Notes under the pieces: generated by a model
What the model was told of the DNA's origin: nothing
Databases searched by the model: none
The model's input: the letters and a program-made list of their open reading frames with translations, nothing else
Program-made: the position numbers and the translations under genes
Source: an uncultured virus (IMG/VR IMGVR_UViG_3300043411_001904)
Lineage: Duplodnaviria; Heunggongvirae; Uroviricota; Caudoviricetes
Virus record (IMG/VR): IMGVR_UViG_3300043411_001904
DNA length: 64,000 nucleotides
Strand: one strand, 5' to 3'
In this document: positions 1 to 64,000 of the stretch, in pieces
How the letters are laid out: each line of letters opens with the position of its first letter
How positions within the stretch are numbered: the stretch's first letter is position 1

Positions 1-83
1 TGACACATTCAACCACATTCTAATAATTTTAGAAACTAAATAATGTGAAATTGTACTCATTCTATTTTATTAAATAACTCAAA

Positions 84-300
84 GTGACCTTAGCCTCGAT
101 TCTGTTTTATGAATACATTTATCTCATCTTTCGATGGTTAGATTTCTCTAACTGCCTCTACCCAACCTCACAGGGAAACCGACACCCTCAGTTTGTTCGA
201 GTTGCCACTTCCTTAGTAATATCGACTGTTTAGGTCTCCTAAGTTAGGTTTAGTGGTCAAGAGCTTCCTCTAATTGAATTAAAATTCAATCAGCGTATTC
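84..300 (-). ncRNA. Candidate structured RNA upstream of an ORF that runs off the left edge
   Basis: ORF-free, GC-richer than flanks. Minus-strand hairpins: TGATTGAATT/AATTCAATTA, TTAG-GAGA-CCTAA, GGCA.CTCG/TGAG..TGTC, GTTAGA-GAAA-TCTAAC, CATC-GAAA-GATG. The GNRA loops read correctly only on the minus strand. Confidence 0.5.
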
Positions 301-356
301 TTATCCTTTTCAAGTTATAATCATATTTAATGGATTTGAGCACTAATATATAAAAT

Positions 357-899
357 ATGTTCATTTTAACCAAAAAAAGCTTAGAAGATTATTTACTGAA
401 ATTTAAAATCCCAATAAGTGAATGGGGAAGTGGAAGCTCCAAAACAATAAACCATCTTCTAAAAGAAATAATAAGAGGAGAGACTAAGCTAATAGAAGAA
501 AATAATGATTTAATTAGAGAAGTAAGTGCTCTATCTATAATAGTAACATATAAAAATTTAATACTAAAAGAAGATTATCAAGAGTTTAATGATGGTCGAG
601 TACGAAGAAGAAAAATGGAAGCCTCTGTGGCTGAGAAAATGGACAAGAATGACAAAAATATAATTGAAAGTGTCAAAAGAGGAATCAAAGAAGAGCTAGA
701 TATTCATATTGACAGTGGCCAAATTTCTCAATTGGATGTTATATCTACCAACAGAGAATCAATGAGTTATCCAGGAATAATGTCAAAAATAACTCTTCAC
801 AAATTCCACATTGAATTAGATGAAAACCAATTCAATCCAGATGGATATGTAGAAGTACAAGAAGATAAAAAAACTGTCTTTAAATGGATAAGAAAATAA
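357..899 (+). CDS. Hypothetical protein, possibly Nudix-like fold
   Basis: 180 aa ORF; degenerate Nudix box (EKMDKND...ESVKRGIKEELDI); TAATATATA motif upstream. Confidence 0.5.
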   Translation: MFILTKKSLEDYLLKFKIPISEWGSGSSKTINHLLKEIIRGETKLIEENNDLIREVSALSIIVTYKNLILKEDYQEFNDGRVRRRKMEASVAEKMDKNDKNIIESVKRGIKEELDIHIDSGQISQLDVISTNRESMSYPGIMSKITLHKFHIELDENQFNPDGYVEVQEDKKTVFKWIRK

Positions 900-1624
900 T
901 TTTACTACTAATTATAATTCTGATCTTGTCGTGTAATATTCTTCGACCAAAAAAATCCGCTCGTACTGCCCAATCAAAAGAATTATCCAATGAATCAATA
1001 TATGATTCCACATATATTGAAGAATTAGATTCATATGTTGGTATCGGCTCTGGGTCAATAGTTGGATCATCTAGAACAATTGAATCCACAACATCTGAAA
1101 ATACACAAAATGAAAGTGTTCAAACAACTGAAGTAAAAAAAGAATTCGGACAAATAGTTTACAAAATACCCGATACAATGATAGTGTTAAAAAGCTATGA
1201 GATAGTCATAAGAATATCTAAGGGACAAAAGGTAAATATTGAAGAAAATCTAAACGGTAGAATAACCAAAAAGGAAATAAGAGTAGAATCTCGAATGGAG
1301 GTAAAGTTAAAAGATCCTGAAAGTAAATTTGAAATATCTGAAATAAACAAAGAAAGGCAATTAATTGAAGAAGATGAATTTACTGAATGGAGATTTGTAG
1401 TTATTCCTAAAAAAACAGGAAAATGTAAATTAAATCTAGTTGTGTCAATAATAATTGGTGAGGATACTAAAGAAATTGTATATGAAGACATAATTACGGT
1501 CAGATCCAATCCAACAGTGCAAGTAAAATCATGGTGGGAAGAAAATTGGAAATTAATGCTAGAACTAATACTTATACCACTATTTATATGGGGATACAAC
1601 AAATGGAAAAATAGAAAAAAATGA
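884..1624 (+). CDS. Hypothetical lipoprotein/membrane protein
   Basis: N-terminal hydrophobic stretch with LSC lipobox; C-terminal TM followed by basic tail. Confidence 0.55.
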   Translation: MDKKIILLLIIILILSCNILRPKKSARTAQSKELSNESIYDSTYIEELDSYVGIGSGSIVGSSRTIESTTSENTQNESVQTTEVKKEFGQIVYKIPDTMIVLKSYEIVIRISKGQKVNIEENLNGRITKKEIRVESRMEVKLKDPESKFEISEINKERQLIEEDEFTEWRFVVIPKKTGKCKLNLVVSIIIGEDTKEIVYEDIITVRSNPTVQVKSWWEENWKLMLELILIPLFIWGYNKWKNRKK

Positions 1625-2298
1625 AACACATAAAAAAATTCAATGAGAATATTGGGTCAGATAATACTGATAAAAATGACATCATAAGGATGATCAAAAA
1701 TGAGGATGATTTATATGAAGGTGATTTAAAAGCATATTTCAACTTAATAATGAAATCACCTAATGCATATGCTCCTTATCACAATGTTAGGCATATGCTT
1801 CATGTATTTTGGGAATCCTACGATGGAGCAATCTACATGAAACTAAATAAAAGAGAGATGAGAAATCTATTAATATCAGCTCTTTTCCATGATTACAACC
1901 ACATGGGAGTAAAGGGTGATGATTCTATAAACATAGAAAGAGCTTTTGAGGCACTAGATCAACATCTTCTCGAAGAAGATAGACCATACATCGATATAAT
2001 TAAAAAAACAATATCATCAACCAAATACCCATACAATCCCAATGAAAAATTCACAGAAAATGAGCTTATTTTAAGAGATGCTGATCAATCTCAAACATTT
2101 TCATCTGTGTGGATACAGAGTGTTCTGTACGGCCTAGGAAAAGAATTAGAGATGACATATGAGCAAATGCTAAGGTTACAAATCCCATTCTTAGAAAATA
2201 TGAAATTTTATACAAAATGGGGACTAAGTAGATTCCAACCATTAATAAATCCCAGGATAAGAATGGTAAAGAACATGATATCATTAATTGAGGATTGA
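1621..2298 (+). CDS. HD-superfamily phosphohydrolase (class I PDE-like)
   Basis: Motifs PYHNxxH, ALFHDYNHxG, LRDAD; N-terminal MKHIKKFNE motif. Confidence 0.7.
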   Translation: MKHIKKFNENIGSDNTDKNDIIRMIKNEDDLYEGDLKAYFNLIMKSPNAYAPYHNVRHMLHVFWESYDGAIYMKLNKREMRNLLISALFHDYNHMGVKGDDSINIERAFEALDQHLLEEDRPYIDIIKKTISSTKYPYNPNEKFTENELILRDADQSQTFSSVWIQSVLYGLGKELEMTYEQMLRLQIPFLENMKFYTKWGLSRFQPLINPRIRMVKNMISLIED

Positions 2299-2411
2299 CA
2301 AGGCCTTTAACTAATCCACACCTCTGAAAACCTTGTCTTTTATGGGTTTCTAATAGCAATATATAATGAAAAGTCTTATGCGGCAAGACTTTTATCAAAA
2401 ATAAAACGCAA

Positions 2412-5066
2412 ATGAAACTATTATTAACTATAATATCAATTCTAATATCTCTATGCTGTAAATCAACAATCTATTACATTTCTCCTAGCGGAAATGACTC
2501 AAACTCAGGGACATCCATAACTACACCATGGAAAACAATAAATAGAGCTAACTCAAATTCTTACACTTTTCAACCAGGAGATCAAATTCTTTTCGAAAAA
2601 AGTGGAGTATACAGAGGGTTTTTATTAATTGGATCTTCCGGGAACGCAACAAACCAAATAACTGTGTCATCATATGGATCAGGAGATGATCCAATTTTTC
2701 TAGGAAGTGATCCAGCAATTAATTGGACACTACATAGTGGAAACATTTGGAAAACACAAATGCCAAGAATATATAATATTTTCTGTGAAGGAGAATTGAT
2801 GAACTTGGCTAGATATCCAAATTCTGGATGGCTACATAATGATCTAGGAACCAATAATAGAATAAATGATTCTGAATTAACTCAATCTTCTGGATATTGG
2901 AATGGATCAACCATTGTTGTAAGATCATCAGGATGGAGCTATGATACCGCAAGGGTAACTAGCTATACGCCTGGGGTATTAAATTTCACAACCATTGGTC
3001 ATAGTTTGCTCACATATGAATGGGGATATTTTATTCAAAATAAATTCTCTGAATTAAATTCTCCCGGTGAATGGTTTTGGGATTCATCCACACAAACATT
3101 ATATTTTTGGCCACCAAATGGAACAAACCCAAATAACTTAAACATAGAATGTGTTACTAATGCAACTCAATATGCCTCAGGAGTACGAACCTCTTGGATG
3201 AAAAATTATGTAACTATCTCAGGAATAGATTTCCGAAACTACATTAAATCAGGAGTCAGTACATCCGGAGGTAATTGGATAACAATATCAAATTGCAAAT
3301 TTGATCATTGCGGAACTCCATTATATCTATATGGAAACAATCAAAATGTCTCGAATAATTTTATAACTAGAACACTTAAAACATCCATATTTGTAGTATC
3401 TGGACCAGATGGCGGAAATAACAATATAATACAAGAAAACACCATAATAAATTGTTCCTTATATCCTGGACAAGGAGAATCTTGGGGATATTTCGGAATA
3501 AGGCTAGATGGAAATAATAATATAATTAGAAAAAATAGACTTATTAACATTGGATACATTGGGATAGTTTTTGGTGGTAATTGTCTAGTCGAAAACAACT
3601 TTATACAAAGGGCTTGTTCAATACTCAACGATGGATCAGGAATAGCCTTTGACACATCTGACGGTGGTATTGTAAGAAAAAATATTGTTCTGTCCACAAC
3701 TGGAAATACCGAAAGTTGTGCGCAAGATTATAATGGATGTGATCCAAAAGGCAAAGGAATATACTTCGGAAACATATCCAATAAAAATATTGTTGTAGAA
3801 GAAAATACAGTAGCTTATTGCAATGGGGCAGGAATATGGGTTGATAATACTATGGTTTCTCAAAACAATATAGTTAGAAATAATCACCTATTCGGAAACA
3901 ATTTATATCAAATCGGATTCTCAGACTATTCAAATTATAATGGTCCAGGAGCTACCTCTCCATACATCGTCACAACATATAATCACACCATTCAAGGAAA
4001 TATACTTTATTCAAACGATCCTCTACAAAAGACCATGTTTCATCTGAACAAATGGTATTCAAATGTTGATTATGGAACATTTACCGATAATTATTATGTA
4101 AATCCATGGGATACAATAAATATTCAAATAAACAACTTACCACTATCCGTGACCACGAATCATTCACTATCTTCCTGGTCAGCTGTCCGAGGAGATGATT
4201 TGAATTCAAATAATTCTCCATATATGCCTCAATCCACTATAGATGACCATACAGTAGTATACAATGATCAACTATCTACACAAGTGATTGGTATACCATC
4301 AGGACTTTGGAGTGATGTCTACGGAAACACCTACACCAATAATATTCAATTACAACCATTTGAATCTAAAATTATATTCAGGTCTGCTTCTACTACTTCA
4401 TATTTTAAGGTTAAAATATTCTTAGATGGTCCAATGAATTGGGCAACTTTAACAATGAATAAAAATGTGACAATACCACCAACAAATCCATATCAAACTC
4501 CTGAAGTACTAGACTACCCACAATCTGATATAGTCGATTGGATAAAAATGGACTTAGTAAGTTCCCAAAATCAAATATTAGAATCTAAGTCCTTTTTATT
4601 AAGAAGGGATGGTCAAGTACTAACAAACAATGGATCCGAAAATCTAACATTCAATCAATCATTTGATGGTAAATATCTAATAATTCGACACAGAAATCAT
4701 TTACCAATAAAATCAAATACCACAATTTCCGAAGGCAACCTATCAGACTTCACACAAGCAAGTTTAAACAATATCTGGGGGATCAACCCAACAAAAATTG
4801 TTGGTGCTCGTCGATCATTATGGTCAGGAGACGTGAATCAGGATGGAATGGTTAAATACGTAGGGAGTGGAAACGATAGAGATCCAATATTAGTTTTAAT
4901 TGGGGGATCCATACCAACTGAAATAGTTTATGGTGGATATCATAGCGAAGATGTTAATATGGATGGAATGGTTAAATATACCGGAGCCAATAATGACAAA
5001 GATATAATATTAATGAACATTGGCGGATCCTTACCCACCAATGTTACATATCAACAATTGCCATAA
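2412..5066 (+). CDS. Secreted right-handed beta-helix (pectin-lyase-like) protein with C-terminal dockerin/EF-hand-like repeats
   Basis: Signal peptide; YYISPSGNDSNSG..PWKTI start; Asn-rich PbH repeats; duplicated D-V-N-x-D-G-M-V-K-Y-x-G motif as in Flavobacteriales surface proteins. Confidence 0.75.
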   Translation: MKLLLTIISILISLCCKSTIYYISPSGNDSNSGTSITTPWKTINRANSNSYTFQPGDQILFEKSGVYRGFLLIGSSGNATNQITVSSYGSGDDPIFLGSDPAINWTLHSGNIWKTQMPRIYNIFCEGELMNLARYPNSGWLHNDLGTNNRINDSELTQSSGYWNGSTIVVRSSGWSYDTARVTSYTPGVLNFTTIGHSLLTYEWGYFIQNKFSELNSPGEWFWDSSTQTLYFWPPNGTNPNNLNIECVTNATQYASGVRTSWMKNYVTISGIDFRNYIKSGVSTSGGNWITISNCKFDHCGTPLYLYGNNQNVSNNFITRTLKTSIFVVSGPDGGNNNIIQENTIINCSLYPGQGESWGYFGIRLDGNNNIIRKNRLINIGYIGIVFGGNCLVENNFIQRACSILNDGSGIAFDTSDGGIVRKNIVLSTTGNTESCAQDYNGCDPKGKGIYFGNISNKNIVVEENTVAYCNGAGIWVDNTMVSQNNIVRNNHLFGNNLYQIGFSDYSNYNGPGATSPYIVTTYNHTIQGNILYSNDPLQKTMFHLNKWYSNVDYGTFTDNYYVNPWDTINIQINNLPLSVTTNHSLSSWSAVRGDDLNSNNSPYMPQSTIDDHTVVYNDQLSTQVIGIPSGLWSDVYGNTYTNNIQLQPFESKIIFRSASTTSYFKVKIFLDGPMNWATLTMNKNVTIPPTNPYQTPEVLDYPQSDIVDWIKMDLVSSQNQILESKSFLLRRDGQVLTNNGSENLTFNQSFDGKYLIIRHRNHLPIKSNTTISEGNLSDFTQASLNNIWGINPTKIVGARRSLWSGDVNQDGMVKYVGSGNDRDPILVLIGGSIPTEIVYGGYHSEDVNMDGMVKYTGANNDKDIILMNIGGSLPTNVTYQQLP

Positions 5067-6716
5067 TTAAAATCCTTCCTTCAAAGAAACAGATCTATTA
5101 AAGGATAGACCATCTTTATCAAGTGCGTAATATCCTTTTCTCATCATTTGAACACCCTCACCAACTTTTATATCCAAAATGGATGGTTCAAAAAAACCAT
5201 CTCGAACAACTAAAGATTCCTTATTCAGGTGATCCAAAAAGTCTTTATCACCACCATCAGGATTTGGATGATCAAAAAGAACATCATAGTCATTAACACT
5301 TCTCTTAACAGCAGAAGGCTCATAAACCCAATGTATAGTACCTTTAACCTTTCTATCAACCAATTCCCCAGATTTTGTTTCAGGATCATAATCACAGATA
5401 ACTTCGGTAATTTTTCCATCAACCTCAATACAATCCACAGCCTTAACAATATAGGCGCCCTTTAGTCTAACCTCACCACCAAGCTTAAGTCTGTGATACT
5501 TTGAGTTAGCCTCTTTTCTAAAATCTTCCGATTCAATCCAAAGAGAATTTCCAAATGGAATAAGCCTAGACCCCATATTTGGATCTTCAGGATTATTTTC
5601 CACACTAACCATTTCCACACCACCAACCCAATTGCGAATAGTCAATTTAATTGGATCCATAACACCCATAATTCTTTTCGATTTCTTATTCAAATCTTCT
5701 CTCAAACATTCTTCTAATAAAAGGTGACTAATCAAAGATTCTCTCTTAGTGACACCAACTTTATCGCAAAAATTTCTTATAGATTCAGGTGTATATCCTC
5801 TTCTTCTAAGTCCAGATAAAGTAGGAAGTCTTGGATCATCCCAACCATCAACAATTCCCTCATCAGATAGTGTTTTAATTTTTCTCTTACTCATAATAGA
5901 ATAGTCTAGATTCAATCGAGCAAATTCTGTTTCTTCAGGCAAATTTCCTGAGAGATCACAATTCATCAAAACCCACATATAAAGTGGTCTATGAACTTCA
6001 AATTCAAGAGTACAAAGAGAATCTGTAATTTCTTCAAAGTAGTCACACAATGGATGTGCAAAATCATACATTGGATAGATTTTCCACTCAGTTCCCGTCC
6101 TGTGATGTGGACTATCAATTATTCTATATATGACAGGATCTCTCATGATCATATTAGGATGAGACATATCAATTTTAGCTCTGATTGTCATAGACCCTTC
6201 AGAAAACTCTCCCATCTTCATTCTCTCAATAAGATCTGAATTTAATTCAGGATCCATATTTCTATATGGTGAGTTGACACCGGGTGATGTTGTAGTTCCT
6301 TTCATCAAAGCAATTTCTTCAGAAGAAGAAAGATCAACATATACCAACCCCTTTTTAGCCAAAACCATTAGCTTCTCATAAATAAAATCAAAATAATCTG
6401 ATGTATATGTAATTCTGCTTGGCCTAAATCCCAACCACTCTATATCCTTTAACATAGACTCCACATACTCCGATTCCTCAGTGGATGGATTAGTATCATC
6501 AAATCTAAGTATACATGGAGCACCATACTTTTCAGCTAGTCCAAAATTTAAACACATAGCCTTAGCATGACCAAGATGAAGACCTGAATTATATTTTACA
6601 GTCTCCATCCCATCAATTATAGACACAACCTTTGTGCCATTAGGCTCTGGTGGAAATCTTAGCTTTAGCTTATCAAGATTTCCCTTCTTTACTATCTTTT
6701 CCTCTATGAAGTTCAT
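5067..6716 (-). CDS. glnS: Glutaminyl-tRNA synthetase
   Basis: RFPPEPNG, HLGH (HIGH), RFDDTNP, YPMYDFAH, CTLEF, MSKR, GWDDPRLPT, GEVRL, KGTIHWV. Confidence 0.95.
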   Translation of the reverse strand: MNFIEEKIVKKGNLDKLKLRFPPEPNGTKVVSIIDGMETVKYNSGLHLGHAKAMCLNFGLAEKYGAPCILRFDDTNPSTEESEYVESMLKDIEWLGFRPSRITYTSDYFDFIYEKLMVLAKKGLVYVDLSSSEEIALMKGTTTSPGVNSPYRNMDPELNSDLIERMKMGEFSEGSMTIRAKIDMSHPNMIMRDPVIYRIIDSPHHRTGTEWKIYPMYDFAHPLCDYFEEITDSLCTLEFEVHRPLYMWVLMNCDLSGNLPEETEFARLNLDYSIMSKRKIKTLSDEGIVDGWDDPRLPTLSGLRRRGYTPESIRNFCDKVGVTKRESLISHLLLEECLREDLNKKSKRIMGVMDPIKLTIRNWVGGVEMVSVENNPEDPNMGSRLIPFGNSLWIESEDFRKEANSKYHRLKLGGEVRLKGAYIVKAVDCIEVDGKITEVICDYDPETKSGELVDRKVKGTIHWVYEPSAVKRSVNDYDVLFDHPNPDGGDKDFLDHLNKESLVVRDGFFEPSILDIKVGEGVQMMRKGYYALDKDGLSFNRSVSLKEGF

Positions 6717-6857
6717 TTTCTTTTAGTATTTCATTTATTTTATCATCCCTTAATTTCTTTCTATCGTCACTAAACTCTTTCTCTAGAAAACACATAACAC
6801 AATCAATATAAGAATTTCCGGGATGTTTCCCACATTCACCATAAACAATTTGATCAT

Positions 6858-7100
6858 TCATTTCTGATCACTAATTTCCCTTGTTAGAATTTCTTCTACC
6901 CACTCACCAATTTTTATGCCCTTCTTAGCGCAGAATTTTTTTATACAAGAGTGAACATCCGAAGAAACAGTTATTGTCTTTATTTTCTTGGCCTTGGATT
7001 TCTTTTTAAGAATAACATCTTCCAACTTCGAGATCTGATCTTGAAGTCCGCGAATTTTCTTATCGCTATCCATGTCATTTTGCTTTTTCATTACTATCAA
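6858..7100 (-). CDS. Small putative ribbon-helix-helix DNA-binding protein
   Basis: KTITVSSDVHSCIKKFC..KGIKIGEWVE pattern. Confidence 0.45.
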   Translation of the reverse strand: MIVMKKQNDMDSDKKIRGLQDQISKLEDVILKKKSKAKKIKTITVSSDVHSCIKKFCAKKGIKIGEWVEEILTREISDQK

Positions 7101-7170
7101 TTTGTACTTATATAATTATTTTATAAAAAGTTATAAATTGATTAAGATCTAAGGATTAGTAAAATAGTTA

Positions 7171-7356
7171 CTAAATATGAACACCACTAAGATATCCAAA
7201 AACTCCAAAAACGTTTAGGAGCCATATAATCGTACCAACCACAGCTACGAAGTTAAGGATTTTCTTAATCTTTCCATCCATAGGAATATAGGTATTAATT
7301 AGATATAACAGGACTCCTATTATAGCCACTATAATTATAATTTTAAGTATGCTCAT
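7171..7356 (-). CDS. Small two-TM membrane protein (Thivi_2564-like)
   Basis: LLYLINTYIPMDGKIKKILN between two hydrophobic helices. Confidence 0.6.
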   Translation of the reverse strand: MSILKIIIIVAIIGVLLYLINTYIPMDGKIKKILNFVAVVGTIIWLLNVFGVFGYLSGVHI

Positions 7357-7385
7357 AATGATTATACATATATTACGTAATTAGT

Positions 7386-7826
7386 TCACTTTAAAAGTCC
7401 TTTCAAATCTGAAATTTCCTTAACAATTTTTGAATTTATAATTTCAGACCTCGACATGGACTTCTTCTTATTTACCAATTCTTTCATTTTCTTACGAATA
7501 GTTCTATTATCTTCCAATCTCTTTAATTCTTTGTCCTCTGAAGCAATAAAACTACCAATTCCATTTAAAAAAGATCCAGATTCAAAATAAACTACTTCAG
7601 ATCTGTTGTGCTCAGAAATATCACTCATGTATCCATCATACCCATACATAATGGTTGAATTTTTAGAATTCAAATCTTTAATGAATTTATTCAATAATTT
7701 ATTATCATCAAGATCAATATCAAATTCTCCGATCTTAACGTGATATGAATATGTTGATTCCATCTCATAATAGTAATCAAAATCAAATTCTGTTGCGGTC
7801 GCATAAACAAATATTTTATATTTCAT
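7386..7826 (-). CDS. Hypothetical protein
   Basis: 146 aa ORF directly downstream of the tRNA-Gln cluster. Confidence 0.55.
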   Translation of the reverse strand: MKYKIFVYATATEFDFDYYYEMESTYSYHVKIGEFDIDLDDNKLLNKFIKDLNSKNSTIMYGYDGYMSDISEHNRSEVVYFESGSFLNGIGSFIASEDKELKRLEDNRTIRKKMKELVNKKKSMSRSEIINSKIVKEISDLKGLLK

Positions 7827-7842
7827 TTTAGTTAGGTGTTAG

Positions 7843-7915
7843 ATGAGGAAATGGGACTTGAACCCATATCTTCGGAGCCAGAATCCGAAATCATAACCAA
7901 TTAGACTATTCCTCA
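7843..7915 (-). tRNA. tRNA-Gln(CUG)
   Basis: TGAGGAA/TTCCTCA acceptor; anticodon arm TCGGA-TTCTGGC-TCCGA; T arm ATGGG-TTCAAGT-CCCAT. Confidence 0.9.
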
Positions 7916-7921
7916 ATTTTG

Positions 7922-8005
7922 CTACGGAAGTAGGACTCGAACCTACACAGGACTTTCGTCCAACTGGGGCCAAAACCCAGCGCCATGCCATTAGGCGATT
8001 CCGCA
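7922..8005 (-). tRNA. tRNA-Gln(UUG) with long variable arm
   Basis: CTGGG-TTTTGGC-CCCAG anticodon arm; variable arm GGAC-GAAA-GTCC; T arm GTAGG-TTCGAGT-CCTAC. Confidence 0.85.
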
Positions 8006-8012
8006 ATTTTAG

Positions 8013-8083
8013 ATGCCTGACCTGGATTCGAACCAGGGATAAGTGAGCCAAAATCACTTGTGTTACCACTACACTATCAGGCA
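8013..8083 (-). tRNA. tRNA-Gln(UUG)
   Basis: TGCCTGA/TCAGGCA acceptor; AGTGA-TTTTGGC-TCACT; CCTGG-TTCGAAT-CCAGG. Confidence 0.92.
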
Positions 8084-8085
8084 AT

Positions 8086-8130
8086 AAAAAAACAAAAAAC
8101 CGATCAATTTTGAGATTGATCGGTTTTTTG
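8086..8130 (-). terminator. Intrinsic terminator (attenuator) upstream of the tRNA-Gln cluster
   Basis: AAAAAACCGATCAAT-CTCAAA-ATTGATCGGTTTTTT followed by GTTTTTTT. Confidence 0.85.
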
Positions 8131-8150
8131 AGTATTTTTTGGACAATACT

Positions 8151-8210
8151 TTACCTCTCAATCTGTCGATTGCTTTGCTGAGGTTGCTGGTATGTTCCGT
8201 TGAAGTTCAT
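8151..8210 (-). CDS. Gln-rich leader peptide MNFNGTYQQPQQSNRQIER
   Basis: 19-codon ORF with 5 Gln codons (CAG x3, CAA x2); 3' end complementary to the terminator 5' arm. Confidence 0.8.
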   Translation of the reverse strand: MNFNGTYQQPQQSNRQIER

Positions 8211-8224
8211 TGTTGTATATATTA

Positions 8225-8232
8225 CAAATATA
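8225..8232 (-). promoter_or_regulatory. Bacteroidota-type -7 promoter box (TATATTTG)
   Basis: Matches TAnnTTTG, 14 nt upstream of the leader ATG; -33 box only TTCG. Confidence 0.6.
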
Positions 8233-8783
8233 ATATTTGTTTTTAACAATTCGAATCTATGTAAGTATTAATTTTTCCACTTTCCCAAGTATCCAATAAA
8301 GAGAAGGCTTCCTCTTCAGTTAACTTTCTAATTCCACAATGAAATGGAGAACAATCTCCTTCTACACCAATTAAAAGAGAAATCCCAACTATAGAATCAT
8401 TTTCATAGTCAACTGATACGCAAAGATTTGGATGATACCTACAATCCTCGTAATATTCTCCGATTTTTATTTCCATAATACAAATATAACACTAAACATT
8501 AAATAATACAATTTAACCTATCATCCCTGATTTCATCAATTGTCTTGAAAAATTTATTTCCAAAATCATCATATTCATAAAATGGACTAATTCTAACACC
8601 AATACAGGGAATATCACGAGATATTCTAAGAAATGAAGTGTTTGGTTTATCACACCCAATAACTTTAACATCATTGGAATTTACTCTCTCAATTAAATCA
8701 TACTCCTTACCAACTTCCATCGTAAGATAAGGCCGAACACAAATAACTTTCATTTCACAAAAATACTAATATTTTACAAATAT

Positions 8784-9299
8784 TCAAAATTTATATTTTA
8801 AATAAATCCTTGCTCCCCATTTTTCTTCATCATTGACCCAATTTCCATTTTCACCATCACGACCAATCTCAACATAACCAGCATCCACAAGGTCATAATT
8901 TGTTAGCTGTTCAATTTTTTGAATGAAACTAGTATTTTTTAGACTATTAATCAACTCTTTCTTTAAACTTTGTATCTTTTCTCTGTTCTTATCATCAGCT
9001 CTTCCACGTAATCTTATTCCATTATAGATTAAATTCACGATTGATTTCGAGTTGTAAATAATATTTGCAAATTCACTAAGATCTGATCCAACTTTATGAG
9101 TAAGAAGTATTTCAACAAAATACTTTTCCTTGCCCCTCATTTTCATGATGTACGAATCGATATGCATATCACTAGGAGACACCTTATAATCAAATTCGTA
9201 ATCAAATTCTATATCTTGAACAATATCTTCAAGTGTATCAAAATCACGATCTAAATCACCATTGGGATTAAAACTATCAAAGAGTTTAAGATGATCCAT
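8784..9299 (-). CDS. Hypothetical protein with N-terminal MDHLKLFDSF motif
   Basis: 171 aa ORF; AATATATA upstream. Confidence 0.6.
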   Translation of the reverse strand: MDHLKLFDSFNPNGDLDRDFDTLEDIVQDIEFDYEFDYKVSPSDMHIDSYIMKMRGKEKYFVEILLTHKVGSDLSEFANIIYNSKSIVNLIYNGIRLRGRADDKNREKIQSLKKELINSLKNTSFIQKIEQLTNYDLVDAGYVEIGRDGENGNWVNDEEKWGARIYLKYKF

Positions 9300-9309
9300 T
9301 TATTATATA

Positions 9310-10185
9310 TTATGATAATATATTCTTTTTATGGACATTTACTCTTCCAGATACCCAACCCATTATTAAATATCTATTCAAATCATTTTTTTTAATTTTT
9401 ATATTTTTTCCTTCTCTATTTATCCATAAAGTTCCGTGTTGAGAATTTTTTTCTCCCCTTTGATTAATAGAATTTTTTTCTCCTATTTTCTTTTTACTGT
9501 CCTCACTATGTCTACGACCTTTCCAAATTGGAAATATTGAACCATCCACAAATCTAGGATCATCTCTATGGGCTAAAAAATAATCACCACTCATATTGCT
9601 ACTCAGTATCATATTCTTATTTAACCCACTGTGAATATCAACGTTAAACTTATCTCTTTCTATAAATTCATTTTTTCCTAATATATTGTTTCTGACACAC
9701 ATTTTTAATTTAATCAACGAGGTTAGTGATTTATTATATCTTTCATCATCAACTGGTATATAAAAAAAATTTCCAAACTCATCACACGCGGTCACATTTC
9801 CCTTTGTGATCCCAACTAATTCCCCAGAAGATATTCTTGGATCACTAACATTAACATCAAATGTATTACCATCAACATCTCTAACTGTCGCAAGATCTTT
9901 TGTTATGAATCCACCACCAATAATAATATTATAAACATCACCTCTTTTCAAAAATGAATCATTAACTAATTCAGACTCCTTTTTAATCATATCACTTTCG
10001 TTATCAAATTGATATAAAATTACCTTCTCAAAATTGGAAATTCCATATTCAGAAATTGCTTTTGTGATTTTCCTACCAGACCCCATATAACCATCATTTA
10101 TATTACGTGTTATATGAACACCAATGTAAATCATTTTATTGATTTTATTGGTTATTTGATACACTAGATATTTTCTATCTCTCAT
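9310..10185 (-). CDS. GIY-YIG (Seg-like) homing endonuclease
   Basis: VYQITNKINKMIYIGVH, YMGSG, NUMOD3-like WKGRRHSEDSKKKIG; start moved to MRDRKY because the upstream part overlaps a tRNA. Confidence 0.85.
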   Translation of the reverse strand: MRDRKYLVYQITNKINKMIYIGVHITRNINDGYMGSGRKITKAISEYGISNFEKVILYQFDNESDMIKKESELVNDSFLKRGDVYNIIIGGGFITKDLATVRDVDGNTFDVNVSDPRISSGELVGITKGNVTACDEFGNFFYIPVDDERYNKSLTSLIKLKMCVRNNILGKNEFIERDKFNVDIHSGLNKNMILSSNMSGDYFLAHRDDPRFVDGSIFPIWKGRRHSEDSKKKIGEKNSINQRGEKNSQHGTLWINREGKNIKIKKNDLNRYLIMGWVSGRVNVHKKNILS

Positions 10186-10232
10186 GTTCGATATTAGTTT
10201 TATGTATATATAAAAATATCGAACCCTCTTTG

Positions 10233-10305
10233 TGGCAAAAACCGGACTCGAACCGACATCATCCAAATCCCAAATTTGGTGGCTTACCAATTAGCCCATT
10301 TCGCC
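10233..10305 (-). tRNA. tRNA-Pro(UGG)
   Basis: CCAAA-TTTGGGA-TTTGG anticodon arm; GTCGG-TTCGAGT-CCGGT T arm; G1-C72 acceptor. Confidence 0.8.
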
Positions 10306-10315
10306 AATATTTCGG

Positions 10316-10407
10316 TCGGGACGAGAGGAATCGAACCTCTGAGGGGATTTTGTATTCCCACCCCATTCCAAGTGGGGGCCGCTACCTGACTACGGGCCTA
10401 CGTCCCG
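10316..10407 (-). tRNA. tRNA-Pro(UGG) with long variable arm
   Basis: CGGGACG/CGTCCCG acceptor, A73; CCCCA-CTTGGAA-TGGGG; variable arm GGGA-ATACAAAA-TCCC; AGAGG-TTCGATT-CCTCT. Confidence 0.8.
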
Positions 10408-10416
10408 AAATATTTG

Positions 10417-10489
10417 CGGCCTGTCCCGGTTACGCTCCGAGTACTTAGCAGTGACAGTGCTAGATGATAAACTATTTCACCAAAAGGCC
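10417..10489 (-). tRNA. tRNA-Asp(GUC), divergent T loop
   Basis: TAGCA-CTGTCAC-TGCTA; G73; T loop AGCGTAA. Confidence 0.7.
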
Positions 10490-10540
10490 AATAAAATTCT
10501 CGTCTCTCCGAAACGTCAAGCCTTGATACAGCGGCTTCCC
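10490..10540 (-). repeat. Two-hairpin element, copy 1, directly 5' of tRNA-Asp
   Basis: AAGCC-loop-GGCTT GAC GTTTCG-GAGAGA-CGAGAATTTTATT. Confidence 0.75.
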
Positions 10541-10546
10541 CTGCGG

Positions 10547-10623
10547 CGGTCTGTAGGGGTAACAATCCCCTCTGAATCTTCCGGGTGACGACCGGACGGC
10601 CACATCATGCAGCCCCACAGACC
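10547..10623 (-). tRNA. tRNA-Asp(GUC)-like, strongly divergent
   Basis: GGTCTGT/ACAGACC acceptor, G73; TCCGG-TCGTCAC-CCGGA (C33); T loop ATTGTTA. Confidence 0.6.
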
Positions 10624-10673
10624 AATAAAATTTTCGTCTCTCCGAACGTCAAGCCTAACCTCCGTGGCTTTCC
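10624..10673 (-). repeat. Two-hairpin element, copy 2, directly 5' of tRNA-Asp
   Basis: AAGCC-loop-GGCTT GAC GTTCG-GAGAGA-CGAAAATTTTATT; stems conserved and first loop different from copy 1. Confidence 0.75.
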
Positions 10674-10708
10674 TTCTTTTATCTACATCAGATGTGGAAA
10701 TGTATCTT

Positions 10709-10743
10709 AAAACAAAAATCCCGTTAATCTTTCGACTAACGGG
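10709..10743 (-). terminator. Intrinsic terminator (attenuator) upstream of the Asp/Pro tRNA cluster
   Basis: CCCGTTAGTC-GAAA-GATTAACGGG then ATTTTTGTTTT. Confidence 0.85.
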
Positions 10744-10767
10744 TTCGTGTTCTGTGTTTTATCTAAA

Positions 10768-10863
10768 TCACATGAACATATAGTTAGTCCCATTCAATCT
10801 TGGATCAAGATCGATCACAACCATCGGTTGGGGGTTAACGTTTATGTTGATGTTGAAATTCAT
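10768..10863 (-). CDS. Leader peptide MNFNININVNPQPMVVIDLDPRLNGTNYMFM
   Basis: 31-codon ORF with Pro CCC/CCG/CCA and Asp GAT x2; internal GACTAAC complementary to the terminator 5' arm. Confidence 0.7.
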   Translation of the reverse strand: MNFNININVNPQPMVVIDLDPRLNGTNYMFM

Positions 10864-10905
10864 AATTCTATATATTAAAATATTTTCTCTCTTTTTACTT
10901 ATTTA

Positions 10906-10938
10906 CAAATATAATACAAAGTTTTCTAATTTTCCAAA
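10906..10938 (-). promoter_or_regulatory. Bacteroidota sigma70-type promoter
   Basis: TTTG-N21-TATATTTG. Confidence 0.75.
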
Positions 10939-10943
10939 TTTAT

Positions 10944-11612
10944 TTATCTTTTTGATCGATTAGGTACTTGTTGAGGTCTTGGATTGGTCCTTGGAACACT
11001 ATTTCGATCATTTCGTGGTGGATTAACTCTCTGAGGGGTTCTCACAGGGATAGGACGACTCGGAAATGGATAAGTTTCGATACTGCGACTTTCCCAACGA
11101 GGTGTATTTGTAACAGGACGCTTGGGAGTACGAAGATCAATTCTACTAGAACGTGGTTGAGAATTCAAAATTATCGATCGACCCACACTCGGTCGTGGAG
11201 AAACAATATATCCACCATTTATATTGTCTCCATAAAATCCATGATGTCCGTGATGATGGTGATGATGTGACCATCCAAATCCATAATATCCATGTCCATA
11301 AGGTCTCCAAGGATTATAATATAACCCACCGTTCCAAGGATTCCAAGGATTATAGTATCCGTATGGATTTCCCCAATACCAATCATTCCAATAAGACCCA
11401 TAATAATAATTTGAAAATCCTACTCCAAATCCAAATCTAGAAGAATTATACCATCGTGGATCATTATAAACTATATCATTATAATTTCGTTGATATCCTA
11501 TATAAGAATTATTATCAACATAATAAACATCATCCTCATACCTAGTAGATTGATGGGTAGTCGCACAGGAGAATATCAATAGTGAAAAAGCAAGTAATAA
11601 TATAACTCTCAT
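10944..11612 (-). CDS. Bacteroidota-type low-complexity lipoprotein (Tyr/Gly/Trp-rich, His run, Arg/Pro tail)
   Basis: Lipobox FSC; YEDDVYY motif; disordered C-terminus. Confidence 0.65.
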   Translation of the reverse strand: MRVILLLAFSLLIFSCATTHQSTRYEDDVYYVDNNSYIGYQRNYNDIVYNDPRWYNSSRFGFGVGFSNYYYGSYWNDWYWGNPYGYYNPWNPWNGGLYYNPWRPYGHGYYGFGWSHHHHHHGHHGFYGDNINGGYIVSPRPSVGRSIILNSQPRSSRIDLRTPKRPVTNTPRWESRSIETYPFPSRPIPVRTPQRVNPPRNDRNSVPRTNPRPQQVPNRSKR

Positions 11613-12381
11613 ATATGTTGTATGATACGAATCTTAGAAGTTTCCACTTCAGATTCCCAAGTATTTTCCACTAAACAAAGTTATTCCAATTTAGCTCCAT
11701 TCTTAACCAATTCATCAACACATTTATCAATGAAATTAATGGCAATAGGATCATTCTCGTCTATATATCCTTTCTCCTTATCAACACAATGCAGACTCTC
11801 AGCGGCACCAATGTCTAATCTATATCCCTCCGGTCTTGGAACTGACTTTAAAACTTCTTTAATCCAACTATTACAACTGTAATAACTTGATAGATATCCT
11901 TCTTTTTCTTTTGGCCCACAATAAAATTGAATTGGAACTTCGTTATCTTTAGATACCATTACTACAAAATTATCAGGATCCATTGGATACCGACTGTGTT
12001 GATTGGTATCATCTAATCTAGGTTTAATCATTTATCTCTATTTTAATCGTTATCTATAACTCCTTGCTTCAAAAAGAAATCATACCACTCTTTTGCACAA
12101 GAGCGAAAATCTTCGATTTCATATGAATCATATTCAAAAATTTGCATTGGATGTTCATCACCCCCACTACCCGAAGAATCATGAATACCATATTTTTCTT
12201 CGATTCTCTCACGCTCAATATCCATCAAACCAATAAAATCATCCCAATGCTTAGCCGATTTGAATTTTAATCGGAGTTCAAATTTAAAAACACCCTTATC
12301 AAAATCTGATTGATCCCATAGATCAAAACATCCTGCTTGATTAAGTCTAAAGATTACATTCATGTTTTTTTGTTTAGAATA

Positions 12382-12413
12382 CAAATATAAAGAAGTTATT
12401 TAACTTGACCAAA
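12382..12413 (-). promoter_or_regulatory. Bacteroidota sigma70-type promoter
   Basis: TTTG-N20-TATATTTG upstream of the ORF starting at 12363. Confidence 0.65.
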
Positions 12414-13051
12414 ATCCTACCAAAATACTTTTACTAGATATTCTCCAGGCTCAATATGTTTCTCTCGAACCAAGAGATTAAAAAGAACATGATTGCAATA
12501 ATTTGGATATTTCCCAGACTTTATCTTTAATACATCCTTCTCATCATAATCAGAGATTTTGCCATCAACTTTGAATGTATAGCTAGAACTATTATTAGCT
12601 TCCTGAGTTGATATAAACTCATAATCTCCACCATATATAGACTTAACAAATATGTCAAAAATCAACAACTCGAACAGTCTTTTCAACCACTTTTAATTTT
12701 GGTCTATTTGCGTTATCCAACCAATTTGTAAATTTCTTACTCATACATTATATATTATAAGATGTTTTCAATTTTATCATTCCTCCTAAGTCTAATATCC
12801 ATATCAACTAATTTCATAACTAAATTAGCCGTCCAAGGAGCTTCATAATCATCTGGATTATGAATATCAAATACTCTACCATCCTTACCATCTAGCATCA
12901 ACCAACTACTAGTGTCCGCCATTAAATTATAATCCCCGAAAATAAGCAAATCATAAACACTATTAAAATTATGAGGCTTAAATATCCAACCCTTGTTAAC
13001 TAATTCTTTAACTAATATCTTATTCATGTATCAAATATAATATATAAACTA

Positions 13052-13396
13052 ATGAGGATCAAAAGATTTAAATCATTTAATCAAGATCTAGTTGATAAGG
13101 AATTGGTCAAAAGAACCTCTGATGGAATCATAAGATTTCTAAGAGATAATAAAATATCTACTTGGGAAGAAATGGACAATAATGAATTCACTAGAAATAC
13201 AATAAATAAAATCATTGACAAAGCGGCAAGAACATATGAAGAGGTCAAAGAAATAAAATTCTTTATGAAACTAGAACTATCAAGTATAAAATCATTGAAA
13301 AATCTTCTACAGGACCTCATAGAATCAGAAGAATATGAAAAATGTAGATTAGTTCAGAACAGAATTAATCAAATAGAAGAGTCAAGTTATTTCTAA
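13052..13396 (+). CDS. Hypothetical protein with C-terminal UVR-like motif
   Basis: MRIKRFKSFN start; ESEEYEKCRLVQNRI. Confidence 0.55.
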   Translation: MRIKRFKSFNQDLVDKELVKRTSDGIIRFLRDNKISTWEEMDNNEFTRNTINKIIDKAARTYEEVKEIKFFMKLELSSIKSLKNLLQDLIESEEYEKCRLVQNRINQIEESSYF

Positions 13397-15197
13397 TTAT
13401 ATACCAATTTTGATCATATTCCATTCCCTTGCTAATTCCCTGAAAGATTCCCCGATCGGCAAAGAGATAATGCAATATCGTATTCCCACATCAAAATATT
13501 TACCCGTATCATATTCACCAAAATAAATATCCCCTATTTTATCATGATCCACTCGAATTTGTATAGAATTGAAAGATACATCATCATATAATAATCGTAA
13601 CCAACTATCTAAATATCGACTTGGAGTAATATGTTCCAAAAAAGGAATTCCTCTTTCTCTATCAAACTTATAATAAATCATTCGACAGTCTCAACACTAA
13701 CATGCTCGTATTCATGTCCAGCAGATGATCGACCTCTGATAAATCCCCACGCCTTCCCACTAGGATTGTCCAATTCTTTTTGGACTCTTTCCCTTAGACC
13801 TTCAGGTTCACTCCAATCATAAAATCCAATTTCTAGATGAAGTTTCATAATTTTGCGAGCCGATTCTTCGAGTTCTGCAGGAGAATCCCCTTTATAGTAA
13901 TAATTCCCATGCTTTGATTTCAAAACTAAAATTTTCATATTTCAATTTTTTCAATTGTAATGTTACCTAATACAAGCTCATTATATAGTCCAATGGCTCT
14001 TATCGCGTCTTTCCTAGAAAGGAATGGTGGAGAAACCTTACGATCTTTTTCCAGCGAAGGATATTCATATTTAAGATCTAAATTAAATTTACCCAATTGG
14101 AGTGGAGCTCTAGTATCTAGATAAATATAATTTTTGTAAGTATTGACAATTTTAGTTGGTTGCTTAAAAATATTATCATTCGAAATCCTTTCAGTGGTTT
14201 CCCTTACAACAGGATAAAAAAATCCCGAATTGGGACATGTTTCAATAAAAAATTCATATTTAGTCGGTGATATATCAACAGATGACCATTTTGGCCTAAT
14301 ACCAAACCATTTATACTTAAATCGGATAACCTTTTTATTGAAAAATTCACTAATTTTTTCAAATCTCATTTTAATTTGTTTTTGGCCAATGTTTAGCTAA
14401 TGTATTGCTAAAATCATTAATATTCAAATCAAAAATTTTATCTATCAATTTATCTCTATTAATTTGTGTTGAATACACAGGAACACAAAATCCATTTTCA
14501 TAATCATAGTCAGAGTAATATCCACTATCATAATCATCATCGGGATCCCACGCATATATTCCCATTTCTCTTAATTCCTCGGATCCTATAAATTGATATC
14601 CGGACCCAATAGAATTGGGATAGGACCAACGGCGAGGACGATGAAGACTTGAAGAAATAATAACTTCAAATTCCCATAAATCAGAATCTGTAACCTTAGA
14701 TGTATGTACTCTATGAGTTGTCATAGAAATATATATCTAAAATAAAGAATCTAGTTTAGATCTCCTTTGATACTCCCTCCAAAGCTTTTTAACCTTATCG
14801 TAGTTATCACCAGACCCACTAAAATCTGTATCGAAAATAACAATATTAATTTTATCTTTCGAAAACATACTCTTGGTATTATCTTTTATTTGGAAAGGAG
14901 CAAATCCATTATTCTGTATACTGAAATGAATTGCACAAAAAATTAGATTATCATCACTCATCCCACTAATAGCAGGTAACCTAGAAGAATCATGAGAATG
15001 CCAATTTTTCGAGTTATTAGAGATCCGATAATATTCTTTGAAAAAATCCTGAATAATGGGATTCTTATATTTAATCCAATCACCATCGAGGGATATGAAG
15101 TTATGATACTTGTCGCTTTTTACAAAATCGACGACTTCAGAGAAGTCTTCTGAAGCCTCATCAAATATTGCAACTCGAATATTCATTATTTATATAG

Positions 15198-15288
15198 CAG
15201 AGGCTGAGGGATTCGAACCCCCGATTCGGAATTTCACCGAATTCATGTTTTCAAGACATGTGCAATAAACCAACTCTACCAAGCCTCT
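15198..15288 (-). tRNA. tRNA-Ser(UGA)
   Basis: CATGT-CTTGAAA-ACATG; long variable arm; G73; GGGGG-TTCGAAT-CCCTC. Confidence 0.9.
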
Positions 15289-15607
15289 GTATTTATTAAA
15301 CAAATATACTACTTTTTAAGAATATAATTTAAATTAATTTCTCTATGTATTTTCAATTTGTCAATGGGTTCTTTTATATATTCAAGATATTCAGACCAAC
15401 TATCGCTCCTCCGAAGAATATCAATCTCTGAATCCATAGATCGAGCAATATCCTCAACTTCACCAACTGTGTGTGAATTAATAAGATTAGAATATAAATT
15501 CTCTATATTTTCTTTATTTAGAGAGAATTTATACAAGTAAATCAATTCACGTTGAACATAATCCTTATAACTTTGGAAATCAGGAGATACATCTTCCACA
15601 CAAGACA

Positions 15608-16024
15608 TTACTTAACATCAACGACTTCGATATCAAAAAGAAGTGTTTTTCCAGCTAGCGGATGATTACCATCAATAACTACATTGTCTTCGTTAACTTG
15701 CCTAACAATAAAAACAACATCTTTTCCATCTTGACCCTCAGCTTGAAGCTGGGATCCTATTTGGACATCAGGTGGAGCATTTGATTTTGGTATTGTCAAA
15801 ACCATACTCTCATGAATTGGACCATAGGCTTCTTCGGGTGACAATTTCAATGTCTTCTTTTCTCCAACAGACATTCCAACAACTCCTGATTCAAAACCAC
15901 GAATCAATTGACCCGCACCAATTGTGAATTCGAGAGGATCTCTCTGAAGAGATGAATCAAATTCTGTACCATTTTCTAATTTACCCGTATAATGGACTTT
16001 TACTGTTTTGCCGTTTTCAATCAT
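15608..16024 (-). CDS. FKBP-type peptidyl-prolyl isomerase (SlyD/FkpB-like)
   Basis: VKVHYTGKL.NGTEFDSS, GQLIRGFE, PEEAYG, DGNHPLAGKTL. Confidence 0.93.
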   Translation of the reverse strand: MIENGKTVKVHYTGKLENGTEFDSSLQRDPLEFTIGAGQLIRGFESGVVGMSVGEKKTLKLSPEEAYGPIHESMVLTIPKSNAPPDVQIGSQLQAEGQDGKDVVFIVRQVNEDNVVIDGNHPLAGKTLLFDIEVVDVK

Positions 16025-16339
16025 TTTAAAATATATTTTTTATTTATAGTATATTCTTAATATATAGTTTATGAAAAAATTTACCCAATCCAAACAAACA
16101 ACTCTTAAAGGATGGACATTATGGCATGACAGAGGAATGCATCAATCAGAATTTACAATAAATCGACATGGGTTCTCAGCAAGAGCTGATGGAGAGATAT
16201 GGGATTACAGTGATGATCCTTATGAATTTGCTGAATTTATAAAAGATGGCAATGTATGGAAAGAAATAAGTATATTGGAAGATAAAATAGAATATACCAA
16301 TCCAACCAAATTATCTGATTGGTTGAAAGAAAATTTAAA

Positions 16340-16702
16340 ATGAAACATATCCATTCGTTTGAATCAATTCAAATAATAGATAAAAAATTAGAGAATGATT
16401 TTCAAGATATCGAAGACTATTTTGTAGACCTATTCGATGAGACAAATAATAAATGGAATATTAGGGTCCGATTTGGATTTGTTGGTATACAAATTAATAT
16501 AACAGATGAATATAAAGGACACGCGTATAGACCACATCATAAAGAAGTAATTTTAATCAAAAGAAATAAAATCGATCATATCGTATCAAATTGCATGGAC
16601 AGATTAGCTTCCTCAAAAAATTTAGTAGCAAAATTCAAGAAAAAAAGATACGATGGGGGAAAGACAATCGGGTATTCTTGCTCCCTCTTTGGATACGAAT
16701 AA
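16340..16702 (+). CDS. Hypothetical protein with MKHIHSFES motif
   Basis: ATG overlaps the upstream stop region. Confidence 0.55.
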   Translation: MKHIHSFESIQIIDKKLENDFQDIEDYFVDLFDETNNKWNIRVRFGFVGIQINITDEYKGHAYRPHHKEVILIKRNKIDHIVSNCMDRLASSKNLVAKFKKKRYDGGKTIGYSCSLFGYE

Positions 16703-16923
16703 TGATATACACTGATGGAGTTCATTTAGTCGCTGATTCTCTAGAAGAACTACATAAATTTGCCTCTAAAGTGGGACTTAATAGAAGGTATTTTGAAGGT
16801 GTTCGTAAAAAACACCCACACTACGATCTAACAAACGAAAGAGTAAGAAACCTATCAATAGAATTTGGTGCTATTGAGATCACCTCTAGAGAAGTACTGA
16901 TAAAGTCTAAATTAATAAAGTAA
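16702..16923 (+). CDS. DUF4031-like protein
   Basis: HLVADSLEELHKFA..GL.R..F....HYDL. Confidence 0.75.
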   Translation: MIYTDGVHLVADSLEELHKFASKVGLNRRYFEGVRKKHPHYDLTNERVRNLSIEFGAIEITSREVLIKSKLIK

Positions 16924-16937
16924 TATAATTATCATTG

Positions 16938-17008
16938 AGCGGGATAACGGTACTCCCCCGTTTTATATAGCTTGGAAGGCTACCACATTAGTTTTATGCT
17001 AATCCCGC
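16938..17008 (-). tRNA. tRNA-Gly(UCC), divergent D/T loops
   Basis: GCGGGAT/ATCCCGC acceptor, U73; GTAGC-CTTCCAA-GCTAT. Confidence 0.7.
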
Positions 17009-17009
17009 A

Positions 17010-17140
17010 AAAGATAGAGAACACTGAAAAGTGTGTTTTTCTGTGCTACCATTACACTACACCAACTAAGTTGGGTCAGGATTCGAACCTGAACTCGTCA
17101 TTTTCAAGATGAAGTAACACTTTTACTCACTACTATCTTT
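17010..17140 (-). ncRNA. YrlA/Y-RNA-like permuted tRNA mimic, copy 1
   Basis: Terminal stem AAAGATAG/CTATCTTT; inner stem AAAAGTGT/ACACTTTT; T arm TCAGG-TTCGAAT-CCTGA, then closed acceptor-like hairpin, then D arm TAGTGTAATGGTAGCAC. Confidence 0.75.
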
Positions 17141-17154
17141 ATATATAAATTGTA

Positions 17155-17709
17155 ATGTCAAAGAAGTTTAAAATAAAACCATTCAAAAATTTTCTAAAAG
17201 AATCTAAAGAAGAAATATATGATTCTTTTATCGAATTAGAAGATGAAGGATTTTGTCAAATAAGTGTCTCCTACTTAAAAGATCTTGTAAAAGAAAATGG
17301 AAACTTTTATATCTTCCAATATGATTTATCAAAAATCATAGATTATCTATGTAAAAAACAAAAAATATCAACACCAGATTCTATTCAAGATAACATACTA
17401 AACAATAAGTGGTCAACCGAAAGACACGCCGCTGCATGGATATCAAATCTAGATGACAAAGATAAAGAAGAAATTAATACAATTAATAAAATAATCAAAA
17501 ATATAATAGTAATTGAAATAGAATGGAAAACCAATTTATTTACTTTAGATTCCAATAAAGCAAGAAATCATGACGGAATGGTATATCTTGAAAATTTAAT
17601 TGATAGAATTAAATATAATTATAAAGTATACTACAATAGTAACGAAATATATTATCTTGATAAAGAATCCAATTCTTGTAAGACAAAACTATTATTAGAT
17701 CCTTTATAA
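17155..17709 (+). CDS. Hypothetical protein with IKPFKNFLKE motif
   Basis: 184 aa ORF. Confidence 0.55.
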   Translation: MSKKFKIKPFKNFLKESKEEIYDSFIELEDEGFCQISVSYLKDLVKENGNFYIFQYDLSKIIDYLCKKQKISTPDSIQDNILNNKWSTERHAAAWISNLDDKDKEEINTINKIIKNIIVIEIEWKTNLFTLDSNKARNHDGMVYLENLIDRIKYNYKVYYNSNEIYYLDKESNSCKTKLLLDPL

Positions 17710-18264
17710 TTCACAAATTAATTTTATACTCTCATCCACATTTGACGAGTAATGAATGTGTCTATAATCAAACATAGCATTTATCTTTGAAAGAAAATTA
17801 TCTATTGCATTTCTGAAATCATTTCTAGCTTTAAATCTTCCACCTTGAGAAATAATCGAACTAATCCTAGTCTCTGAACCAAAATATAAAGTGAAGATAA
17901 TATTACTATCCAATAAAAGCTCAAAATCATTACCCACTATCCAACTAGCATATTCACCATTTGTATAAAAATCCACTCCGATACAAGTTAGAATTTCTAA
18001 ATTTTGATCTATTTCAAAAAGAGGAACAACATCAGCATTAAATAGGCTTCCTTGATCTTCCTCATAATCAGGTCCCTTTAAACAAACCTCAACAACCAAC
18101 TGATATCCATCATCTTCTAACTCCTGAAAAAGATCATAAAGGTTAGCAACCTTGGATTTATTACTTTCATAAGCCATTGCCACAAATTGTGACAATTCTT
18201 TACGTTCTGGAACTCTTTTATTCATTCTAGGAAAATCGAATGATTCGTATCTCTTTATTATCAT
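17704..18264 (-). CDS. Hypothetical protein, paralog of 18261-18785
   Basis: MIIKRYESF; NLYDLFQELEDDG. Confidence 0.55.
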   Translation of the reverse strand: MIIKRYESFDFPRMNKRVPERKELSQFVAMAYESNKSKVANLYDLFQELEDDGYQLVVEVCLKGPDYEEDQGSLFNADVVPLFEIDQNLEILTCIGVDFYTNGEYASWIVGNDFELLLDSNIIFTLYFGSETRISSIISQGGRFKARNDFRNAIDNFLSKINAMFDYRHIHYSSNVDESIKLICEL

Positions 18265-18785
18265 AAAAATCTCAAATTATATTTATAGGTGACATATATA
18301 TCAGGATTTAGCGGAAACCCATCATGTGACTCACTGAGTATCTTGACATACGGACCTAAAGCATTAATGTATTCATTGACTAGACGACTAAAATGATCAT
18401 AGTGTCTAATTGTTCTTCTGTCCAAAACCTGTGGTCGTTGAAATACATCATCAGGTCCATATACCAAACTGAAATATGTACTTTTTATCTCAATCTTCAC
18501 TTCAACAAGGTCCCTATCAATATTACCGTTTTCTAATAGTTTTAATTTAAACCACTTATCTTCTAATGAATTTGGTTTAAGATTTTTATCCAGGCTAAAA
18601 ATTTGAGTCTCTTCCCTTTCCGAAAAATAAACCACTGAAACTCTCAATGTCAATCCACCATCCTCATAATCTTGAAAGACATCAAATAAATTCTCCACAT
18701 CACCTGAGTATTCCGAAATAAACCAATCATAAATAGTCTCAATGACTCCCCTCGATTCAGATTCAAAATATTTGAGATAAATCAT
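18261..18785 (-). CDS. Hypothetical protein
   Basis: MIYLKYFESE; NLFDVFQDYEDGG. Confidence 0.55.
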   Translation of the reverse strand: MIYLKYFESESRGVIETIYDWFISEYSGDVENLFDVFQDYEDGGLTLRVSVVYFSEREETQIFSLDKNLKPNSLEDKWFKLKLLENGNIDRDLVEVKIEIKSTYFSLVYGPDDVFQRPQVLDRRTIRHYDHFSRLVNEYINALGPYVKILSESHDGFPLNPDIYVTYKYNLRFL

Positions 18786-19447
18786 TACTTTTTAGATTTT
18801 ATATATCTAAATAAATCCTCAATTGTTGATCTCGTTCGGGTATTAGATTTCATTAAAATCACCATATCTTTAAGTAATAAAACAAACAACACAACAAAAG
18901 CAATGACCAAAAATGATCCCACTATAATAGATCGGTAGTAACTCTTATCATACGAATCCAAAACTTCTTTTAATTTGACATCATTACTTTCCAATGAATT
19001 TGAAATAGATGATTTAAGAATCGATCTAATACCTCGATTCAGAGAAGAATTTCTATCATGAAAAACATCAGCATTATCACATAAAATACTGTCCTCTCTG
19101 TAATCAATAAGAGCTCTAAATTTCATGTCCATCATGGAATCTAATTTAACACTATCATCATTGGAAAAAATCAAAAGACCATTTCTCAAAAAATCCATAT
19201 ATCTATACTCGGACTCAAAATCTCTATCATTAATAATATCAGATTCAATTCTATCATCCACTGTATAAATTCGATTAGAAATAGAAACTAACATGGAAAC
19301 ATCCCGATTTATATTTTCAATGGAATATCTCTTGGATTTCAAATCTCGAATATTAGAATTCATAATAGATATTCCCGTCATATATGTAAATATAGTCAAC
19401 ACTAATAATACAATGACTTTAATCTTGAACTTGAAACCTATATCCAT
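18785..19447 (-). CDS. Two-TM membrane protein resembling a sensor ectodomain
   Basis: TM at each end of a ~140 aa helical region. Confidence 0.5.
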   Translation of the reverse strand: MDIGFKFKIKVIVLLVLTIFTYMTGISIMNSNIRDLKSKRYSIENINRDVSMLVSISNRIYTVDDRIESDIINDRDFESEYRYMDFLRNGLLIFSNDDSVKLDSMMDMKFRALIDYREDSILCDNADVFHDRNSSLNRGIRSILKSSISNSLESNDVKLKEVLDSYDKSYYRSIIVGSFLVIAFVVLFVLLLKDMVILMKSNTRTRSTIEDLFRYIKSKK

Positions 19448-19462
19448 GTATTATATATTAAC

Positions 19463-20281
19463 TTACAAAAGATTAATATCGATACCATGTGTATCATACC
19501 ACCACTCAGGTGATTTGCCCAAGTGCTTATTTTTTAACTTATTATATCTCTCAAGTATCTTACTTTGTCTTTTTACTTCATCATGATAAAATTCGTGATC
19601 AACAATAATATCATTCTTAAAGCACTCTCGAAGCAATTTTCTTAAAATATATCCATGTTTCAAGTTACCCGGAACAAACCCGGATTGTATTATTTTCAAA
19701 ACAGAATCTCTAAGAATATCCTCTTTGGTTCTAACTATCCCATGAAACATTTCTAACCTTTCAAGACCAAATCCAACATCAATTGATTGACCTAGCGGAT
19801 TAACAATATTCCCAATTTCAATACCATTCTTATAGAACTCAGTGCAATATCCACCAATATCACCATCCGACCAAATACACTCAGGATCCAATCTAACATC
19901 ACAATTTGGATAAAGATCAATCCAATCTTTTTTATCAGGATGAATAGTAAAATAATCAGGAATAACATCAATTGATTTCAAAAAATCCAACCAAAAATCC
20001 ACAGTCCACTGAATACTTTTCTCCTTGAAAGAAAAAAGACCCATCATATTGAAGTATAAGAAATGTGTTCCATCACCAATTTGATCAAAATCATTTAATC
20101 GAAGACATGGCTGAATATTTCCAATAGTTGATTCATCCGGATTCTTGAATTTTGATTTAAACTGCTGCATCCCAGCAGGACAAAAAAGGGTCGTATCATC
20201 ATACGACCCAATAGATAGGTTTTCCTGAAATGGTATTCCATTCAAGACGCAAAATTCTTTATATTTTTGAGATATATTCAT
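19463..20281 (-). CDS. Alanyl-tRNA synthetase N-terminal catalytic domain only (272 aa)
   Basis: DDTTLFCPAGMQQFK, QPCLR, GDGTH..F.MMG.FSF, GYCTEF, EIGNIV, IDVGFGLERL, GYILRKLLR. Confidence 0.85.
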   Translation of the reverse strand: MNISQKYKEFCVLNGIPFQENLSIGSYDDTTLFCPAGMQQFKSKFKNPDESTIGNIQPCLRLNDFDQIGDGTHFLYFNMMGLFSFKEKSIQWTVDFWLDFLKSIDVIPDYFTIHPDKKDWIDLYPNCDVRLDPECIWSDGDIGGYCTEFYKNGIEIGNIVNPLGQSIDVGFGLERLEMFHGIVRTKEDILRDSVLKIIQSGFVPGNLKHGYILRKLLRECFKNDIIVDHEFYHDEVKRQSKILERYNKLKNKHLGKSPEWWYDTHGIDINLL

Positions 20282-20354
20282 GGAGCGAAAGAGGAGAATC
20301 GAACTCCCATCTAAGCCTTGGCAAGGCCTTATAATACCACTATACGACTTTCGC
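20281..20354 (-). tRNA. tRNA-Gly(GCC) with encoded CCA
   Basis: GCGAAAG/CTTTCGC-TCCA; AGGCC-TTGCCAA-GGCTT. Confidence 0.92.
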
Positions 20355-20356
20355 AA

Positions 20357-20497
20357 AAGATAGAGAAAATTGATCAGTGAGTTTTTTTCTGTGCTACCAT
20401 TACACTACATCGGCATAAAAACTTGAGCCGACGCCGGGATTCGAACCCGGTCTAGTCATTTGAAATATGAAGTAACACTAATCTTCACTACTATCTT
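20357..20497 (-). ncRNA. YrlA/Y-RNA-like permuted tRNA mimic, copy 2
   Basis: AAGATAG/CTATCTT ends; GATTAGTG/CACTGATC stem; CCGGG-TTCGAAT-CCCGG; GTCGGC/GCCGAT hairpin; same D arm as copy 1. Confidence 0.75.
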
Positions 20498-20498
20498 G

Positions 20499-20571
20499 TA
20501 GTCTCAACCGGTGACGATCCGGCTTCTTCGCCTTGAGAAAGCGATGTCCTACCAACGTAGACGATGAGACC
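20499..20571 (-). tRNA. tRNA-Glu(CUC)
   Basis: TCGCT-TTCTCAA-GGCGA; D arm GTCT/GGAC typical of Glu; T loop ATCGTCA. Confidence 0.8.
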
Positions 20572-20596
20572 ATTTTAAATACATAATATATACATT

Positions 20597-20980
20597 GTGA
20601 AACACATTAAACTATTTGAAAAGTATCAAGATCATCCTATTCTAGATTTCTTTAATGACATCATAGATGATTATAAAATTGAAGTAACTGAACAGAATCC
20701 TAGAACTGAAGTCCATATACAAAATATACCAAAATACAAACCAATATTAAATGATGATTTGAAAAATATTATTTCAATTCTTAAACAATATCGGCCATCA
20801 CAAAGCAGACATGACGGATGGGGAGATCGAAAAAGACCAATTGTTGATTCCTACTTAAGAGATCTACCATTTATAAAAAGAATCGAAGATACTTCAGGAT
20901 ATTCATTGATCGACTTTTCAACAACTGGATTTTTTGATTATAGAGAAAATTATGGATTATGGTTAATATTCATTAAATAA
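20597..20980 (+). CDS. Hypothetical protein with MKHIKLFE motif
   Basis: GTG start after TAATATATA. Confidence 0.55.
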   Translation: MKHIKLFEKYQDHPILDFFNDIIDDYKIEVTEQNPRTEVHIQNIPKYKPILNDDLKNIISILKQYRPSQSRHDGWGDRKRPIVDSYLRDLPFIKRIEDTSGYSLIDFSTTGFFDYRENYGLWLIFIK

Positions 20981-21029
20981 ACAAACGTGGACTTAAAGGA
21001 TTAAGACTGACTTTTATGAAATTTCAAAA

Positions 21030-21326
21030 CTAATATCCACCTCTTGAATTTATAAATTCATCATCTTTAATTGCGTCTTTTATATAATCAAGAGCACTAT
21101 CCAAAGTAAAAACACTATATAAGTAATTTTCCACAGGACCAACAAATCCAGTCATTTGCTTAAGATTATTGTTGGTATTTTCACATTCTTTTTCAGCATC
21201 AGCCTTATCTAAGTAAACATGATACCCAAATTCTGTATCTCTTCGTCTGTATATAACCCAAACATTCGAAATTGATAGTCCATTTGGACTAGATTCAGAT
21301 GATTCAAAAGTTTTAAGATGTTTCAT
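21030..21326 (-). CDS. Hypothetical protein with MKHLKTFES motif
   Basis: 98 aa ORF. Confidence 0.55.
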   Translation of the reverse strand: MKHLKTFESSESSPNGLSISNVWVIYRRRDTEFGYHVYLDKADAEKECENTNNNLKQMTGFVGPVENYLYSVFTLDSALDYIKDAIKDDEFINSRGGY

Positions 21327-21993
21327 TTGTTATATATAAGCTCAGCGAAGTAAAAAATTTACTTTTTAAGTAATTTTTCTAATTGGTCTATCCACTCTAG
21401 ACTAGCTTCTCGATTAAGATATACTTCCATTTTATCCTCATCTTTAACTTCAAAATCATACAGTTCCTTAACCACAACATACCAACCATCAGTAAAATTT
21501 TCACTTATATCCAACTCGATATCATCATTTATCCTTTTAGTGAAGGTAGGATTAAGAATACATTTTTTTTCTCCACCATCTAGAGTATATTCTGTCCAAT
21601 TAATTCTATTCTCATTAACTGACCAACCCCTATCGATCATATTATCAAATTTAGTTCGATCAATTTCATACCCAACTTGAATATGTTTATCCAATTTCTG
21701 AAACTCTTGATCCTTGCGTGTTTGTAAGTCTGTTGTGTTATTCATAATATAAATATATTAAAATTTTTTATAATCCAAATTGGTCTAGTGTGGATCATTC
21801 GACAATATCTGATCTATTTTTAAACATCTTTTAGCACCGATCAATTGTTCTTCATAATAATTAAAAGATATTGAACTATTTTGATCACAGACATGACATA
21901 CAAATTTCATGTAAATGAAATGACAATTCCAATCATAGATCCTAATATATTTATGATAACATTTATCACAGATCATACTGTTATATATAGATG

Positions 21994-22069
21994 TGGACAC
22001 AGGGGGAATCGAACCCACTATTTTAGACAATCATTGCAAGTGATTGTGCCTGCCTTCGGCTTCTGGCCC
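21994..22069 (-). tRNA. tRNA-Ala(UGC), irregular acceptor stem
   Basis: AATCA-CTTGCAA-TGATT; G3:U70 and A73 retained; TTCGATT T loop. Confidence 0.7.
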
Positions 22070-22085
22070 ATTTAATAATTCAAAA

Positions 22086-23105
22086 CTAGAATTCTGATCC
22101 GTACTTTTCATACATTTTTATCCATTTCCTAACACAAGAATCAGATACTTCATATTTTCTTCCTGTTCCTCTATATCCATATATTTTAATATCTTCCAAT
22201 AAAGTATTTAGATCAGGTCTGCTAACTCTTCTTTGAGATAAGCTGTATTGATATGTCTTCTTTGTTATAGAGTGTTGAAACGGCTCATATTCTATATTCA
22301 ATTTTAACTTTCTATTCGATTTTTTTTCGCTGGAAGGCCTTTTTGTCCGTCCCCGTTTTTTTATAAATATTTCTGATTTAGATATTTTTTTATATCGATG
22401 GTAAGAATATACTCCAAATTTTGGATCTCCTGTATTCAGAAAAGATCTAAGTATTTCGATACAATCATCCATTTCAAATTGAATTTTGGAAGCTGAAAAT
22501 CTCAAAACTACCCATCCATTCGAAATCAATAAATCATCTTTCTTTTTATCAGATTCAATCCTATCCAAATTAGAATGTTGAGATCCATCAATTTCCACAG
22601 CAATTTTATTTAATTCAAAAGAGAAATCTATAAAATATGGGAAAAACGACCTTTCTCGAACTATCAAATATTTCTTATCCCAACCAATATCTATTATTTT
22701 AGACAGAAAAATCTTCTCTGGATAGGAAATATTGGATTGTCTCCAAGCTGTCTTTTCAGGATTTTCTTTCATAAACTTTAATCTTCGATCTCGAATTTTT
22801 TGTTTAGTTTCTTCACTGTGAAAAAATTTAAACTTAGTTCTACCCAATTTTACGGCCTCAGAAAAAGATCTTTTAATTCCAGCATTATTTAATATCCTAT
22901 TCAAAATATGTTTAGACCTCAAACCATACTTAGTATATATTTCAGTAAAATTACTTCCTAGTCTATATTCAGTTATTATTGAATTTATAATTTCTTTAGT
23001 CAAAACACAAGACTTCTCATGTCCTCTCAAAGACCCCACATTCCCAAAACTCAATTCGCATTTTTTACATATCATATGATATATATTAAGAGTTTGATCT
23101 CTCAT
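22086..23105 (-). CDS. DUF559/Vsr-like endonuclease (homing-endonuclease-like) with C-terminal HTH
   Basis: SYPEK, YFIDF, IAVEIDGSQH, SDKKKDDLL..GWVVLRF; HSEETKQKI; start may be 23075. Confidence 0.75.
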   Translation of the reverse strand: MRDQTLNIYHMICKKCELSFGNVGSLRGHEKSCVLTKEIINSIITEYRLGSNFTEIYTKYGLRSKHILNRILNNAGIKRSFSEAVKLGRTKFKFFHSEETKQKIRDRRLKFMKENPEKTAWRQSNISYPEKIFLSKIIDIGWDKKYLIVRERSFFPYFIDFSFELNKIAVEIDGSQHSNLDRIESDKKKDDLLISNGWVVLRFSASKIQFEMDDCIEILRSFLNTGDPKFGVYSYHRYKKISKSEIFIKKRGRTKRPSSEKKSNRKLKLNIEYEPFQHSITKKTYQYSLSQRRVSRPDLNTLLEDIKIYGYRGTGRKYEVSDSCVRKWIKMYEKYGSEF

Positions 23106-23114
23106 TCAAAATTG

Positions 23115-23188
23115 TAGCCCTGAGCGGTGACGATCCGCCTTTTTTGCCTTGAAAGGGCAACGTCCTAACCAGCGTAGACGACAGGGCC
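23115..23188 (-). tRNA. tRNA-Glu(UUC)
   Basis: TTGCC-CTTTCAA-GGCAA; GGCCCTG/CAGGGCT. Confidence 0.85.
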
Positions 23189-23207
23189 ATAATAATACTA
23201 ATAATTG

Positions 23208-23279
23208 TGCAGTAGACCGGATTCGAACCGACACCCTGAGCTTGGAAGGCTCTCATGCTACCATTAACACCACTTCTGC
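23208..23279 (-). tRNA. tRNA-Gly(UCC)
   Basis: GAGC-CTTCCAA-GCTC; GTCGG-TTCGAAT-CCGGT. Confidence 0.85.
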
Positions 23280-23282
23280 ATT

Positions 23283-23407
23283 TGAATTTGATATTTAGAA
23301 TTGATCAGTTGGCTCCTTGATTATGCGCAAGGCCGCGATCCATGCCTACATTCTAATTAAACACTCCCACACTGATCTTAAGCTAGGTATGTTCCATATC
23401 AAATTCA
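23283..23407 (-). ncRNA. Unidentified structured RNA inside the tRNA operon
   Basis: Perfect 12-bp terminal stem TGAATTTGATAT/ATATCAAATTCA; inner GATCAGT/ACTGATC; GGC.CTTG/CAAG..GCC hairpin. Confidence 0.6.
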
Positions 23408-23410
23408 TTG

Positions 23411-23490
23411 TTGGCGAGGTGGGATTTGAACCCACGTTTTCAACAACCACTACAGTTCTAGTGTTTATAAGACACCGCTGGTACACGCCA
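23411..23490 (-). tRNA. tRNA-Ile(UAU)-like lacking a canonical D arm
   Basis: TGGCGTG/CTCGCCA; GGTGT-CTTATAA-ACACT; GTGGG-TTCAAAT-CCCAC; 7 nt between acceptor and anticodon stems; 24-nt variable region. Confidence 0.7.
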
Positions 23491-23495
23491 ATATG

Positions 23496-23590
23496 TTGGG
23501 GGAGTGAGACTCGAACTCACCTACTGGAAAGGCCAATACATCAATTTGATAACCCAGGACAGTTTTACAGACTGTTGATGTTATCCCCCA
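23496..23590 (-). tRNA. tRNA-Tyr(GUA)-like lacking a canonical D arm
   Basis: TGGGGGA/TCCCCCA, A73; ACAGT-CTGTAAA-ACTGT; GTGAG-TTCGAGT-CTCAC; very long variable region. Confidence 0.7.
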
Positions 23591-23640
23591 TTTTTATCTC
23601 AATATTTCAAAGAAATCTTTCTCACTTTCTCACTTTCTTA

Positions 23641-23683
23641 AAACGAAAAAACCCTGTCTGATTTTTCCAATCGGACAGGGTTT
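23641..23683 (-). terminator. Intrinsic terminator (attenuator) upstream of the Tyr/Ile/Gly/Glu/Ala tRNA cluster
   Basis: AAACCCTGTCCGATT-GGAAA-AATCAGACAGGGTTT then TTTCGTTT. Confidence 0.85.
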
Positions 23684-23701
23684 CTGTGTTTTCAATTCGT
23701 G

Positions 23702-23794
23702 TTAACACATACTTCGTCCGATCGATGAGGCTCCCTCATACGCATAGCCTGCTTCTGCTATTCCGACGATTGATATGTAGTTAACGTTTTTCAT
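23702..23794 (-). CDS. Leader peptide MKNVNYISIVGIAEAGYAYEGASSIGRSMC
   Basis: 30-codon ORF; 17 of residues 6-26 are Y/I/G/A/E; ATCGGAC complementary to the terminator 5' arm. Confidence 0.8.
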   Translation of the reverse strand: MKNVNYISIVGIAEAGYAYEGASSIGRSMC

Positions 23795-23798
23795 ATTA

Positions 23799-23830
23799 CA
23801 AATGTATATATAATTTTCTATTATACCAAA
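23799..23830 (-). promoter_or_regulatory. Bacteroidota sigma70-type promoter for leader 3
   Basis: TTTG-N20-TACATTTG, 4 nt before the ATG. Confidence 0.7.
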
Positions 23831-23848
23831 TTTATTTTTATTCTTTTG

Positions 23849-23929
23849 TAGCGGGGGGAGGATTTGAACCTCCGTCTTTCATTTCTCGAGTTTATGAGAC
23901 TCGCGACCTTACCACTAGTCCACCCCGCA
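23849..23929 (-). tRNA. tRNA-Met(CAU), possibly initiator
   Basis: CGAGT-CTCATAA-ACTCG; 1:72 mismatch (U/U); GGAGG-TTCAAAT-CCTCC. Confidence 0.8.
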
Positions 23930-23981
23930 ATATTTTCTATATATTAACTTTTAATTGTCCCTTTTAATTTTTATTCTATTA

Positions 23982-24012
23982 CAAATATAATAAAAGTTTT
24001 CTATCCTACAAA
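23982..24012 (-). promoter_or_regulatory. Bacteroidota sigma70-type promoter
   Basis: TTTG-N19-TATATTTG; spacer similar to the promoter at 10906-10938. Confidence 0.7.
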
Positions 24013-24907
24013 ATTATTTATTTAGTTTCAATTTTCCATGATAAACACCATAATGAGTAAAATCAGCACAATCCAAATTGTAATGATATTCTCCACACTC
24101 TTCATCCCATTCAGGATCTCTAGTGTAACACACATCACCATCATACAATACTTCAGTTCCATCCTCAAATGGATCAATTCTAGTATCAATACTGAATTCA
24201 TTATATTCTTTAATATGGGTCAATTTTGCCTTCGCCAAGAATTTCTCACCATCTAACTTCTTAGATGAAGGTTCGGTAAATCTTCCTTTTTTCGGAGACT
24301 CAGCTAAAGACTTTTCTGAAGATAGTTTTTTATTACGAGCCTTTCTTGATGTAACATGACCTTGTTTCTTCATATCCTTAGATAATTTCTGATCCATTTT
24401 AATTCTTAATTTTCTTATATATTAAGAATTAAAAGTCAATAGTCGTAACTTATAATCTCTCTCGCACCATTTTTTGGCATCGTCGATATTCATTTTCGAT
24501 TTACTAACAACAACACCACCCATAAAAATAGTTATTGATATTTGGCCTGACTCACCATGCCAAGGAACAATTATATAAGTTGTAGACTCTCCATCTACAA
24601 CAAGTCGATGTTCAGATCCATATTGAGAACGACTAACCCTCTTTTCCCAAATTATCTCCATTTATTATATCTATTTTAATTTCTCTCTCACAGAAAGAAA
24701 CAACATCCTCGTGAGTATCAAAGTGTGCAATAAATTTATCAGAAGAATCATAAACAACATATCCAGATTTCAAATGTCCTTTCTCTTCATACAAAGTATA
24801 TTTTGATCTATAAACAAGAGTATCTAAATAAAAACATCGATGTTCCGAAGATCCAAATGGATTTTCCCTAGTATTTGTTGGCGAAAAATTAAATTTCTTC
24901 CAAGTTA

Positions 24908-25366
24908 TCATTTATAGATGATTCTTCTATAGCTATCAACTAATGCCTTTTGCTTTTCAACACAAGAATCAATTTTTTTAGATTTCTCAATTATAACATC
25001 CTCACCAACCTTTCGATCCCTCTCAGAGTTTCTCTTCAAACAAACATCAAGAGGTGTATCCATATGAATAACTTCAACCCAGTATCCTTTGGATTTAAGC
25101 ATATTAATTATTCTAATTGAGTAATTGTTATTTACTCCACCCGAATCCATACAAATATCAATTCCAGAATCTGAAATCCTATTCATCTCTAGTTCTGCTT
25201 CTTCCACACTCCAATCATGGACTATATGTGGACACTTCGGATTCCAGTTTGGATGAGTTGTTTTTATGTGGTCAGCATCAACAATATGATATCCCCGAAT
25301 ATGGTTCGAGATAAATGTACTCTTACCTGATCCTGGCAAACCAATAAACAATCTTGCTTTTTTCAA
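24908..25366 (-). CDS. AAA_33/polynucleotide-kinase-like P-loop protein
   Basis: GLPGSGKST; TPLDVCLKRN..R.R. Confidence 0.8.
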   Translation of the reverse strand: MKKARLFIGLPGSGKSTFISNHIRGYHIVDADHIKTTHPNWNPKCPHIVHDWSVEEAELEMNRISDSGIDICMDSGGVNNNYSIRIINMLKSKGYWVEVIHMDTPLDVCLKRNSERDRKVGEDVIIEKSKKIDSCVEKQKALVDSYRRIIYK

Positions 25367-25880
25367 TTTTGAAAATTTATCAAATATACAAAATATTTTA
25401 ACTAGTCAACAAATTTAATTTAATCCATTTCTCTGCCCATTTTTTAGCCACCTCACATGACGAAAAATGATCATTTTTATATTCAATAGTATTCGTCTTG
25501 AAATCATAAATAATTAAGTATGTTCTTTGACCATCATCATAGGAATCAACTCGAATATAATAATCCTTAAATCGAATATAGTAACATGTGGTATCATATT
25601 CTATAACATAATTCGATTCCCAATTAAATTCCATTAATTAAATCAATTTTAACCCTTCTTAATTCAGAAATTGGGACTGACATAAACTTTTGACCAATTG
25701 AGCAAATCGAACAAAAATCATCAAGACTATATGAAAAATTCATATATTTTCTAACAGAGTATCTTCCTAGACAATCAGAACACACACCAACATATTTCTC
25801 GTGAATAGGTTCCACATTTGAGGCGGGATTAATATATGGTCTGAGAGGCATAAATTTAATATTGAAGAATAGTAAATAGT

Positions 25881-26537
25881 TTAATACTCATTTCTCTCTT
25901 CCTCTTGGTCTATTTCATTAAGCCAATCTTCCATTTTCATCTTATCCCATAGATCACCCAACTCATCATCTGACATAGAATCCAAATCTGATTTATCAAA
26001 ATCTGTAGAAGATAATAGAATTTCTATAAGACCATCTCTAGTCATGTCATCATCCAAATAATCATCATCCATCCCCGAATCCAATTCGTCATCAATAAGT
26101 GGACGATCAGATCTAATTGGTCTATCAAAGTCTTCATCATCGGACAATCTATCAACATCCAATGGTCTATCAGTTCGAATACCAAATTCATCTAATTGAT
26201 CATCAAATCCTTCATTCACTCCCTCCAATCCTGGACCCTTCGTCTTTATACCTGAACTCTTTCTGTAAATAAGATTTTTCTCTGGTCCTATACCCACACC
26301 ACTTGATCCTCCAAGTATATCACCACTTGCATAGTCATCCGACTTAGCATCGTTCCAAAAATTATCTAAATCAGCTTTATTGGGAACGTTTATAGCCTTC
26401 TTTCTAATCCACACGGGTAGGTATTTATCTAAAGAATCCTGAATATTTTTCATTCGACGATCAATTTTTTCAAGCTTGGTCAATCCAAATAATTCCTCAT
26501 TGATATTAAAATCCTTATACCTCCTAATTATAGACAT
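25881..26537 (-). CDS. Acidic hypothetical protein (possible virion internal protein)
   Basis: IRRYKDFNINE start; Asp-rich C-half with IRxDRPL repeat. Confidence 0.5.
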   Translation of the reverse strand: MSIIRRYKDFNINEELFGLTKLEKIDRRMKNIQDSLDKYLPVWIRKKAINVPNKADLDNFWNDAKSDDYASGDILGGSSGVGIGPEKNLIYRKSSGIKTKGPGLEGVNEGFDDQLDEFGIRTDRPLDVDRLSDDEDFDRPIRSDRPLIDDELDSGMDDDYLDDDMTRDGLIEILLSSTDFDKSDLDSMSDDELGDLWDKMKMEDWLNEIDQEEERNEY

Positions 26538-26601
26538 ATTATTATATCATATTTTTGTTATATATTAAAAATTACTGATCAATTTTAACAATATATATTA
26601 A

Positions 26602-27021
26602 GTGAGGTATCTCAAACTATTTGAATCATTTACTACGATTAAGTATGAATTTTCAATTGATAACGAAAAATATCAAGTTGAATTTAGGAAATTAGTCGAT
26701 ATGTGGGAGCTCTTATACTATGTTTGGGATAATGATAAGTGGTCTGTAACAAAATTGACATCTAAAGGAAATACACATAAAGTGGTTGATTTGGTATTTG
26801 GAAAATACCTTAACAAATTCATAGATGAAAATAACCCAAAAGAAATTCTCATCGAGGGACTACCAAAGGAAAAGGAAAAGGAGTATGTAAGTCAAAGAAC
26901 AAAATTGTATCTTAGATATTTAAGAAAAAATATACCGACCGGATGGGATCTGTCCCCAAAAGAAGAACCGAAAAACAACATAATAAAACTAAGATATATA
27001 GGAAATGAGGCCAGAAGTTAG
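26602..27021 (+). CDS. Hypothetical protein with MRYLKLFESF motif
   Basis: 139 aa ORF. Confidence 0.55.
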   Translation: MRYLKLFESFTTIKYEFSIDNEKYQVEFRKLVDMWELLYYVWDNDKWSVTKLTSKGNTHKVVDLVFGKYLNKFIDENNPKEILIEGLPKEKEKEYVSQRTKLYLRYLRKNIPTGWDLSPKEEPKNNIIKLRYIGNEARS

Positions 27022-27887
27022 AATAATTGACCACCAACAAGAAGAAATAAAACCCGCAGATATTTCACAGAGTGAGGCTGAGGCTCTACTGGCTAAATAT
27101 GGATATGGTCAATCAAATAACACCCAAATCATCAATAACCCACCAAAAAGCGAAGAAACATTCGAAGAGATGGTGAGAAGAGAAGAAGAGAAGAAGAGAA
27201 ATCACAATAGACCAATTATTCCCCAAAGAAATGATGGATACACATCTGAAACAAAATGGGGTAGTGATTCTGAAAGTGGTCTCAATTTCAAAATTGAAAT
27301 CGTGACGGACATGAAAATTCCCAAATGATTCAAAAATTTAACCAATTTGATGTAAATCTTTCCGGAGAGCTAGTCGATCTATTCATCGATCTAGAGTATG
27401 ATGATCACATAACAGGCATAAAGTGTTCCAATCTATCCAAATGTATCTTACAATCATGTAAATCAATCAATCAAGATCTATACATGACAATCAGAAGTGA
27501 TCACCAATACTTCTCACAATTAAGATCATATCTCTATAAGATTAATGACCAAGAATCAATTGATATACTAAATCACCTAAATGGATCAGTGAAAAAGATG
27601 AGATATATAGACCAAGATGGAATATTAACATGGAATCACATATCAATCCATACATCGTTTATAGAAAAAGTCAATAAACTACTCGAATATTCTAAAAAAA
27701 ATATACTTAGTAGAAATACAGTGGGATAAAAAATACTCAGACACAACTACTAAAAATTACCAAATTAAATTGGAAATTCTAAAAAGAAAAATAGAATACA
27801 TAGAGGAATTCAATTGGGAATCTATTAATGACATATCTGAGATAAGAGGGTCTGCATACTTCACTGATAATCTATTTCTATACAAAT

Positions 27888-28316
27888 CTATTTCTTAGAA
27901 AATAATTTAGCAAATGGTGTTGTAAAATAATCACCATAAGCTAATGTATCATCAATGTGTAGAGATATATTATTCTTTTTACAATAATCTCCCTTTACCC
28001 TATTCCAAACCTCATCCTTAAATCTTTTTTGAGATGTACCATCCAAAAATTTATGAACTCCATTTATTTCTTCCTCAGAAGACATTAAATAATCATAAAC
28101 AGAAAAAATATGGGTCCATTTAACTCCAGAGTCCTTAATAAGATTCATTAAGTTATCATCCAGCGATCCACCAGTTACTATATGTACTTCACCACCAGAA
28201 GAAACAATTGATTGTGTCAAAAAAGAAAAAAATTCTGGCAAATCATCTATGACACCATGAACATCAATACTGAGTTTGAAATTAGAAGTACTAACAGACT
28301 CTGAAAACTTTTTCAT
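27888..28316 (-). CDS. HAD-superfamily-like protein
   Basis: IDVHGVID, VHIVTG, K, LHIDD motifs. Confidence 0.65.
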   Translation of the reverse strand: MKKFSESVSTSNFKLSIDVHGVIDDLPEFFSFLTQSIVSSGGEVHIVTGGSLDDNLMNLIKDSGVKWTHIFSVYDYLMSSEEEINGVHKFLDGTSQKRFKDEVWNRVKGDYCKKNNISLHIDDTLAYGDYFTTPFAKLFSKK

Positions 28317-28391
28317 AAAAATATATATTAAATTAATGGACTTAGAAAAGCATCCACAATTTACAGATTTATCACATAACCAAATTGGAAT

Positions 28392-28571
28392 ATGAAAGAT
28401 AAAATTCTAAATTTCCGAATACCAGAAAAATTCTTGAATGAATACAAAGATTTTTGTGAAAAAAATTCATTTATAATGTCCAAAAGAATTAGAAAGCTGA
28501 TGGAATCCGATCTCGAAAGATGGAAAAAGTTTGTTCGTGATAAAGAGAATAATCAAGAAATGAATCCTTAA
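28392..28571 (+). CDS. Small ribbon-helix-helix-like protein (59 aa, not in ORF track)
   Basis: MKDKILNFRIPEKFLNEYKDFCEKNSFIMSKRIRKLMESDL. Confidence 0.6.
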   Translation: MKDKILNFRIPEKFLNEYKDFCEKNSFIMSKRIRKLMESDLERWKKFVRDKENNQEMNP

Positions 28572-29029
28572 AGGATATCCAATACTTCCAATTTCATTGT
28601 TCCAGTAGGAATAGAAACATCAACTAAATCTCCTCTCTTTTTACCAATAAGAGCAGATCCAATTGGTGAATTAAAAGATATTTTTCCATTTTTAGTGTCA
28701 ACTTCATTTTCTGAAACCAAAGTCCATACTTGCTCAACACCAATCTTATGGTTCATGATCCGTATTGTCGATACCATACCAACTCTATCCGTATTACCAT
28801 CTGGATGAACTATCTCAGCAGTTCTTATCATTTCTGACATTCTTGATATCTTTTTGGCTAAATTTTCTTGAAATTCTTTAGCTGCTTCGTATTCAGCATT
28901 TTCTGATAAATCTCCTTTATCTCTAGCCTCTGATAGCATCTCAGAAGCCTTTCTCTGTTCCTGAGTTGTCAATAGATTTAATTCTTCAACCAATTTATCA
29001 TATCCAGATCGAGTCATATAATTTTTCAT
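28568..29029 (-). CDS. greA: Transcription elongation factor GreA
   Basis: ARDKGDLSENAEYEAAKE; ISFNSPIGSALIGK. Confidence 0.95.
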   Translation of the reverse strand: MKNYMTRSGYDKLVEELNLLTTQEQRKASEMLSEARDKGDLSENAEYEAAKEFQENLAKKISRMSEMIRTAEIVHPDGNTDRVGMVSTIRIMNHKIGVEQVWTLVSENEVDTKNGKISFNSPIGSALIGKKRGDLVDVSIPTGTMKLEVLDIL

Positions 29030-29074
29030 CTTATTCTTATTTTATCGATATTATACAATTATTTGCATATAAGT

Positions 29075-30865
29075 TTAACTCAAGATATCACTAACAAGAT
29101 CATCTTTACGGAATGTTGATGATTCAATCATCTTCTCCACTTCCGAATTGCAAGTAAAATAGTACACATTAACAGTGGATGATTTCTGTAGATTCCTAAC
29201 CAATCTACCATTTCTTTGCTTTATTTTAGCTGGGTTCCACATCTTTTCAATATGGATAATATTGTTCGCAGCGAACTGAAGACCATCAATACCCAGACCA
29301 CCCGAATCCGTACTTAGAAACACACTCACATTTGGATCGTTTATGAATTTTTTCAATTCCATGTCTCTCCTTTTAGCAGGAATGTCCCCATTAAAAATGG
29401 AGTATAGTATATTTGATTTTATAAGAAAATCAAACAAAAGCTTTGAGGACTTGATCCACTCTGAATATATTACAACCTTCTCTCCTTTAGAAACAATATC
29501 ATTAATTGTTTTCTCAATTGTCGAAAATCTATTTGACTTTTGATTATCAGGATTAATTAATCTCGAATCCGTAGAGGCAATTCTAGCCATCGTAAGAAGA
29601 GAATTAAGCTTAGCCTTCTCCCCAAATGTCAAAGAATAATTGAATGATTTAGCAATTAATGGCATTGCGGCATCTAAATATTTATTGTGAAGTGCTTTAC
29701 TGTCAGGATCTAAAGTGCAAGAGATTTCAAATTCCTTCATCTTAGGAAGCTTAATCGCATCGGCAGATACTTTAGGATTTATCATATATCGATATATCCT
29801 CTCACGGAAATCAGAAACTTTACTCTTCTTGATGCCAAGAACCTTAGCCTTAGTAAAATCACAATATTCTTCCCAAAATTTCCACTGCGGACTAAACTCA
29901 TAAGGATTTAAAAATGATATGATAGATAATATATCGTTAATGGAATTTTGTATTGGAGTACCACTTAAAGCAAATATAAAATCTGTCTTAATTTTTGACA
30001 TACTCTTCCAAGATACTGAATCAGGATTTTTAATTTTCTGAATCTCATCAGCGATTAGAATATCATAATCATGAGAAAAGAAATTTAAATTTCTATTAAG
30101 CATTTCATAGCTTAGAATCAAGAATTTCTGTGACTCGTATTTATCCAAATCAATTCCCTTATCAATAACTAAAGATTCCCCTAAATTAAAACGATCAATT
30201 TCTGATTTCCATTGATATTTAAGGTTATTGGGACACACAATGATTATCCTATTCTTGGATAAAATATGACAAGCGGTCAAGGCACATATAGTTTTACCTA
30301 GGCCCATCTTAAGAGCAAGAACACTACGTCTAGATTGAATCATCCTCTTAACTGAGAGACTTTGATAATCGTATAGGTCAACTCCATAATCATGAAATGG
30401 ATTCCAATCTTGGATACTAGAAATGTCAAATTCGGGGATAGACGATCTCATTTTCCAATCCTCAAACAATCTAACAGATGGAAGAACAATCGAATCCTTT
30501 TTAGATTGACTAACAATATCACCTGATGGGAAATTAATATAGTCAACTTTACGTTTACTGGACATCTTGAAAGCATTCAAAGCATCAAACCTAGGAATAA
30601 GATTAACAGCCTCAATATGCATACAAGTACCAGATTCATTTTTTACAAAATGGTCACAAGTGCAGTTAAATATTCTTCCATTGTGAAAGACATATTCTGT
30701 TTCATCATCTGAATTCTCAACAATAAAAAAGGGATCAGAAAATTCAATATCCCAATTTCTTATGCGGGCATCATATTTTGATCTTGAGACTTGATATCCT
30801 CTCGAAAAGATAGAAGAGTACCAACCAATCTTTGAATGTGTATCCCCTCTTAATTTAAATTTCAT
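29075..30865 (-). CDS. SNF2-family helicase with N-terminal SWIM zinc finger
   Basis: CTC...CMH; MGLGKT; DEIQ; LSGTPIQN; GGLGIDGLQ; WNPA...QRNGR. Confidence 0.88.
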   Translation of the reverse strand: MKFKLRGDTHSKIGWYSSIFSRGYQVSRSKYDARIRNWDIEFSDPFFIVENSDDETEYVFHNGRIFNCTCDHFVKNESGTCMHIEAVNLIPRFDALNAFKMSSKRKVDYINFPSGDIVSQSKKDSIVLPSVRLFEDWKMRSSIPEFDISSIQDWNPFHDYGVDLYDYQSLSVKRMIQSRRSVLALKMGLGKTICALTACHILSKNRIIIVCPNNLKYQWKSEIDRFNLGESLVIDKGIDLDKYESQKFLILSYEMLNRNLNFFSHDYDILIADEIQKIKNPDSVSWKSMSKIKTDFIFALSGTPIQNSINDILSIISFLNPYEFSPQWKFWEEYCDFTKAKVLGIKKSKVSDFRERIYRYMINPKVSADAIKLPKMKEFEISCTLDPDSKALHNKYLDAAMPLIAKSFNYSLTFGEKAKLNSLLTMARIASTDSRLINPDNQKSNRFSTIEKTINDIVSKGEKVVIYSEWIKSSKLLFDFLIKSNILYSIFNGDIPAKRRDMELKKFINDPNVSVFLSTDSGGLGIDGLQFAANNIIHIEKMWNPAKIKQRNGRLVRNLQKSSTVNVYYFTCNSEVEKMIESSTFRKDDLVSDILS

Positions 30866-31269
30866 ACTTTATGTATTCTAACTTTTAGATTATATTTATA
30901 TGCTAGATCTATCATATGTTTAGTCCCTCGACTTTTATGATCCCAAAAAGCAATTAGTCCACCACTTGGGACCTTATCATCTAGAATATAGTCTAGCTTT
31001 TGATCCCGATCAGCATACCCAGAAGCATATTTAGCCATTTCCTCATTTCTAATGTATCCAGCTCTCTTACCATATAAGTCCCAATTAGGAAGAAATGGTT
31101 TAATATCATATCCCCTCTCAATCGCATATCTTTCACCAAGAGAATCAGCTCCCTTAGCACCACCACTTACAATTTGAATTCCAACTCTTAATTGAAGAAT
31201 TTTATCACAATAATTCTTCAAAATATCATAGTCATTGAATCCACGACTACCCGCAATTATCACTCTCAT
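30862..31269 (-). CDS. DUF2493/YspA-like SLOG protein
   Basis: VIIAGSR.F.DY; VSGGAKGAD; AGYIRN..M; FWD..SRGT..MI. Confidence 0.85.
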   Translation of the reverse strand: MRVIIAGSRGFNDYDILKNYCDKILQLRVGIQIVSGGAKGADSLGERYAIERGYDIKPFLPNWDLYGKRAGYIRNEEMAKYASGYADRDQKLDYILDDKVPSGGLIAFWDHKSRGTKHMIDLAYKYNLKVRIHKV

Positions 31270-31741
31270 CCGTCAATAAAATTAGATTTATTTCTCTATT
31301 ATTTTCTTTCATGAATCTATCAAATTGATAAGTGAGATCCGGATGCAAACTGCAAGGAGACAAAGGACCAAAATCACACATACTCAATGCAAAATTTCCA
31401 ATTCTCTTTTTGAATGTGTCAATTACAAACTCTGGAGAAAGTTGGTACAACGAAACAGAATTCAGATCATCAATAAAAGAAACTATGTTAGGAACATAAT
31501 CATGGATATACATTATGTCAATTTGATTAAATCTCCAAACGTTATACCACTTCAATACATTATCAGAATGATCATCCAATTTAATAGATGGAACAACCCC
31601 AACTAACCTATTCCACTTCTCAACTATGTAGCTAGGAGAGTGAGTACAGAGTTCATTTCCAGAAGATTCCCTACACATAAGAGTAGCAAACCTCATTAAA
31701 TTGGAAAATTGATTCCTCGTCATTCATCAAATATAATGAAA

Positions 31742-32605
31742 TTATTTTAATTGGAACTCCAATCTCGGATCATCCCAAATAGCCAATTTTCCATTAGATC
31801 GAAAAATAAAATCTCTAATATCCAATGGTTCTCTTGTAATATATTCCTTCAATTTAATAAAAAACAAAGTACCATCAAGATTAACTAATTCCTTATCAAT
31901 TACCTGCCCATCGAAACCATAAATTGTATCAAGTCTGAAATCATCAATTCTTTGAACAGAAAAAATCTTTGTTCGAAACTTAGACTCATCCACAAGAACA
32001 TTTCCAATATCCTCAAACTCACTAAAACTAAAAATAACTTCATCAACTCTAACACATTCCAAAGTTAAATCAGTTTCATATTTACGAACTACGTCCTGAA
32101 TCATATTTCTCTGAACCTTTGATATTCTTTTAGGATCAATATTACCAAAAATAAATTGCCTAAGATACTTAGAATATTTAAAAATATCCGGAAACTCAAA
32201 TTGGTCCAAAAGATCATTATAGGAATTTCCAAGTTCGTTAACATGGACCGGATCATATCTTTTCAACGCAGACCAATTAGCACTCCGCATATCAATAGAA
32301 ATATATTTCCGGTCATCTTCGTACTTAAAAGATTTGGAACTAGGATAATCAACTAGAGTCTTATCCAAGCAAAGCTCAATCCAAGCATTTGAATCTTTGA
32401 TAAAATCAATAACCTCTTTGGATTTCTCAATTCTAAAATCATATAGATTGCCAATTTTTTCCTCAGCCTCCTCATAGAGAGGAATTAAATTCTTAATGTT
32501 TCTAAATTTTACAGATTTAGATAGTTGATCAATATAATAATCAAAATGATCAATTGTTGGAACATTAAGGTCGAAAAGTTTCACAAATCCCTTTTTATCA
32601 ATCAT
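31742..32605 (-). CDS. Conserved-looking hypothetical protein (large DNA virus type)
   Basis: ISIDMRSANW; SKYLRQFIFG; DE motif. Confidence 0.5.
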   Translation of the reverse strand: MIDKKGFVKLFDLNVPTIDHFDYYIDQLSKSVKFRNIKNLIPLYEEAEEKIGNLYDFRIEKSKEVIDFIKDSNAWIELCLDKTLVDYPSSKSFKYEDDRKYISIDMRSANWSALKRYDPVHVNELGNSYNDLLDQFEFPDIFKYSKYLRQFIFGNIDPKRISKVQRNMIQDVVRKYETDLTLECVRVDEVIFSFSEFEDIGNVLVDESKFRTKIFSVQRIDDFRLDTIYGFDGQVIDKELVNLDGTLFFIKLKEYITREPLDIRDFIFRSNGKLAIWDDPRLEFQLK

Positions 32606-33356
32606 TTTAAAGTATCATATTCAATTTTAAATTTCTCTTCTCTTCTAATGATAATTTTTCTGATATTCTTGTGATACATTTTTTTATCCATTTTGGATCA
32701 AAAAAGGACATACCATAAGCTTCCTGCTTATTATCACTAAAATATGAAATTGAAATCATCAAATTAGGCTTCAATGCCAATCTGATGCCTTCATTAAAAA
32801 ATACAACTTCCTTAGTAGGATCCAAAATAGGCTTTTTTTCAAATAGTCCTATTTTCTCGGTTATAAAAGTATAAGCTTTATGATAACGCAGAGATTGATT
32901 GGTCGTCTTAGTAACCGTATCATAATAAGTCCATCTAGACACATGATCACCAAAATCCTCTTGTGAACCAATAAATAATCCATCAAGAATTGAATCTATC
33001 ATCACTTCTCTTTCTTCCAAGTCAGATCTATTATCAAAAGAGTCCATCTTATCAAAGATGAACATAATTTCTCCACATTCAATAGAAATTTTCTCACAGG
33101 ATTCAATAAGACCAGCATCTATTTCCTTAGATAATCCGTTAGATAGGACTCTTGTATCCATTTTCATGATTAAATCGTTTATCAATAACATTTTTTAATA
33201 ACTGACAGGATTCATAATCTTCTTTATCTTTAAAATAAGTAATCATTACATCTAAAAATTCTCTAGTATATGGGTGATAATTTTCATCAAAATAAAACCC
33301 ATCTTTAATTCGATTAATACTAGAAATCATAAGATTATCATAAGACTTGATACCCA

Positions 33357-33935
33357 TTACTTTCTATTCTTTAAGTACTCTTTCTCATCTGTAGAAAGGT
33401 TATCAAATCCAACCTCATTGATCCTGTCCAATATATCATCCAGTATAAAAATTTTTTGTGTATTATTATGAGGACTATAGATATTACTATCTTGTTGATA
33501 TGAAAGATTCTTAGTAATTCTCATATATGTGTTTCTGTCAATTATAGAGCCATTCATATTAATAACATCAGATATATTATTTTTCCATCTTGAAAGAATC
33601 TCCGCAACTATACTCCTAATAACATCATCATCAGAATTATCCGACGTTCGGACACATTCAGGACCTCTAAAGATAGCAATATCACTTCGATCCATAACTA
33701 AAAATATGGACAATTTATCACCAGACAAATCAATAGATATTTCTACATTATTATTAATTCTACCAATAAACCGACCATTCGCTTTAATAGAATGTAATAC
33801 AGATCTAAAAAAATCAGAATTCTGATTAAAAATTTTAACATCATTCAATTTCATGAGATATCTTATTAGAAGTATACCAAATGCAGCTCCCATCAAAAAT
33901 CCAAAAAATAAAGCTATTAATATTTCAAGAACCAT
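33357..33935 (-). CDS. Membrane-anchored protein with C-terminal DUF6576-like motif
   Basis: N-terminal TM; LDDILDRINEVGFDNLSTDEKEYL. Confidence 0.55.
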   Translation of the reverse strand: MVLEILIALFFGFLMGAAFGILLIRYLMKLNDVKIFNQNSDFFRSVLHSIKANGRFIGRINNNVEISIDLSGDKLSIFLVMDRSDIAIFRGPECVRTSDNSDDDVIRSIVAEILSRWKNNISDVINMNGSIIDRNTYMRITKNLSYQQDSNIYSPHNNTQKIFILDDILDRINEVGFDNLSTDEKEYLKNRK

Positions 33936-35058
33936 ATATATTTTTTCTAATTTTAATTAGAATATTATTTACCTCATATATATCAATTTTTTCAGGCAAA
34001 GTTGATTTCCTGAATAATTCATCACATTCTCGAATATCTGATTCAGTATTATCAATCAATGTTTGCAAATCAACTTCACCCTTTCTTATACTTATTAACC
34101 TCTTAAAATCGGGCCTTCTTACTATAACACCCTTACCCGAAGCTATTTCCTTAGACATCAATGTTAGTCGAACAAAATGAAGCACATGCTTTCCATCAAT
34201 TTTTTGACCATGTGATTGAACATCGACCCACCTCTGATCATTTCTCTCACTTATCCAAGTTTGATAGGATTTATAATCTTGACAATGTTTTGTATACCCA
34301 TCTTTATTATAAGATATATATCCAATGAAATTTTTTGATGGTAGATCATCAGGAATAGAACTTAACCTAACATCATTTGACTCTTCAAATGAAATTCCTC
34401 GAAATCCCAACTCTGATTCTCCCGTCTCACTACCTATCCAATCATAATAAAGTGCATAAATATCCTTACCATGTGGAACTTTAGACAATCCACAATATTT
34501 ATGCTGAATTCTTAATGATGTGAAGAACTCGGTCAATGGAACAGTTTTAACTCCCTTATAATTATGCCTCAACTCATCTACCAACAAATAGCAAAAGTCT
34601 ACAGGCTGCTTTCTAACAACTCTGGACTTTTCCCAATTTTGCTTTTTATTTTGTCCCTTAGCCTTAGAAATTTGCTCACGAGCGTATCCACCAAAAGAAT
34701 ACATACACCCCTTAGTAATAAAAATATCTCTCTTTCTAATAATTTCATCAAATATTGGATGCTTATAGAGAATACAATCATCGGGAGTATGTAACAATTC
34801 CAACATGGTTGGATTATTTTTCATCAATAGTTCCAAAAATCTTCTGACTTCATAAATTACAATATCATTACTATCATCATTTATTTGCTCAATATAAGAC
34901 ATCCCCAAAATATCACTCTCTCTTTGACAAAAGACTCCACCATAATCAGTATCAGAAGATTCAATGTTAGTACCATAGGCATGTGAACCCCTAATTACCA
35001 AAAAAAGAGGAATTGAACCGGGAGATTTAGATTCAATTAGATTTAGAAGTTTTTCCAT
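33925..35058 (-). CDS. Pol-beta superfamily nucleotidyltransferase (RlaP/YcgL-like, RNA repair associated)
   Basis: GSHAYGTN..SDTDY.GVF; K.NPT.LELL; DGKH..H.VRL; L..IRKGE. Confidence 0.85.
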   Translation of the reverse strand: MEKLLNLIESKSPGSIPLFLVIRGSHAYGTNIESSDTDYGGVFCQRESDILGMSYIEQINDDSNDIVIYEVRRFLELLMKNNPTMLELLHTPDDCILYKHPIFDEIIRKRDIFITKGCMYSFGGYAREQISKAKGQNKKQNWEKSRVVRKQPVDFCYLLVDELRHNYKGVKTVPLTEFFTSLRIQHKYCGLSKVPHGKDIYALYYDWIGSETGESELGFRGISFEESNDVRLSSIPDDLPSKNFIGYISYNKDGYTKHCQDYKSYQTWISERNDQRWVDVQSHGQKIDGKHVLHFVRLTLMSKEIASGKGVIVRRPDFKRLISIRKGEVDLQTLIDNTESDIRECDELFRKSTLPEKIDIYEVNNILIKIRKNIYGS

Positions 35059-36455
35059 ATGTTTTAAAGATGAAATAAAATGACAAAATCTCCATACCAA
35101 AATGGAAACTAGATAGGAAGTTAATTAAGATCGAAAAAATTTTACTCACCAACACAAAACCAAAAAGTAATAAAATTAAAGAAATCACCGTAAAAGCAAT
35201 CCAAGAAATTAGCATAATTTTCTTAGTCCTAAGCGAAGAGTCCGAAGAAGTATATCTAATACAAAAACTCTTCACCATATCCAAAATTGGAATTTTATTA
35301 CTTAATATAGACCCAAGAGAAATATTTCTATTACAAGAAATACATCTTTTGAGGATAATTTTTTTGGACCCGTACCTATTAAACAAATCCTCATATGATA
35401 GATCAAATCCTTGACCACAAGAAAAACAATCTATTCCCTTAGATAGTCGACTTATCCTTGAATAATGTTCCTTTTTAAGAAACATCATCGCAGTAAATCC
35501 ACACAAGAGAGTAACAAACATCCAGATAGATGATGCGGATTGTATGAGTTGAATATATTCTATAGCTTCAAATATTAAAAATCAAATATAAGAAAAAATC
35601 CTAATAATTAAAATCCTTTATCAAATCCCGAATCACAGCAGCTTCTTCATAATTCTCTTGAATAACATATAAATTCAAAACTTCTTGTAGGACCTTTGAT
35701 CTATCCTCTAATAAGATCATATTGATAAAATCAGCACTGAATTTATAAATTCGATTTGCTTTCACATCTACGCTAATAGGAGATGACCACTCCTCATTAA
35801 TTGTAATATCTCCATCTTCATCTAGGAAGATTTGATACTCGGGTCTCATATCCAATCTTTGGATCAAATTATCAAATGACTCTACAGATATCTTATCTCT
35901 ACCATCCCCATAAAGATCATCTATTAAATCACCTAGGTTCATACATTATATATTGTAGACTCAAAGTCTAATTTTCCTATTTATATATAGTGAATGTATA
36001 TTGATGGATATAAAATATTTGATAGTCGTACATTCAATAGAGATAAAGGTAAAATAGAAGAAAATATTAAAGAGTTAATATCTGAAATATTTAATGATTT
36101 AGAATTAGAATCCAACAAAATTAACATAGAAATTAAATTTGAATCATCCAAAAAACATCTATACTCAAATATATCAATTAAACTAATCAATCCCTTAGAT
36201 CGAAAGGAAAGAATATCTATTTCAAAATTTATAAAAAACTGCATAGACAAATCTATTGAAATTGATAACACTAGTCTAAGAAGCATACTTGTATTTGGAC
36301 AACAAATAAATAAAACATACCACGATCAACAAAAATTTCTATCTAGCATGTCAAGGCTCATAGACACTATTTTGTATAGAAGTAATATCGAACGGATAAG
36401 CATACATCTAACATCCAAAATAGAAACAAAGTGGATGCCTCCTTTTAGAAAGAGA

Positions 36456-37166
36456 TTAAATAGTCAGTCTATTAAATTTTAAGATATGATACAATAAAAT
36501 AGCATCATTTATATCCTCATGAGGCTTCTGTATATCCTTACCAGCTAAAATATCACCACTTATTGATTTCATATACTCAAACCAAGGATGATCAATATCT
36601 TTATTTTCAATAATAGATAAAGCAATATCTTTTTTAGTAAATTTACCACCCGGAATACCCAAATTATTTCTCCACTCATGTGTTATTTTTTTAACCCTCT
36701 TCCCAGATTCTTTAATGATTGGATCATAGGTTAGTTTACAGGATTCTAATTTGAGTGTAGATGGAGACACGATAATTATTTTTTTAGTTATTTGATCATA
36801 GATTTTCTTTCTAAGAATTGTTGAGAATGTAACAAGGTCAATAAGATCTCCAACTGTAGCCCCAAAATTATATCCCTCAGCTCCAAAAACTGTCTCTTGA
36901 TCAGGATTCAAATTCATCTTAATATCATCAATAATCATATCTGTAATTCTATCATAGTCATTTATCTTAGATATTTCTCCCTGTGAATAATTGAAAAATT
37001 CAGTAAAGTTAATAAATTTATATTGACAATATTGATCTGCAGACTTATACCACTTCGACATACCTTTCTTTAAATTAACTTTGGATTCTCGACAATAATT
37101 GAAAATCTTTCCATTCACAACTAAGGCAGTAGATACTAAACTAGGATCGACACTAACTATATTCAT
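36456..37166 (-). CDS. RuvC-like Holliday junction resolvase
   Basis: VSVDPSLVSTA; EGY; SPSTLK; HEDINDA. Confidence 0.7.
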   Translation of the reverse strand: MNIVSVDPSLVSTALVVNGKIFNYCRESKVNLKKGMSKWYKSADQYCQYKFINFTEFFNYSQGEISKINDYDRITDMIIDDIKMNLNPDQETVFGAEGYNFGATVGDLIDLVTFSTILRKKIYDQITKKIIIVSPSTLKLESCKLTYDPIIKESGKRVKKITHEWRNNLGIPGGKFTKKDIALSIIENKDIDHPWFEYMKSISGDILAGKDIQKPHEDINDAILLYHILKFNRLTI

Positions 37167-37680
37167 AAATTATATAGTAAAACAACTCACCCCTAAATCA
37201 ATATACAATTTATGTTCAATCGAAAAAAGAAAATCAAAGAAAGTCTTCCAGAAAATCCAAAGAGTTCTCCTGCATACAATGATGTATTATTTTCAGATTC
37301 AAGTGATGATATAAAAGAAAAACATCGATCTCTAATAAATGGACTATTGAATGTAAGAGATAAAAAGAATCTTGACATAAGAATTGAGAATGATAGTATA
37401 TGGATAATATACGATAAATACACAAATGGACCACAAGTATCTATTTCTCATAACGATGGATCTATTTCTATAAGTGTTCTTAAAAACATAGGATGTGTTA
37501 TATCAATGGGAACAAGATCAACTAGATTTAAAGATGAAGATCTTTATACACAAATATTAAATAATGCGAAAATATCTAGAAAAGAAGTAGATATTCAAAT
37601 CTTCGAAGATTTATATTCAAGTGCAATCTCTAAATTTGAAATATCTCGGGGAATAAATATCGAAAAGATTCTAAATTAAT

Positions 37681-39693
37681 TTATCTTTTCTCGTCAATTT
37701 TAGATACGTAGAAGTCTTTTAATGATTTATAATGCTCTAAAACATATTCAATATCAACTTTCTTTCTATTCTTATCCCTTCCTATGACATATCCTTCCTT
37801 ATTGAATTCACCAATTCCATCATCAATGTATTTTTGAAGAACACCTAGTATTTTAACTTTTTCATCCCTCGTACGTCTAACAGAGTGAGCAACCCAATGC
37901 ATAACCTGATCCAACTCTTTAACATAATTACCCTTCTTCTGGATGAAGTAATCTAAAACATCGAAAAACATATATTCAGCAGCGTGTTTAGTAATGTTAC
38001 ACCTCTTATTTTCTTCAGAAACTCCATTCTTTTCAAGAAGTTTAATAATATCCAATCTTCCTTCTTTAATAGCTAATCTCATAGGCATGTTATTCTCAAA
38101 GTCAGGATCTAGTCCATTCTCTAGACAGAACTCGACAGCCGCATAATCATTAGCGAGTGTCTTAAATGCTATCTTAGTCAAAGCAGCTTGTTTACTTATC
38201 AACAACTTCAGGACTTCAAATGTTTTTACTTTGTTAACAACAGCGTCTCCCTCAGCTTTCAAATTAGGAGAAGCTCCGTGATCCAAGAGAAACTTAATTT
38301 TCTCAACCGCCTCTTTATACTTATCAGGATTAGCTGGATCAGCCTCGATAACAGCATTTTCTAGTGCCTTACCCTGCTGATAGTTTGGATCTGCTCCCTC
38401 ATCAACTATATATTTTCTAATTTGATCAAGTGTCAATCCAGCCTTTGTTACATTTCTATTAGCCTCAATTCTTTTTCTCTTTTTCTCGATGTCTTCATCG
38501 GCCATTGGTTTCATTCCATCCCAGATAAATCCTTTTTGTAATCCTAGACTTTTCTCAAATTCAGCAAATATCCCCATAAATGTTGTTGAAGCACCAGCGT
38601 CATTTTTCAAATGACAAGCTTCAACCTTTTTATTAGGACCTACTGTGATTCCAATAATAGATTTATTGTCAGCAGGAGATAAATTAAAATTCGTAACACA
38701 ATACTGTCGAGTAAATTTTGCATCACCACCAACATAAGCATCCCAGTGATTCTGATATGAAGCAATACACCATGAAGTATTGGAATAGAGATCCTTACAA
38801 GCCTGGAAAGACTTAACCTCAACAATCAAAAGACCACCCTCATCATAAAGCAAATTAGCCCCATATGTACCATATTTCTGATTAACTCTATCAATAGCTT
38901 CATAAAACTTGGAAGAGTCAGCATTCGCCTCAGATTTCAAAAATTCTTCAGCTGATGTGATCAAATCTCTAATAGATTGATATCTACCAATTTTATCAAA
39001 GAATCTTTTTTGAGTTAGTCTCTGCTTTTCCGCATCAATTTTTCCACTAGTATCCTTTCCTAGTTCATCAAAAGCAGCAGCTATATCAACAAGTTTATCT
39101 TTATAGACCTTAGGAGTGTCTTTATAAGAATCTTTTAAAACTTTGGTAAACTCATTAACAAATTTCTTTAACTTCCTCCATCTAGACAAATCCTCCAAAT
39201 CATCAACTATTTGCTCGGTATTGTTTTCAATACTCGGGTCAATATAATTATTAATAGGTCTCCTCATTTTAGAAAGAAGGTCATTATATTCAACCAATCC
39301 ACTAAAAATTCTCCTAAGATCTTCAATAGGCGTCAATTCTTTGACATGTAAATAGGTAAACAGTTGTGCATACCCATCTTTACCACCCAAAAGGTCTCTA
39401 ATTTCTTTGAGCTTTGGATTTTTATCCACAAATTGAACTTCATCAGGAGATAATTTAATATCCTTGATCTTATCCTTAGCCTTATCTTTAATATCTTCTG
39501 GAATTTGACTTGACTTAATTGGATCTCCCTCAGACAATAAAACCAAACCACTCTTATCAGCTTTCAAACTCGAAACCTGAGACACAGCCTTATTAAACAG
39601 ATAGGTATCTTTTATGATCTTTTTAGCACCGGCAATATTTTCATTTATTTTCGATCCCTGTATAAATTTATTATATCCAATTATCATATTCAT
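37681..39693 (-). CDS. Large protein with C-terminal ankyrin repeats
   Basis: GADPN, FLLDHGASPN, LENGLDPD, AIKEGRLDIIKLL; central SWCIA motif. Confidence 0.7.
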   Translation of the reverse strand: MNMIIGYNKFIQGSKINENIAGAKKIIKDTYLFNKAVSQVSSLKADKSGLVLLSEGDPIKSSQIPEDIKDKAKDKIKDIKLSPDEVQFVDKNPKLKEIRDLLGGKDGYAQLFTYLHVKELTPIEDLRRIFSGLVEYNDLLSKMRRPINNYIDPSIENNTEQIVDDLEDLSRWRKLKKFVNEFTKVLKDSYKDTPKVYKDKLVDIAAAFDELGKDTSGKIDAEKQRLTQKRFFDKIGRYQSIRDLITSAEEFLKSEANADSSKFYEAIDRVNQKYGTYGANLLYDEGGLLIVEVKSFQACKDLYSNTSWCIASYQNHWDAYVGGDAKFTRQYCVTNFNLSPADNKSIIGITVGPNKKVEACHLKNDAGASTTFMGIFAEFEKSLGLQKGFIWDGMKPMADEDIEKKRKRIEANRNVTKAGLTLDQIRKYIVDEGADPNYQQGKALENAVIEADPANPDKYKEAVEKIKFLLDHGASPNLKAEGDAVVNKVKTFEVLKLLISKQAALTKIAFKTLANDYAAVEFCLENGLDPDFENNMPMRLAIKEGRLDIIKLLEKNGVSEENKRCNITKHAAEYMFFDVLDYFIQKKGNYVKELDQVMHWVAHSVRRTRDEKVKILGVLQKYIDDGIGEFNKEGYVIGRDKNRKKVDIEYVLEHYKSLKDFYVSKIDEKR

Positions 39694-39698
39694 ATATA

Positions 39699-41159
39699 TT
39701 ATTTTTCTGGATATTTATCATTCAAAACATTTGTAAGTTCCCTTACCTTAGAATAGTCCTCTGTATCCAAAGCATCATCAATAGCTCTTTGTAAATCTCC
39801 TTTAGACAGATCAAAATAATCAACCCCTTTCTTATTTGGACTCTTAATAGGAATATCTTCTTCATCAGAATCCATAACATCACTATCAGCATTTCCACCA
39901 TCAACATCGTCCATCTCAAATGGAAGAGGCTGAGACTTATCATAATCTCTTAATCCTTTAACGATGTCCGAAATTATAGATTTGCATCTATTTTTTACTG
40001 CTGGATCCTTTTTAAGAATTCCTTTGAATAAACTCAAAAAGTCATCTGTAGACATATCATTCCTATCCACCATTCTGCCAAAAAAATGCTCCCTTAAATT
40101 ACTAATCTCTAAAATTTTAGAATCGGATTTTGACATTTCATCAATAACCGAATTAATATAATCTCTTAGGTCTGATGCTATCTCAGGACCATATCTCCAA
40201 TCTTCAGCTTCATCAGCATTAGATGTAACATTCAATTTAATTTTTTTAGCAAATTCAGCATCATCAGGAATACTGTGAGCAGCAATCAATTCATAAATAC
40301 CCTTAACTGTCTCATGTAAGAGCATCGGGAAATCTATACCAACAGCTTTAATTTTAGGTGTTGTGTCACTAAATAAATCAGATATATCATCTTCATTGTC
40401 GTCTAAATCCTCACCCTTTTCCAAACTCTTCAAAATTCTATCAGCAAGATCATTTTTATCTTCATCAGCTTTTTTCTTATTCCACTCAACTTTGACAGCA
40501 CCAGCCTGTGACATAGGCTGTTCCTCCATCATCTCAGCTCTAGTCTCAACTGGAATCATCCAATCCAGTTTATCAGCTAGTTTAGAAATTCTATTCCAGA
40601 TGTCAAATATTTCCTTTCCTTGAACATCTCCAAATATTGAATCTAATCCATCTTTAACAATATCAGTGTGTAAAATGTTTTTAGTATTTTTAGCTTCTCC
40701 CTGAATAACACTATTTAAAAGTTTAGCCTTATCGACTTCCTTTTTTAAATCAGGATCATTCGTAATTTTATATGATGGGTCATCTTCTTTCTCACCCTCC
40801 TCCATCATTTTGTTTGGCTCTCCCATTTTAACAAGTTTAATATCTAGCTCAACACCATCCAAAATAGATTCGTATTGATCAAGTATAACTCTCTTTGCTA
40901 GATCTTCTAGCTCCTTCTCTTTACCATCTGTCATAGACAATGATCTATTAACTAGGCCCATAAGCTCCATTCCTGTTTGTTGAAGAAGTCTCATATCCCC
41001 TTCCGGTAGTGGTCGACCTCTGTCTCCCATTCTAGCCCTTGCTCTCCTCTCAACATCTGAAAGATACTTAGGATCATTTCGATCATTTGATTCACCAGGA
41101 ATACCAGTATTTCCTTTAATTGATATCTCCTCTAAAAATGGTTTATATTTTCTTATCAT
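39699..41159 (-). CDS. Hypothetical acidic protein (possible virion protein)
   Basis: MIRKYKPFLEE; FPMLLHE..KG.YE; C-terminal UVR-like motif. Confidence 0.55.
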   Translation of the reverse strand: MIRKYKPFLEEISIKGNTGIPGESNDRNDPKYLSDVERRARARMGDRGRPLPEGDMRLLQQTGMELMGLVNRSLSMTDGKEKELEDLAKRVILDQYESILDGVELDIKLVKMGEPNKMMEEGEKEDDPSYKITNDPDLKKEVDKAKLLNSVIQGEAKNTKNILHTDIVKDGLDSIFGDVQGKEIFDIWNRISKLADKLDWMIPVETRAEMMEEQPMSQAGAVKVEWNKKKADEDKNDLADRILKSLEKGEDLDDNEDDISDLFSDTTPKIKAVGIDFPMLLHETVKGIYELIAAHSIPDDAEFAKKIKLNVTSNADEAEDWRYGPEIASDLRDYINSVIDEMSKSDSKILEISNLREHFFGRMVDRNDMSTDDFLSLFKGILKKDPAVKNRCKSIISDIVKGLRDYDKSQPLPFEMDDVDGGNADSDVMDSDEEDIPIKSPNKKGVDYFDLSKGDLQRAIDDALDTEDYSKVRELTNVLNDKYPEK

Positions 41160-41160
41160 T

Positions 41161-41433
41161 TTATTTATTCAGATTTTTAATTTCATCATAGTATCGTTCC
41201 ACAACATCATCGGCGGTAGCTTGAGAAGGCTTATATTTCTTCTTAAGTTTATTCTTTTCTTTTGGATTTTTCTCAATAGCCTTCGGAGCTGGCTCCTCAG
41301 ATGGTCTATCTCTTCTAATTGGAGAAGGTCTAGATGGAGCCTTACCAGGTTTAGTAGTTGGCTTTGTAGTTGGTTTTGTTATAGGATCCGCTGACTCCAC
41401 AGAATAGGATTCAAAAGTCTTTAAATATTTCAT
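41161..41433 (-). CDS. Pro/Lys-rich small protein with MKYLKTFES motif
   Basis: TKPTTKPTTKP repeat. Confidence 0.6.
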   Translation of the reverse strand: MKYLKTFESYSVESADPITKPTTKPTTKPGKAPSRPSPIRRDRPSEEPAPKAIEKNPKEKNKLKKKYKPSQATADDVVERYYDEIKNLNK

Positions 41434-41681
41434 ATGTCTATGTTTTTTTATATATATTAAATTATTAATCAAATTTTTATATATAGTGAAAGGAACAAAA
41501 TCAATGAAAAGATTCTCAATACTATTAGATTCCAATAATCAAAAAGAATTCACGGTAGAGGCTAAAGTTACTTTAAAAATAAAGTCTGAATCATCTGGAG
41601 AAGTTGGATATCTATCAGACTCCATACTAGGATCAATAGAATCAATAGAAGATTTTGAAATAATCAATATAAAAGAAAGAG

Positions 41682-42698
41682 ATGAGAATATTTAAATTTA
41701 AAGATTTTCTTAATGAATCTAGAGGATTAGCCACACCAGTTATACCATATACTGACTTCATAGAAAGTTTGTCATTCTTAGCTCTAGAAAAATTTCTAAA
41801 AAATAAACAGAATACATTATCAGAAGTGCCTAGTGAGATCACAGAAAATATTTCAATAAGAAAAGATTATGTAAAATCCGACTTCCCAATATCGGAATCG
41901 GAATGGGAGAAATTACCAATATCAAGCATGGATCTAAAAATAGAAATAAAAAACATGACAAGTGAAGAATTTGATGAAAATTCATTTTACACAACGGGGT
42001 TTTGTTTCAACATGGATGAAAAAGATGGATCATATTTAAAAGATGATGGATCAATACACTTAAGAATTGAAATAGCAGCAGAAATCAATAAATCATATAC
42101 CGAAGAAAACTCAGATGATCTAAAAACCGAACTGAGATCAACGATATTACACGAACTAAATCATGCATACGAAGGGTATAAAAGAAAGATAAAAGGGTAT
42201 CCATCTATACAAGATGCCATAACAATGGCTTCTGACCACAATACCGAAAATGTCCCTGAAGAAGTTTGGAACTATTGGTGGAAAGAATTAGGATATGCAA
42301 TATATTTTAGTGAAATACAAGAAATGAATGCCATGGTTCATGACTCAATCCCATGGACCTCTAAATTTCCTGTCGAGGAGATGAAAAAGAAAAATAACGC
42401 ATGGGATAAAGCTATTTCCATGATCGAATTCAATGCCGATGAATTCAAGGAAAATATGATTGAACTCATTCAATCAAATACAGAAGATGATCCAATAACT
42501 CTCATGACGAAAATGAAAGATGGATTCGCAAACAAAATAGAGCAAATTGCAAAAGAAAGGGGAGAAGATGATCCATCTTTAAGTCCTGATAAAATTAAAA
42601 AGATGTCAATAGATAGGTTTATAAACTACTTAGAAAAGAGAATAAACACAAGAGGTGAGGTCCTCAGAAGAAAAATTCTGAGAACTTACTCACTATAA
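41682..42698 (+). CDS. HExxH zincin-like protein
   Basis: ILHELNHAY and downstream EMNA; MRIFKFKDFLNE start. Confidence 0.6.
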   Translation: MRIFKFKDFLNESRGLATPVIPYTDFIESLSFLALEKFLKNKQNTLSEVPSEITENISIRKDYVKSDFPISESEWEKLPISSMDLKIEIKNMTSEEFDENSFYTTGFCFNMDEKDGSYLKDDGSIHLRIEIAAEINKSYTEENSDDLKTELRSTILHELNHAYEGYKRKIKGYPSIQDAITMASDHNTENVPEEVWNYWWKELGYAIYFSEIQEMNAMVHDSIPWTSKFPVEEMKKKNNAWDKAISMIEFNADEFKENMIELIQSNTEDDPITLMTKMKDGFANKIEQIAKERGEDDPSLSPDKIKKMSIDRFINYLEKRINTRGEVLRRKILRTYSL

Positions 42699-42700
42699 TC

Positions 42701-43225
42701 TCACTTATTATACTTCAATTTATAGGTCAGTCTATATATTAAACTAACAATAACATCAATGATGCTGTGTAAGTGAGTATCAGATTCCGAGATGGCTGAA
42801 TATCTTTCAGACTTTACGAACTCACCAATCCCCATAAAATATTCTAGTGGATTCAAATTTTTACTAACATTAGTATCAATGATATCATATCCCTCTACAA
42901 CATCATATTGTCCCATATATACCTCAATCAATTCATCAATTAGTTTGGGAACTTCTTCATAGTATTGACCCAATGCTAAATGAGCAGCATGTGACCCATC
43001 ATCACCCTTAACTTGCAAATGATACATATGAGCCATTTCTTTGGATTCGAATAATTTTGAAAAGAACTTAACAGGATCAGATAAATCTGAACTTTCATTA
43101 GAACCTGAAGAACTTTGAGTCGATCCAACTGATTGAGTTCCTGAGGATATCACGACCTGTTGATCTGATGACATCGAATCTAACTGACCCTCGTTGATTT
43201 TTTTCAAAATTGTAAACTTTTTCAT
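42701..43225 (-). CDS. Ferritin/Dps-like phage protein (DUF5856-like)
   Basis: H.YHLQ...SHAAHLALG.YY...DELIE..MG.Y; YKL. Confidence 0.7.
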   Translation of the reverse strand: MKKFTILKKINEGQLDSMSSDQQVVISSGTQSVGSTQSSSGSNESSDLSDPVKFFSKLFESKEMAHMYHLQVKGDDGSHAAHLALGQYYEEVPKLIDELIEVYMGQYDVVEGYDIIDTNVSKNLNPLEYFMGIGEFVKSERYSAISESDTHLHSIIDVIVSLIYRLTYKLKYNK

Positions 43226-43241
43226 ATCGTATATATTATTT

Positions 43242-44003
43242 TCACCAATCCATTTTAATTTCCTTGGGATGTTTATTTATTTTCAAATATTTATCAAATA
43301 CCTCTCTGTATTGAGGCTGATATAAATCAGCATTGGGAATAACATCCATATGTTCAGCTAATCCCGTTGACATGTAAGCTTGTATCTCATCATCAACAAC
43401 AATATTATTGTATCCCATATTAATAATAACGCTTTTTAGAGAATCATATGTTTCTTTTGGTAATTTATTTGTAATATCGTCAATATCTTTTTTATAATTA
43501 GGATCTGTAAAATACATACCATGAGCCATTTCATGATCCAAAAGGGTTGATTCTAAAGAATCAATACCTAATAAATAAAAATCTTTGCTGTCATTATCCA
43601 TTAGAGATGAAAAGAATATATTTTTCATTATTCTATCATATTCGTTTTCATCTGAAATATTATTAAAACACTCCTCAATTGAGGAGGAAGGTATATTGAA
43701 TCCAAACCAATCATAAGCATATGTAAACATATCTTTATTTTTATGATAATTCTTATACCAACCTATATATTCATCGATACTAAATTTTCTACCCCTTATA
43801 TCATCTGACCCGCCCTCATAAAATTCTTGATATCTTAAAAATAAATAACATCTAATTCGAGCATCCTTCACCATCACAGCATAGATACCATTGGCCAATC
43901 TATACAATTCTATTTGATCCAAAATACTCTGAACTTTAAATGGTAGCAATCTAGTCTTGCCTATTTTAGATCCTGTAAAATTCTCAAATATTTTAATTAT
44001 CAT
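43242..44003 (-). CDS. HExxH-containing hypothetical protein
   Basis: FLRYQEFYE; LDHEMAHG; DEIQAY. Confidence 0.6.
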   Translation of the reverse strand: MIIKIFENFTGSKIGKTRLLPFKVQSILDQIELYRLANGIYAVMVKDARIRCYLFLRYQEFYEGGSDDIRGRKFSIDEYIGWYKNYHKNKDMFTYAYDWFGFNIPSSSIEECFNNISDENEYDRIMKNIFFSSLMDNDSKDFYLLGIDSLESTLLDHEMAHGMYFTDPNYKKDIDDITNKLPKETYDSLKSVIINMGYNNIVVDDEIQAYMSTGLAEHMDVIPNADLYQPQYREVFDKYLKINKHPKEIKMDW

Positions 44004-44340
44004 CAGTATAAATATTTTCTTCCACTTTTATTATAATCTCTCATATTCGAGACAACATTGTCTATTTTATCAACCGAATCCTTAAATAGGTTTCTTATTA
44101 ATTCTAAATTTGAAATTGAATCATCGATCTGATCATTACTTGATTTATTTGTCGACTTAAAATTATTCAATTCGTTTATAAGAGAATCGATTGTTTCGGA
44201 TTTTTGATCTATTTCAGATAAAATAACAGATAGGGATTCCAATATTTCAATAACCCTATCAGGTGATATATCATTAATCTCTGATTCAAGAAACTTCTTT
44301 ATCCTCATATTTGAATTTAACGTTTTAATATATATTATAT

Positions 44341-45021
44341 ATGGAATCAAAAAAATGGTATTTGATAAAAGAGTTTTCAGAATTTAACTATCAAAGAATG
44401 ACATCTGATAATGCGATTCCTGGAATCCAAGCTGACGATCCACAATTATCAATAAACGCCTTTGATAAACATCAGGATATGGTCAGACAAGCTATATCTA
44501 GGTTAGGAGATATTAAAAATTCAATGTATGGATCAAATTCATACAAATCCCTAAAATCTAAATTAAGTCTAGAAGATCAAGAAATAAAAGAACTAAAAAT
44601 AATTCGAATTACTAAGTCGGAAGGACTAAATTATGATGCATATATCACATTTGTAATAGGTGAAAATGAGTATTGGGGAGTAATAAAAAACATACTAACA
44701 AATCCAGATCTTAAATCTGAAGTATTTAAAGACTTCGATTTACTCCAAACACAAGAATGGATCATTAAGATAAAAGGAACAATTATTAAAGTAATAAAAA
44801 ATTGGCTAAAACCACAATTTGGGAAATTCAAATTAATAGGGGATGAAATCAATTGCTATTCAAATGAGACAGGAAAATTATTAAAATTACCATCCGAATC
44901 TGAAATTGAAGTATTGAAATCATATGACGATCAAATTATTTTTAAATATGGGAGCGACCAATATTCCCTAAAGGGTGATAACTTTATCTACTTTAATTGG
45001 AGATTTGAAGAAATAAAATAA
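44341..45021 (+). CDS. Hypothetical protein
   Basis: 226 aa ORF. Confidence 0.55.
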   Translation: MESKKWYLIKEFSEFNYQRMTSDNAIPGIQADDPQLSINAFDKHQDMVRQAISRLGDIKNSMYGSNSYKSLKSKLSLEDQEIKELKIIRITKSEGLNYDAYITFVIGENEYWGVIKNILTNPDLKSEVFKDFDLLQTQEWIIKIKGTIIKVIKNWLKPQFGKFKLIGDEINCYSNETGKLLKLPSESEIEVLKSYDDQIIFKYGSDQYSLKGDNFIYFNWRFEEIK

Positions 45022-46446
45022 TCAAAATTCAAAATTCCAAACTTGAGGAATTCCAGATACAGAAATTTCTTCTCTTGAAACATAAATATTATATTCTACA
45101 GATCCCCACTTACCATCCAAAGAATAAATATTCTTAACACTAATCAGATCAAACATCTCCATTATAGGGTATCCATTAGCGCGTCTCATTTCACCATATG
45201 ATTTTGGAAACGCAAGATAAAAATATCCAGAACCAATTATTGAAATGGTTTGATCCGATCTAATATCATTTTTCTTATTTAGAGAATCAAATAGTGTGGA
45301 AGTAGATTTTGGATTAAAATCTCCCCTTGGTCCAAATCCATAGAAGTATGGATATACAAAATTAAATTTCTCAACAACTATAGAAGACTTCCCTCCCATA
45401 TCAATAATTTCTAATGAGAGAGAAAACTCACCATTGGATTTATCGACCGATATTCTTTTTGATTCGATATGAACAGATTCAATATATTCAAATTTAGCAG
45501 GCCCATCAGATGAGAAAGATTCACCCTCTTTAATGAAGAATGTCGTCTTTGTATTAGATATCTTGGTAAGAATAGATTTTAAATTTTCTGATCTTCTAAA
45601 GATAGTTACCTTAAACTCTAAGTTCGTGTCATTAACATGATCCCTTTCAATAGAGTTATTTAATCCAACTCCAATAAACTCAATCTGGATTTTTGGAGCC
45701 AAATGAGGATAAAGAATTTGTCGTATAATTTCTGTAATAGGAACATCCTTAAATGTCGATCCAGCTTTTATACCACCTATATCTACCTGAGTAGGATTAT
45801 CGTCGGTAAATGTTACATCATCCATATTTAATATGGGCTTTTTAAATTGAATAAATTTATTATCAACCAAAAACAAAGCCAAATCACTGCTCTTAATTTT
45901 AGATGGAGATTCTATCATGTTATTGATATCACTCTTGGACGGCCACTTAATATCATTTATATAAATAGACTGGACGCTGTTAAATATAATTTCACCATTA
46001 TTGTTATTAATAAACATGTCCAAGTTTTTATCTCTAGTTCTAACTTCAATTGTTGGTGCTAGTTTCCATAGAGATTTATCGATACCAGCCAGAATAGACA
46101 TTTTGAAATCCTGATACTCATCATCATCTAATTTATTATTATAAAGGAATATATCAATATCCGAATTTAACAAATCAACCGACATGACAGCTTGTCCCAT
46201 AATCTCTCTTTTTCCTAAGAACATCTTTAGTTTTGTTTCGGGTCTATCCAACCCTATATATGGAGATGAATTAACATAGGTAAATTTGATTGGTGATCCC
46301 TCCCAAACGGAAAAGAGAGCATCTCTAAGATCCTTAGGAGACACTTGTTTATTATGATTATCAGGAATTAGGGAAAGTATTTCAGATAAAAATGGACGAC
46401 TCGAAGACTCCGAGTAAGATCCCTTAGCATGCAAATAAGATTTCAT
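45022..46446 (-). CDS. Hypothetical, possibly structural protein
   Basis: IGGIKAGSTF, ILYP..P, FVYPYFYG, YLAFPKSYG motifs reminiscent of phage tail-associated proteins. Confidence 0.45.
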   Translation of the reverse strand: MKSYLHAKGSYSESSSRPFLSEILSLIPDNHNKQVSPKDLRDALFSVWEGSPIKFTYVNSSPYIGLDRPETKLKMFLGKREIMGQAVMSVDLLNSDIDIFLYNNKLDDDEYQDFKMSILAGIDKSLWKLAPTIEVRTRDKNLDMFINNNNGEIIFNSVQSIYINDIKWPSKSDINNMIESPSKIKSSDLALFLVDNKFIQFKKPILNMDDVTFTDDNPTQVDIGGIKAGSTFKDVPITEIIRQILYPHLAPKIQIEFIGVGLNNSIERDHVNDTNLEFKVTIFRRSENLKSILTKISNTKTTFFIKEGESFSSDGPAKFEYIESVHIESKRISVDKSNGEFSLSLEIIDMGGKSSIVVEKFNFVYPYFYGFGPRGDFNPKSTSTLFDSLNKKNDIRSDQTISIIGSGYFYLAFPKSYGEMRRANGYPIMEMFDLISVKNIYSLDGKWGSVEYNIYVSREEISVSGIPQVWNFEF

Positions 46447-46457
46447 GTTTCTATATA

Positions 46458-47150
46458 TTAATTCATAATATATCCTAATCTAACCCTACCCAATTCAAAA
46501 TATTTATCATCCTTTTCAATGCAAATATAGTTTCTATCAACATCCTGACAAGCTTTAGCAGTTGTAAATGATCCTGCAAATGGATCCAATATCAAATCTC
46601 CAATATTAGAATGTTTCTCAATTATTTCTCTAAATAAACCGAGTGGTTTTTGAGTTGGATGACCAATTCTTTCTCTACCATGACATATTGGGTAGTTATA
46701 AATTCCCTTATCATACGTAGAATTAAATGTTGGTTTTTTACCCTTAACAAAGGTAAAAAAGTATTCAGTAGAATTAGACAAATAATTTCGATTTGAGTTT
46801 ATAGGAGTTGGATTATTTTTAACCCATTGACATATTCTAGGCTGCTTAAAACAATATTTCATAGCTAAATTTTTTATCTCACTAGATTTCCATATATCGT
46901 AAAATACTATCAATGTTCCTCCTTTCTTCAAAATTCTATAAAACTCAGAAAACATAAAATCCAAATTCACTTCTTCTCTATCCCAATCTCCAAAATCATT
47001 TGTCATAGCAACAAATTTTTTATTACCACCAACTTTAAACCCCGATTTTTTAGAAATTAGATAGGGAGGATCTGTTAAAATCAGATCTATTGAACTAGAA
47101 GGTATTTTTTTTATATAATCCAGGGAATCATCATTGATTAAAAGATTCAT
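46458..47150 (-). CDS. DNA N6-A/N4-C methyltransferase (beta class)
   Basis: TDPPY; HPTQKP; LDPFAGS. Confidence 0.92.
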   Translation of the reverse strand: MNLLINDDSLDYIKKIPSSSIDLILTDPPYLISKKSGFKVGGNKKFVAMTNDFGDWDREEVNLDFMFSEFYRILKKGGTLIVFYDIWKSSEIKNLAMKYCFKQPRICQWVKNNPTPINSNRNYLSNSTEYFFTFVKGKKPTFNSTYDKGIYNYPICHGRERIGHPTQKPLGLFREIIEKHSNIGDLILDPFAGSFTTAKACQDVDRNYICIEKDDKYFELGRVRLGYIMN

Positions 47151-47194
47151 AAAATATATATACTTGGATCATGATGCCATAAAAAAATAAATAA

Positions 47195-47947
47195 TTGATG
47201 GGTATATTAAATATATTAAAATCTATACTAAACATAAATAAAAAAATAGATCTTAAAACCTTACCATCTCAAGGATTGTTCTATCCACCCGAATTTGATC
47301 TCTGGATCAAAAAAGCCAATATAGATGACATAACAGAATACGAATATGAGTTCGCAGAAGATATGGGGACAATATTATCAAAGCTTAAAAAAATAGTTAA
47401 GAATAATACAATCCTATCCAATGGATTTACTTTCGATGATATAAAAAGTATGGATATAATTTTCGTTTTCATTGAAATTGTCAAATTTACAAATAGCAAA
47501 CCTTTCTTTCTACATGATAAAACAAAAAGCAAAATAGAGTTTTCTGAACAAACCTTCAATTATTTTGATCCAAAAACAATACAAGATGTGTACAACCCAA
47601 TCGAAAGAAACGTTCAAATTGATGGATTCAGATACACAGTACCGACAATGGGTGTTGAAAGCTGCATAACAAATTTTATAATATCCAAATCATTCACACC
47701 TGACTCGAAGAAATATGAAACATACTCATATGATTTTATTTACTTTTTAGGACAAAAAAATAATATATCAAATGATGAGATTGAAAACCTAATACAAATT
47801 TTCAATCATGATATGGATGAAGATGATAAACAAAAGGTAAGAAAAATTATTCATGATCTATCATTCATAGCTTCATATTCTCTAATAAAAGATTCTCAGA
47901 TTATCGGACTATCATCAAGCATAAATTTACAAAGCGTCTGGAAATAA
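47195..47947 (+). CDS. Putative baseplate hub assembly protein (T4 gp26-like)
   Basis: LPSQGLFYP N-terminal motif; weak resemblance only. Confidence 0.4.
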   Translation: MMGILNILKSILNINKKIDLKTLPSQGLFYPPEFDLWIKKANIDDITEYEYEFAEDMGTILSKLKKIVKNNTILSNGFTFDDIKSMDIIFVFIEIVKFTNSKPFFLHDKTKSKIEFSEQTFNYFDPKTIQDVYNPIERNVQIDGFRYTVPTMGVESCITNFIISKSFTPDSKKYETYSYDFIYFLGQKNNISNDEIENLIQIFNHDMDEDDKQKVRKIIHDLSFIASYSLIKDSQIIGLSSSINLQSVWK

Positions 47948-47984
47948 CATAGGAAACATTAAATCATAATTTAGTATAATCGTT

Positions 47985-49490
47985 ATGTTAATCGACACAC
48001 AATTTCTAACTAATTCAAAGAAACTTGTAGTTTCTTATGTGGATAAATCCGGACAAATAAAGCTAAAGTATTTCCAAATGGACAACCCCATGAAATACGT
48101 TACATGTGAAAGTGATGATCCTGACAAACACCCCACATTTAAATATTGGAATGGGAGTAGTGTTAAACAAATTGAAGTAACTCATCCCGATAGATATTCA
48201 ATTTATGAATTTTTAGATTCACTTCCCGAGAGTGAAAAAGATGAGATTTTTGAATACAATGTTCCCAAGATGTATTTTGTGGATATAGAAACAGAAATTA
48301 TAGACGGGTTTCCAGACGCTGAATCAGCCCCAACTAGAGTAACAGCTATATCAGTTGTATATGAAGATAAAATAATATTGATGGGTCTGAAGGAAATGTC
48401 TGATGAAGTACAAAAAAGAATAATTGATAAAACTAATGAATATTTCAAAAATTACAATGTCGAATATAAATTAAAATACATCAAATTTGATGAAGAATTT
48501 GATATGCTATATCACTTTTTCAATAACATGGTTCCTAAAATGCCTCTTATAACCGGATGGAACTTCCTAAACTATGACTGGACATATTTAGTAAATAGAT
48601 CACGAAAATTATCCAAATGGGTTAATGGACGCGAAGTTAAAATAGATCCAAATGTATCATCATTCACTAGAAGATTAAATAAAATATGGTCAACAAACTA
48701 TGAAATACCCGCTCATAGAATGATTTTTGATTACATGCAACTATATGAAGTATGTGATACTTCAATTAAAGTAAAAGAAAGCTCATCCCTCGACTTCGTA
48801 TCTAAAAAACTCGTTGGTGTTGAAAAGATAAAATACAATGGATCTCTTCAGAAATTATATGAAGATGATTTTGAAACATTTATGTATTACAACGCAGTTG
48901 ACTCGGTTCTAGTCCAAAAAATACACGACGCTAGAAATTATATTTCAATAGTATTTGCTATATCCTCACTCGCTAGAATAAGAATTACAGATGTGGTATC
49001 ACAAATGAACAATGCTTTAGGATCACTAGCTATTACAGAGGGAGTGCTAAGAAATAGATTCCGAAAAATGGAAAATATGGTCATTTTCAAAGATGAAAAT
49101 GCAATAAGAGGGGATGAAACAGGAATTGCTGGTGGATGGGTGAAGGAGCCTATCGTAGGTATGAATAAATGGGTAGTGACGTATGACTTTGCATCGCTTT
49201 ATCCAACTGTGCAGAGACAGTTTTTTATAGCTCCAGAAACTTTTGTTGGTCTAAGAGATGAAAAAGATCCAGAATGGTGTATAAATGGAAACCAAAGAAT
49301 AAAAATTGATGACAATTATGTTGTTTGTGTAAATGGTACCGTTTTCGAAAAGAGAAATTCTCCAACTCTAAATATGCTTAAGGATGTATATATCGAAAGA
49401 AAGATTAATAAGAAAAAAATGATGGATAAAAAAGAAGAGCTTCAAAGGGTCCTCGATGAAATAAAAAAATTAGAATCGGAACTGACATAG
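47985..49490 (+). CDS. Family B DNA polymerase, N-terminal half (3'-5' exonuclease + motif A)
   Basis: VDIET, GWN...YD, YNAVD, GGWVKEP, YDFASLYP; ends after ERK..KKKM without motifs B and C. Confidence 0.88.
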   Translation: MLIDTQFLTNSKKLVVSYVDKSGQIKLKYFQMDNPMKYVTCESDDPDKHPTFKYWNGSSVKQIEVTHPDRYSIYEFLDSLPESEKDEIFEYNVPKMYFVDIETEIIDGFPDAESAPTRVTAISVVYEDKIILMGLKEMSDEVQKRIIDKTNEYFKNYNVEYKLKYIKFDEEFDMLYHFFNNMVPKMPLITGWNFLNYDWTYLVNRSRKLSKWVNGREVKIDPNVSSFTRRLNKIWSTNYEIPAHRMIFDYMQLYEVCDTSIKVKESSSLDFVSKKLVGVEKIKYNGSLQKLYEDDFETFMYYNAVDSVLVQKIHDARNYISIVFAISSLARIRITDVVSQMNNALGSLAITEGVLRNRFRKMENMVIFKDENAIRGDETGIAGGWVKEPIVGMNKWVVTYDFASLYPTVQRQFFIAPETFVGLRDEKDPEWCINGNQRIKIDDNYVVCVNGTVFEKRNSPTLNMLKDVYIERKINKKKMMDKKEELQRVLDEIKKLESELT

Positions 49491-49518
49491 GGAAGTAAAA
49501 TATTATTATATATAGTAG

Positions 49519-50514
49519 ATGGAAAATAAATATTACATCTATGTGTTTTTAGACAAATCAAAACCAGGAAAATTCATATATGATGAGATATCATTTGATT
49601 ATGAGCCATTTTATATAGGTAAAGGATGTGAAGACAGAATAATAACATCTAGATACGACAAAGAAAGTCCATTCAAAGTTAGAAAAATAAAGAAAATTGA
49701 AAGAAATGGTGGTGAGATTTTATCTATTAAAATATTCGAAAATCTTGAAAACCTAAAATCTTTAGAAATTGAAAAAATGATCATATCTAAAATAGGAAGA
49801 AGAGACTTAGGACTAGGACCATTAACAAACCAAACAGATGGGGGTGATGGGAGACTGAATTCTCCACATAGTGATGATACTAAGAAAAAAATATCAGAGA
49901 CTAAGAAATCTCAAAACCTAAAAGGATACTCACTTCCAAAACATCAAATAGAATTCTTAAGGTCCATAAACAAAGGAGATAAAAATCCATTCTATGGAAA
50001 AAAACACACAGAAGAAGTTAAAGAAGAACATTCCAAAAGAGTGTCTGGATCTAACCACCCAATGTTTGGAAAAACCCATAGTCCTGATACAATAAAAAAG
50101 ATTCGGGAAAATAGAAGCAAATCTGTTGATCAAGAGAAATCTAATCAAATATCTATCGAATACAACAGTAAAAAAGTACTACAGTTTGGACTGAGTGGAG
50201 AATTTATACAAGAATTTGATTCAATAAAATCAGCATCAAAATCCACAGGACTATCAGAATCACTAATTGGAAAGACATGCAGGGGAGTAGTCAAAAGTCC
50301 AAGAAAATTCATATTCACATTCAAATTAGAAAAGGATAAAATTCTAAGAAATTCATTCAAAATAAAGATAGGAGATAAATTCATGATAAGTGATAAAGAA
50401 TATACCCTAATCAAAAGAAATAAAAAATCAGCTATTTCCTCAAATGGTGAAAAAATAATATCTCTAAGATATATTGAATTCCCTTTTCTTTCAGAAAAGA
50501 TAGAAATAATCTAA
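49519..50514 (+). CDS. GIY-YIG homing endonuclease with NUMOD3/NUMOD1 repeats
   Basis: YYIYVFLD..K; PFYIGKG; LTNQTDGGDG; NPFYGKKH; F.SI..A. Confidence 0.88.
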   Translation: MENKYYIYVFLDKSKPGKFIYDEISFDYEPFYIGKGCEDRIITSRYDKESPFKVRKIKKIERNGGEILSIKIFENLENLKSLEIEKMIISKIGRRDLGLGPLTNQTDGGDGRLNSPHSDDTKKKISETKKSQNLKGYSLPKHQIEFLRSINKGDKNPFYGKKHTEEVKEEHSKRVSGSNHPMFGKTHSPDTIKKIRENRSKSVDQEKSNQISIEYNSKKVLQFGLSGEFIQEFDSIKSASKSTGLSESLIGKTCRGVVKSPRKFIFTFKLEKDKILRNSFKIKIGDKFMISDKEYTLIKRNKKSAISSNGEKIISLRYIEFPFLSEKIEII

Positions 50515-50549
50515 TTCCAACATATACCCCCATTCAAGTATAATATCTT

Positions 50550-52220
50550 ATGTCATCACTTAAGCAGGATTTAGATAAGCGAATACCAAGAGAACAGCAA
50601 TTAAAATGCCTAAAGTTCATTGATGAGACTCACTCATCAAATAGTGAGAAGAAATTTTTTTTATTAAATTTACCGACCGGAGTTGGAAAAAGTCATTTAG
50701 CATTAATGATATCAGATTGGTACTCAAAAAAAATTAATGGTGGATCTAAAATTGATATAATAACAAATTCCAAAATATTACAAAATCAATATATGGGAAC
50801 TTATGATTCCATAAACGATTTAAGAGGCAAAGAAAATTATAAATGTGACAAATTCGATTCAAATTGTCAACAAGGGGGAGAATTCAATAGATTGAATAAA
50901 TCATCCTGTGAATTTTGCCCACACTCTTTTGCCAGAGAACAATTCTTGTTTGGTAAAATATCACTAACGAATTTTTATCTATATATTCTATACCAACTTT
51001 ATAAGCCTAAAGTAATGGAAGCAAGAGGATCAGACATCCTGATTGTTGATGAAGCTGATCAATTTGATGATGTTATGAGTGATTTCATATCTATAAAGAT
51101 AACAGAATTTACAATAAAAAAATACAAATTCTCTGATCAAGATAAAATAATTAAAAGACTAAAATCAATTTCTTCAATATCCGATTATGTTGAGTTCCTA
51201 GAAAGACTAAAAATCGACATAGCAAATACATCAACAGAAATCAAAATGTCTATGGGATCAATTGATCGAACAGCAACATCGGATAAAAGAAATAACAAAC
51301 TATCCAAAATATTTAACACATCAAATCCAGATATAAAGCTAATACAAATACTAGTTGATTTAGAACAACTATCATCCAAAATAGAAATTTTTCTAAATGA
51401 ATATAAAGAAAATCCAAACAATTGGGTTCTAGAATCCCAATATAACCCAAAGACTAAGCAAAATGAACTATCCTTAGAACCAATATGGGCATTTGACTAT
51501 CTGGACAAGTATGTATTTAGTAAATACAAAATGGTATTTCTAATGTCTGGAACAATTCTCAATAAAGAAATATTCTGTAGAATGAATGGATTGGAAATGG
51601 ATAAAGCTGTATACTACTCCATAAATTCACCATTTCCACTCAAAAATAGACCTATTTATTATCTGCCTGTTGGAAAAATGTCATATACTAAAAAGGAAGA
51701 AACATTCAAAGAATTTATTCCAATGATATCCAAAATATTAAACAAGTATCATGATAAAAAAGGAATTATACACACAAATTCATTTGAATTATCCAATTGG
51801 ATCGAGAGAGATATAAAAGACAAAAGGCTAATATATCATAACCCATCAAACAAAGATGAAATTCTCGAATCTCACTTTGCGGTCGATAAGCCTACAGTAT
51901 TAGTATCCCCAAGTATGGATACTGGAGTTAGCTTTGATGGTGAAAAAGCAAGATTTCAAATAATAGCAAAAGTACCTTATCCAAGTCTAGCATCTCAAAA
52001 AAATAAACTCAGAAAAGAAAATGATCCAGATTGGTATGCTTACCGAACTGTCAGTGGACTTATACAAGCATATGGTCGAATAATAAGATCTGAGAGTGAT
52101 TCAGGAGACACTATAATAATAGATTCATCATTTGGTGATGTTCTAAGATATAGTTCCAAGTTTATACCAAATTGGGTACAAGAATCGATTAAAAAAATCG
52201 ATATCAAGAAGACTCATTAA
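50550..52220 (+). CDS. DinG/Rad3-like SF2 helicase
   Basis: PTGVGKS; Cys cluster; DEAD; MSGT; KVPYPSL; QAYGRIIRS..D.G. Confidence 0.88.
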   Translation: MSSLKQDLDKRIPREQQLKCLKFIDETHSSNSEKKFFLLNLPTGVGKSHLALMISDWYSKKINGGSKIDIITNSKILQNQYMGTYDSINDLRGKENYKCDKFDSNCQQGGEFNRLNKSSCEFCPHSFAREQFLFGKISLTNFYLYILYQLYKPKVMEARGSDILIVDEADQFDDVMSDFISIKITEFTIKKYKFSDQDKIIKRLKSISSISDYVEFLERLKIDIANTSTEIKMSMGSIDRTATSDKRNNKLSKIFNTSNPDIKLIQILVDLEQLSSKIEIFLNEYKENPNNWVLESQYNPKTKQNELSLEPIWAFDYLDKYVFSKYKMVFLMSGTILNKEIFCRMNGLEMDKAVYYSINSPFPLKNRPIYYLPVGKMSYTKKEETFKEFIPMISKILNKYHDKKGIIHTNSFELSNWIERDIKDKRLIYHNPSNKDEILESHFAVDKPTVLVSPSMDTGVSFDGEKARFQIIAKVPYPSLASQKNKLRKENDPDWYAYRTVSGLIQAYGRIIRSESDSGDTIIIDSSFGDVLRYSSKFIPNWVQESIKKIDIKKTH

Positions 52221-53539
52221 GTAGCATCAGGCACAAAATTAGCATATTGTAGGGTATACTTAGATTTCAAATAATCAATACCATCATCTGAAATATTTTT
52301 AATGACTGTCCCATCAGGTAATTTAACATCATAGATGTAGTCCTCGAACTCATCCTTCTCAATATCACTTGTTCGTGGTATATCAATCACAACCTCATCC
52401 AATTCTCCCTGAACACTATCCAAATTCTGATCAAATGAAATTCTATAATCCACCACCCTAGTAAATATGTTATTAGGGGATCCATTAATTTTAAATGTGG
52501 ACATGAGATCGGAAACCTCTTCAACATCATCCTCATCATAAGAGAACACAACCCCAATATCTGTAACATATGGATCTCCAATAATACCACGTATAACAGT
52601 ATCCCCGATTTTAAGAGATGGACCAATTCGTCTAAGATGACCCAACTTTCTTAGTTTCTTTGTGGCCTTTCTAAATATCTTATTACGATTTCTTTTCATT
52701 GATGACTTAACAGCACTTATAAGTGATTTAATAACACCATCCAATGCTCTTATTGGTTTCCAAAGTCCTAAAATAATCTTCATTGGAAGATTAATTATCG
52801 TCGATAAAATAGATAGATTTTTCTTATCTGTAATTGCGGGCAAATATTTAATAGGCTCTAAAATTGGAGCAACATTTTTAATATCTTTAATTATTTTTAA
52901 ATAAAGCTGAACAATTATGACCGTTGCACTTATTGCAAGAGCAATATTCCAAGGTGGGGAAGTTATAATAAGCGTTATTCCAGGGATGGAACTAGATGTT
53001 TTAATTATAGCCAATATCAGCTCTTTAGCTAATTCCTTAGATGACTTAAAAAGAGTAAATACTGCCTTTTTAATGCTTGTCTTTATTCTTTTGATCTCTT
53101 CATAGAATTCTTTTAATTTATCTTTATAAATTCTTTTAGATTCTCGAATTTCTTCAACTTTTTCTTTCTTTCTCTCCTCGAATTCTCTTTTTCTTTTTTC
53201 GCTTTTTTCCTGACGAGCCCTTTTCCTTGACTCTCTTTCAATTTTTCTTATTTCTCTTTGTTCTTTAGATAGGTCACTATCCATAACAACATCATCTAGC
53301 TCATCATCTGATTCATTCGGAAACTCATCTACAGATTCCTCAACTTTTTTTATAAGAACATCCTCATCATCAACTATAAGATCAATTTGTTCTTTAGTTA
53401 GTTTCGGATTTTTAACAGCTATAAGTTTCTTTACCGCATCATCATCAGATAGCAAGTATGGAGTGATATCAAATTCGGTAGAATATGATTGGTCCTCAAA
53501 CTTGCTTATATTCGACGTTAAAGTATCAAATCTAGCCAT
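52217..53539 (-). CDS. Hypothetical protein
   Basis: 440 aa; charged coiled coil then hydrophobic helices. Confidence 0.5.
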   Translation of the reverse strand: MARFDTLTSNISKFEDQSYSTEFDITPYLLSDDDAVKKLIAVKNPKLTKEQIDLIVDDEDVLIKKVEESVDEFPNESDDELDDVVMDSDLSKEQREIRKIERESRKRARQEKSEKRKREFEERKKEKVEEIRESKRIYKDKLKEFYEEIKRIKTSIKKAVFTLFKSSKELAKELILAIIKTSSSIPGITLIITSPPWNIALAISATVIIVQLYLKIIKDIKNVAPILEPIKYLPAITDKKNLSILSTIINLPMKIILGLWKPIRALDGVIKSLISAVKSSMKRNRNKIFRKATKKLRKLGHLRRIGPSLKIGDTVIRGIIGDPYVTDIGVVFSYDEDDVEEVSDLMSTFKINGSPNNIFTRVVDYRISFDQNLDSVQGELDEVVIDIPRTSDIEKDEFEDYIYDVKLPDGTVIKNISDDGIDYLKSKYTLQYANFVPDAT

Positions 53540-53558
53540 AAATTATATATTCCAATAA

Positions 53559-54380
53559 TCACTGCTCATTAATTGGATCACCTCCAATTTTAGACTTGTC
53601 AACAAGATCATATTCCACATCTTTAATATCAGGCTCCTTTAAACTGAATTTATCTTTTAACCTCTTTAATAAAAAGCTCATAGAGTTTTTAGCTAAAAGA
53701 GTCGTTACACTAGCACCAATGGCCAAAAAATTACCAATGATGGTATCAACATTCATTTCGTATTTTCCAACCAAGGCATTAATTGCATTCATAATTGGAA
53801 TAAGAAGAGCAGTATATCCGAATATGTCCAATAGACCCTTAGTTGAATATTTCGAATTTTTAAACAAAAGTGATATCAAATTACTTATCGATCTAAAACC
53901 ATTGACAAATTTCTTAACCAACCCATTTCCTATACCCCTCATTTTCAATTCTTCAAGTATGGTCCGAATATCAGACCTTGTAACTTTGCTCTTTATTTTA
54001 CCATTTTCACATTTATCACATCCAGAATCACAATCTAAACAATCCACCTCCACGTCTCCCGATTTATTTTTTATATTTTCTAGATATAGTATGGATATTG
54101 TAGCTATTGAAAAAAGGGCCAACGTCTCTTGTGTTAATTCGATCTTTAAGTTTCCGTTTTTTATTAAATTTTCCACTATCGGCATCATCGCACCAACTCC
54201 AGCTCCAAATTTTAAAACTAATCCAAAATTAAACTTGATGTCACTAGATAACTCCTTTAATATCTTTTTAACATGAGATAAATCCAAAGATTCATTTATT
54301 ATTGGATTCTCTAGATTTTTAATAAGAAAATCCAACATCTCATTCGATCTCGAATAATCTGAATACCTGAGAACCCTCAT
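53559..54380 (-). CDS. Hypothetical protein with DnaJ-like Cys motif
   Basis: CLDCDSGCDKCENG. Confidence 0.5.
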   Translation of the reverse strand: MRVLRYSDYSRSNEMLDFLIKNLENPIINESLDLSHVKKILKELSSDIKFNFGLVLKFGAGVGAMMPIVENLIKNGNLKIELTQETLALFSIATISILYLENIKNKSGDVEVDCLDCDSGCDKCENGKIKSKVTRSDIRTILEELKMRGIGNGLVKKFVNGFRSISNLISLLFKNSKYSTKGLLDIFGYTALLIPIMNAINALVGKYEMNVDTIIGNFLAIGASVTTLLAKNSMSFLLKRLKDKFSLKEPDIKDVEYDLVDKSKIGGDPINEQ

Positions 54381-54384
54381 ATAA

Positions 54385-54759
54385 TTACTTCTTTTTTCTC
54401 CTCTTAAGAATAGCGGCTTGTAGTCCCTTCGGTAATTTCTTTTGTTTAGCTGTTAGACCAGTTGACTTCGGAGACTCATCTTCCTCATCTTCCTCCAAAT
54501 CTTTCTTTTTGGACTTCTTTCTCTCCTCAATTACTTCATCACCCCAAACTCTTCGTCTAGGAACTTCTATTTTCTCTTCCTCATCAGGATCAGGATCACA
54601 ATCAGGATCAATTTCTGGATCACAATCGTCTGGAGAAACTTCCCTCATTCCTCGAACTCTATCCAAATATCCTTGCTCATCCATCTCTTCGGATTCCTCT
54701 TCAGGAGTTTCAGTGTCATTACTTAGATAAAAATTTTCGAATTTCTTTAGGTGCTTCAT
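54385..54759 (-). CDS. Acidic small protein with MKHLKKFENF motif
   Basis: C-terminal LTAKQKKLPKGLQAAILKR. Confidence 0.55.
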   Translation of the reverse strand: MKHLKKFENFYLSNDTETPEEESEEMDEQGYLDRVRGMREVSPDDCDPEIDPDCDPDPDEEEKIEVPRRRVWGDEVIEERKKSKKKDLEEDEEDESPKSTGLTAKQKKLPKGLQAAILKRRKKK

Positions 54760-54839
54760 TTAGAATTGATATATTTTTTAATATATATTAAAGATTTCAA
54801 TGAAAAAGATGCTTTATGACACTTTTTCAAAAATATAAT

Positions 54840-55283
54840 ATGAAGATAGAAAAATTCAACAATTTTAATAATGATTTATCAATCTTAATTGATATTTTTG
54901 AATGTGAAATATATGATGATTTTGATATAAAAAGCATTAAGTGGTGGGACAATGACCAAGATTCGGGATTTTTCAGAGAAAATGGAATCATTCGAGACTT
55001 AAATAACAAAGGCCCTAAAGAATCCTTAACAATAGAAATGAGGGATGAAACCACAAAGATATTAAATTTCATATCTAAATACATCTCTGAAATAGACCCA
55101 AAATATTCTACAGAAATTAAATACCTAGAAAAAGACCAAATAGAAACCAACGACTTCTGTCAAAGAATATCCAATCTATCCAGCTATGAAGTTAATAAAG
55201 TATACTTCAGACACACACGAGGCGGATACATTCCAGAACCTGGTTCTGTGTTGGGATTCGAACTTTTATTGAATAAACAATAG
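54840..55283 (+). CDS. Hypothetical protein
   Basis: MKIEKFNNF start. Confidence 0.5.
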   Translation: MKIEKFNNFNNDLSILIDIFECEIYDDFDIKSIKWWDNDQDSGFFRENGIIRDLNNKGPKESLTIEMRDETTKILNFISKYISEIDPKYSTEIKYLEKDQIETNDFCQRISNLSSYEVNKVYFRHTRGGYIPEPGSVLGFELLLNKQ

Positions 55284-55306
55284 GGGTCTTTATAATATAA
55301 TGTGTC

Positions 55307-56638
55307 ATGACGACTTCTTTAGAAAAAGTATTTTTTAATTACATATTAAAAAATAAAAAATACTTCGATATTGTAATGCCTTATTTCTTTAGAAACACAG
55401 AAATACAATTTGTATATGGAACTCTTAAAGAATACATATCAAAAAGTATTGATGCAAAAGTTCCGTCAGCTAGGCAAATTTGGGATATGGTAAATTTAGA
55501 TGATAAAGAAGGACTAATAACCAAAGAAATATTAAAATCTATCTTAACAACTAATTTAGAAGAATATGATGAAAAGAACTTCACCGAGCCTAAATTCAAC
55601 GCTTGGGTACTAACAAACAAATTAAAAGCAGGAACAGTAGAAATTGTCGATGAATCAAGAAATCTCGATAATATATCTGATTTCGAACAAGCATTGGAGT
55701 CAGCTAATAAAATAAAATCCATAATAGACGAGGTATCATCGACAAGTTTTTTAACTGATGATAATATGGGATCTGATTTTGATGAAGCTGATAACCATAT
55801 CCAAGATTCTAGTAGATTCAAGGTAAAATCAGGATTTCCAACAATTGATCATATGTTAAATGGTGGATGGGATCAAGGAAGCTTAAATATTCTAATGGCT
55901 GAGACATCAAATGGCAAATCTCTATGGATGCAAAATTTTGCATTTAAGTCCGCAGATCTTGGGTACAACGCCTTATATGTAACATTAGAAATGAGCGAGC
56001 GAAAGGTCCTAAAACGAATAGGATCTATGAGGCTCAAAATACCTATAAATGACTATGATCAAGTCAGTATGGATACAAGCTTCATTAAGAAGAAAATATC
56101 AGCCCTAGGTGGCAATTCTACTCAAGGGGGTGATCTTTTTCAAAATAAAATAGGAAAAATATATACAAAGTTCTGGGCCGCTGGAACAGCCACCATAGTC
56201 GATATCGATAATTATATACAAAAGCTTCAGCAAAAAAAGTCCATAAAATTCGATTTAATCATAATCGATTACATAACCCTAATTGCTCCCACAAAGGGAA
56301 ATGCTGAAAGTCTTTACCTAAAAGGCAAACATCTAGCCGAGGGATTAAGAGCATTAGGAGCTAAATATAAAGCCCCAGTAGTGACTGGAATACAGGTAGC
56401 TAAAGATGCTTGGAACTCTGTTGATATAACTCTAGGATCAGTCCCAGAGTCAAAAGCTATTGCTGAAACAGCCGATACATTTTTTGCTATAATTAGAAAT
56501 TCCGAAATGAAAAGGCAAAATCTATATAGATTAAAGCTTCTAAAGCAACGTGATGGAGATTTTCTAAAATCACAAGTCAAAATAGTACTGAATCCAACGT
56601 TTCTAACATTGGAAAATGATCAATTTGTGGATCAATAA
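55307..56638 (+). CDS. Replicative DNA helicase (DnaB/T4 gp41-like)
   Basis: AETSNGKS; YVTLEMSE; IIIDYI; ES..IAETAD; LKQRDG. Confidence 0.9.
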   Translation: MTTSLEKVFFNYILKNKKYFDIVMPYFFRNTEIQFVYGTLKEYISKSIDAKVPSARQIWDMVNLDDKEGLITKEILKSILTTNLEEYDEKNFTEPKFNAWVLTNKLKAGTVEIVDESRNLDNISDFEQALESANKIKSIIDEVSSTSFLTDDNMGSDFDEADNHIQDSSRFKVKSGFPTIDHMLNGGWDQGSLNILMAETSNGKSLWMQNFAFKSADLGYNALYVTLEMSERKVLKRIGSMRLKIPINDYDQVSMDTSFIKKKISALGGNSTQGGDLFQNKIGKIYTKFWAAGTATIVDIDNYIQKLQQKKSIKFDLIIIDYITLIAPTKGNAESLYLKGKHLAEGLRALGAKYKAPVVTGIQVAKDAWNSVDITLGSVPESKAIAETADTFFAIIRNSEMKRQNLYRLKLLKQRDGDFLKSQVKIVLNPTFLTLENDQFVDQ

Positions 56639-56653
56639 AAAAAATTAGATAAT

Positions 56654-57604
56654 ATGTCTAAAAAAAAGATAGAGATAAGTGAAGAAGAGTTCGAAGAAAA
56701 TGAAGATCCAAATATAGAAAGCACTGAAGAATCAAACGAATCTTCTGACTCAGAAGAAAATGAATCAGATGATTTTATATCTGACGAAGATGAGATAGAT
56801 ATAATTATTGAAATATCAGACGATGACTTAGATTTATCCTTGGATATTAAAGATGTTGAAAAAGAAATAGATACATCCGAATCTATAGATGATATAATAT
56901 TGTCTAAACATCAGATGGAAGGAAAACACTCTCTGAAATATGATTCAATTTTCAAAGGCAAAAAGGAAGAAAAAATATCCGAAGATGATAACACCTTAGG
57001 ATACTTTAATGAAAAATTCGAAGTAGATAAATCGTCTTTCTTTTACACCGAATCATTTGAAAATGAACAATATAATAGATCAAAAGGACTAAAAGAAAAA
57101 GTCTATATTGTTTTAGCTGAACACACGAATATAAACTTCTTAAATAATAGAAGAAAACCATCTAAAATTGATTTTAATAACTATTACTATTTATTAGTTC
57201 AAAATCTAAGCCAAGAAAAATTTACTAATGTCGAGTTATTCAATGAACTATCAGTCTATTTTTCTGATAATTTATTCAACATGTTTAAATTATTAGATAA
57301 CAAATGGAGAAACATGATAATAAACGAACTTCAAGACCATATCGGAAAAAATAAAAACTCCAAAGAGATCAAAAATAGAAACATATATGTTGGCACTGAA
57401 GTAGAATTCACACACGAAGATAATTTAGGAGAAGTAAAATTATACACTGGAGTAATAACAGAGACAATATATGAGGAGTCAACATTTATAATCGACTCAT
57501 ATGAAAATCTATATGAAGTCGACATAATTAACATAACAAAAATACTTAATAATTCAAAATTCAAATACAATTTAAATAAACTAAACAACATTGATTTTCT
57601 TTAA
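56654..57604 (+). CDS. Hypothetical protein with acidic N-terminus
   Basis: 316 aa ORF co-oriented with the helicase. Confidence 0.55.
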   Translation: MSKKKIEISEEEFEENEDPNIESTEESNESSDSEENESDDFISDEDEIDIIIEISDDDLDLSLDIKDVEKEIDTSESIDDIILSKHQMEGKHSLKYDSIFKGKKEEKISEDDNTLGYFNEKFEVDKSSFFYTESFENEQYNRSKGLKEKVYIVLAEHTNINFLNNRRKPSKIDFNNYYYLLVQNLSQEKFTNVELFNELSVYFSDNLFNMFKLLDNKWRNMIINELQDHIGKNKNSKEIKNRNIYVGTEVEFTHEDNLGEVKLYTGVITETIYEESTFIIDSYENLYEVDIINITKILNNSKFKYNLNKLNNIDFL

Positions 57605-57675
57605 AATTTCAAGGAAGACATCTTTGTTAACAAAAATCGGTAAATATATATTTACCTAAAAAATAAATAAATAAA

Positions 57676-59991
57676 ATGGTAGAAACGATAGTAGAGGAAA
57701 AAATAACCAAGTCAGGAGATTTAATAGTAACCAAAAGAAATGGATCAAGAGAGACATTTGAAGCAGAAAAAATAAATAAAGTCCTAATTTGGGCAACATC
57801 TGGAATAAGTGGAGTATCAGCATCTGACGTTGCTATGAATGCTCAGTTACAATTTTATCTAGGAATTAAAACCTCAGAAATACACAAAGTTCTAATTCAA
57901 TCAGCAGTTGATATGATATCGGAAAAAAATCCAAACTATCAATATGTAGCCTCAAATTTATTAAACTATCTTTTGAGAAAAGAAGTGTTTGAAACAAAAG
58001 TCGAAATGCCAAATCTCATTGATTGTATAAAAAGGAATATTAAATTGGATCTATATGATTCAGGCATCCTAGAAAAATATAGCGAAGAAGAGATAAAGGA
58101 ATGTGAAGGATTCATAAAACATGATAGAGATTATGAATTGACATATGCTGGATTACAACAACTAATTGATAAATATCTTGTTAAGGACAGATCAACTGGA
58201 AAATCATATGAAACACCACAGTTCGCATTCATAATGATATCAATGACGGTATTTGCCGAGTATGAAAAATCAACTAGATTATTATATGTAAAAGAACTGT
58301 ATGATATGATATCTGAACATAAAATATCACTACCAACTCCAATAATGGCTGGTATAAGAACCCCAAATAGACAATTTTCTTCTTGTACACTAATAGAAAT
58401 CGGAGACTCATTGGATTCAATTTTTTATGGAAATGTAGCCATTGGACAATATGTTGCAAAAAGAGCTGGAATAGGAATAAACTGTGGATCAATTAGGGCA
58501 CAGGGATCAAAGGTGAGAAATGGCGAAGTTGTTCATACCGGAGTTATACCATTCTTTAAAATGTTCCAATCAACTCTACATTCTTGCTCACAAGGAGGAA
58601 TTAGAAAAGGATCCGCAACTCTATACTTCCCGTGGTGGCATAAAGAAATAGAAGATGTATTAGTTTTAAAAAATAACAAGGGAACAGATGACAATAGGGT
58701 TAGACATATGGATTATGGAATACAATTTGAAAAGGTATTCTATTCAAGATTTATATCAGATGGTGATATATCTCTGTTTTCACCCTCAGATGTCCCTGGG
58801 CTATATGATGTATTTGGACTACCAGAATTCGAGGAAATTTATTTAAAGTACGAATCTGATAAATCCATCCCAAGAAAAACCGTAAAATCAAGAAATCTAA
58901 TGAATGCGTTTGCACAGGAACGAATAGGAACTGGAAGGATGTATGTAATGAACATAGATAACGCCAATAATAATTCTCCATTTCTAGAAAGAATGAAAAT
59001 GAGTAATTTGTGTGCGGAAATAATACTACCCACAAATCCAATTGAGTCAATATATGATATTGATGACAAAAAAGAAAATGAAAATCGATCAGAAGGTGAA
59101 ATAGCACTGTGTACACTAGCAGCTTTCAATCTAGGTAATATTAAATCATTTAAAGAATTACACAAAGTAGCCGAATATATCGTAAGGATTCTTGAATACG
59201 TTGTTGAAAATCAAGATTATCCAATTAACGCGGCTAAGAAAATGACCAAAAGAAGATCAGTTGGTGTTGGAGTCACAAACTTTGCATACTGGCTAGCAAA
59301 GCAGGGGATAAAATATTCAGAAAAGGAAGCACTTTTCTATGTAGACGAACTATTTGAACATATTCAGTACTCACTACTTAAAGCATCCAATAAATTATCA
59401 AAAGAATTAGGACCATGTGAATGGTTCGATAAAACATCATACTCCAAAGGAATTCTACCTATTGATAGGTATAATAAAAACGTTGATGAATTAATAAAGA
59501 GAGACTATTCTTGTGATTGGGAATCTCTCAGAGATGACATTAAGACCTGGGGACTACGAAACAGTGTCCTAACAGCAATAATGCCAGCTGAATCCTCAGC
59601 GGTTGTTCAAAATGCCACAAATGGAATTGAACCTATAAGATCTTTAGTAATAACAAAAAAATCAAAATCTGGCCTTGTTAAGCAAGTTGCTCCAGAATCT
59701 ACAAAGCTAAAAAATAAATATGAATATGCGTTTGAAATGCCTCACAACCGAGGATATACAAACATAGTTGCTGTAATCCAAAAATGGATTGATCAATCTG
59801 TCGCCGCAAATCATTACTATCAATATTCCAATGATGGTATATCAATAGGTGGTGTAATCAAGGATATATTATATTCCTATAAGTACGGTCTAAAAACTTT
59901 ATACTATGCTAACACCGATGATAAAAAGTCCGATGATATGGAAACAATGGGCAATAGCTCTGGATGTGATGATGGCGGGTGTACAATCTAA
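57676..59991 (+). CDS. nrdA: Ribonucleotide reductase class Ia alpha subunit
   Basis: ATP cone VTKRNG; PTP; FSSC; SQGGIR.G; SNLCAEI; MPAESS; NATNGIEP; KTLYY; C-terminal CxxxxC. Confidence 0.96.
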   Translation: MVETIVEEKITKSGDLIVTKRNGSRETFEAEKINKVLIWATSGISGVSASDVAMNAQLQFYLGIKTSEIHKVLIQSAVDMISEKNPNYQYVASNLLNYLLRKEVFETKVEMPNLIDCIKRNIKLDLYDSGILEKYSEEEIKECEGFIKHDRDYELTYAGLQQLIDKYLVKDRSTGKSYETPQFAFIMISMTVFAEYEKSTRLLYVKELYDMISEHKISLPTPIMAGIRTPNRQFSSCTLIEIGDSLDSIFYGNVAIGQYVAKRAGIGINCGSIRAQGSKVRNGEVVHTGVIPFFKMFQSTLHSCSQGGIRKGSATLYFPWWHKEIEDVLVLKNNKGTDDNRVRHMDYGIQFEKVFYSRFISDGDISLFSPSDVPGLYDVFGLPEFEEIYLKYESDKSIPRKTVKSRNLMNAFAQERIGTGRMYVMNIDNANNNSPFLERMKMSNLCAEIILPTNPIESIYDIDDKKENENRSEGEIALCTLAAFNLGNIKSFKELHKVAEYIVRILEYVVENQDYPINAAKKMTKRRSVGVGVTNFAYWLAKQGIKYSEKEALFYVDELFEHIQYSLLKASNKLSKELGPCEWFDKTSYSKGILPIDRYNKNVDELIKRDYSCDWESLRDDIKTWGLRNSVLTAIMPAESSAVVQNATNGIEPIRSLVITKKSKSGLVKQVAPESTKLKNKYEYAFEMPHNRGYTNIVAVIQKWIDQSVAANHYYQYSNDGISIGGVIKDILYSYKYGLKTLYYANTDDKKSDDMETMGNSSGCDDGGCTI

Positions 59992-59995
59992 ACTA

Positions 59996-60024
59996 AAACC
60001 CTCCGAATTTCGGAGGGTTTTTTT
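59996..60024 (+). terminator. Intrinsic terminator after nrdA
   Basis: AAAACCCTCCGAA-T-TTCGGAGGGTTTTTTT. Confidence 0.85.
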
Positions 60025-60357
60025 ATATATACAATATGAACTACAAAATCCAGAAATCAATTGATCAAATTGATGATTTCTTTGGTGTACAAAAAGGAAT
60101 AAAAGTCACCCGAGCTATTCGAAATAAAGCTAAAATCGCAATATCCGATATCAAGTCTAAAGAAATATATAAAAATGACGAGTCTCTCCAAAATCTAATA
60201 GATGTCGTTAATGATGTTTTAAAAGCATCAGCTATTGGAACAGGATATATACTGATTCCAGGATCTGTTATTCTATTTCCTTTTATCCGAAAAGCTCTAC
60301 AAAAAAGCAAAATCGAAAAAATAAGAAAAATACTAGAATTGACAGTTGAAAAAGACA

Positions 60358-61128
60358 TCAAATAGATTCTTCTAAGTTCCACCCACTAGTCCTCCCCTTC
60401 ATAATGGGTATTTTTGTCTTTAAACATTTACGAAGAGTAGAATATGATATATTATTTTCTCTGCAAAAATTTCTCAATCCATTCGAAATAATAATTTTAT
60501 CACCACTCGGATTTGTGACAATCCATTTTCTACAAGAATGACTCCCATTTATAATAATTCTTTCTTTCGCTTTCTGTGATATTTTACTTTTTGTTTCTTC
60601 AGTTAACTTAACTCCCCATCTAGGATTATTTTCTTTGGAAGTAGAATCAGATATCTTCTTTTTTGTTTCTTCTGAATGTGAACGCTTATAAAGTCTGTGA
60701 TTTTCTTTTATGGAGATTCTTCTCTTCTCGATTTCTTCTTCCCACCTATCTCCATATATTTCTTTATATGTTTTTCCAAATAAATTAGGTGGTTCGTTTT
60801 TTAAGCACAAATTCAGAAGGGGACCGTCAACTATATCAGATATAAAATCTGATCCAATTTGAGATATCAATTTTATTTCATTTTGATAAGCCAAATTCTC
60901 CAATTCTGTATGATTGAATACTTCAATATATGGATTAATTCCTGTTCTTATCAACTTTGAAATTTTATTCTTGAAAATTGGATTATCAATTCGAGATCTA
61001 TTTATATGACTTTGATATCGATTTCCTTTTCCCTTACCAACATAAAATGGTTCAAAAAGAAAACAAATCTCATCATAAGAATATTTTCCGTTTTTCCTCG
61101 GATCTAAATAAACATAATTATAATACAT
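60358..61128 (-). CDS. GIY-YIG homing endonuclease with NUMOD3
   Basis: YVYLDPRK; PFYVGKG; HSEETKKKIS; paralog of 49519-50514. Confidence 0.85.
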   Translation of the reverse strand: MYYNYVYLDPRKNGKYSYDEICFLFEPFYVGKGKGNRYQSHINRSRIDNPIFKNKISKLIRTGINPYIEVFNHTELENLAYQNEIKLISQIGSDFISDIVDGPLLNLCLKNEPPNLFGKTYKEIYGDRWEEEIEKRRISIKENHRLYKRSHSEETKKKISDSTSKENNPRWGVKLTEETKSKISQKAKERIIINGSHSCRKWIVTNPSGDKIIISNGLRNFCRENNISYSTLRKCLKTKIPIMKGRTSGWNLEESI

Positions 61129-61174
61129 AACACTTAACTTTAGTTTAGTGTATATATAATAATTTCAATCTATG

Positions 61175-62257
61175 TTAAAAATTAAATTCTTTATAGTCAG
61201 ATTCATCAAGATCTTGCTTAAATGCGCCTGTAACATAGTTTTCTATTTCAGTCTCCTGAGCAGCTGCTTGTACATTGTTACTACCACTTATCCAATTATT
61301 AATCCAATTAATGGGATTCTGAACTTTATCAAAGATGGGATCCAATCCAATTATCTTCATTCGGCTATTTGTTAAGTATTTCATATACTGTATCAATATT
61401 TCAGCATTCAATCCTATCATTGAACCATCTTTAAATAAATATTCTGCCCACTCCATTTCTTCTTTGGCAGCGTCTTCATACATTTTATACACTATTGGTT
61501 CACATTCCTCAACAATTGTCTGGAAACCCTCTTCCCAATTCTCCTTCAAAGTTTTTAATAAGAATGAAGTGAATCCCATATGTAGATTCTCATCCCTTGC
61601 AATAAGAGATATTATTTTAGCATTTCCTTCCATTTTCTTATTCTGAGCAAAGCAGAAAGAACAGGCAAAAGAAACATAGAATCTAATACCCTCAAGGATA
61701 TTAATAGAAACTAGTGTCAAGTAGAGTTTTTTCTTTTTATCCCTCTCACTTTCATCAGGAATCGAATTGATAAGATCATCATAATACTTTGTAACAGATG
61801 AAGCTCTTTTAAGAATCTCTTCATCCATCATAATAGAATCAAACATTTCCGATGGGTCTGAATAGATGTTCTTAATAATATATGTATATGAATAGCTATG
61901 AATTGTCTCTGCAAATTCCCATGTCTTTGAGAATAGTTCAACCTCTTGATTAGAACAATTTTCTAAAAGATTTGAAATTCCTCGACTTTGAATTGAATCT
62001 AATAGAATTTGGTATCCAAGATTCTTCGTAAAAATAAACTTCTCATGATCATTCAAAGATTGAAAATCTCCCTTATCCTTCGATAGATTAATCTCTTCAG
62101 GTCTCCAAAAATATGAAATATGTTGCTTAAACATATTAAAAATCTTATCATATCTAAACTTATCATATCTCTGAATTGACATCCCATCGGATGATCCAAA
62201 AAAGACTGGAAGTTTAGTAAAATCGACGCTACTATCTGTATTTATTATGTGTTTCAT
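61175..62257 (-). CDS. nrdB: Ribonucleotide reductase class Ia beta subunit
   Basis: FWRPEE; LDSIQ; ETIHS.SY; LEGIRFYVSF; RDENLH; QETE. Confidence 0.96.
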   Translation of the reverse strand: MKHIINTDSSVDFTKLPVFFGSSDGMSIQRYDKFRYDKIFNMFKQHISYFWRPEEINLSKDKGDFQSLNDHEKFIFTKNLGYQILLDSIQSRGISNLLENCSNQEVELFSKTWEFAETIHSYSYTYIIKNIYSDPSEMFDSIMMDEEILKRASSVTKYYDDLINSIPDESERDKKKKLYLTLVSINILEGIRFYVSFACSFCFAQNKKMEGNAKIISLIARDENLHMGFTSFLLKTLKENWEEGFQTIVEECEPIVYKMYEDAAKEEMEWAEYLFKDGSMIGLNAEILIQYMKYLTNSRMKIIGLDPIFDKVQNPINWINNWISGSNNVQAAAQETEIENYVTGAFKQDLDESDYKEFNF

Positions 62258-62306
62258 GATTGGACTATTTTTATGCTAGATATTTGGAAAGTTTTATATA
62301 TATCAT

Positions 62307-62864
62307 ATGAAATATTTAAATCTGTTTGAATCTCTATCAAAAATAAAATCTATAAAAAACACAATATATCAAATACATGATATATGTGAATCATTGGAGG
62401 ACGAATATAAAGGATCATATAAATCATATATTTTGTTTTTCTTGTGTGATGGAAATACCCATCCAATAAAGAATCCTAGTTCCGATCTAATAAGAAATAA
62501 TGGTAAAAATACAACATGGTTCTCATTAAGAAAAAAGGAAATATACATCAGGGGGTCAAATAACTGGGAATTAGAAGGAATTTATTATAATGAAAATGAA
62601 GATCCAAAAGGAAATTTTCAAAAATCAATAGAACTATCTAAAAAATTAAAAATAGATTTCAAATCCATAACTATTCAAATAGTAATATTAGAAGATCCGG
62701 ATAATATATTCAATGATCCAACAAAAAAAGAAATACTAGAGTGTGGTCAAATGGTCAATAATCTAATTAAACATTTACAACAACAACTTGAATTCTTCAA
62801 GTTTGATAATTTCGAGGACGACCCTAGAGGATTCTTCATGCAATGCTCCTTAGAGGATCTATAA
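62307..62864 (+). CDS. Hypothetical protein with MKYLNLFES motif
   Basis: 185 aa ORF. Confidence 0.5.
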   Translation: MKYLNLFESLSKIKSIKNTIYQIHDICESLEDEYKGSYKSYILFFLCDGNTHPIKNPSSDLIRNNGKNTTWFSLRKKEIYIRGSNNWELEGIYYNENEDPKGNFQKSIELSKKLKIDFKSITIQIVILEDPDNIFNDPTKKEILECGQMVNNLIKHLQQQLEFFKFDNFEDDPRGFFMQCSLEDL

Positions 62865-62900
62865 TACATCAAAGGCGGTGTATATTGAAATATATAATGG

Positions 62901-64000
62901 ATGGAAAAGAAAATACTACCTTATCTAGTTTTATTATCAGCATTATCAGTATCTCTATCAGCAGCGTTTTATTCTGTATCAGGAATAGGGAAGCTATTTG
63001 CAGGAGCAAGTGTCCAAGCAATGATAATGATGTCATCCCTAGAAATATCAAAGCTTGTTTTAGCATCAGTACTATATCAGTATTGGGATAAATTAAACAC
63101 ATTTATAAAAACATATTACTTCATTGCAATATTCATTCTAATGGGACTAACGTCTGCTGGAATATATGGATACTTATCATCAGCCTACTCAGAAACATCG
63201 AATAAAATCGAAAATGTCGCGAAAAGAGTCAATGTACTAGATCTTAAAAGAAATTTATTTGAAACCCAACTAAAAGATGTTCGGAGTGAAAAGGAATCAA
63301 TAAGTCAGAATATATCTGATCTAACCAAAGGCCTATCCTCAAACTACATAGAAGTTAGAGGAAGGGACGGACAAATCACAAGAACAACATCAAGTGGAAA
63401 TAGAAAAGTTTTTGAAAGCCAATTAATATCAGCTCAAAAAAATCGAGATGAGATATCAAAAAGAGAAATATCATTAACTGATTCAATATCTTCTATTGAT
63501 ATTCAAAAATTAAATCTAGAATCCAACGATGAAATAGCTGGTGAGATAGGATCTCTGAAGTATTTAGCAAAAATAACAAATAAAACAACTGATCAAGTTA
63601 TAAATTGGATTATAATTGCCCTGATGTTAGTATTTGATCCCTTAGCTGTATCTCTAATTGTAGGTGCGAACGTCATATTCAAAGATAAAGAAAAGGAAGG
63701 AGAAAAAATTAAAATATCTCAAAAAATTGATCAAAAAATTCAAGATTTTAAGGTAAGAGAAGACGAAATAAAAAAAATAGAGGAGGAGATATTGGATAAA
63801 GTACATCTCATAGAAGAGAGGGAATCAAAAATAAAGGAAGAGGAACTAAAAATGATCAATAAGGAAGAGGAACTAAAAATTAGAGAAAATCAATACGATA
63901 AAGTAAAAGATGAAATAGAATCTATAGAAATAACAAAGAAGAATATAATCGAAGAAAAGGAATCTATAGAAAAAGAAAAAGAAATTCTCAAAGAAAGAGA
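62901..64000 (+). CDS. Membrane protein with coiled coil (T4-like phage family), truncated by window end
   Basis: MEKKILPYLVLLSALSVSLSAAFYSVSGIGKLFAGA...LEISKLV...TSAGIYGYLS...VFDPLAV; open to the end of the window. Confidence 0.7.
   Translation, partial: MEKKILPYLVLLSALSVSLSAAFYSVSGIGKLFAGASVQAMIMMSSLEISKLVLASVLYQYWDKLNTFIKTYYFIAIFILMGLTSAGIYGYLSSAYSETSNKIENVAKRVNVLDLKRNLFETQLKDVRSEKESISQNISDLTKGLSSNYIEVRGRDGQITRTTSSGNRKVFESQLISAQKNRDEISKREISLTDSISSIDIQKLNLESNDEIAGEIGSLKYLAKITNKTTDQVINWIIIALMLVFDPLAVSLIVGANVIFKDKEKEGEKIKISQKIDQKIQDFKVREDEIKKIEEEILDKVHLIEERESKIKEEELKMINKEEELKIRENQYDKVKDEIESIEITKKNIIEEKESIEKEKEILKER

Follow-up and report, generated by a model that had tools for sequence, protein, structure and literature searches.

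Candidate leader-peptide attenuators ahead of tRNA clusters in a huge phage and its relatives

The 64,000-nt stretch of DNA analysed here (hereafter the window; IMG/VR record IMGVR_UViG_3300043411_001904) belongs to a huge phage with Bacteroidota-type hosts. ARAGORN called 12 tRNAs in the window, all of them minus-strand genes within 7842-23929, and terminator-like hairpins were enriched between 7000 and 25000 (18 versus 6.7 +/- 2.6 in shuffled sequences). A first-pass annotation had described three minus-strand units, each consisting of a TAnnTTTG box, a short ORF, an intrinsic terminator and tRNAs, and this layout was borne out (Table 1). The leader ORFs are 19, 31 and 30 codons long, each with a start and a stop, and the hairpins between ORF and tRNAs (-14.5 to -19.3 kcal/mol) are followed by T tracts. 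The terminator was said to lie directly before the first tRNA, which holds for unit 1 (9 nt), but in units 2 and 3 the first tRNA in default ARAGORN calls is 231 and 370 nt away, and the intervening gap contains degenerate tRNA-like genes. Contrary to the earlier claim, the three sequences are also not wholly unrelated: all have the same kind of promoter, and their peptides begin with an M-(K/N/T)-(N/T/F)-x-N pattern. Not every tRNA is covered: four of the 12 (Met, Ser, Glu-CUC and Gly-GCC) lack their own leader. One further putative terminator (20209..20188) was dropped because it falls within the coding sequence of an AlaRS-like ORF.

Table 1. Features of the three units and their tRNA clusters in the window
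Feature	Position	Strand	Basis or remark
Unit 1 promoter box TATTATATTTGTAA	8222..8235	-	Exact 14-mer, three copies in window
Unit 1 TATATTTG box (TAnnTTTG)	8232..8225	-	Inside the 14-mer TATTATATTTGTAA
Leader ORF 1, MNFNGTYQQPQQSNRQIER + stop	8151..8210	-	19 codons; 5 Gln among 18 post-start codons
Unit 1 segment 2, antiterminator 5' strand CAGATTGAGAGG	8153..8164	-	Duplex, folds, exact 7 nt
Unit 1 intrinsic terminator	8085..8130	-	16-17 bp stem (8130..8093) and T tract
tRNA-Gln(UUG), tRNA-Gln(UUG), tRNA-Gln(CUG)	7842..8083	-	ARAGORN; first begins at 8083
Phage glutaminyl-tRNA synthetase (GlnRS)	5067..6716	-	Pfam tRNA-synt_1c, E 2.6e-85; downstream, same strand as unit 1
Unit 2 promoter box	10903..10916	-	Same 14-mer as unit 1 (TATTATATTTGTAA); TTTG 21 nt upstream
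Unit 2 TAnnTTTG box	10913..10906	-	
Leader ORF 2, MNFNININVNPQPMVVIDLDPRLNGTNYMFM + stop	10768..10863	-	31 codons; core NPQP..D.DP conserved
Unit 2 segment 2 AGATTGAATGGGACTAAC	10783..10799	-	Complement of terminator 5' arm
Unit 2 intrinsic terminator	10720..10743	-	Hairpin scan, folds
Extra tRNA-Asp(GUC), low-scoring	10545..10623	-	ARAGORN -ps95
tRNA-Asp(GUC), tRNA-Gly(CCC), tRNA-Pro(UGG)	10232..10489	-	ARAGORN
Unit 3 promoter: TTTG, 20 nt, TACATTTG	23799..23830	-	TTTG 23830..23827; TACATTTG 23806..23799
Leader ORF 3, MKNVNYISIVGIAEAGYAYEGASSIGRSMC + stop	23702..23794	-	30 codons
Unit 3 segment 2 CGATCGGACG, antiterminator 5' strand	23715..23724	-	Duplex and folds
Unit 3 intrinsic terminator	23649..23683	-	Hairpin scan, folds
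tRNA-like element, Tyr (GUA) anticodon loop	23495..23590	-	Anticodon by eye; no ARAGORN or Rfam call
tRNA-like gene, Ile (UAU) anticodon loop	23411..23490	-	Rfam tRNA, 33.2 bits; no ARAGORN call
tRNA-Gly(UCC), tRNA-Glu(UUC)	23114..23279	-	ARAGORN

The units carry Bacteroidota-type promoters and no visible Shine-Dalgarno sequence; in unit 3 the ATG of the leader follows the promoter element by only 4 nt. The pattern TTTG-N19-TAnnTTTG was not enriched (2 matches versus 0.65 expected, with 12 of 100 shuffles reaching 2), so the boxes by themselves are no proof, and a sigma-70 scan was at chance (111 versus 103.5). The motif TTAATATATA was enriched in the window, with 59 matches against 39 +/- 6.5 expected. 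It precedes many gene starts and lies immediately upstream of tRNA-Met, indicating that additional promoters exist.

Near the end of all three ORFs, as the first-pass annotation had noted, 7 nt are perfectly complementary to the 5' arm of the terminator: AGATTGA (8164..8158) in unit 1, GACTAAC (10789..10783) in unit 2 and ATCGGAC (23722..23716) in unit 3, a length reached in 36, 33 and 74 of 2000 mononucleotide shuffles, respectively. The duplex between ORF end and terminator arm had an energy of -13.2 kcal/mol in unit 1 (z -5.2, p 0.003) and -15.8 kcal/mol in unit 3 (p 0.03), with p 0.096 for unit 2. Over 35 units the mean z was -2.72, with p<0.05 in 19 and p>=0.05 in the other 16, and own pairs averaged -12.4 versus -8.0 kcal/mol for cross-family pairs.

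Folding was consistent with a layout like that of trp, comprising a 1:2 hairpin, a 2:3 antiterminator and a 3:4 terminator. Naked-RNA folds of the window leaders contained the 1:2 hairpin and the terminator, and the minimum-energy fold included the terminator in 34 of 35 units. The 1:2 hairpin was predicted in all three window leaders and in 32/35 units, a count that carries no shuffle control and often involves partners located away from the regulatory codons. When the RNA was truncated as if by a stalled ribosome, its predicted fold went from terminator to antiterminator; with the stalled-ribosome region and the 3' arm deleted, the predicted 2:3 antiterminators of units 1-3 had energies of -14.3, -15.2 and -20.0 kcal/mol (z -4.95, -3.47 and -4.26), that of unit 3 being an 11-bp helix. 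For unit 1, segment 2 was predicted to pair with its upstream partner in naked RNA but, once the upstream RNA was masked, to switch to the 5' arm of the terminator. Over 13 sequences of the Gln family the antiterminator helix was 94.4% paired, and the entire 10-pair structure was 84.2% paired versus 18-52% with the partners slid; covariation was slight, with two-sided changes in 2 pairs and a score reached by 35/500 shuffles. A stable hairpin on the 5' side of a tRNA could influence maturation of the precursor, and the hairpins might then be processing or insulating elements (nuclease entry or protection sites) rather than conditional terminators. We consider this extremely unlikely, as these hairpins show a GC-rich stem followed by a T tract, as intrinsic terminators do, and have a conserved, mutually exclusive partner within a putatively translated ORF, for which a processing signal would have no need.

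For comparison we used 13 IMG/VR loci and two GenBank records (635 and 642 kb) of huge-phage relatives. GlnRS was used as the query in place of the protein at 7386..7826 beside the Gln cluster, which had no relatives among viral contigs; a phage-collection DNA search with 7800-11000 matched only a homing-endonuclease gene. The leaders proved to be kept in relatives: a Gln-run leader with its terminator lies immediately ahead of tRNA-Gln or GlnRS not just in the window but also in 10 of the 13 IMG/VR loci and in both GenBank records, and the Asp/Pro leader is kept in 7/13 and 2/2. An exact-pattern scan for the Asp/Pro-type terminator returned only six viral contigs, five of them already in the comparison set. 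Across the 13 Gln-family sequences the reading frame of the ORF was maintained through indels in multiples of 3 nt, and within the leader peptides conservation is confined to the runs of codons and the segment that pairs in the RNA. In unit 1 and most relatives the tRNA starts 6-17 nt past the T tract.

These observations bear on whether the short ORFs are instead independent small or chance genes with their own terminators, the tRNAs being expressed through constitutive leakage or other promoters and the codon resemblance being non-regulatory. Tiny genes are abundant in phage genomes, other promoters exist (the TTAATATATA motif) and four tRNAs of the window lack a leader, but the short distance from T tract to tRNA leaves no room for a promoter there, the conservation of the peptides is restricted as described, and tRNA matching and terminator complementarity would become two unexplained coincidences. 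We therefore judge this explanation very unlikely.

The annotation had further proposed that leader codons mirror the downstream tRNAs. Leader 1 does so in its own right, its Gln content (5/18) comparing with 0.4 expected (p=5e-5) ahead of three tRNA-Gln and GlnRS, but leaders 2 and 3 do so only through comparison of families and are not individually significant with default tRNA calls (6/30 versus 4.8 expected, p 0.35, and 6/29 versus 3.7 expected, p 0.15). Leader 3 reaches 13/29 only when two uncalled tRNA-like elements are included, one of them read by eye. The Ile (UAU)-like gene can be aligned with the tRNA-Ile(UAU) of relatives; over 23280-23650 ARAGORN made no call even when introns were allowed and thresholds lowered, so that the Tyr-like element is based on by-eye reading. 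No tRNA-Ala was found for the four Ala codons of this leader.

The true pairing of leaders with clusters was the unique maximum of all permutations in four genomes (ranks 1/5040, 1/5040, 1/120 and 1/6), two of which, G001 and G003, are closely related, so their tests are not independent. The ORF frame matched 30.5% of residues, the other two frames only 13.8% and 12.5%; it gave the best match in 31 of 35 units, and 260 of 289 matching codons were decodable by a cluster anticodon. The N-rich N-termini of leaders have no matching tRNA in most clusters, and several relatives' units were not enriched by whole-peptide count (e.g. L013, 9/32 versus 10.1 expected). Further leaders in relatives include YYYEGE (Glu/Tyr tRNAs), KKKKK (five Lys tRNAs) and SKSSSSRSS (Arg/Ser tRNAs), and the L010 leader QNQYNQNQNWYQNYQ stands ahead of Tyr, Trp, Asn, Asn and later Gln tRNAs. 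Lys is separated into its own KKKKK unit in G004, and the Tyr/Glu and Ile/Gly leaders of relatives are fused into a single leader in the window. A general sensor of translation capacity, answering any slowing of ribosomes (few ribosomes, stress or antibiotics) irrespective of codon identity, would be compatible with the alternative hairpins taken alone and with an N-terminal pattern that is common to all leaders and unrelated to the tRNAs. It is nonetheless highly improbable in our view, given that no other permutation equals the actual codon/tRNA pairing in any of four genomes, and that this pairing is frame-specific and tracks changes of cluster content.

What the sequences show is the anatomy of the units, its conservation, the matching of leader codons to tRNAs and the alternative pairings. 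Judging from sequence, we consider it likely, with a probability of roughly 0.85, that each unit is a ribosome-mediated transcription attenuator gating a phage tRNA cluster; we infer that the leaders are translated, that translation is coupled to transcription and that the units respond to tRNA level. The original proposal of trp/his-type attenuation gains strong comparative support from the conservation of the ORFs, the pairing permutations, the frame control and the fold switch. Unit 1 probably gates GlnRS besides the tRNA-Gln cluster; in relatives GlnRS begins about 18 nt past the last tRNA-Gln. Under the attenuator model, a Bacteroidota-type promoter would start transcription, with ribosomes translating the short leader as it emerges. 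With plentiful aminoacyl-tRNAs the ribosome would reach the stop codon and mask segment 2, leaving segments 3 and 4 to form the terminator and halting RNA polymerase ahead of the tRNAs. With a scarce charged tRNA it would stall at the regulatory codons in segment 1, and the freed segment 2 would form the antiterminator with the 5' arm of the terminator, letting the polymerase continue into the tRNA genes. The new tRNAs, once charged, would end the stall, giving negative feedback on tRNA supply with one loop per cluster.

Class I leader-peptide attenuators are known from enterobacterial amino-acid operons (trpL, hisL, leuL, pheL, thrL and ilvL). Of these, pheL also appears in PMC3082878. The phage units resemble them in combining a short translated leader (here a predicted one), which carries regulatory codons in runs, with an intrinsic terminator. 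In both, segment 2 sits where the ORF ends, and the 1:2, 2:3 and 3:4 pairings (in the phage predicted, the 1:2 pairing only tentatively) exclude one another. Multivalent leaders are known in thr and ilv as well. The phage units differ in their location, in their Bacteroidota-type promoters and in lacking a visible Shine-Dalgarno sequence, in single leaders that span up to about 11 amino acids (G004, L040) and in units that stand in series within one tRNA polycistron (G001, G003). They also differ in what they would regulate, namely tRNA genes rather than biosynthetic enzymes, so that the sensed molecule would be the product itself.

For pheST of E. coli, the pheM leader peptide acts as the sensor of charged tRNA, and what it regulates is an aminoacyl-tRNA synthetase. 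Unit 1, ahead of GlnRS, is similar, as is L006, where the Gln leader and terminator are followed by a small ORF and GlnRS with no tRNA between, but the phage units generally have tRNA genes first, as their main cargo. Bacterial glnS was rejected as a source of the Gln leader: the upstream regions of the 80 closest glnS loci had no such leader, with a Q-rich short ORF in 0/80 and three tandem CAR codons in 1/80. T-box riboswitches of Firmicutes bind uncharged tRNA directly and need no translation. As in the phage units, the charging state of a specific tRNA sets terminator versus antiterminator upstream of genes of the translation apparatus, but the phage reading needs a translated leader, and an Rfam scan of 7000-25000 (E<=1) gave only tRNA and weak sRNA matches, with no T-box or other regulatory family. 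In the published literature searched, a body that excludes roughly 1.7 million PMC articles as well as the subscription journals, we found no Gln-codon attenuator and no paper on attenuation of tRNA genes; in the passages of PMC7162821 covered, 'attenuat', 'leader' and 'terminator' have 0 occurrences. This type of control is known for amino-acid genes and has apparently not been described for tRNA genes.

In the examined regions of three relatives, nearly all ARAGORN tRNAs lie behind leader units (G001 48/53, G003 32/35, G004 46/51). We lean towards a broader reading in which nearly the whole tRNA complement of this huge-phage clade (~90% of called tRNAs in these relatives) is organised in some 5-7 attenuator-gated regulons, each leader being a 'test strip' whose codons correspond precisely to the tRNAs, and even the isoacceptors, behind it and being recoded when tRNAs change cluster. 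The phage would thereby gauge host decoding capacity codon by codon during infection and supply only what is lacking, including after decay of host tRNAs or cleavage by anticodon nucleases. That countering such nucleases or starvation is the purpose is only possible; tRNA shortage and charging shortage are indistinguishable here. On the question of how and when phages express their tRNAs, a demand-driven switch at every cluster would account for the ability of huge phages to maintain 40-60 tRNA genes without bearing their cost continuously. If correct, this would be a case of classical attenuation that senses charged tRNA, which the regulated gene itself directly yields, and would extend attenuation to glutamine and to leaders spanning up to about eleven amino acids. 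Such leaders may also have uses as compact, codon-programmable sensors of decoding capacity for Bacteroidota.

Leader codons could further serve as a sequence-only predictor of the tRNAs that a phage treats as limiting. They foretold tRNAs missed by default ARAGORN calls, namely one Trp and two Ser in L030, Tyr and Trp in L010, and a second Asp in the window. As a separate observation, an element of about 32 nt ahead of this low-scoring tRNA-Asp recurs ahead of the next tRNA-Asp.

Three minus-strand units in the window had been described in the first-pass annotation as sharing one layout, and this description proved correct, with a promoter box, a leader ORF, an intrinsic terminator, and a 7-nt exact complement of the terminator 5' arm at the ORF end found in each (see table). 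Shuffled sequences reached a complement of this length in 36/2000, 33/2000, and 74/2000 cases for units 1, 2, and 3, respectively. Two details required amendment: a terminator just before the first tRNA was seen for unit 1 only, where a canonical tRNA follows directly, and not for units 2 and 3, and the three sequences, taken to be unrelated, have a promoter type and an N-terminal pattern in common and hence are not fully unrelated.

Features of the three leader/tRNA units of the window
Unit	Feature	Position	Strand	Remarks
1	promoter box	8232..8225	-	TATATTTG
1	leader ORF	8210..8151	-	MNFNGTYQQPQQSNRQIER
1	terminator	8130..8093	-	
1	tRNA-Gln x3	from 8083	-	
1	GlnRS (phage glutaminyl-tRNA synthetase)	6716..5067	-	after the tRNA-Gln genes, three small ORFs between
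2	promoter box		-	14-mer identical to unit 1 box
2	leader ORF	10863..10768	-	MNFNININVNPQPMVVIDLDPRLNGTNYMFM
2	terminator	10743..10720	-	
2	tRNA-Asp	10623..10545	-	low-scoring; then Asp, Gly(CCC), Pro
3	promoter		-	TTTG + 20 nt + TACATTTG
3	leader ORF	23794..23702	-	MKNVNYISIVGIAEAGYAYEGASSIGRSMC
3	terminator	23683..23649	-	
3	Tyr(GUA)-like element		-	anticodon read by eye
3	Ile(UAU)-like tRNA		-	Rfam 33.2 bits; aligned with relatives' tRNA-Ile(UAU)
3	Gly(UCC), Glu(UUC)		-	after the Ile(UAU)-like tRNA

The gene content of the window (a family B DNA polymerase, ribonucleotide reductase, helicases, GIY-YIG and DUF559 endonucleases, and a class I Glu/Gln-type tRNA synthetase), its nearest sequences, which were viral contigs of 55-519 kb, and its nearest GenBank entries, two entries titled "uncultured phage" (634,780 and 642,428 bp), led us to assign it to a huge phage. 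The main text of the huge-phage paper (PMC7162821) places genomes >634 kb in the Mahaphage clade, with Bacteroidetes as predicted hosts. The closest bacterial GlnRS sequences, at ~50-53% identity, were from Flavobacteriales. ARAGORN called 12 tRNA genes in the window, every one on the minus strand, from 7842 to 23929, and Rfam gave extra matches at 23411-23490 and 16938-17008. A GIY-YIG (Seg-like) endonuclease (9310-10290, minus strand), whose DNA is 66-72% identical to that of homing endonucleases from T4-like phages, and a DUF559 endonuclease (22086-23105, minus strand) are inserted beside or within the tRNA clusters.

Conservation of the layout, which the first-pass annotation had proposed as a check, was recovered in relatives. 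Among 13 IMG/VR loci found via GlnRS, ten contained a short ORF in which 4-7 Gln codons stand in a row (for example MRTTTQYQQQQQINPTD and MVNITINIQQQQQQQTLNKGSGIALS), followed by a terminator ending 6-10 nt 5' of the first tRNA-Gln; of the remaining three, L004 is truncated where its contig stops, L003 lacks a tRNA at this place, and L010 has a different leader. At locus L006 the Gln leader and terminator stand upstream of a small ORF and GlnRS with no intervening tRNA. The Asp/Pro leader of unit 2 (core NPQP..D.DP, then TN-Y) was present at 7/13 loci, and both leaders occurred in 2/2 GenBank huge-phage records. The Gln unit comes immediately after the final tRNA gene of the Asp/Pro cluster in the relatives G001 and G003, in L008, and in the two GenBank records, and two attenuators therefore stand in series. 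Upstream of the 80 closest bacterial glnS genes, a Q-rich short ORF was found in 0/80 and three tandem CAR codons in 1/80; the Gln unit therefore did not merely come along with the synthetase gene.

Regions fetched from three relatives (59, 41, and 55 Rfam tRNA matches, taken as 20 regions) revealed the ORF-plus-terminator layout before nearly every tRNA cluster. With a cluster defined as all tRNAs as far as the next hairpin with an energy of -11 kcal/mol or lower, 48/53, 32/35, and 46/51 of the ARAGORN tRNAs in these regions lay behind a leader unit. The leaders, each given here with the tRNAs that it precedes, included HKHFSKSNKWF (Phe, His, Phe, Trp, four Lys), SKSSSSRSS (Arg, Ser, Ser, Ser), YYYEGE (Glu and Tyr tRNAs), AIIGGGAGA (Ile, Gly, Gly, Ala), MNLNMNMNLTVVLNTL (Asn, Ile, Leu, Val, Thr, and Met tRNAs), KKKKK (five Lys), and LRQLVLEQLIE (Leu, Arg, Met, Glu, and Ile tRNAs). 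The tRNAs of the relatives also included one with a CUA anticodon ("Pyl" per ARAGORN; L034 833-905, in G003), a possible amber suppressor, and four-base anticodon calls (agaa, attc; loci L034 in G003, L035, L036, and L033), which hint at stop-codon or frameshift decoding in this phage clade.

For the statistics, 38 candidate units were reduced to 35 by dropping a duplicate terminator call, an L005 ORF overlapping a tRNA, and a window alternative-frame ORF (MRMREPHRSDEVCVNTN); the L007 ORF was cut to an internal ATG and that of L040 lengthened to an upstream ATG, L014-L023 were left unused as overlapping with L024 and later regions, and L010, L006, L044, and L045 stood outside the set. The predicted pairing of leader codons with downstream anticodons was borne out, in that when we scored pairings by how many residues of the leader correspond to an amino acid with a cluster tRNA, the actual leader/cluster pairing was the single best permutation in G001 (1/5040), G003 (1/5040), G004 (1/120), and the window (1/6), the tests for G001 and G003 not being independent because these are close relatives. 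G004, L010, and L012 are more distant. The matching was specific to the ORF frame (289/946 positions vs 126/911 and 114/911 in the other two frames), and 260/289 matching codons were readable by a cluster anticodon under simple wobble rules, a raw count without a null model. Many leaders were strongly enriched singly (Gln leaders, p 1e-6 to 8e-4; SKSSSSRSS, p 9e-6); single-leader enrichment was absent for window leader 2 (6/30, p 0.35), window leader 3 (6/29, p 0.15), and several others. Leader codons also predicted tRNAs missed by default ARAGORN, namely Trp, Ser, and Ser in L030, Tyr and Trp in L010 (leader MKTQNQYNQNQNWYQNYQEDIILTNVNS; cluster Tyr, Trp, Asn, Asn, and later Gln), and the second window tRNA-Asp.

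For each unit we took the best duplex that the final 14 codons and the spacer could form with the 5' arm and loop of the terminator; z averaged -2.72 over the 35 units, with p<0.05 in 19 and p<=0.01 in 14, and the duplexes of window units 1-3 measured -13.2 (p 0.003), -10.7 (p 0.096), and -15.8 (p 0.03). A unit's own pairs averaged -12.4 kcal/mol vs -8.0 kcal/mol for 896 cross-family pairs, with a Mann-Whitney value of 1.7e-14 that overstates independence because the units are related. In naked-RNA folds of the three window leaders, the complementary ORF end (segment 2) was held in an upstream hairpin and the terminator also formed (z -5.3, -4.2, and -6.1). When the region covered by a ribosome on the regulatory codons (segment 1) was removed, together with the terminator 3' arm, segment 2 paired with the terminator 5' arm (segment 3) at -14.3, -15.2, and -20.0 kcal/mol, with 0/200 shuffles as good, energies comparable to those of the terminators themselves (-19.3, -14.5, and -18.6); the folding check suggested for the units, with and without a ribosome footprint, thus gave the predicted switch in all three. 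Raw counts without a shuffle control put segment 2 in upstream pairing in 32/35 units and the terminator in the minimum-energy fold of 34/35.

An alignment of 13 Gln-unit sequences had the 7-bp antiterminator helix paired in 94.4% of cells and the whole 10-pair structure in 84.2%, vs 18-52% when slid, with little true covariation because the helix is conserved. The divergent L012, L013, L006, and LR756502 have different terminators, each with its own matching ORF end. The stop codon of the Gln family lies within or just after segment 2 and the regulatory codon run ends 10-25 nt 5' of it, positions that fit the trp model. Three alternatives were weighed: a sensor of translation in general, small independent genes whose terminators leak, and hairpins that act in processing. 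Each is less likely, since it does not account for either the pairing of codons with tRNAs or the complementarity between ORF and terminator.

The comparative evidence thus supports the original reading of leader-peptide attenuation, and from the sequences we infer that such attenuators gate phage tRNA clusters. With ample charged tRNA, a ribosome at the stop codon would cover segment 2 and the terminator would form; under shortage, a ribosome stalled in segment 1 would open the upstream hairpin, the antiterminator would form, and the polymerase would read on into the tRNAs, for unit 1 probably reaching GlnRS as well. The switch would act as negative feedback on decoding capacity, to which lack of tRNA and lack of charging would be indistinguishable, and could serve to compensate host tRNA decay, time expression, or counter anticodon nucleases. 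The phage units share 4/6 defining features of class I leader-peptide attenuators; new relative to that class are tRNA genes as targets and the phage setting, and new too are a Gln-codon leader, highly multivalent leaders, and units able to stand in series. A full-text literature search found no description of attenuated tRNA genes, and the main text of PMC7162821 makes no mention of attenuators, leaders, or terminators.

Several further elements were noted in the window. The motif TTAATATATA was enriched (59 matches with <=1 mismatch vs 39 +/- 6.5 expected; for example, on the minus strand, 10869-10878, 19452-19461, 23080-23089, 23938-23947, 24416-24425, and 46452-46461) and lies a few nucleotides 5' of many start codons, 5' of leaders 1 and 2, and 8 nt 5' of tRNA-Met. 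As a candidate -10-like promoter element specific to the phage, this motif would give near-leaderless transcripts. A ~32-nt element, GGCTTGACGTT(T)CGGAGAGACGA(A/G)AATTTTAT, is repeated at 10490-10522 and 10620-10654 (minus strand), one copy directly 5' of each of two tRNA-Asp genes; within it lie a small hairpin and a sigma-70-like pair, TTGACG...TTTTAT. A 272-aa ORF (19463-20281, minus strand), which shares 1 nt at its start with the end of tRNA-Gly(GCC), encodes a truncated AlaRS-like protein with the N-terminal catalytic motif region (Pfam tRNA-synt_2c, E 6e-18 in the longer TTG frame), and a terminator-like hairpin at 20209..20188 was rejected as lying within its coding sequence.

The window (23411-23590, minus strand) and one relative (G001 232690-232777) have conserved, atypical tRNA-like genes whose anticodon loops are those of Tyr(GUA) and Ile(UAU); these genes apparently lack a normal D arm and have long variable regions. 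In a second relative, the corresponding position is occupied by a canonical tRNA-Ile(UAU). Finally, two similar minus-strand elements at 17020-17134 and 20385-20470 have the tRNA 3' half preceding the 5' half, with the T arm and acceptor 3' strand first, then the acceptor 5' strand and D arm, and resemble either a tRNA that is permuted or split or a mimic of tRNA of the Y-RNA-like (YrlA) kind. Rfam gave a YrlA match at 17020-17108 below the family threshold (29 bits, E 0.01) and a similar weak match at L010 3468-3567.

Follow-up and report, generated by a model that had tools for sequence, protein, structure and literature searches.

To our knowledge, transcription attenuation by leader peptides is known for operons of amino-acid-making enzymes and for one aminoacyl-tRNA synthetase (aaRS) operon, pheST, and we know of no glutamine-specific member among these attenuators. 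The pheST attenuator of E. coli (pheM leader) has a short leader rich in cognate codons, alternative hairpins, and an intrinsic terminator in front of the synthetase operon, and it senses charged tRNA. T-box riboswitches bind tRNA directly, without a ribosome. A literature search in a full-text index, covering titles and the openings of abstracts, returned no description of an attenuator located before tRNA genes and none of an attenuator based on Gln codons. The words attenuat-, leader, and terminator were absent from the main text of PMC7162821.

The locus described here is part of a 64,000-nucleotide stretch of DNA from an uncultured virus (hereafter, the window). The window has a GC content of about 31%, carries 12 tRNA genes detected by ARAGORN, and has almost every gene on a single strand. 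In a blastn search, two genomes of uncultured phages, 642 and 635 kb in size, matched window positions 8091–5074 at about 70% identity, and by this sequence similarity the source of the window is a huge phage related to phage genomes of 635–642 kb. Genomes of more than 634 kb were assigned to the Mahaphage clade, with predicted Bacteroidetes hosts, in the paper describing huge phages (PMC7162821).

All parts of the locus, from the leader through glnS, lie on the minus strand in the order promoter-like motif, Gln-rich leader, terminator, three tRNA-Gln genes, four small ORFs, and glnS. We propose, on the basis of sequence, that the Gln leader and the terminator very probably form a ribosome-mediated (leader-peptide) transcription attenuator on a huge phage, which would sense the speed of Gln-codon decoding and set the transcription of its own tRNA-Gln genes and probably of glnS too. 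The proposed unit resembles the E. coli pheST attenuator in its cognate-codon leader, alternative hairpins, and terminator, with the supply of charged tRNA as the signal. It differs in specificity (Gln, not Phe), in its location on a phage rather than on a bacterial chromosome, and in the order of its regulated products, tRNA genes first and the synthetase after them; neither sequence nor Rfam connects it to the E. coli pheST attenuator. With trpL, hisL, leuL, thrL, ilvL, and pheL, it shares the four-region logic (pairings 1:2, 2:3, and 3:4), in which the regulatory codons lie in region 1 and the stop codon stands beside region 2. Those attenuators control amino-acid-making enzymes, whereas the phage unit would control tRNA and probably the charging enzyme, so that the molecule sensed would belong to its own product class. 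The likeness to T-box riboswitches would lie in the raised expression of an aaRS when the cognate tRNA is poorly charged and in the use of a terminator/antiterminator switch. As an attenuator, the unit is new in its amino acid, in its phage carrier, and in having tRNA genes as a target.

In other bacteria, aaRS genes are under the control of T-box elements, and a translation-independent RNA sensor of this kind, or a protein-bound one, could read uncharged tRNA-Gln at this locus as well. We consider this extremely unlikely. A search of the window at the gathering score and a permissive one of positions 8060–8300 revealed neither a T-box nor any curated cis-regulatory family; a T-box would also be much longer than this element, and the conserved ORF with Gln codons would be left unexplained. 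The T-box riboswitch, with its specifier loop and T-box sequence, was rejected on these Rfam results. The curated Rfam amino-acid leader families (His, Leu, Thr, Trp, etc.) were rejected too, as only tRNAs reached the gathering score. The best sub-threshold matches of the permissive search at 8060–8300 were unrelated small RNAs (for example, 24.8 bits compared to a gathering score of 174.8).

A promoter-like 13-mer is located at 8222–8234 on the minus strand, 11 nt upstream of the leader ATG. Exactly three copies of it occur in the window (8222–8234, 10903–10915, and 23979–23991), all three on the minus strand and each ahead of a tRNA block. The 13-mer contains a match to the Bacteroidetes −7 consensus, and it presumably acts as the promoter for the leader transcript. 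The leader ORF (8210–8151, minus strand) consists of 19 codons and a stop, with the ATG at 8210–8208 and the TAA at 8153–8151. It is thus a short leader with its own start, stop, and clustered cognate codons. Five of its codons encode Gln (positions 8, 9, 11, 12, and 16; three CAG and two CAA). The regulatory cluster, CAG CAA CCT CAG CAA, occupies codons 8–12 (8175–8189, minus strand), and the relatives have 4–7 Gln codons at this place. The Gln cluster of the window leader is the weakest in the family, being made up of two Gln pairs separated by one Pro codon. The fifth Gln codon, codon 16, falls within the strand designated below as region 2, and a ribosome stalled there would therefore favor termination.

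Such an ORF could have arisen by chance in the spacer in front of the tRNAs, the hairpin being then an ordinary terminator of the upstream gene block and the tRNA genes being unregulated. AT-rich DNA holds many small ORFs, and the window has 868 ATG ORFs of 8–45 codons on both strands. Between the end of the upstream ORF, at 8243, and the hairpin lie 113 nt, and the hairpin appears bidirectional, as it is symmetric with a flanking A-run and T-run and also scores as a plus-strand terminator. Among the 868 ORFs, however, none other than the leader has four or more Gln within five codons, while Gln accounts for 2.5% of residues in the long ORFs of the window. The comparison with relatives presented below also speaks against a chance origin.

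The first gene after the terminator is a tRNA-Gln (UUG) at 8012–8083 (minus strand; ARAGORN; 64.5 bits with Rfam). It is followed at 7921–8005 (minus strand; ARAGORN and Rfam) by an 85-nt tRNA whose anticodon is UUG and whose variable arm is long, and at 7842–7915 (minus strand; ARAGORN and Rfam) by a tRNA-Gln (CUG). The tRNA with the long variable arm is conserved in eight loci, with covariation in the variable-arm stem, and it may serve the phage GlnRS as a phage-specific substrate. Four small ORFs on the minus strand (7826–7386, 7356–7171, 7100–6858, and 6861–6673) occupy the space between the tRNAs and glnS, the first of them beginning 16 nt past the last tRNA. None of the four had a convincing family match in Pfam, NCBIfam, or PHROGs, and a homologue search with the 146-aa small ORF yielded one relative, which is unannotated. 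The glnS gene (5067–6716, minus strand) encodes a glutamine–tRNA ligase of 549 aa. It scored 600.2 bits with TIGR00440, above the equivalog cut-off of 425.8, and contains the class I E/Q catalytic domain PF00749 (tRNA-synt_1c) together with the C-terminal anticodon-binding domains PF03950 and PF20974, which identifies it as GlnRS. The sequence-only reading had named a QQPQQ leader using both Gln codons, then two tRNA-Gln (UUG) and one tRNA-Gln (CUG), and then GlnRS about 1.1 kb further on the same strand; all of these were found in that order at the positions given above.

In the window, glnS lies 1125 nt from the last tRNA on the same strand. A terminator scan of the minus strand from 7842 to 6716 found no terminator-like site, and promoter-like matches between the tRNAs and glnS were at chance level (36 found and 34.7 expected). 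The link of glnS to the attenuator is nevertheless indirect in the window, as four small ORFs and 1.1 kb intervene. Co-transcription of glnS with the tRNAs is plausible here, and we estimate the chances to be about even or slightly better. In eight relatives, all of them among the 14 described below whose unit stands next to tRNA-Gln, glnS starts no more than about 35 nt after the last tRNA-Gln.

Relatives of the locus were collected via GlnRS. They comprised 13 viral loci, 80 metagenome loci (9 phage-like and 71 bacterial-type), and the two phage genomes, giving 24 phage-type relatives in total. A leader with a run of 4–7 Gln codons and a terminator was present in 15 of these 24, and in 14 of the 24, a Gln-run leader of 15–26 codons is combined with a terminator directly next to the first tRNA-Gln. 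No leader-terminator unit was present at any of the 71 bacterial-type glnS loci. In the 642 and 635 kb genomes, a leader of 16–17 codons, seven of them for Gln, precedes a terminator and three to four tRNA-Gln genes, and glnS starts about 30 nt past the last tRNA-Gln. Two loci are organized differently: in L008, a Gln leader and a terminator stand ahead of a protein ORF and glnS and no tRNA is present, and L139 has a mixed Pro/Gln/Asp leader ahead of a block of Gln, Asp, and Pro tRNAs and glnS. In four loci (L006, L137, L138, and L146), the upstream sequence was too short for the unit to be scored. Three others (L005, L135, and L136) had neither tRNA-Gln nor a leader within 2.5–3 kb of glnS; L135, the closest GlnRS relative (84% identity), is one of these loci without a unit near glnS. 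L012 contained tRNA-Gln and no adjacent leader-terminator unit. As the units are related by descent, these counts do not represent independent events.

The Gln run is the sole part of the leader peptides that is conserved across the units. The terminator is separated from the 5′ end of the tRNA by 4–5 nt in nearly all units. In most relatives, the unit sits between two tRNA blocks rather than after a protein gene, which does not suit an ordinary terminator of an upstream gene block. The same applies to the Gln-run leaders being kept at the same place in 15 relatives whose sequences have diverged. The share of CAG among leader Gln codons was 9 of 28 where a tRNA-Gln (CUG) is located downstream and 6 of 50 where only UUG tRNAs are present (Fisher p = 0.04; the lineages are not independent). 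Among the contigs of four DNA runs, one contig of a relative spans the leader, and the leader is kept; the differences include one synonymous change of a Gln codon and one change of an Arg codon to a Gln codon. A scan of viral contigs with a degenerate DNA pattern gave at least 119 stretches, and among the matches listed, five had a tRNA directly downstream. The pattern was too loose, and four of the five tRNA-adjacent matches were contigs already in the set of relatives.

The terminator scan and folding both revealed a 16-bp hairpin at 8130–8093 (minus strand), flanked by an A-run on its 5′ side and a T-run on its 3′ side, with an energy of −19.4 kcal/mol. Its 5′ arm, region 3, is located at 8115–8130, and its 3′ arm, region 4, at 8093–8108, followed by the T-run at 8092–8086; the first tRNA-Gln starts 4–5 nt past the T-run. 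An intrinsic terminator thus stands between the leader and the genes it would regulate, as it does in the 14 relatives where it abuts tRNA-Gln. Folding of the 157-nt region gave a minimum free energy (MFE) of −36.2 kcal/mol with z = −5.7, and none of 200 shuffles was as stable. In the MFE fold, the 5′ strand of a leader hairpin, region 1 (the anti-antiterminator; 8168–8184, minus strand), overlaps the last Gln codons. The antiterminator strand, region 2 (8153–8164, minus strand), ends at the first base of the stop codon. Its partner in the antiterminator is 8124–8113, which includes part of the 5′ arm of the terminator and extends into the loop. This 1:2 hairpin was predicted in all 12 distinct units that were folded, with the Gln codons on the 5′ side and the stop-codon segment on the 3′ side. 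Pairing of the regulatory-codon region with the antiterminator strand is therefore predicted in each of them.

The sequence-only reading had further claimed that the end of the leader can pair with the terminator at 10 of 12 positions. This pairing was borne out: 8164–8153 and 8124–8113 form 10 pairs around a 2 × 2 internal loop with an energy of −13.2 kcal/mol, compared to −6.3 ± 2.1 kcal/mol for 500 dinucleotide shuffles (p = 0.008). An antiterminator strand near the leader stop, able to pair with the 5′ arm of the terminator, is thus present. The pairing was stronger than in 500 dinucleotide shuffles in all 15 Gln units (p from 0.002 to 0.046); these 15 include near-duplicates, and 11 are distinct. 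In a swap control with 16 units, own pairs had a mean energy of −12.35 kcal/mol and pairs with the other terminators −8.96 kcal/mol, and none of 20,000 permutations reached the observed mean. A chance ORF beside an unrelated terminator would not be expected to show antiterminator pairings that fit their terminators and surpass shuffles in this way.

The own terminator was among the top three partners in 10 of the 16 units in the swap control. L014 and L015 have unrelated terminator stems, and their region-2 sequences match their own stems. Most units have in common a 7-nt core pairing, and within that sub-family, the own terminator is not the best partner; in the window, it ranks 6 of 16 as a partner of region 2. 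The covariation therefore comes mainly from a few units with differing terminators and from G-U changes. The terminator stems themselves have compensated pairs at most positions across the units. Covariation was assessed from pairs tabulated for each predicted helix, along with the shuffle and swap controls. A MAFFT alignment of the units was set aside because its helices were out of register, the stem and loop lengths being different.

The spacing between the codons and the antiterminator strand is nearly constant. Counted from the first base of the final Gln codon in the run, the distance to the start of region 2 is 12–14 nt for 12 of 14 units (13 nt in the window) and 16 and 21 nt for the remaining two; in all 14, region 2 overlaps the stop codon or lies within 5 nt of it. 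A ribosome reaches 12–13 nt in the 3′ direction from its A site. We folded the transcripts with ribosome-covered bases blocked, using an assumed footprint size. With a stalled ribosome, the antiterminator formed in the nascent transcript in 14 of 14 units; placing the ribosome at the stop codon instead gave the terminator, again in 14 of 14. Both results agree with the geometry proposed earlier, in which the strand is masked once the ribosome has reached the stop codon and is left free while the ribosome stalls at the Gln codons. The attenuator reading as a whole is in turn supported by the conservation of the unit, the pairing compared to shuffles, the covariation with terminators, and the spacing.

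With such fixed codon-to-strand spacing, in addition to the lines of evidence given above, we consider the combination of a chance spacer ORF and an ordinary terminator very unlikely. The reading frame through the conserved nucleotides of region 2 sets the window and L003 apart from the remaining units, so the conservation of region 2 is one of RNA and not of peptide. The terminator (−19.4 kcal/mol) is more stable than the antiterminator (−13.2 kcal/mol), and switching must therefore be kinetic; in the trp attenuator, the terminator is likewise the more stable of the two.

Under the attenuator model, transcription would begin just upstream of the 19-codon leader. When Gln-tRNA(Gln) is plentiful, the ribosome would reach the stop codon and cover region 2 (8164–8153), and the terminator would form. 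It would also form when no ribosome is present, region 2 being then paired with region 1. In both cases, RNA polymerase would halt 4–5 nt ahead of the first tRNA. When charged tRNA-Gln is scarce, a ribosome stalled on codons 8–12 would open the leader hairpin and leave region 2 free, since region 2 begins 13 nt past the A-site codon. By pairing with the emerging 5′ arm of the terminator, the free strand would keep the terminator from forming, and the tRNA-Gln genes and the genes downstream would be transcribed. Their products would raise Gln-tRNA(Gln) and thereby close a feedback loop. Leader translation, stalling, regulated read-through, and kinetic competition are steps that we infer for this model. 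The phage would thus probably make tRNA-Gln and GlnRS only when Gln codons are read slowly.

The unit might, instead, be a gene in its own right, with the leader peptide or the terminated leader RNA as a functional product (a micro-protein or a small RNA) and the terminator just ending the gene. In the window, it has its own promoter-like motif as well as a strong terminator, and trans-acting attenuator RNAs and leader peptides are known, such as rnTrpL and peTrpL. A stand-alone gene, however, requires neither pairing between its 3′ end and a terminator arm nor a fixed distance from codons to strand. The restriction of peptide conservation to the Gln run and the nearly invariable position of the terminator 4–5 nt from the tRNA 5′ end do not favor such a gene either, and we assign very little probability to a product function instead of attenuation. 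A trans function could exist alongside attenuation.

A second unit in the window has a different specificity. Its 31-codon leader (10863–10768, minus strand) contains Pro, Gln, and Asp codons and is followed by a terminator (10743–10720, minus strand) ahead of an Asp/Gly/Pro tRNA block. Pro/Gln/Asp leaders with a terminator were found ahead of Asp/Pro(/Gln) tRNA blocks in eight relatives. The antiterminator pairing in this class is weaker (p from 0.014 to 0.094 in four units, including that of the window). No leader-terminator unit was detected at the other tRNA blocks of the window (Ser at 15288, a tRNA at 17008, Glu/Gly at 20571–20281, and Met/Gly/Glu at 23929–23114).

The complete 642 kb relative has 50 tRNAs according to Rfam, arranged in a few blocks, and seven leader-terminator units, each ahead of a tRNA block. 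Five further leaders in this genome are rich in Lys/His/Phe, Ser/Arg, Glu/Tyr, Ile/Gly/Ala, and Asn/Leu/Thr/Val, and in each of the five, the enriched amino acids are those of its downstream tRNAs. Two small tRNA regions of the same genome had no leader-terminator unit. For the seven units, the fraction of leader residues with a tRNA in the leader's own block was 0.37, compared to 0.12 for other blocks, and of the 5040 possible assignments of leaders to blocks, only the true one scores that high.

Whatever slows the ribosome would act on the scaffold of leader hairpin, antiterminator, and terminator, and the switch could in principle report ribosome availability, transcription-translation coupling, or nascent-peptide arrest by a small molecule rather than the supply of Gln-tRNA(Gln). 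The composition of the leaders, however, follows the tRNAs downstream (Gln leaders with tRNA-Gln; Pro/Gln/Asp leaders with Asp/Pro blocks), and the matching of seven leaders to seven blocks in the complete relative is equaled by no other permutation. In addition, the peptide is not conserved outside the Gln run, and its end is read in different frames. A switch of this general, translation-dependent type is thus unlikely, although we give it somewhat more weight than the other alternatives considered above.

A broader reading, held with moderate confidence, is that codon-resolved feedback operates genome-wide in the huge phages of this group, so that nearly every tRNA block, and here the cognate synthetase too, would be gated by a leader written in the codons that its tRNAs read. 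If this genome-wide reading is correct, the Gln unit would be the first known attenuator that controls both a tRNA and the aminoacyl-tRNA synthetase belonging to it. The units are short and self-contained, with specificities for Gln, Pro/Asp, Lys/His/Phe, Ser/Arg, Glu/Tyr, Ile/Gly/Ala, and Asn/Leu/Thr/Val in one genome, and they could be used as natural codon-specific sensors.

As the proposed device controls tRNA genes and probably a tRNA synthetase, the quantity that it senses, the speed of codon decoding, would be restored directly by its own products. Attenuation of this kind would account for how a huge phage can carry dozens of tRNAs and not produce them blindly. The phage would continuously gauge the decoding capacity of the cell for each amino acid and top up only those tRNAs that become limiting, possibly because of decay of host tRNAs, tRNA-cleaving defences of the host, or the codon demand of the phage itself. 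The reason why phages carry tRNAs and synthetases would then be conditional compensation for the decoding capacity of the host.

The window carries a second leader–terminator unit (10720–10863, minus strand), made up of a 31-codon ORF and, after it, a terminator that precedes the Asp/Gly/Pro tRNA block. The leader contains Pro, Gln and Asp codons as well as many Asn codons near its start. Counterparts of this Pro/Gln/Asp unit were found in eight relatives, located before Asp/Pro(/Gln) tRNA blocks. In the window, a stretch of approximately 210 nt (10490–10700, minus strand) separates the second terminator from tRNA-Asp. A motif of approximately 30 nt is present twice in this stretch, each copy consisting of a small hairpin and a short T-run, together with a tRNA-like sequence whose anticodon loop carries GUC and which was called neither by ARAGORN nor by Rfam.

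The promoter-like motif of the second unit, at 10903–10915, is a 13-mer found in identical form before two further tRNA blocks, at 8222–8234 and 23979–23991 (all on the minus strand). It is probably a promoter dedicated to the tRNA units. When up to two mismatches were allowed, 22 occurrences were counted vs. 15.9 expected, which is not above chance.

In LR756502.1, the complete 642 kb relative (L215–L217 and L001 among the fetched loci), a leader ORF and a terminator precede each of seven tRNA blocks, and the amino acids of the downstream tRNAs are enriched in each of the seven leaders. Candidate units were also detected in more loci. In phage locus L012 (1078–1240), an Asn/Gln/Tyr-rich leader precedes three tRNA genes, one Tyr-like and two for Asn. 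In the unrelated viral contig L073 (minus strand), several Leu codons stand at the leader end, before tRNA-Leu(UAA). The candidate in L014 (about 5000–5130), located before tRNA-Trp, is a poor match, with a single Trp codon in the leader.

A GIY-YIG homing-endonuclease ORF (9310–10290, minus strand; Pfam, and PHROG 314 at 3e-30) is positioned in the window between the two tRNA blocks predicted to be attenuated. Another, different ORF is inserted between the tRNA-Gln genes of relatives L137 and L138. Units adjacent in other phages seem to have been separated by insertions. Several tRNA-like sequences in the window were unusual: a 94-nt tRNA-Gly(CCC) (10314–10407, minus strand) was called by ARAGORN and missed by Rfam at the gathering score, and tRNA halves in unusual order adjoin called tRNAs at 16938–17100 and 20360–20500 (both minus strand).

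Within the Gln operon, a tRNA of 82–87 nt that has a long variable arm and the Gln anticodon UUG is kept in eight phages: the window (7921–8005, minus strand), L001 (3087–3171), L002 (2955–3036), L004 (2823–2905), L009 (2793–2874), L011 (2744–2830), L013 (2743–2826), and L014 (1826–1909). The variable-arm stem shows compensatory changes across these phages. The bacterial tRNAs known to have a long arm are those for Leu, Ser, and Tyr.

The end of glnS in the window is convergent with a plus-strand gene (2412–5066) whose 884-aa product includes, according to Pfam, a right-handed beta-helix region; a terminator-like hairpin lies at 5045–5016. A Gln-run leader and terminator in phage locus L008 (377–500) stand ahead of a protein ORF and glnS without any tRNA gene, an arrangement in which the synthetase alone appears to be gated by the Gln unit.

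Follow-up and report, generated by a model that had tools for sequence, protein, structure and literature searches.

The stretch analyzed here (the window, 64,000 nucleotides from an uncultured virus of the Caudoviricetes) comes, judged by its genes, from a megaphage: the DnaB helicase encoded here shows 73% and 71% identity to two uncultured phages of 635 to 642 kb, and the window also encodes GreA, a family B polymerase, a ribonucleotide reductase, a full GlnRS (5067-6716, minus strand), and an AlaRS fragment, a short open reading frame (ORF) at 19463-20260 (minus strand) that matches only the N-terminal part of PF01411. ARAGORN called 12 tRNA genes in the window, all on the minus strand, including canonical tRNA-Gly(UCC) at 23207-23279 and tRNA-Glu(UUC) at 23114-23188, both of which were also found with Rfam. 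In the same cluster lie two adjacent minus-strand genes that neither ARAGORN nor a whole-window Rfam scan at the gathering threshold called: a tRNA-Tyr(GUA) gene (23590-23496) and a tRNA-Ile(UAU) gene (23490-23411). Both end in a discriminator A (at 23496 and 23411, respectively), and in neither is CCA encoded. The first-pass annotation had described two neighboring tRNA genes with clean acceptor, anticodon, and T arms, only 7 to 8 nt in place of the D arm, and oversized variable regions, and each part of that description was borne out. A search with model R1 found no third gene of this kind in the window. A canonical Tyr or Ile gene may be present elsewhere in this phage, outside the window.

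In the Tyr gene, the acceptor stem (7/7), anticodon stem (5/5), and T stem (5/5) are fully paired, and the anticodon arm occupies 23575-23559, with GUA at 23568-23566. The acceptor and anticodon stems are separated by 8 nt, and the variable region is 38 nt long. The strand that follows U8-A9 (23581-23576) is the equivalent of the 3′ strand of the D stem (about positions 22 to 26), and it pairs with 23543-23538, the displaced 5′ strand of that stem. The displaced D loop follows this strand (the whole segment being 23543-23533) with A14 and with G18G19 at 23534-23533, although the numbering is by analogy and a GG was required by the search pattern. A variable-arm stem is formed between 23557-23554 and 23527-23524; it and the displaced D stem cross, which makes this a pseudoknot. 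These two helices correspond to the complementarities ACATCA/TGATGT and CTGG/CCAG remarked on in the first-pass annotation, and both are kept by compensation in homologues.

The Ile gene has a 7-nt linker and a 24-nt variable region, with 6/7 acceptor pairs (one U-U), 5/5 anticodon stem pairs (one G-U), and 5/5 T stem pairs. Its anticodon arm lies at 23476-23460 (UAU at 23469-23467). The equivalent of the D-stem 3′ strand (positions 23 to 25; 23480-23478) pairs with 23455-23453, the displaced 5′ strand, from which the displaced D loop runs on to 23446; A14 is at 23451, G15 at 23450, G18G19 at 23448-23447, and U20 at 23446, and G15 matches C48 at 23436. The pairing proposed earlier for this gene, ACCA with TGGT, is present in the sequence, but its covariation (0.088 versus 0.085 in shuffled alignments, reached in 214/500 shuffles) is that of chance. 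This register was replaced by CAG/CTG, and the GG of TGGT is part of the displaced D loop. In a permissive local scan with Rfam, the Ile gene scored 33.2 bits in an alignment that passed over the D arm, and the Tyr gene had no tRNA match. The tRNA-like domain of a transfer-messenger RNA was also considered and rejected, as the match was confined to 17 nt of the T arm and reached 9.7 bits versus the 47 needed, and ARAGORN reported none.

Other unusual elements were recorded in the window. Between the Ile and Gly genes (about 23405-23283, minus strand) lies a structured element of about 120 nt with a long closing stem (−31.6 kcal/mol); it had no Rfam match, is nearly identical in the relative L690, and has a diverged counterpart at the corresponding position in the relative L725. 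A DUF559 nuclease-like ORF (22086-23105, minus strand) immediately follows tRNA-Glu and, together with GIY-YIG ORFs at 9310, 49519, and 60358, probably represents mobile endonucleases. Long variable regions, unusual for their isotypes, are seen in tRNA-Met(CAU) (23848-23929), tRNA-Gly(CCC) (10314-10407), and tRNA-Gln(UUG) (7921-8005), all on the minus strand, and the phage crAss001 likewise has a tRNA-Met with a long variable region. A tRNA-Gly-like gene with an irregular T loop (16938-17008, minus strand) scores 40.4 bits in Rfam and is missed by ARAGORN. Two similar tRNA-like elements (about 17140-17065 and 20495-20425, minus strand) combine a T arm with an anticodon-like hairpin and have no pairing acceptor stem.

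Exact-sequence scans with the window Tyr gene gave no matches. A blastn search placed it in crAss001 and relatives and matched the Ile gene to LR756502. In crAss001 and cr112_1, the rewired Tyr gene is unannotated and flanked by tRNA-Lys and tRNA-Phe, in arrays of 22 to 24 tRNAs that otherwise lack a tRNA-Tyr. Homologues were then collected by pattern scans in which the disputed pairs were left wholly or partly free. Rewired genes made up 61/120, 7/120, 72/72, 101/118, 81/120, and 112/120 of the loci listed. The totals are lower bounds: at least 117 distinct Tyr genes, at least 83 Arg genes, and at least 120 Ile/CAU genes (at least 86 Ile-UAU, 29 Ile-GAU, and 5 CAU), the last set after removal of 10/180 parsed rows that were mis-parsed canonical tRNAs or did not match. 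Among the matches listed, only Tyr, Ile/CAU, and Arg anticodons were represented. The UAU anticodon is not particular to this fold, because crAss001 has a canonical Ile(UAU) and rewired genes with GAU and CAU also occur. The Tyr-Ile tandem seen in the window was present at no fewer than four metagenome loci, and one array (L513, G032) holds three rewired Tyr genes and one canonical Tyr gene. Further cultured carriers are Kehishuvirus tikkala and Vibrio phage D260; in the latter, a rewired tRNA-Arg(ACG) is present at L644:2996-3075, again unannotated, and the fold is therefore not limited to phages of Bacteroidota.

The Tyr pattern matched only four times in 185,579 prokaryote genomes. The two intact matches are one identical gene on contigs of metagenome-assembled genomes (MAGs) with tRNA arrays, and the neighbors are phage-like on the one contig of the two that was examined; of the remaining matches, one lacks the 5′ part and one is a chance match. 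In the phylum of a Bacteroidetes MAG, the Ile pattern matched 24/401 genomes versus about 36 control matches, and none parsed as rewired. Going by these scans, the rewired genes are confined almost wholly to phages.

The evidence for the fold is comparative, in that single-sequence folding alone misses it and gives other structures (z of −1.1 to −2.2). For Ile, 40 genes of equal linker and spacer length, chosen from 56 in whose alignment longer Arg linkers had been shifted, were aligned with MAFFT. The CAG/CTG helix was 92.5% paired, with a covariation of 0.633 versus 0.165 in shuffled alignments (0/500), and RNAalifold recovered it unaided. Across all non-Tyr rewired genes listed, pair 11:24 was present in 126/127 and pair 10:25 in 114/127; in the Arg genes, 11:24 was formed in 83/83 with four pair types. 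For Tyr, an alignment of 40 of the 43 genes then known showed the displaced stem paired in 93.8% of cells (covariation of 0.379 versus 0.149 shuffled, 0/500; slid controls, 18 to 59%) and the variable stem paired in 99.4% (0/500 shuffles, far above slid controls). When the set had grown to 117 genes, five pairs of the displaced stem were each found in 117/117, and the three pairs left free by the pattern were formed in 351/351 cells versus 266 when shuffled. A sixth Tyr pair was present in only 61/117 and was taken as a junction pair; an additional 26:45 pair in Ile, paired in 19/40, was not adopted. Kinship of sequences can by itself beat shuffles, which is offset in part by the slid controls and by nearest-neighbor contrasts: 92 such contrasts among Tyr genes contained 39 double changes and 26 single changes in which pairing was kept, with 0 broken pairs. 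The close relative L690 shows compensated changes versus the window in the displaced Tyr stem.

These data indicated, with near certainty on the strength of covariation, that the D arm is strand swapped in these genes, in strong support of the earlier idea that the D pairing had shifted to the 3′ side of the anticodon arm. The compensatory changes whose absence would have told against that idea are present. The order in canonical numbering is acceptor, U8-A9, 22-26, anticodon arm, 10-13, D loop 14-20, 46-48, and T arm. The D arm is rethreaded rather than lost: there is no D hairpin between the acceptor and anticodon arm, the block of positions 10 to 20 has moved 3′ of the anticodon arm, and it still pairs, forming a helix of 3 bp beyond the anticodon stem in Ile and Arg and of 5 to 6 bp in Tyr. 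The name D-armless, under which the genes had first been described, does not fit, as the stem, A14, R15, and G18G19 are all there in a new order.

The displaced loop, moreover, behaves as a D loop in the alignments. G15 was found in 48/48 genes recovered with only C48 fixed by the pattern, and 11/12 incidental genes have A15-U48 or G15-C48. Among the Arg genes, for which position 15 was restricted by the pattern only to a purine, the 15:48 pair was A-U in 78, G-C in 4, and A-C in 1, so that 82/83 were matched. The displaced GG was invariant in the 40 Ile genes, most of them from a pattern that did not fix it, though the parser required one. In the Tyr members, the search patterns prescribed both GG and the T loop, and 15:48 does not covary; hence, the Tyr elbow is less well supported.

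We then compared synthetase identity marks. An A follows the displaced GG in 83/83 Arg genes versus 1/43 Ile genes in which this base was unconstrained. This mirrors canonical phage tRNAs, where A20 occurs in 86/88 Arg genes versus 1/57 Ile genes, and A20 is reported as the main determinant for ArgRS (PMC9976931). The discriminator is A73 in 116/117 Tyr and 120/120 Ile/CAU genes and is mixed in Arg (G in 37, A in 31, U in 14, and C in 1), which is within the identity rules. The same paper gives G1-C72 as a mark of bacterial TyrRS (PMC9976931); in rewired Tyr genes, pair 1:72 is mixed (G-C in 82, C-G in 24, and U-A in 7 of 117), the window gene has U1-A72, and canonical phage Tyr genes have U1-A72 in 10/17. 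As read from these alignments, the identity marks follow the anticodon in the rewired genes.

The makeup of the tRNA arrays also bears on use. We surveyed 38 regions of 17.5 to 20 kb each around rewired Tyr genes, of which 26 held tRNAs for at least 12 amino acid types; the arrays are related to one another. A canonical Tyr gene was present in 6 of these 26 large arrays, versus 14 to 26 of 26 for every other amino acid, and in five crAss-like arrays canonical and rewired genes alternate in the two Ile slots. Replacement of canonical Tyr is not strict, because the two coexist in 8/38 regions and because both L690 and L725, the two relatives whose flanks were read, carry a canonical Tyr in the same cluster as the rewired one. 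In whole records, a canonical Tyr was found by pattern in about 9/39 (12 matches, of which 3 were judged to be chance). A Tyr/Trp-type synthetase (PF00579) is encoded in 8/38 records and 2/14 near-complete ones and is absent from the crAss001 record; an Ile/Leu/Met/Val-type synthetase (PF00133) is encoded in 1/36 records and 1/17 near-complete ones. With so few carriers encoding their own synthetase, charging, if it occurs, would mostly rely on the host, and a dedicated phage synthetase is not needed by the data. In contigs from 4 of 24 listed RNA runs, the Tyr homologue of crAss001 was covered in two and not in two, and no CCA-type loose end was seen.

Upstream of the cluster, the window contains a 30-codon leader ORF (23794-23702, minus strand), followed by a terminator-like hairpin with a T run (23683-23649, minus strand; −24.1 kcal/mol) between the leader and the tRNA genes; the hairpin had been listed on the plus strand, and its minus-strand form with the T run was read from the sequence. 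The 3′ end of the leader (23722-23716) can pair with the 5′ arm of the terminator (23676-23670), giving an alternative antiterminator of −19.7 kcal/mol that is also possible in L690 and L725. Thirteen of the 29 codons after the start specify Tyr, Ile, Gly, or Glu, the amino acids of the four downstream tRNAs. In a set of 15 leaders, 83 residues matched the first four tRNAs versus 43 after permutation (0/5000). Codon content was compared over 56 leaders before phage tRNA clusters. Tyr codons numbered 45/370 before clusters in which the rewired gene is the only Tyr versus 32/833 before Tyr-free clusters, and Ile codons numbered 60/420 before rewired-only clusters versus 60/959 before Ile-free clusters; Arg codons were not enriched in Arg leaders (3/88). 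Four of 14 Tyr leaders are near identical, and because leaders and arrays are related, P values are overstated. The leader had been said to use ATA twice, as a hint of function. Both codons are there; as a sign of function they carry nothing, since two are expected by chance (ATA at 42.5 per 1,000 codons in 44 window ORFs; P of at least 2 in 29, 0.35).

Attenuators of the trp and his type combine a short leader, in which cognate codons abound, with alternative hairpins and a T-run terminator. The window element resembles them, as judged by sequence and folding only, in its codon-rich leader and its overlapping antiterminator and terminator; it differs in that a phage tRNA cluster would be controlled, not biosynthetic genes. 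The leader of the rewired cluster is thus a probable attenuator, and since such leaders are rich in matching codons, the phages appear to regulate the rewired genes as Tyr and Ile tRNAs. A second leader with a terminator (8210 to about 8090, minus strand), with 5 Gln in 19 codons, shows the same attenuator-like design; three tRNA-Gln genes follow it immediately, and GlnRS lies downstream. Attenuator-like leaders recur before phage tRNA clusters, and our literature search found no paper on them.

Set against the canonical cloverleaf (RF00005; class I for Ile, class II for Tyr), the rewired genes keep the 7/5 acceptor-T branch, the 5-bp anticodon stem with its 7-nt loop, U8-A9, the T loop, the discriminator, and the variable stem in Tyr; A14 and G18G19 are present at displaced positions, and the 15:48 pair covaries in Ile and Arg but not in Tyr. 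They differ in having no D hairpin and a changed strand order (22-26, anticodon arm, 10-20, T arm), and the Tyr form differs further in being a pseudoknot. With D-armless mitochondrial tRNAs (type III, mt-tRNA-Ser(AGY)), they share a short acceptor-anticodon connector that touches the variable region (PMC7609411). They differ from these in having lost nothing (the D-stem equivalent covaries, A14, R15, and G18G19 are kept, and the T loop is intact), in their unshortened length of 80 to 95 nt, and in being phage genes for bacterial machinery; an organellar origin is at odds with a megaphage window and homologues in named phages. The engineered mini HisT, D-armless and active in Escherichia coli, is likewise a non-cloverleaf adaptor in bacterial translation, but it is described as an artificial 62-nt deletion construct, modeled in a Y shape and broken down when pnp is intact (PMC11551756), whereas the rewired genes occur naturally and their products are predicted to rebuild the core. 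Allo-tRNAs and the 8/4 and 9/3 tRNAs of bacteria and phages are also nonstandard tRNAs in phage arrays; as that report describes them, the acceptor/T split is altered and the D hairpin kept (PMC5389517), the reverse of what we found, as the split is 7/5 in aligned rewired members (the parser sought only 7/5). Nor is the layout that of permuted or split genes, as the acceptor strands stand at both ends in normal order. The rewired tRNAs, which we take to work like tRNA, therefore lie outside the cloverleaf, mitochondrial D-armless, allo-tRNA, and permuted classes. A full-text search of openly available literature, main texts only, found no description of this fold.

What the rewired RNAs do was weighed against several readings. 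Decay into pseudogenes, as might be suspected from the ARAGORN misses of both genes and the U-U in the Ile acceptor, is refuted by covariation and is left with a negligible probability: over 300 distinct homologues show compensation in every helix, and no pair was broken in the neighbor contrasts. It is highly improbable, too, that the RNA of a rearranged gene is cut and religated into a tRNA of canonical or D-armless form. Other lineages do have permuted and split tRNA genes, and intron-bearing genes offer a similar precedent; nonetheless, the move of an internal block is not reversible by a single circular permutation, the pairing of the displaced strand with the linker follows the order of the gene itself, and a conserved splice-like motif was not seen in the Ile and Tyr alignments. 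In all, it is very likely from the identity marks and array composition that these RNAs are used as charged tRNAs in some form.

Two further readings differ on how, or whether, they serve the ribosome. TRNA-shaped decoys, unused in translation, could bind or soak up anticodon nucleases or tRNA-sensing defense proteins, in line with the coexistence with canonical Tyr in close relatives and some surveyed regions and with the narrow range of anticodons among the matches listed; we consider this unlikely, since a decoy need not keep synthetase marks such as an A20 limited to Arg members and anticodon-matched discriminators, and since the slot exchange with canonical Ile and the many near-complete arrays without another Tyr speak against it. 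Slightly less likely still are charged but open D-armless molecules similar to mt-tRNA-Ser(AGY), in which the helix does no more than extend the anticodon stem and no elbow is formed by the GG. Such a form agrees with the lack of 15:48 covariation in Tyr, with the mitochondrial type III connector, which contacts both the variable region and the T loop (PMC7609411), and with the acceptance of even a D-armless, Y-shaped tRNA by E. coli (PMC11551756). It is at odds with the 15:48 covariation of the Ile and Arg members, with A20 right after the displaced GG, and with the invariance of that GG in the 40 Ile genes, most of them from the pattern that left it free. Charged tRNAs of L-shaped form with a strand-swapped core are accordingly the reading we regard as likely on present alignments.

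In the L-shaped reading, the contacts of the normal core would be kept. The core of tRNA-Phe is held by the contacts 8-14-21, 9-12-23, 10-25-45, and 13-22-46. Each of the three connections that the new strand order creates in the backbone (9 to 22, 44/45 to 10, and 20 to 46-48) would link neighbors in such a core, from which we infer that the L shape and the D/T elbow would be rebuilt. Host RNase P, CCA enzyme, TyrRS and IleRS, EF-Tu, and the ribosome would then accept the rewired tRNAs. A ribosome stalled on the Tyr, Ile, Gly, or Glu codons of the leader would free the antiterminator, and the cluster would be transcribed when the corresponding charged tRNAs run short. Most likely, then, the rewired tRNAs would be host-charged, L-shaped molecules that back up depleted host tRNAs.

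As to why the topology changed, phage tRNAs are reported to counter tRNA-cutting defenses, including retron-Eco7, which targets tRNA-Tyr (PMC11555353), PARIS (PMC12409363), and P2-OLD (PMC12445682). The rewired genes have in common with these a phage-supplied tRNA, Tyr among the known targets, and a probable purpose; the cases as presented in those reports are extra copies of, or point changes in, a cloverleaf rather than a new topology. Selection of the new topology for escape from such host defenses is the step of which we are least sure, and we put it at a little under an even chance. More tentative again is the full picture, in which a second natural adaptor architecture, strand swapped and partly pseudoknotted, would serve at least Tyr, Ile, and Arg in many phage lineages, including crAss001, and would be charged by the host, switched by attenuators, and nuclease resistant by topology.

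According to a 2024 paper, all known bacterial tRNAs are cloverleaves, and those missing an arm are restricted to mitochondria (PMC11551756); the rewired phage tRNAs would be natural counterexamples. If so, the strand order in the tRNA core can be changed with its contacts kept. Since the annotation of cultured phages misses these genes, as with the missing tRNA-Tyr of crAss001, tRNA inventories and the codon-supply arguments built on them are incomplete. With the rewired tRNAs, one could test directly which features of the core are recognized by nucleases, synthetases, RNase P, and the ribosome, and their presence in cultured phages makes them experimentally accessible at low cost. They may represent a new counterdefense of phages and could provide new scaffolds for engineered tRNAs.

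Follow-up and report, generated by a model that had tools for sequence, protein, structure and literature searches.

What controls the block of tRNA genes that follows a very short open reading frame in a 64,000-nt stretch of an uncultured virus of the Caudoviricetes (IMG/VR record IMGVR_UViG_3300043411_001904)? This stretch, hereafter called the window, is part of a huge phage genome with Bacteroidota-type promoters. Why phages carry tRNA genes and at what point they use them is debated; the proposed reasons include codon-usage matching, a substitute for host tRNA that has been degraded, and escape from anticodon nucleases. A preliminary description of the window, made from its letters and a list of open reading frames, read the element at 23641-23830 as a multi-amino-acid attenuator whose leader peptide lists the downstream tRNAs. 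In our analysis this reading is backed by a family of related loci, by leader compositions that track the tRNA arrays, by the merger of leaders alongside the merger of arrays, by terminators that abut the first tRNA, and by a predicted antiterminator that changes with its terminator. The leader ORF is spelled mostly in amino acids carried by the tRNAs behind it. We consider it likely that the element is a leader-peptide (ribosome-mediated) transcription attenuator gating a block of phage tRNA genes, and these tRNAs are probably produced as the need arises.

The leader ORF is preceded by a promoter-like region (Table 1), and the preliminary description had correctly placed the -7 type box 4 nt ahead of the ATG. 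In PMC9723704, the Bacteroidota sigma-A box TAnnTTTG spans -12 to -5. By this register, +1 would coincide with the first letter of the start codon (23794). An AT-rich motif overlapping the promoter-like region is common to other leaders and to the upstream region of a tRNA-Met gene. Between the window leader and that of a close relative (locus L079) there are 17 differences, distributed 4/3/10 over codon positions 1/2/3 (i.e. biased to the third position), with 8 synonymous and 6 non-synonymous codons.

Table 1 Features of the leader element, of the tRNA genes behind it and of two further leader units in the window.
Feature	Position	Strand	Basis or remark
Promoter-like region	23799-23830	-	TTTG 23830-23827, 20-nt spacer, TAnnTTTG-type -7 box 23806-23799; read from sequence
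Leader ORF, 30 codons + stop	23702-23794	-	ORF listing; open across family
Region 1, 5' strand of long hairpin enclosing ORF	23765-23785	-	Minimum-energy fold
Region 2, 3' strand of long hairpin	23701-23724	-	Holds stop codon and antiterminator segment 23714-23724
Intrinsic terminator	23646-23683	-	Stem-loop 23683-23649, 15 pairs, U-run to 23646; terminator scan and fold
tRNA-Tyr(GUA)-like	23496-23590	-	Manual reading of acceptor, anticodon and T arms; reduced D arm, long variable region
tRNA-Ile(UAU)-like	23410-23490	-	Same odd build as Tyr-like gene; Rfam tRNA 33.2 bits
tRNA-Gly(UCC)	23207-23279	-	ARAGORN, Rfam
tRNA-Glu(UUC)	23114-23188	-	ARAGORN, Rfam
DUF559 endonuclease ORF	22086-23105		DUF559 E 6e-11
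tRNA-Ala(UGC)-like	21993-22068	-	ARAGORN, relaxed threshold only
tRNA-Glu(CUC)	20498-20571		ARAGORN
tRNA-Gly(GCC)	20281-20354		ARAGORN
tRNA-Ser(UGA)	15197-15288		ARAGORN
Third unit: 31-codon leader, terminator	10714-10863	-	Precedes Asp-like, Asp(GUC), Gly(CCC), Pro(UGG)
Second unit: 19-codon leader with 5 Gln, terminator	8094-8210	-	Precedes tRNA-Gln x3 (7842-8083)

Residues 6-26 of the leader comprise 3 Tyr, 4 Ile, 4 Gly, 4 Ala and 2 Glu, which agrees with the earlier count of 17 in 21. With the amino-acid frequencies in 48 window ORFs of at least 150 aa as background, the probability of at least 17 such residues is 1.5e-6 for this stretch, which had been picked in the preliminary description. 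The whole tail (residues 9-30) has 15 of 22 residues from these five amino acids (P = 1.9e-4), and a count restricted to the four amino acids whose tRNAs are adjacent gives 11 of 22 (P = 0.016). Abundant tail residues with no tRNA in view are Val in the Leu/Phe type, Asn in several leaders and Ser in the window. The match between leader and tRNAs is one of amino acids, and the match of codons is weak. The codon counts first put forward for an isoacceptor-level match are right, but five of the eight informative codons in the window leader are readable by array anticodons against 4.3 expected, and therefore the match at this level is no better than chance. ATA and GGA are simply frequent in this phage, where ATA makes up 44% of Ile codons and GGA 53% of Gly codons. 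Pooling 10 leaders gives 28 readable codons out of 43 informative ones, against 22.3 expected (P about 0.046).

An nhmmer match in two related huge phages yielded the search pattern for the leader family, which found 2 viral and 51 metagenome loci; the family set leaves out 8 chance matches and 2 loci cut by contig ends. The order of short ORF, terminator and tRNA recurs in 46 related loci (38 distinct sequences) that retain the ORF and the U-run. Among the 38 distinct sequences, a terminator is present in 37 and a same-strand tRNA lies downstream in 31. In 20 of them the first tRNA begins 4-12 nt past the U-run, so that a promoter has no space there. The corresponding gap in the window is 55 nt; reading it brought up no -7 type box, and it may hold a promoter. 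Since the metagenome set was ascertained by a pattern on the first eight codons of the leader, the shared leader start is partly by construction. Close relatives occur in sludge and freshwater habitats. The upstream 127-aa ORF led by synteny to 5 viral loci, none with tRNAs, and an exact 23-nt leader piece had no match in viral contigs. The exact 3' part of the upstream tRNA-Met gene led to 34 viral loci, in which neither blastn nor nhmmer detected a relative of the leader. A looser start pattern matched 14 loci in viral contigs, where the only family members were the two already known, and blastn of the element against GenBank phages returned nothing usable (best E 0.07).

Leader composition tracks the tRNA array. 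Ile/Gly/Ala-rich tails precede Ile, Gly, Ala and Met tRNAs, with Tyr and Glu tRNAs upstream of those leaders, and in leaders that are followed by Tyr and Glu tRNAs (the window, L079 and L058) the tail includes Tyr and Glu as well. The Leu/Phe, Ser/His/Arg/Leu and Pro leader types likewise match their arrays. With tRNA sets that were partly curated by manual reading of odd tRNAs, the true pairing of seven leader types with their sets was reached by 2 of 5040 permutations. The count is two rather than one because two leader types share one tRNA set; without one of these types, the true pairing was the best (1/720). A prospective test applied an automatic rule to four other tRNA blocks of LR745206, a related 634-kb phage, and found five units of mini-ORF and terminator 3-19 nt ahead of a tRNA. 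The true pairing of these five unseen arrays was the best of 120 permutations. The single binomial probabilities were 0.055, 5e-5, 3.6e-6, 0.095 and 3.3e-8, the first and the fourth being non-significant. The window itself holds two more such units. The leader ahead of the three tRNA-Gln genes is rich in Gln (P = 6.6e-5 for at least 5 Gln of 18), and the middle of the leader ahead of the Asp, Gly and Pro tRNAs has 3 Pro, 2 Asp and 1 Gly.

In LR745206 and LR756502, the Tyr/Glu arrays are preceded by a Tyr/Glu-rich leader of their own with its terminator. Relatives thus have separate Tyr/Glu and Ile/Gly/Ala leaders ahead of separate arrays, whereas the window has one merged leader ahead of one merged array. 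Compared with the Ile/Gly/Ala type, the leaders of the window and L079 have extra codons for Glu, Ala, Gly, Tyr, Ala, Tyr and Glu. Insertions and deletions between leader types are whole codons.

The minimum-energy fold of 23800-23641 reaches -53.3 kcal/mol (z -6.2), and none of 200 shuffles was equally stable. ATCGGAC at 23716-23722 and its complement in the terminator at 23670-23676, both reported in the preliminary description, are present at these positions, and the small hairpin noted there just ahead of the 7-mer is part of the fold. The hairpin plan of the window recurs in folds of the family, across leader types. The best duplex predicted between region 2 and the terminator 5' arm has 9 pairs and -12.7 kcal/mol. 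In L079, one antiterminator-terminator pair is altered on both sides, from C-G to U-A, and the fourth pair of the terminator stem is U-A in the window, C-G in L079 and A-U in relatives of the Ile/Gly/Ala type. The predicted antiterminator segment near the ORF end changes together with the terminator across types. The window type and the Ile/Gly/Ala type do not share one antiterminator register, and the terminator of the latter shows hardly any variation. We therefore used a swap control instead of counting pairs in an alignment, ranking each cognate duplex of ORF end and terminator arm against the ORF ends of other family members. Seven of the 14 representatives, from 5 of 11 terminator classes, had the cognate duplex in first place; the own duplex ranked 4th of 14 in the window, 10th in L079 and 14th in L100.

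In a ribosome-masking model, in which the terminator 3' arm was omitted and a modelled ribosome was moved along the leader, the 5' arm was paired at a probability of 0.6-0.9 for a ribosome anywhere up to about codon 20. For 15 of 16 leaders, this pairing dropped once the ribosome stood on the last codons. The model without a ribosome still left the 5' arm paired (0.26-1.0 across leaders; 0.67 in the window), so that, unlike region 1:2 of trp, the long hairpin is not clearly able to impose termination on an untranslated leader. An Rfam search of 23641-23830 gave no family match at E up to 1, T-box included, and none of the amino-acid operon leader models (Leu, Thr, Trp, His) reached its gathering threshold in the window. 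A Leu_leader match on the relative L042 (35.5 bits against a threshold of 50) was rejected, as it covers only the terminator part. MicC and similar sub-threshold matches on L042 were rejected for the same coverage of the terminator only.

Among the tRNAs listed in the preliminary description, Gly(UCC), Glu(UUC), Glu(CUC), Gly(GCC) and Ser(UGA) are called by ARAGORN, but Ile(UAU) and Ala(UGC) are weaker calls and Tyr(GUA) comes from manual reading. The Tyr-like gene is called by neither ARAGORN nor Rfam, and it has 81-84% identity to unannotated DNA of crAss-like phages. The Ile-like gene is called by ARAGORN only at a relaxed threshold and has an almost identical copy in L079. In relatives, Ala(UGC) directly follows the Ile and Gly tRNAs. 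The Ala(UGC)-like gene of the window therefore probably closed the array before the DUF559 endonuclease ORF cut it off, and would belong to the attenuator unit. Farther downstream, the AlaRS fragment (PF01411, E 5e-18) and the plus-strand ORF at 20597-20980 are present as described. Of the tRNAs that had been placed in the same unit, the distal ones (Glu(CUC), Gly(GCC), Ser(UGA) and a far Gly(UCC)) probably belong to others, since a -7 type box precedes Ser(UGA) by 15 nt, the DNA immediately ahead of Glu(CUC) is AT-rich and promoter-like, and other arrays of the window have their own leaders. RNA evidence came from contigs of two metatranscriptome and two DNA runs, which show neither strand nor ends. 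One 301-nt contig from an RNA library, from a relative with 30 other letters and 13 gaps, spans 23421-23716 and covers the leader end, the terminator, tRNA-Tyr and tRNA-Ile. It hints weakly at read-through, and carry-over of DNA could also account for it.

We propose that these parts would work as follows. Transcription would begin at or beside the ATG at 23794, and the RNA polymerase would reach the terminator (23683-23646) ahead of the tRNA genes, with the outcome set by a ribosome on the 30-codon leader. A fast ribosome at the stop would cover the last codons (23724-23701) and mask the segment complementary to the terminator 5' arm; the terminator would then form and the tRNA genes stay silent. 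A ribosome slowed at Ile, Gly, Ala, Glu or Tyr codons in mid-leader would leave the antiterminator segment free to pair with the terminator 5' arm, allowing read-through into the Tyr, Ile, Gly and Glu tRNAs and perhaps, past the inserted endonuclease gene, into that for Ala. The peptide would thus act as a test strip for the decoding of the listed amino acids, in a feedback by which slow decoding yields more tRNA. Translation of the leader, stalling and switching are the steps that this scheme supposes, and the shortage sensed may be one of tRNA amount, of charging, or of host tRNA damage.

The same parts could also form a gate coupled to translation in general, which would report ribosome supply or transcription-translation coupling, with the tail composition secondary. 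The weak codon-level match fits such a gate, as does the modelled switch, which depends on ribosome position alone and not on codon identity; leader starts also share Asn/Thr/Lys-rich, A-rich codons regardless of the array. However, two independent permutation tests link the composition of the tail to the array, and a general gate has no need for the tail changes seen when tRNAs move across the leader. We regard it as unlikely. The supposition that the ORF is an independent small gene meets the same association of composition with tRNA identity. Its peptide would be functional and have its own promoter and terminator, the tRNAs would be reached by leaky read-through or from other promoters, and the likeness would be due to chance. 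The ORF is indeed conserved with a third-position bias, and some tails are hydrophobic (L106, Leu/Phe type). Yet from type to type the tails are entirely different at a constant position, length and RNA plan, the distance from terminator to tRNA is 4-12 nt in 20 of 38 sequences, and the same design stands ahead of ilvE-like genes, which makes this explanation very improbable.

Phage tRNA clusters can hold small stable RNAs, as in T4, and the hairpin with the terminator might accordingly be a small RNA or a module for processing or folding of the tRNA precursor, with an incidental reading frame. The very stable fold and the hairpin plan kept across types would suit such an RNA. The frame argues otherwise: frame 0 stays open throughout the 38 distinct family sequences, whereas the other two frames contain 130 and 61 stops per 1038 codons, the indels between types are whole codons, and the tracking of tRNA identity appears only when the leader is read as codons. 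Together with the lack of an Rfam family on the element at E up to 1, this leaves a structured non-coding RNA just as improbable as the small gene.

If the attenuator reading is true, the phage gauges decoding directly and responds with matching tRNAs. The purpose of each tRNA block would be readable from its sensor codons, making the question of why phages carry tRNA genes testable, and the textbook mechanism of amino-acid operons would extend to RNA genes of the translation apparatus. Organisms whose initiation is not led by a Shine-Dalgarno sequence would also gain a small sensor part that can be reprogrammed, for which the natural series from separate leaders and arrays to one merged leader and array is a ready-made construct set. 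More tentatively, and with somewhat more doubt than confidence, we suggest that huge Bacteroidota phages may have a modular, self-indexing tRNA supply. Each tRNA block would have a translated test strip that lists its amino acids and is rewritten as tRNA genes move. Decoding would be measured per codon class, also in cells whose tRNAs have been depleted or cut by defence nucleases, and only the needed blocks would be transcribed, with phage aminoacyl-tRNA synthetase genes gated likewise.

Our full-text search of the openly accessible literature gave no account of tRNA genes controlled by a leader peptide, nor did passages of PMC3082878 and PMC9723704. The control logic is familiar from amino-acid synthesis genes and is, for tRNA genes, not described in the literature searched. 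An attenuator-like leader ahead of the E. coli tRNA-Phe gene pheV, considered as a precedent, was rejected on the K-12 sequence, where a promoter lies directly upstream and there is no Phe-rich mini-ORF or terminator.

Leader-peptide attenuators for single amino acids are known from trp, his, leu and pheA, and multivalent ones from enterobacteria, where ilvGMEDA senses Leu, Val and Ile, and thr senses Thr and Ile. The phage unit shares with these operons a short leader, regulatory codons, an intrinsic terminator and a competing antiterminator (here predicted), and with ilvGMEDA and thr the use of one leader for several amino acids. Unlike them, it gates tRNA genes and not biosynthetic enzymes, phage leaders list up to seven amino acids, and the sensor codons sit in the loop of a long hairpin. 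The phage leader also lacks a Shine-Dalgarno sequence and probably has a leaderless start, and the model does not show termination by an untranslated leader. In E. coli pheST, a leader-peptide attenuator precedes phenylalanyl-tRNA synthetase. This is likewise leader-peptide attenuation of the translation apparatus, and a Gly-rich family relative of the same design precedes a phage class II aminoacyl-tRNA synthetase (best match GlyRS, weak); however, pheST controls an enzyme, responds to one amino acid and lies on a bacterial chromosome. T-box riboswitches bind uncharged tRNA directly and do not need translation. As proposed for the phage unit, their choice between terminator and antiterminator is set by tRNA status for genes of the translation apparatus, but the phage unit would need translation, and it has no T-box match in Rfam.

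Bacteria have leaders of the same design. Ile/Val-rich ones precede class IV aminotransferase (ilvE-like) genes, as in L072 and L100, which were found with the pattern derived from phage leaders, and 64 of 80 Bacteroidota ilvE-like loci have an Ile/Val/Leu-rich upstream mini-ORF. Clues to leader peptides ahead of amino-acid genes are reported for Flavobacterium psychrophilum (PMC9723704). The Bacteroidota leaders differ from those of the phages in having tails of Ile/Val only, an aminotransferase target and a bacterial location, and they share with them the style of start, the plan of ORF and terminator, the promoter type and the lack of a Shine-Dalgarno sequence.

The window is AT-rich (G+C ~31%) and its minus strand is rich in tRNA genes, with 12 ARAGORN predictions and 11 Rfam matches at gathering score; the window also has small ORFs that match no known family. 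Its nearest GenBank relatives are two unannotated genomes of uncultured phages, LR745206 (634,780 bases) and LR756502 (642,428 bases), with ~71-83% identity over parts of the tRNA region. Bacteroidota-type promoter-like boxes (TTTG, ~20 nt, TAnnTTTG) precede several units of the window. In PMC9723704, TAnnTTTG is given as the Bacteroidota sigma-A consensus, located at -12 to -5, and Shine-Dalgarno sequences are described as not used in this phylum. A box at that position places the predicted transcription start at the A of the leader ATG, and the near-leaderless mRNA proposed in the preliminary description therefore follows from the box geometry. The other factual points made there on the element were likewise checked against the sequence, and all hold.

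Features of the leader-terminator-tRNA unit and of two further candidate units in the window
Feature	Position or length	Strand	Description
TTTG	23830-23827	-	sequence reading
-7 type box	23806-23799	-	sequence reading
Leader ATG	23794	-	30-codon ORF, end at 23702
Spacer, leader ORF to terminator	16 nt	-	
Terminator hairpin	23683-23649	-	U-run to 23646
Gap, U-run to tRNA-Tyr	55 nt	-	
tRNA array	to 23114	-	Tyr(GUA)-like, Ile(UAU)-like, Gly(UCC), Glu(UUC)
Gln unit	8094-8210	-	19-codon leader with 5 Gln (P 6.6e-5) and terminator; three tRNA-Gln follow (7842-8083)
Asp/Pro unit	10714-10863	-	31-codon leader with Pro and Asp mid-leader, terminator, then Asp, Asp, Gly(CCC), Pro

The RNA 23800-23641 folds to -53.3 kcal/mol (z -6.2 against 200 shuffles). 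The predicted fold is a long imperfect hairpin, in which codons 4-11 pair with the last codons and the stop, with two small hairpins inside it, followed by the terminator. Between the U-run and tRNA-Tyr lies a short tandem direct repeat (23600-23645, minus strand) in which an A/G-rich 8-nt unit occurs two to three times. A 152-residue ORF (24908-25366, minus strand) upstream of the tRNA region matches AAA_33 and zeta-toxin-like kinases (E 5e-11 and 8e-8).

The element gave no usable blastn match among GenBank phages and none in Rfam. An nhmmer search of loci fetched for other reasons returned weak matches in LR745206 (E 0.013) and LR756502 (E 0.63), both of them 27-codon ORFs that share their first eight codons with the window's leader and are followed by a terminator and, 6-12 nt on, by tRNA-Ile(UAU). 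A degenerate pattern for this common leader start retrieved 2 viral and 51 metagenome loci, of which eight metagenome matches were dropped as chance (long ORFs, or 9-codon ORFs without a terminator) and two as truncated at contig ends. The final set, which includes the window and the related loci L001, L002, L042 and L043, comprises 46 loci with 38 distinct sequences. Folding predicted a long hairpin around the ORF, followed by a terminator, in all members except the rearranged locus L082. Since the set was gathered by its start pattern, the common leader start is partly a matter of construction; leaders found later without the pattern have other starts, which are likewise rich in Asn, Thr and Lys with A-rich codons.

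Leader composition followed the downstream tRNAs. Tails rich in Ile, Gly and Ala precede tRNAs Ile(UAU), Gly(UCC), Met, Ala(UGC) and Gly(GCC); tRNAs for Tyr and Glu are here found upstream of the leader. The leaders of the window and of its close relative L079 are alike in 24 of 30 residues; both tails gain Tyr and Glu, and both arrays contain these tRNAs (Tyr, Ile, Gly, Glu in the window; Tyr, Glu, Ile, Tyr, Gly, Glu in L079). In another related locus, L058, the array is Tyr, Glu, Tyr, Glu and the leader tail contains Tyr and Glu. A Leu/Val/Phe/Ser tail precedes Leu(UAA)-like and two to three Phe tRNAs, a Ser/Leu/His/Arg tail precedes Ser, Ser, His, His, Arg and Leu tRNAs, and a 56-codon leader with 4 Pro precedes two tRNA-Pro. 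The tRNA sets were taken from ARAGORN on oriented loci, supplemented by our own reading of odd tRNAs that it missed or mislabelled. For a permutation test, each type was represented by one leader, and the score was the fraction of tail residues (those past residue 8) whose amino acid has a tRNA downstream; summed over the types, it was highest of all permutations for the true leader-array pairing. This sum was reached by 2 of 5040, or by 1 of 720 with one Leu/Phe type removed, in tRNA sets fixed after the data had been seen, which is a weakness of the test; two permutations rather than one reach the top score because two leader types have the same Leu/Phe set.

The odd tRNA genes of the window, Tyr(GUA)-like (23496-23590, minus strand) and Ile(UAU)-like (23410-23490, minus strand), combine a strongly reduced D arm with a long variable region. 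Such genes also occur in L079, L058, L060 and other loci. ARAGORN misses them or labels them as Ser with an intron, and unannotated DNA of crAss001-like Bacteroides phages matches the Tyr-like gene at 81-84% identity. Their conservation across many phage contigs suggests that they are probably functional. Three related loci (L042, L090 and L099) carry a ~136-nt tRNA-like gene ~60-200 nt past the terminator, with a canonical 5' part and T arm and an anticodon region enlarged by some 60 bases (Rfam tRNA, 45 bits at L042 267-402); the extra bases may be an intron or an insertion of some kind. The tRNA(UAA)-like genes beside it are flanked by a long extra stem.

According to the leader alignment A1, what chiefly distinguishes the leaders of the window and L079 from the Ile/Gly/Ala type is a set of added mid-leader codons, which encode Glu, Ala, Gly, Tyr, Ala, Tyr and Glu. 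LR745206 and LR756502 each have a second, separate Tyr/Glu-rich leader with its own terminator before Tyr/Glu arrays (that of L001 has 4 Tyr and 3 Glu in 28 residues), and this unit is followed by the Ile/Gly leader before Ile/Gly arrays. The window has a single array with both tRNA groups and a single leader with both compositions. The separate leaders and arrays of the relatives and the merged ones of the window form a natural experiment.

To avoid our own curation of tRNA sets, a prospective test was run on four previously unexamined tRNA blocks of LR745206 (61 tRNA matches in the record), using a script that lists each hairpin with a T-run, any ATG-initiated ORF of 12-60 codons ending no more than 75 nt ahead of it, and the tRNAs that follow. 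Of eight hairpins in the output, five had both a mini-ORF of 16-38 codons and a tRNA at 3-19 nt past the T-run, two lay inside tRNA-like sequence without an ORF, and one, after a 59-codon ORF with the next tRNA 309 nt away, was not counted. The true pairing of the five leaders was the best of 120 permutations by both scores. Single binomials against window amino-acid frequencies were 0.055 for the His/Phe/Trp/Lys array, 5e-5 for Arg/Ser, 3.6e-6 for Asn/Arg/Leu/Val/Ile/Thr/Met, 0.095 for Pro/Asp and 3.3e-8 for Gln. In the window, tRNA-Ser (15197-15288) and tRNA-Met (23848-23929) have promoter-like boxes without a leader, and thus not every tRNA is gated.

The first ARAGORN tRNA lies 4-12 nt past the T-run in 20 of the 38 distinct sequences and at most 30 nt past it in 22. 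A Bacteroidota promoter needs ~40 nt, so tRNAs at 4-12 nt could be transcribed only through the terminator. In L079 the leader ATG is 14 nt behind the preceding tRNA-Met, and the leader there is therefore part of a longer transcript. Sequence reading of the window's 55-nt gap revealed no -7 type box, which is not proof that a promoter is absent. A search of sequencing runs found the stretch whole in one freshwater run, perhaps its source, partly in sludge and wastewater DNA runs, and for a small part only in two metatranscriptome runs. A 301-nt contig of a relative, from an RNA library, runs from the leader end across the terminator and tRNA-Tyr to tRNA-Ile; since RNA libraries can contain DNA, it is at most a weak hint of read-through.

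As to the extent of the unit, the preliminary description also named more distant tRNAs, with the caveat that a plus-strand gene (20597-20980) interrupts the distal part. The four adjacent tRNAs (Tyr, Ile, Gly, Glu) are its safe core, and those past the plus-strand ORF probably have their own promoter. A 339-codon ORF (22086-23105, minus strand), which encodes a DUF559 endonuclease domain (E 6e-11) and weakly matches a helix-turn-helix, separates tRNA-Glu(UUC) from an Ala(UGC)-like tRNA. In relatives Ala(UGC) directly follows Ile and Gly, and 4 of 22 residues in the tail of the window's leader are Ala (2.8% in the proteome); we therefore think that Ala(UGC) once belonged to the array and that the seemingly mobile endonuclease gene is a later insertion. 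Elsewhere on the minus strand, 19463-20275 encodes a 270-residue alanyl-tRNA synthetase fragment, the N-terminal catalytic part only (PF01411 profile positions 26-127 of 552), with a terminator-like hairpin (20209-20188) within its coding sequence. Permuted tRNA-like pieces at 17020-17134 and 20400-20500 (minus strand) have the T arm and 3' acceptor strand before the 5' acceptor strand and D arm. Rfam gave a sub-threshold Y RNA-like (YrlA) match at 17020-17108 (29 bits, E 0.0067), and the pieces are possibly Y RNA-like or permuted tRNA genes.

Translation of the leader ORF is favoured by its open frame 0 in 38 of 38 sequences (stops in frames 1 and 2: 130 and 61 per 1038 codons), by the position bias of changes and by length differences between leader types of whole codons. 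The window and L079 ORFs differ at 17 of 93 positions (4, 3 and 10 at codon positions 1, 2 and 3), giving 8 synonymous and 6 non-synonymous codon changes; RNA structure, too, constrains this sequence. The codon match at isoacceptor level that had been claimed does not exceed codon usage in the window and is weak when leaders are pooled: under simple wobble rules and with expectation from codon usage, array anticodons read 5 of 8 informative codons in the window (4.3 expected), and 28 of 43 informative cognate codons in ten pooled leaders (22.3 expected, P ~0.046). The leader matches amino acids rather than anticodons, so it cannot be claimed to test the phage's own isoacceptors. Additional tRNA would be useful where its amount is what limits decoding, for instance when host tRNA has been lost or when an AT-rich phage is mismatched to host pools, and of no use where the amino acid itself is short. 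The likeliest signal sensed would therefore be tRNA supply.

The complementarity already noticed between a 7-mer in the last third of the ORF (23716-23722) and the terminator 5' arm (23670-23676) was borne out, the best duplex having 9 pairs (-12.7 kcal/mol). In other leader types, comparable segments of 6-9 pairs occur close to the end of the ORF or shortly after the stop, differing as their terminators differ. Both partners of one antiterminator pair have changed between the window and L079 (C-G to U-A). The terminator's fourth pair is U-A in the window, C-G in L079 and A-U in the Ile/Gly/Ala type. In a swap control that kept the terminator arm and offered ORF ends of other representatives, the cognate partner came out on top in 7 of 14 cases and among the best two in 9 of 14 (on top in 5 of 11 terminator classes); the window ranked 4th of 14, L079 10th and the metagenome locus L100 last, in a control blurred by G+C-rich stretches of Ile/Gly/Ala leaders that pair well with any C-rich arm. 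A ribosome was modelled by cutting the RNA before the terminator 3' arm and forbidding pairing up to 10 nt past the A-site codon. In the window, the 5' arm was then paired with probability 0.6-0.9 with the ribosome anywhere to about codon 20, dropping at the last codons. Such a profile was seen in 15 of 16 leaders, the exception being L058, where the partner segment is located past the stop codon. A simpler design than that of trp fits: a ribosome reaching the leader end before the 3' arm is made would cause termination, and one delayed on the leader would prevent it. Modelled pairing with no ribosome is 0.67, and an untranslated leader may therefore not terminate fully, unlike that of the trp attenuator.

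The design extends beyond tRNA genes. In the metagenome loci L072 and L100, an Ile/Val-rich tail and terminator are followed by a second Ile-rich mini-ORF and then by a class IV aminotransferase, an ilvE-like gene (PF01063, E 3e-14). Given the second mini-ORF, these bacterial genes may stand behind two tandem attenuators. Among relatives of the ilvE-like protein in a genome collection (80 loci kept of 317, nearly all titled Bacteroidota), 64 of 80 have an upstream mini-ORF with a tail at least half Ile, Val or Leu, as scored on the mini-ORF alone; the phage units thus appear to use an attenuator design of the host phylum. Two further related loci (L056 and L104) have a Gly-rich tail before a class II aminoacyl-tRNA synthetase fragment (PF00587, E 1e-8), for which the best NCBIfam match is a weak one to glycine-tRNA ligase (E 7e-9, far below cut-off).

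A full-text literature search, with most subscription journals outside its scope, returned no account of leader-peptide attenuation of tRNA genes. Escherichia coli pheV, considered as a possible precedent, was rejected, as its sequence does not support this. The finding lends itself to direct, cheap experiments. Leader-peptide attenuation, including that with several amino acids per leader, is textbook knowledge, and its putative use for tRNA genes would be a variation on this known mechanism, for which the comparative signal is strong.
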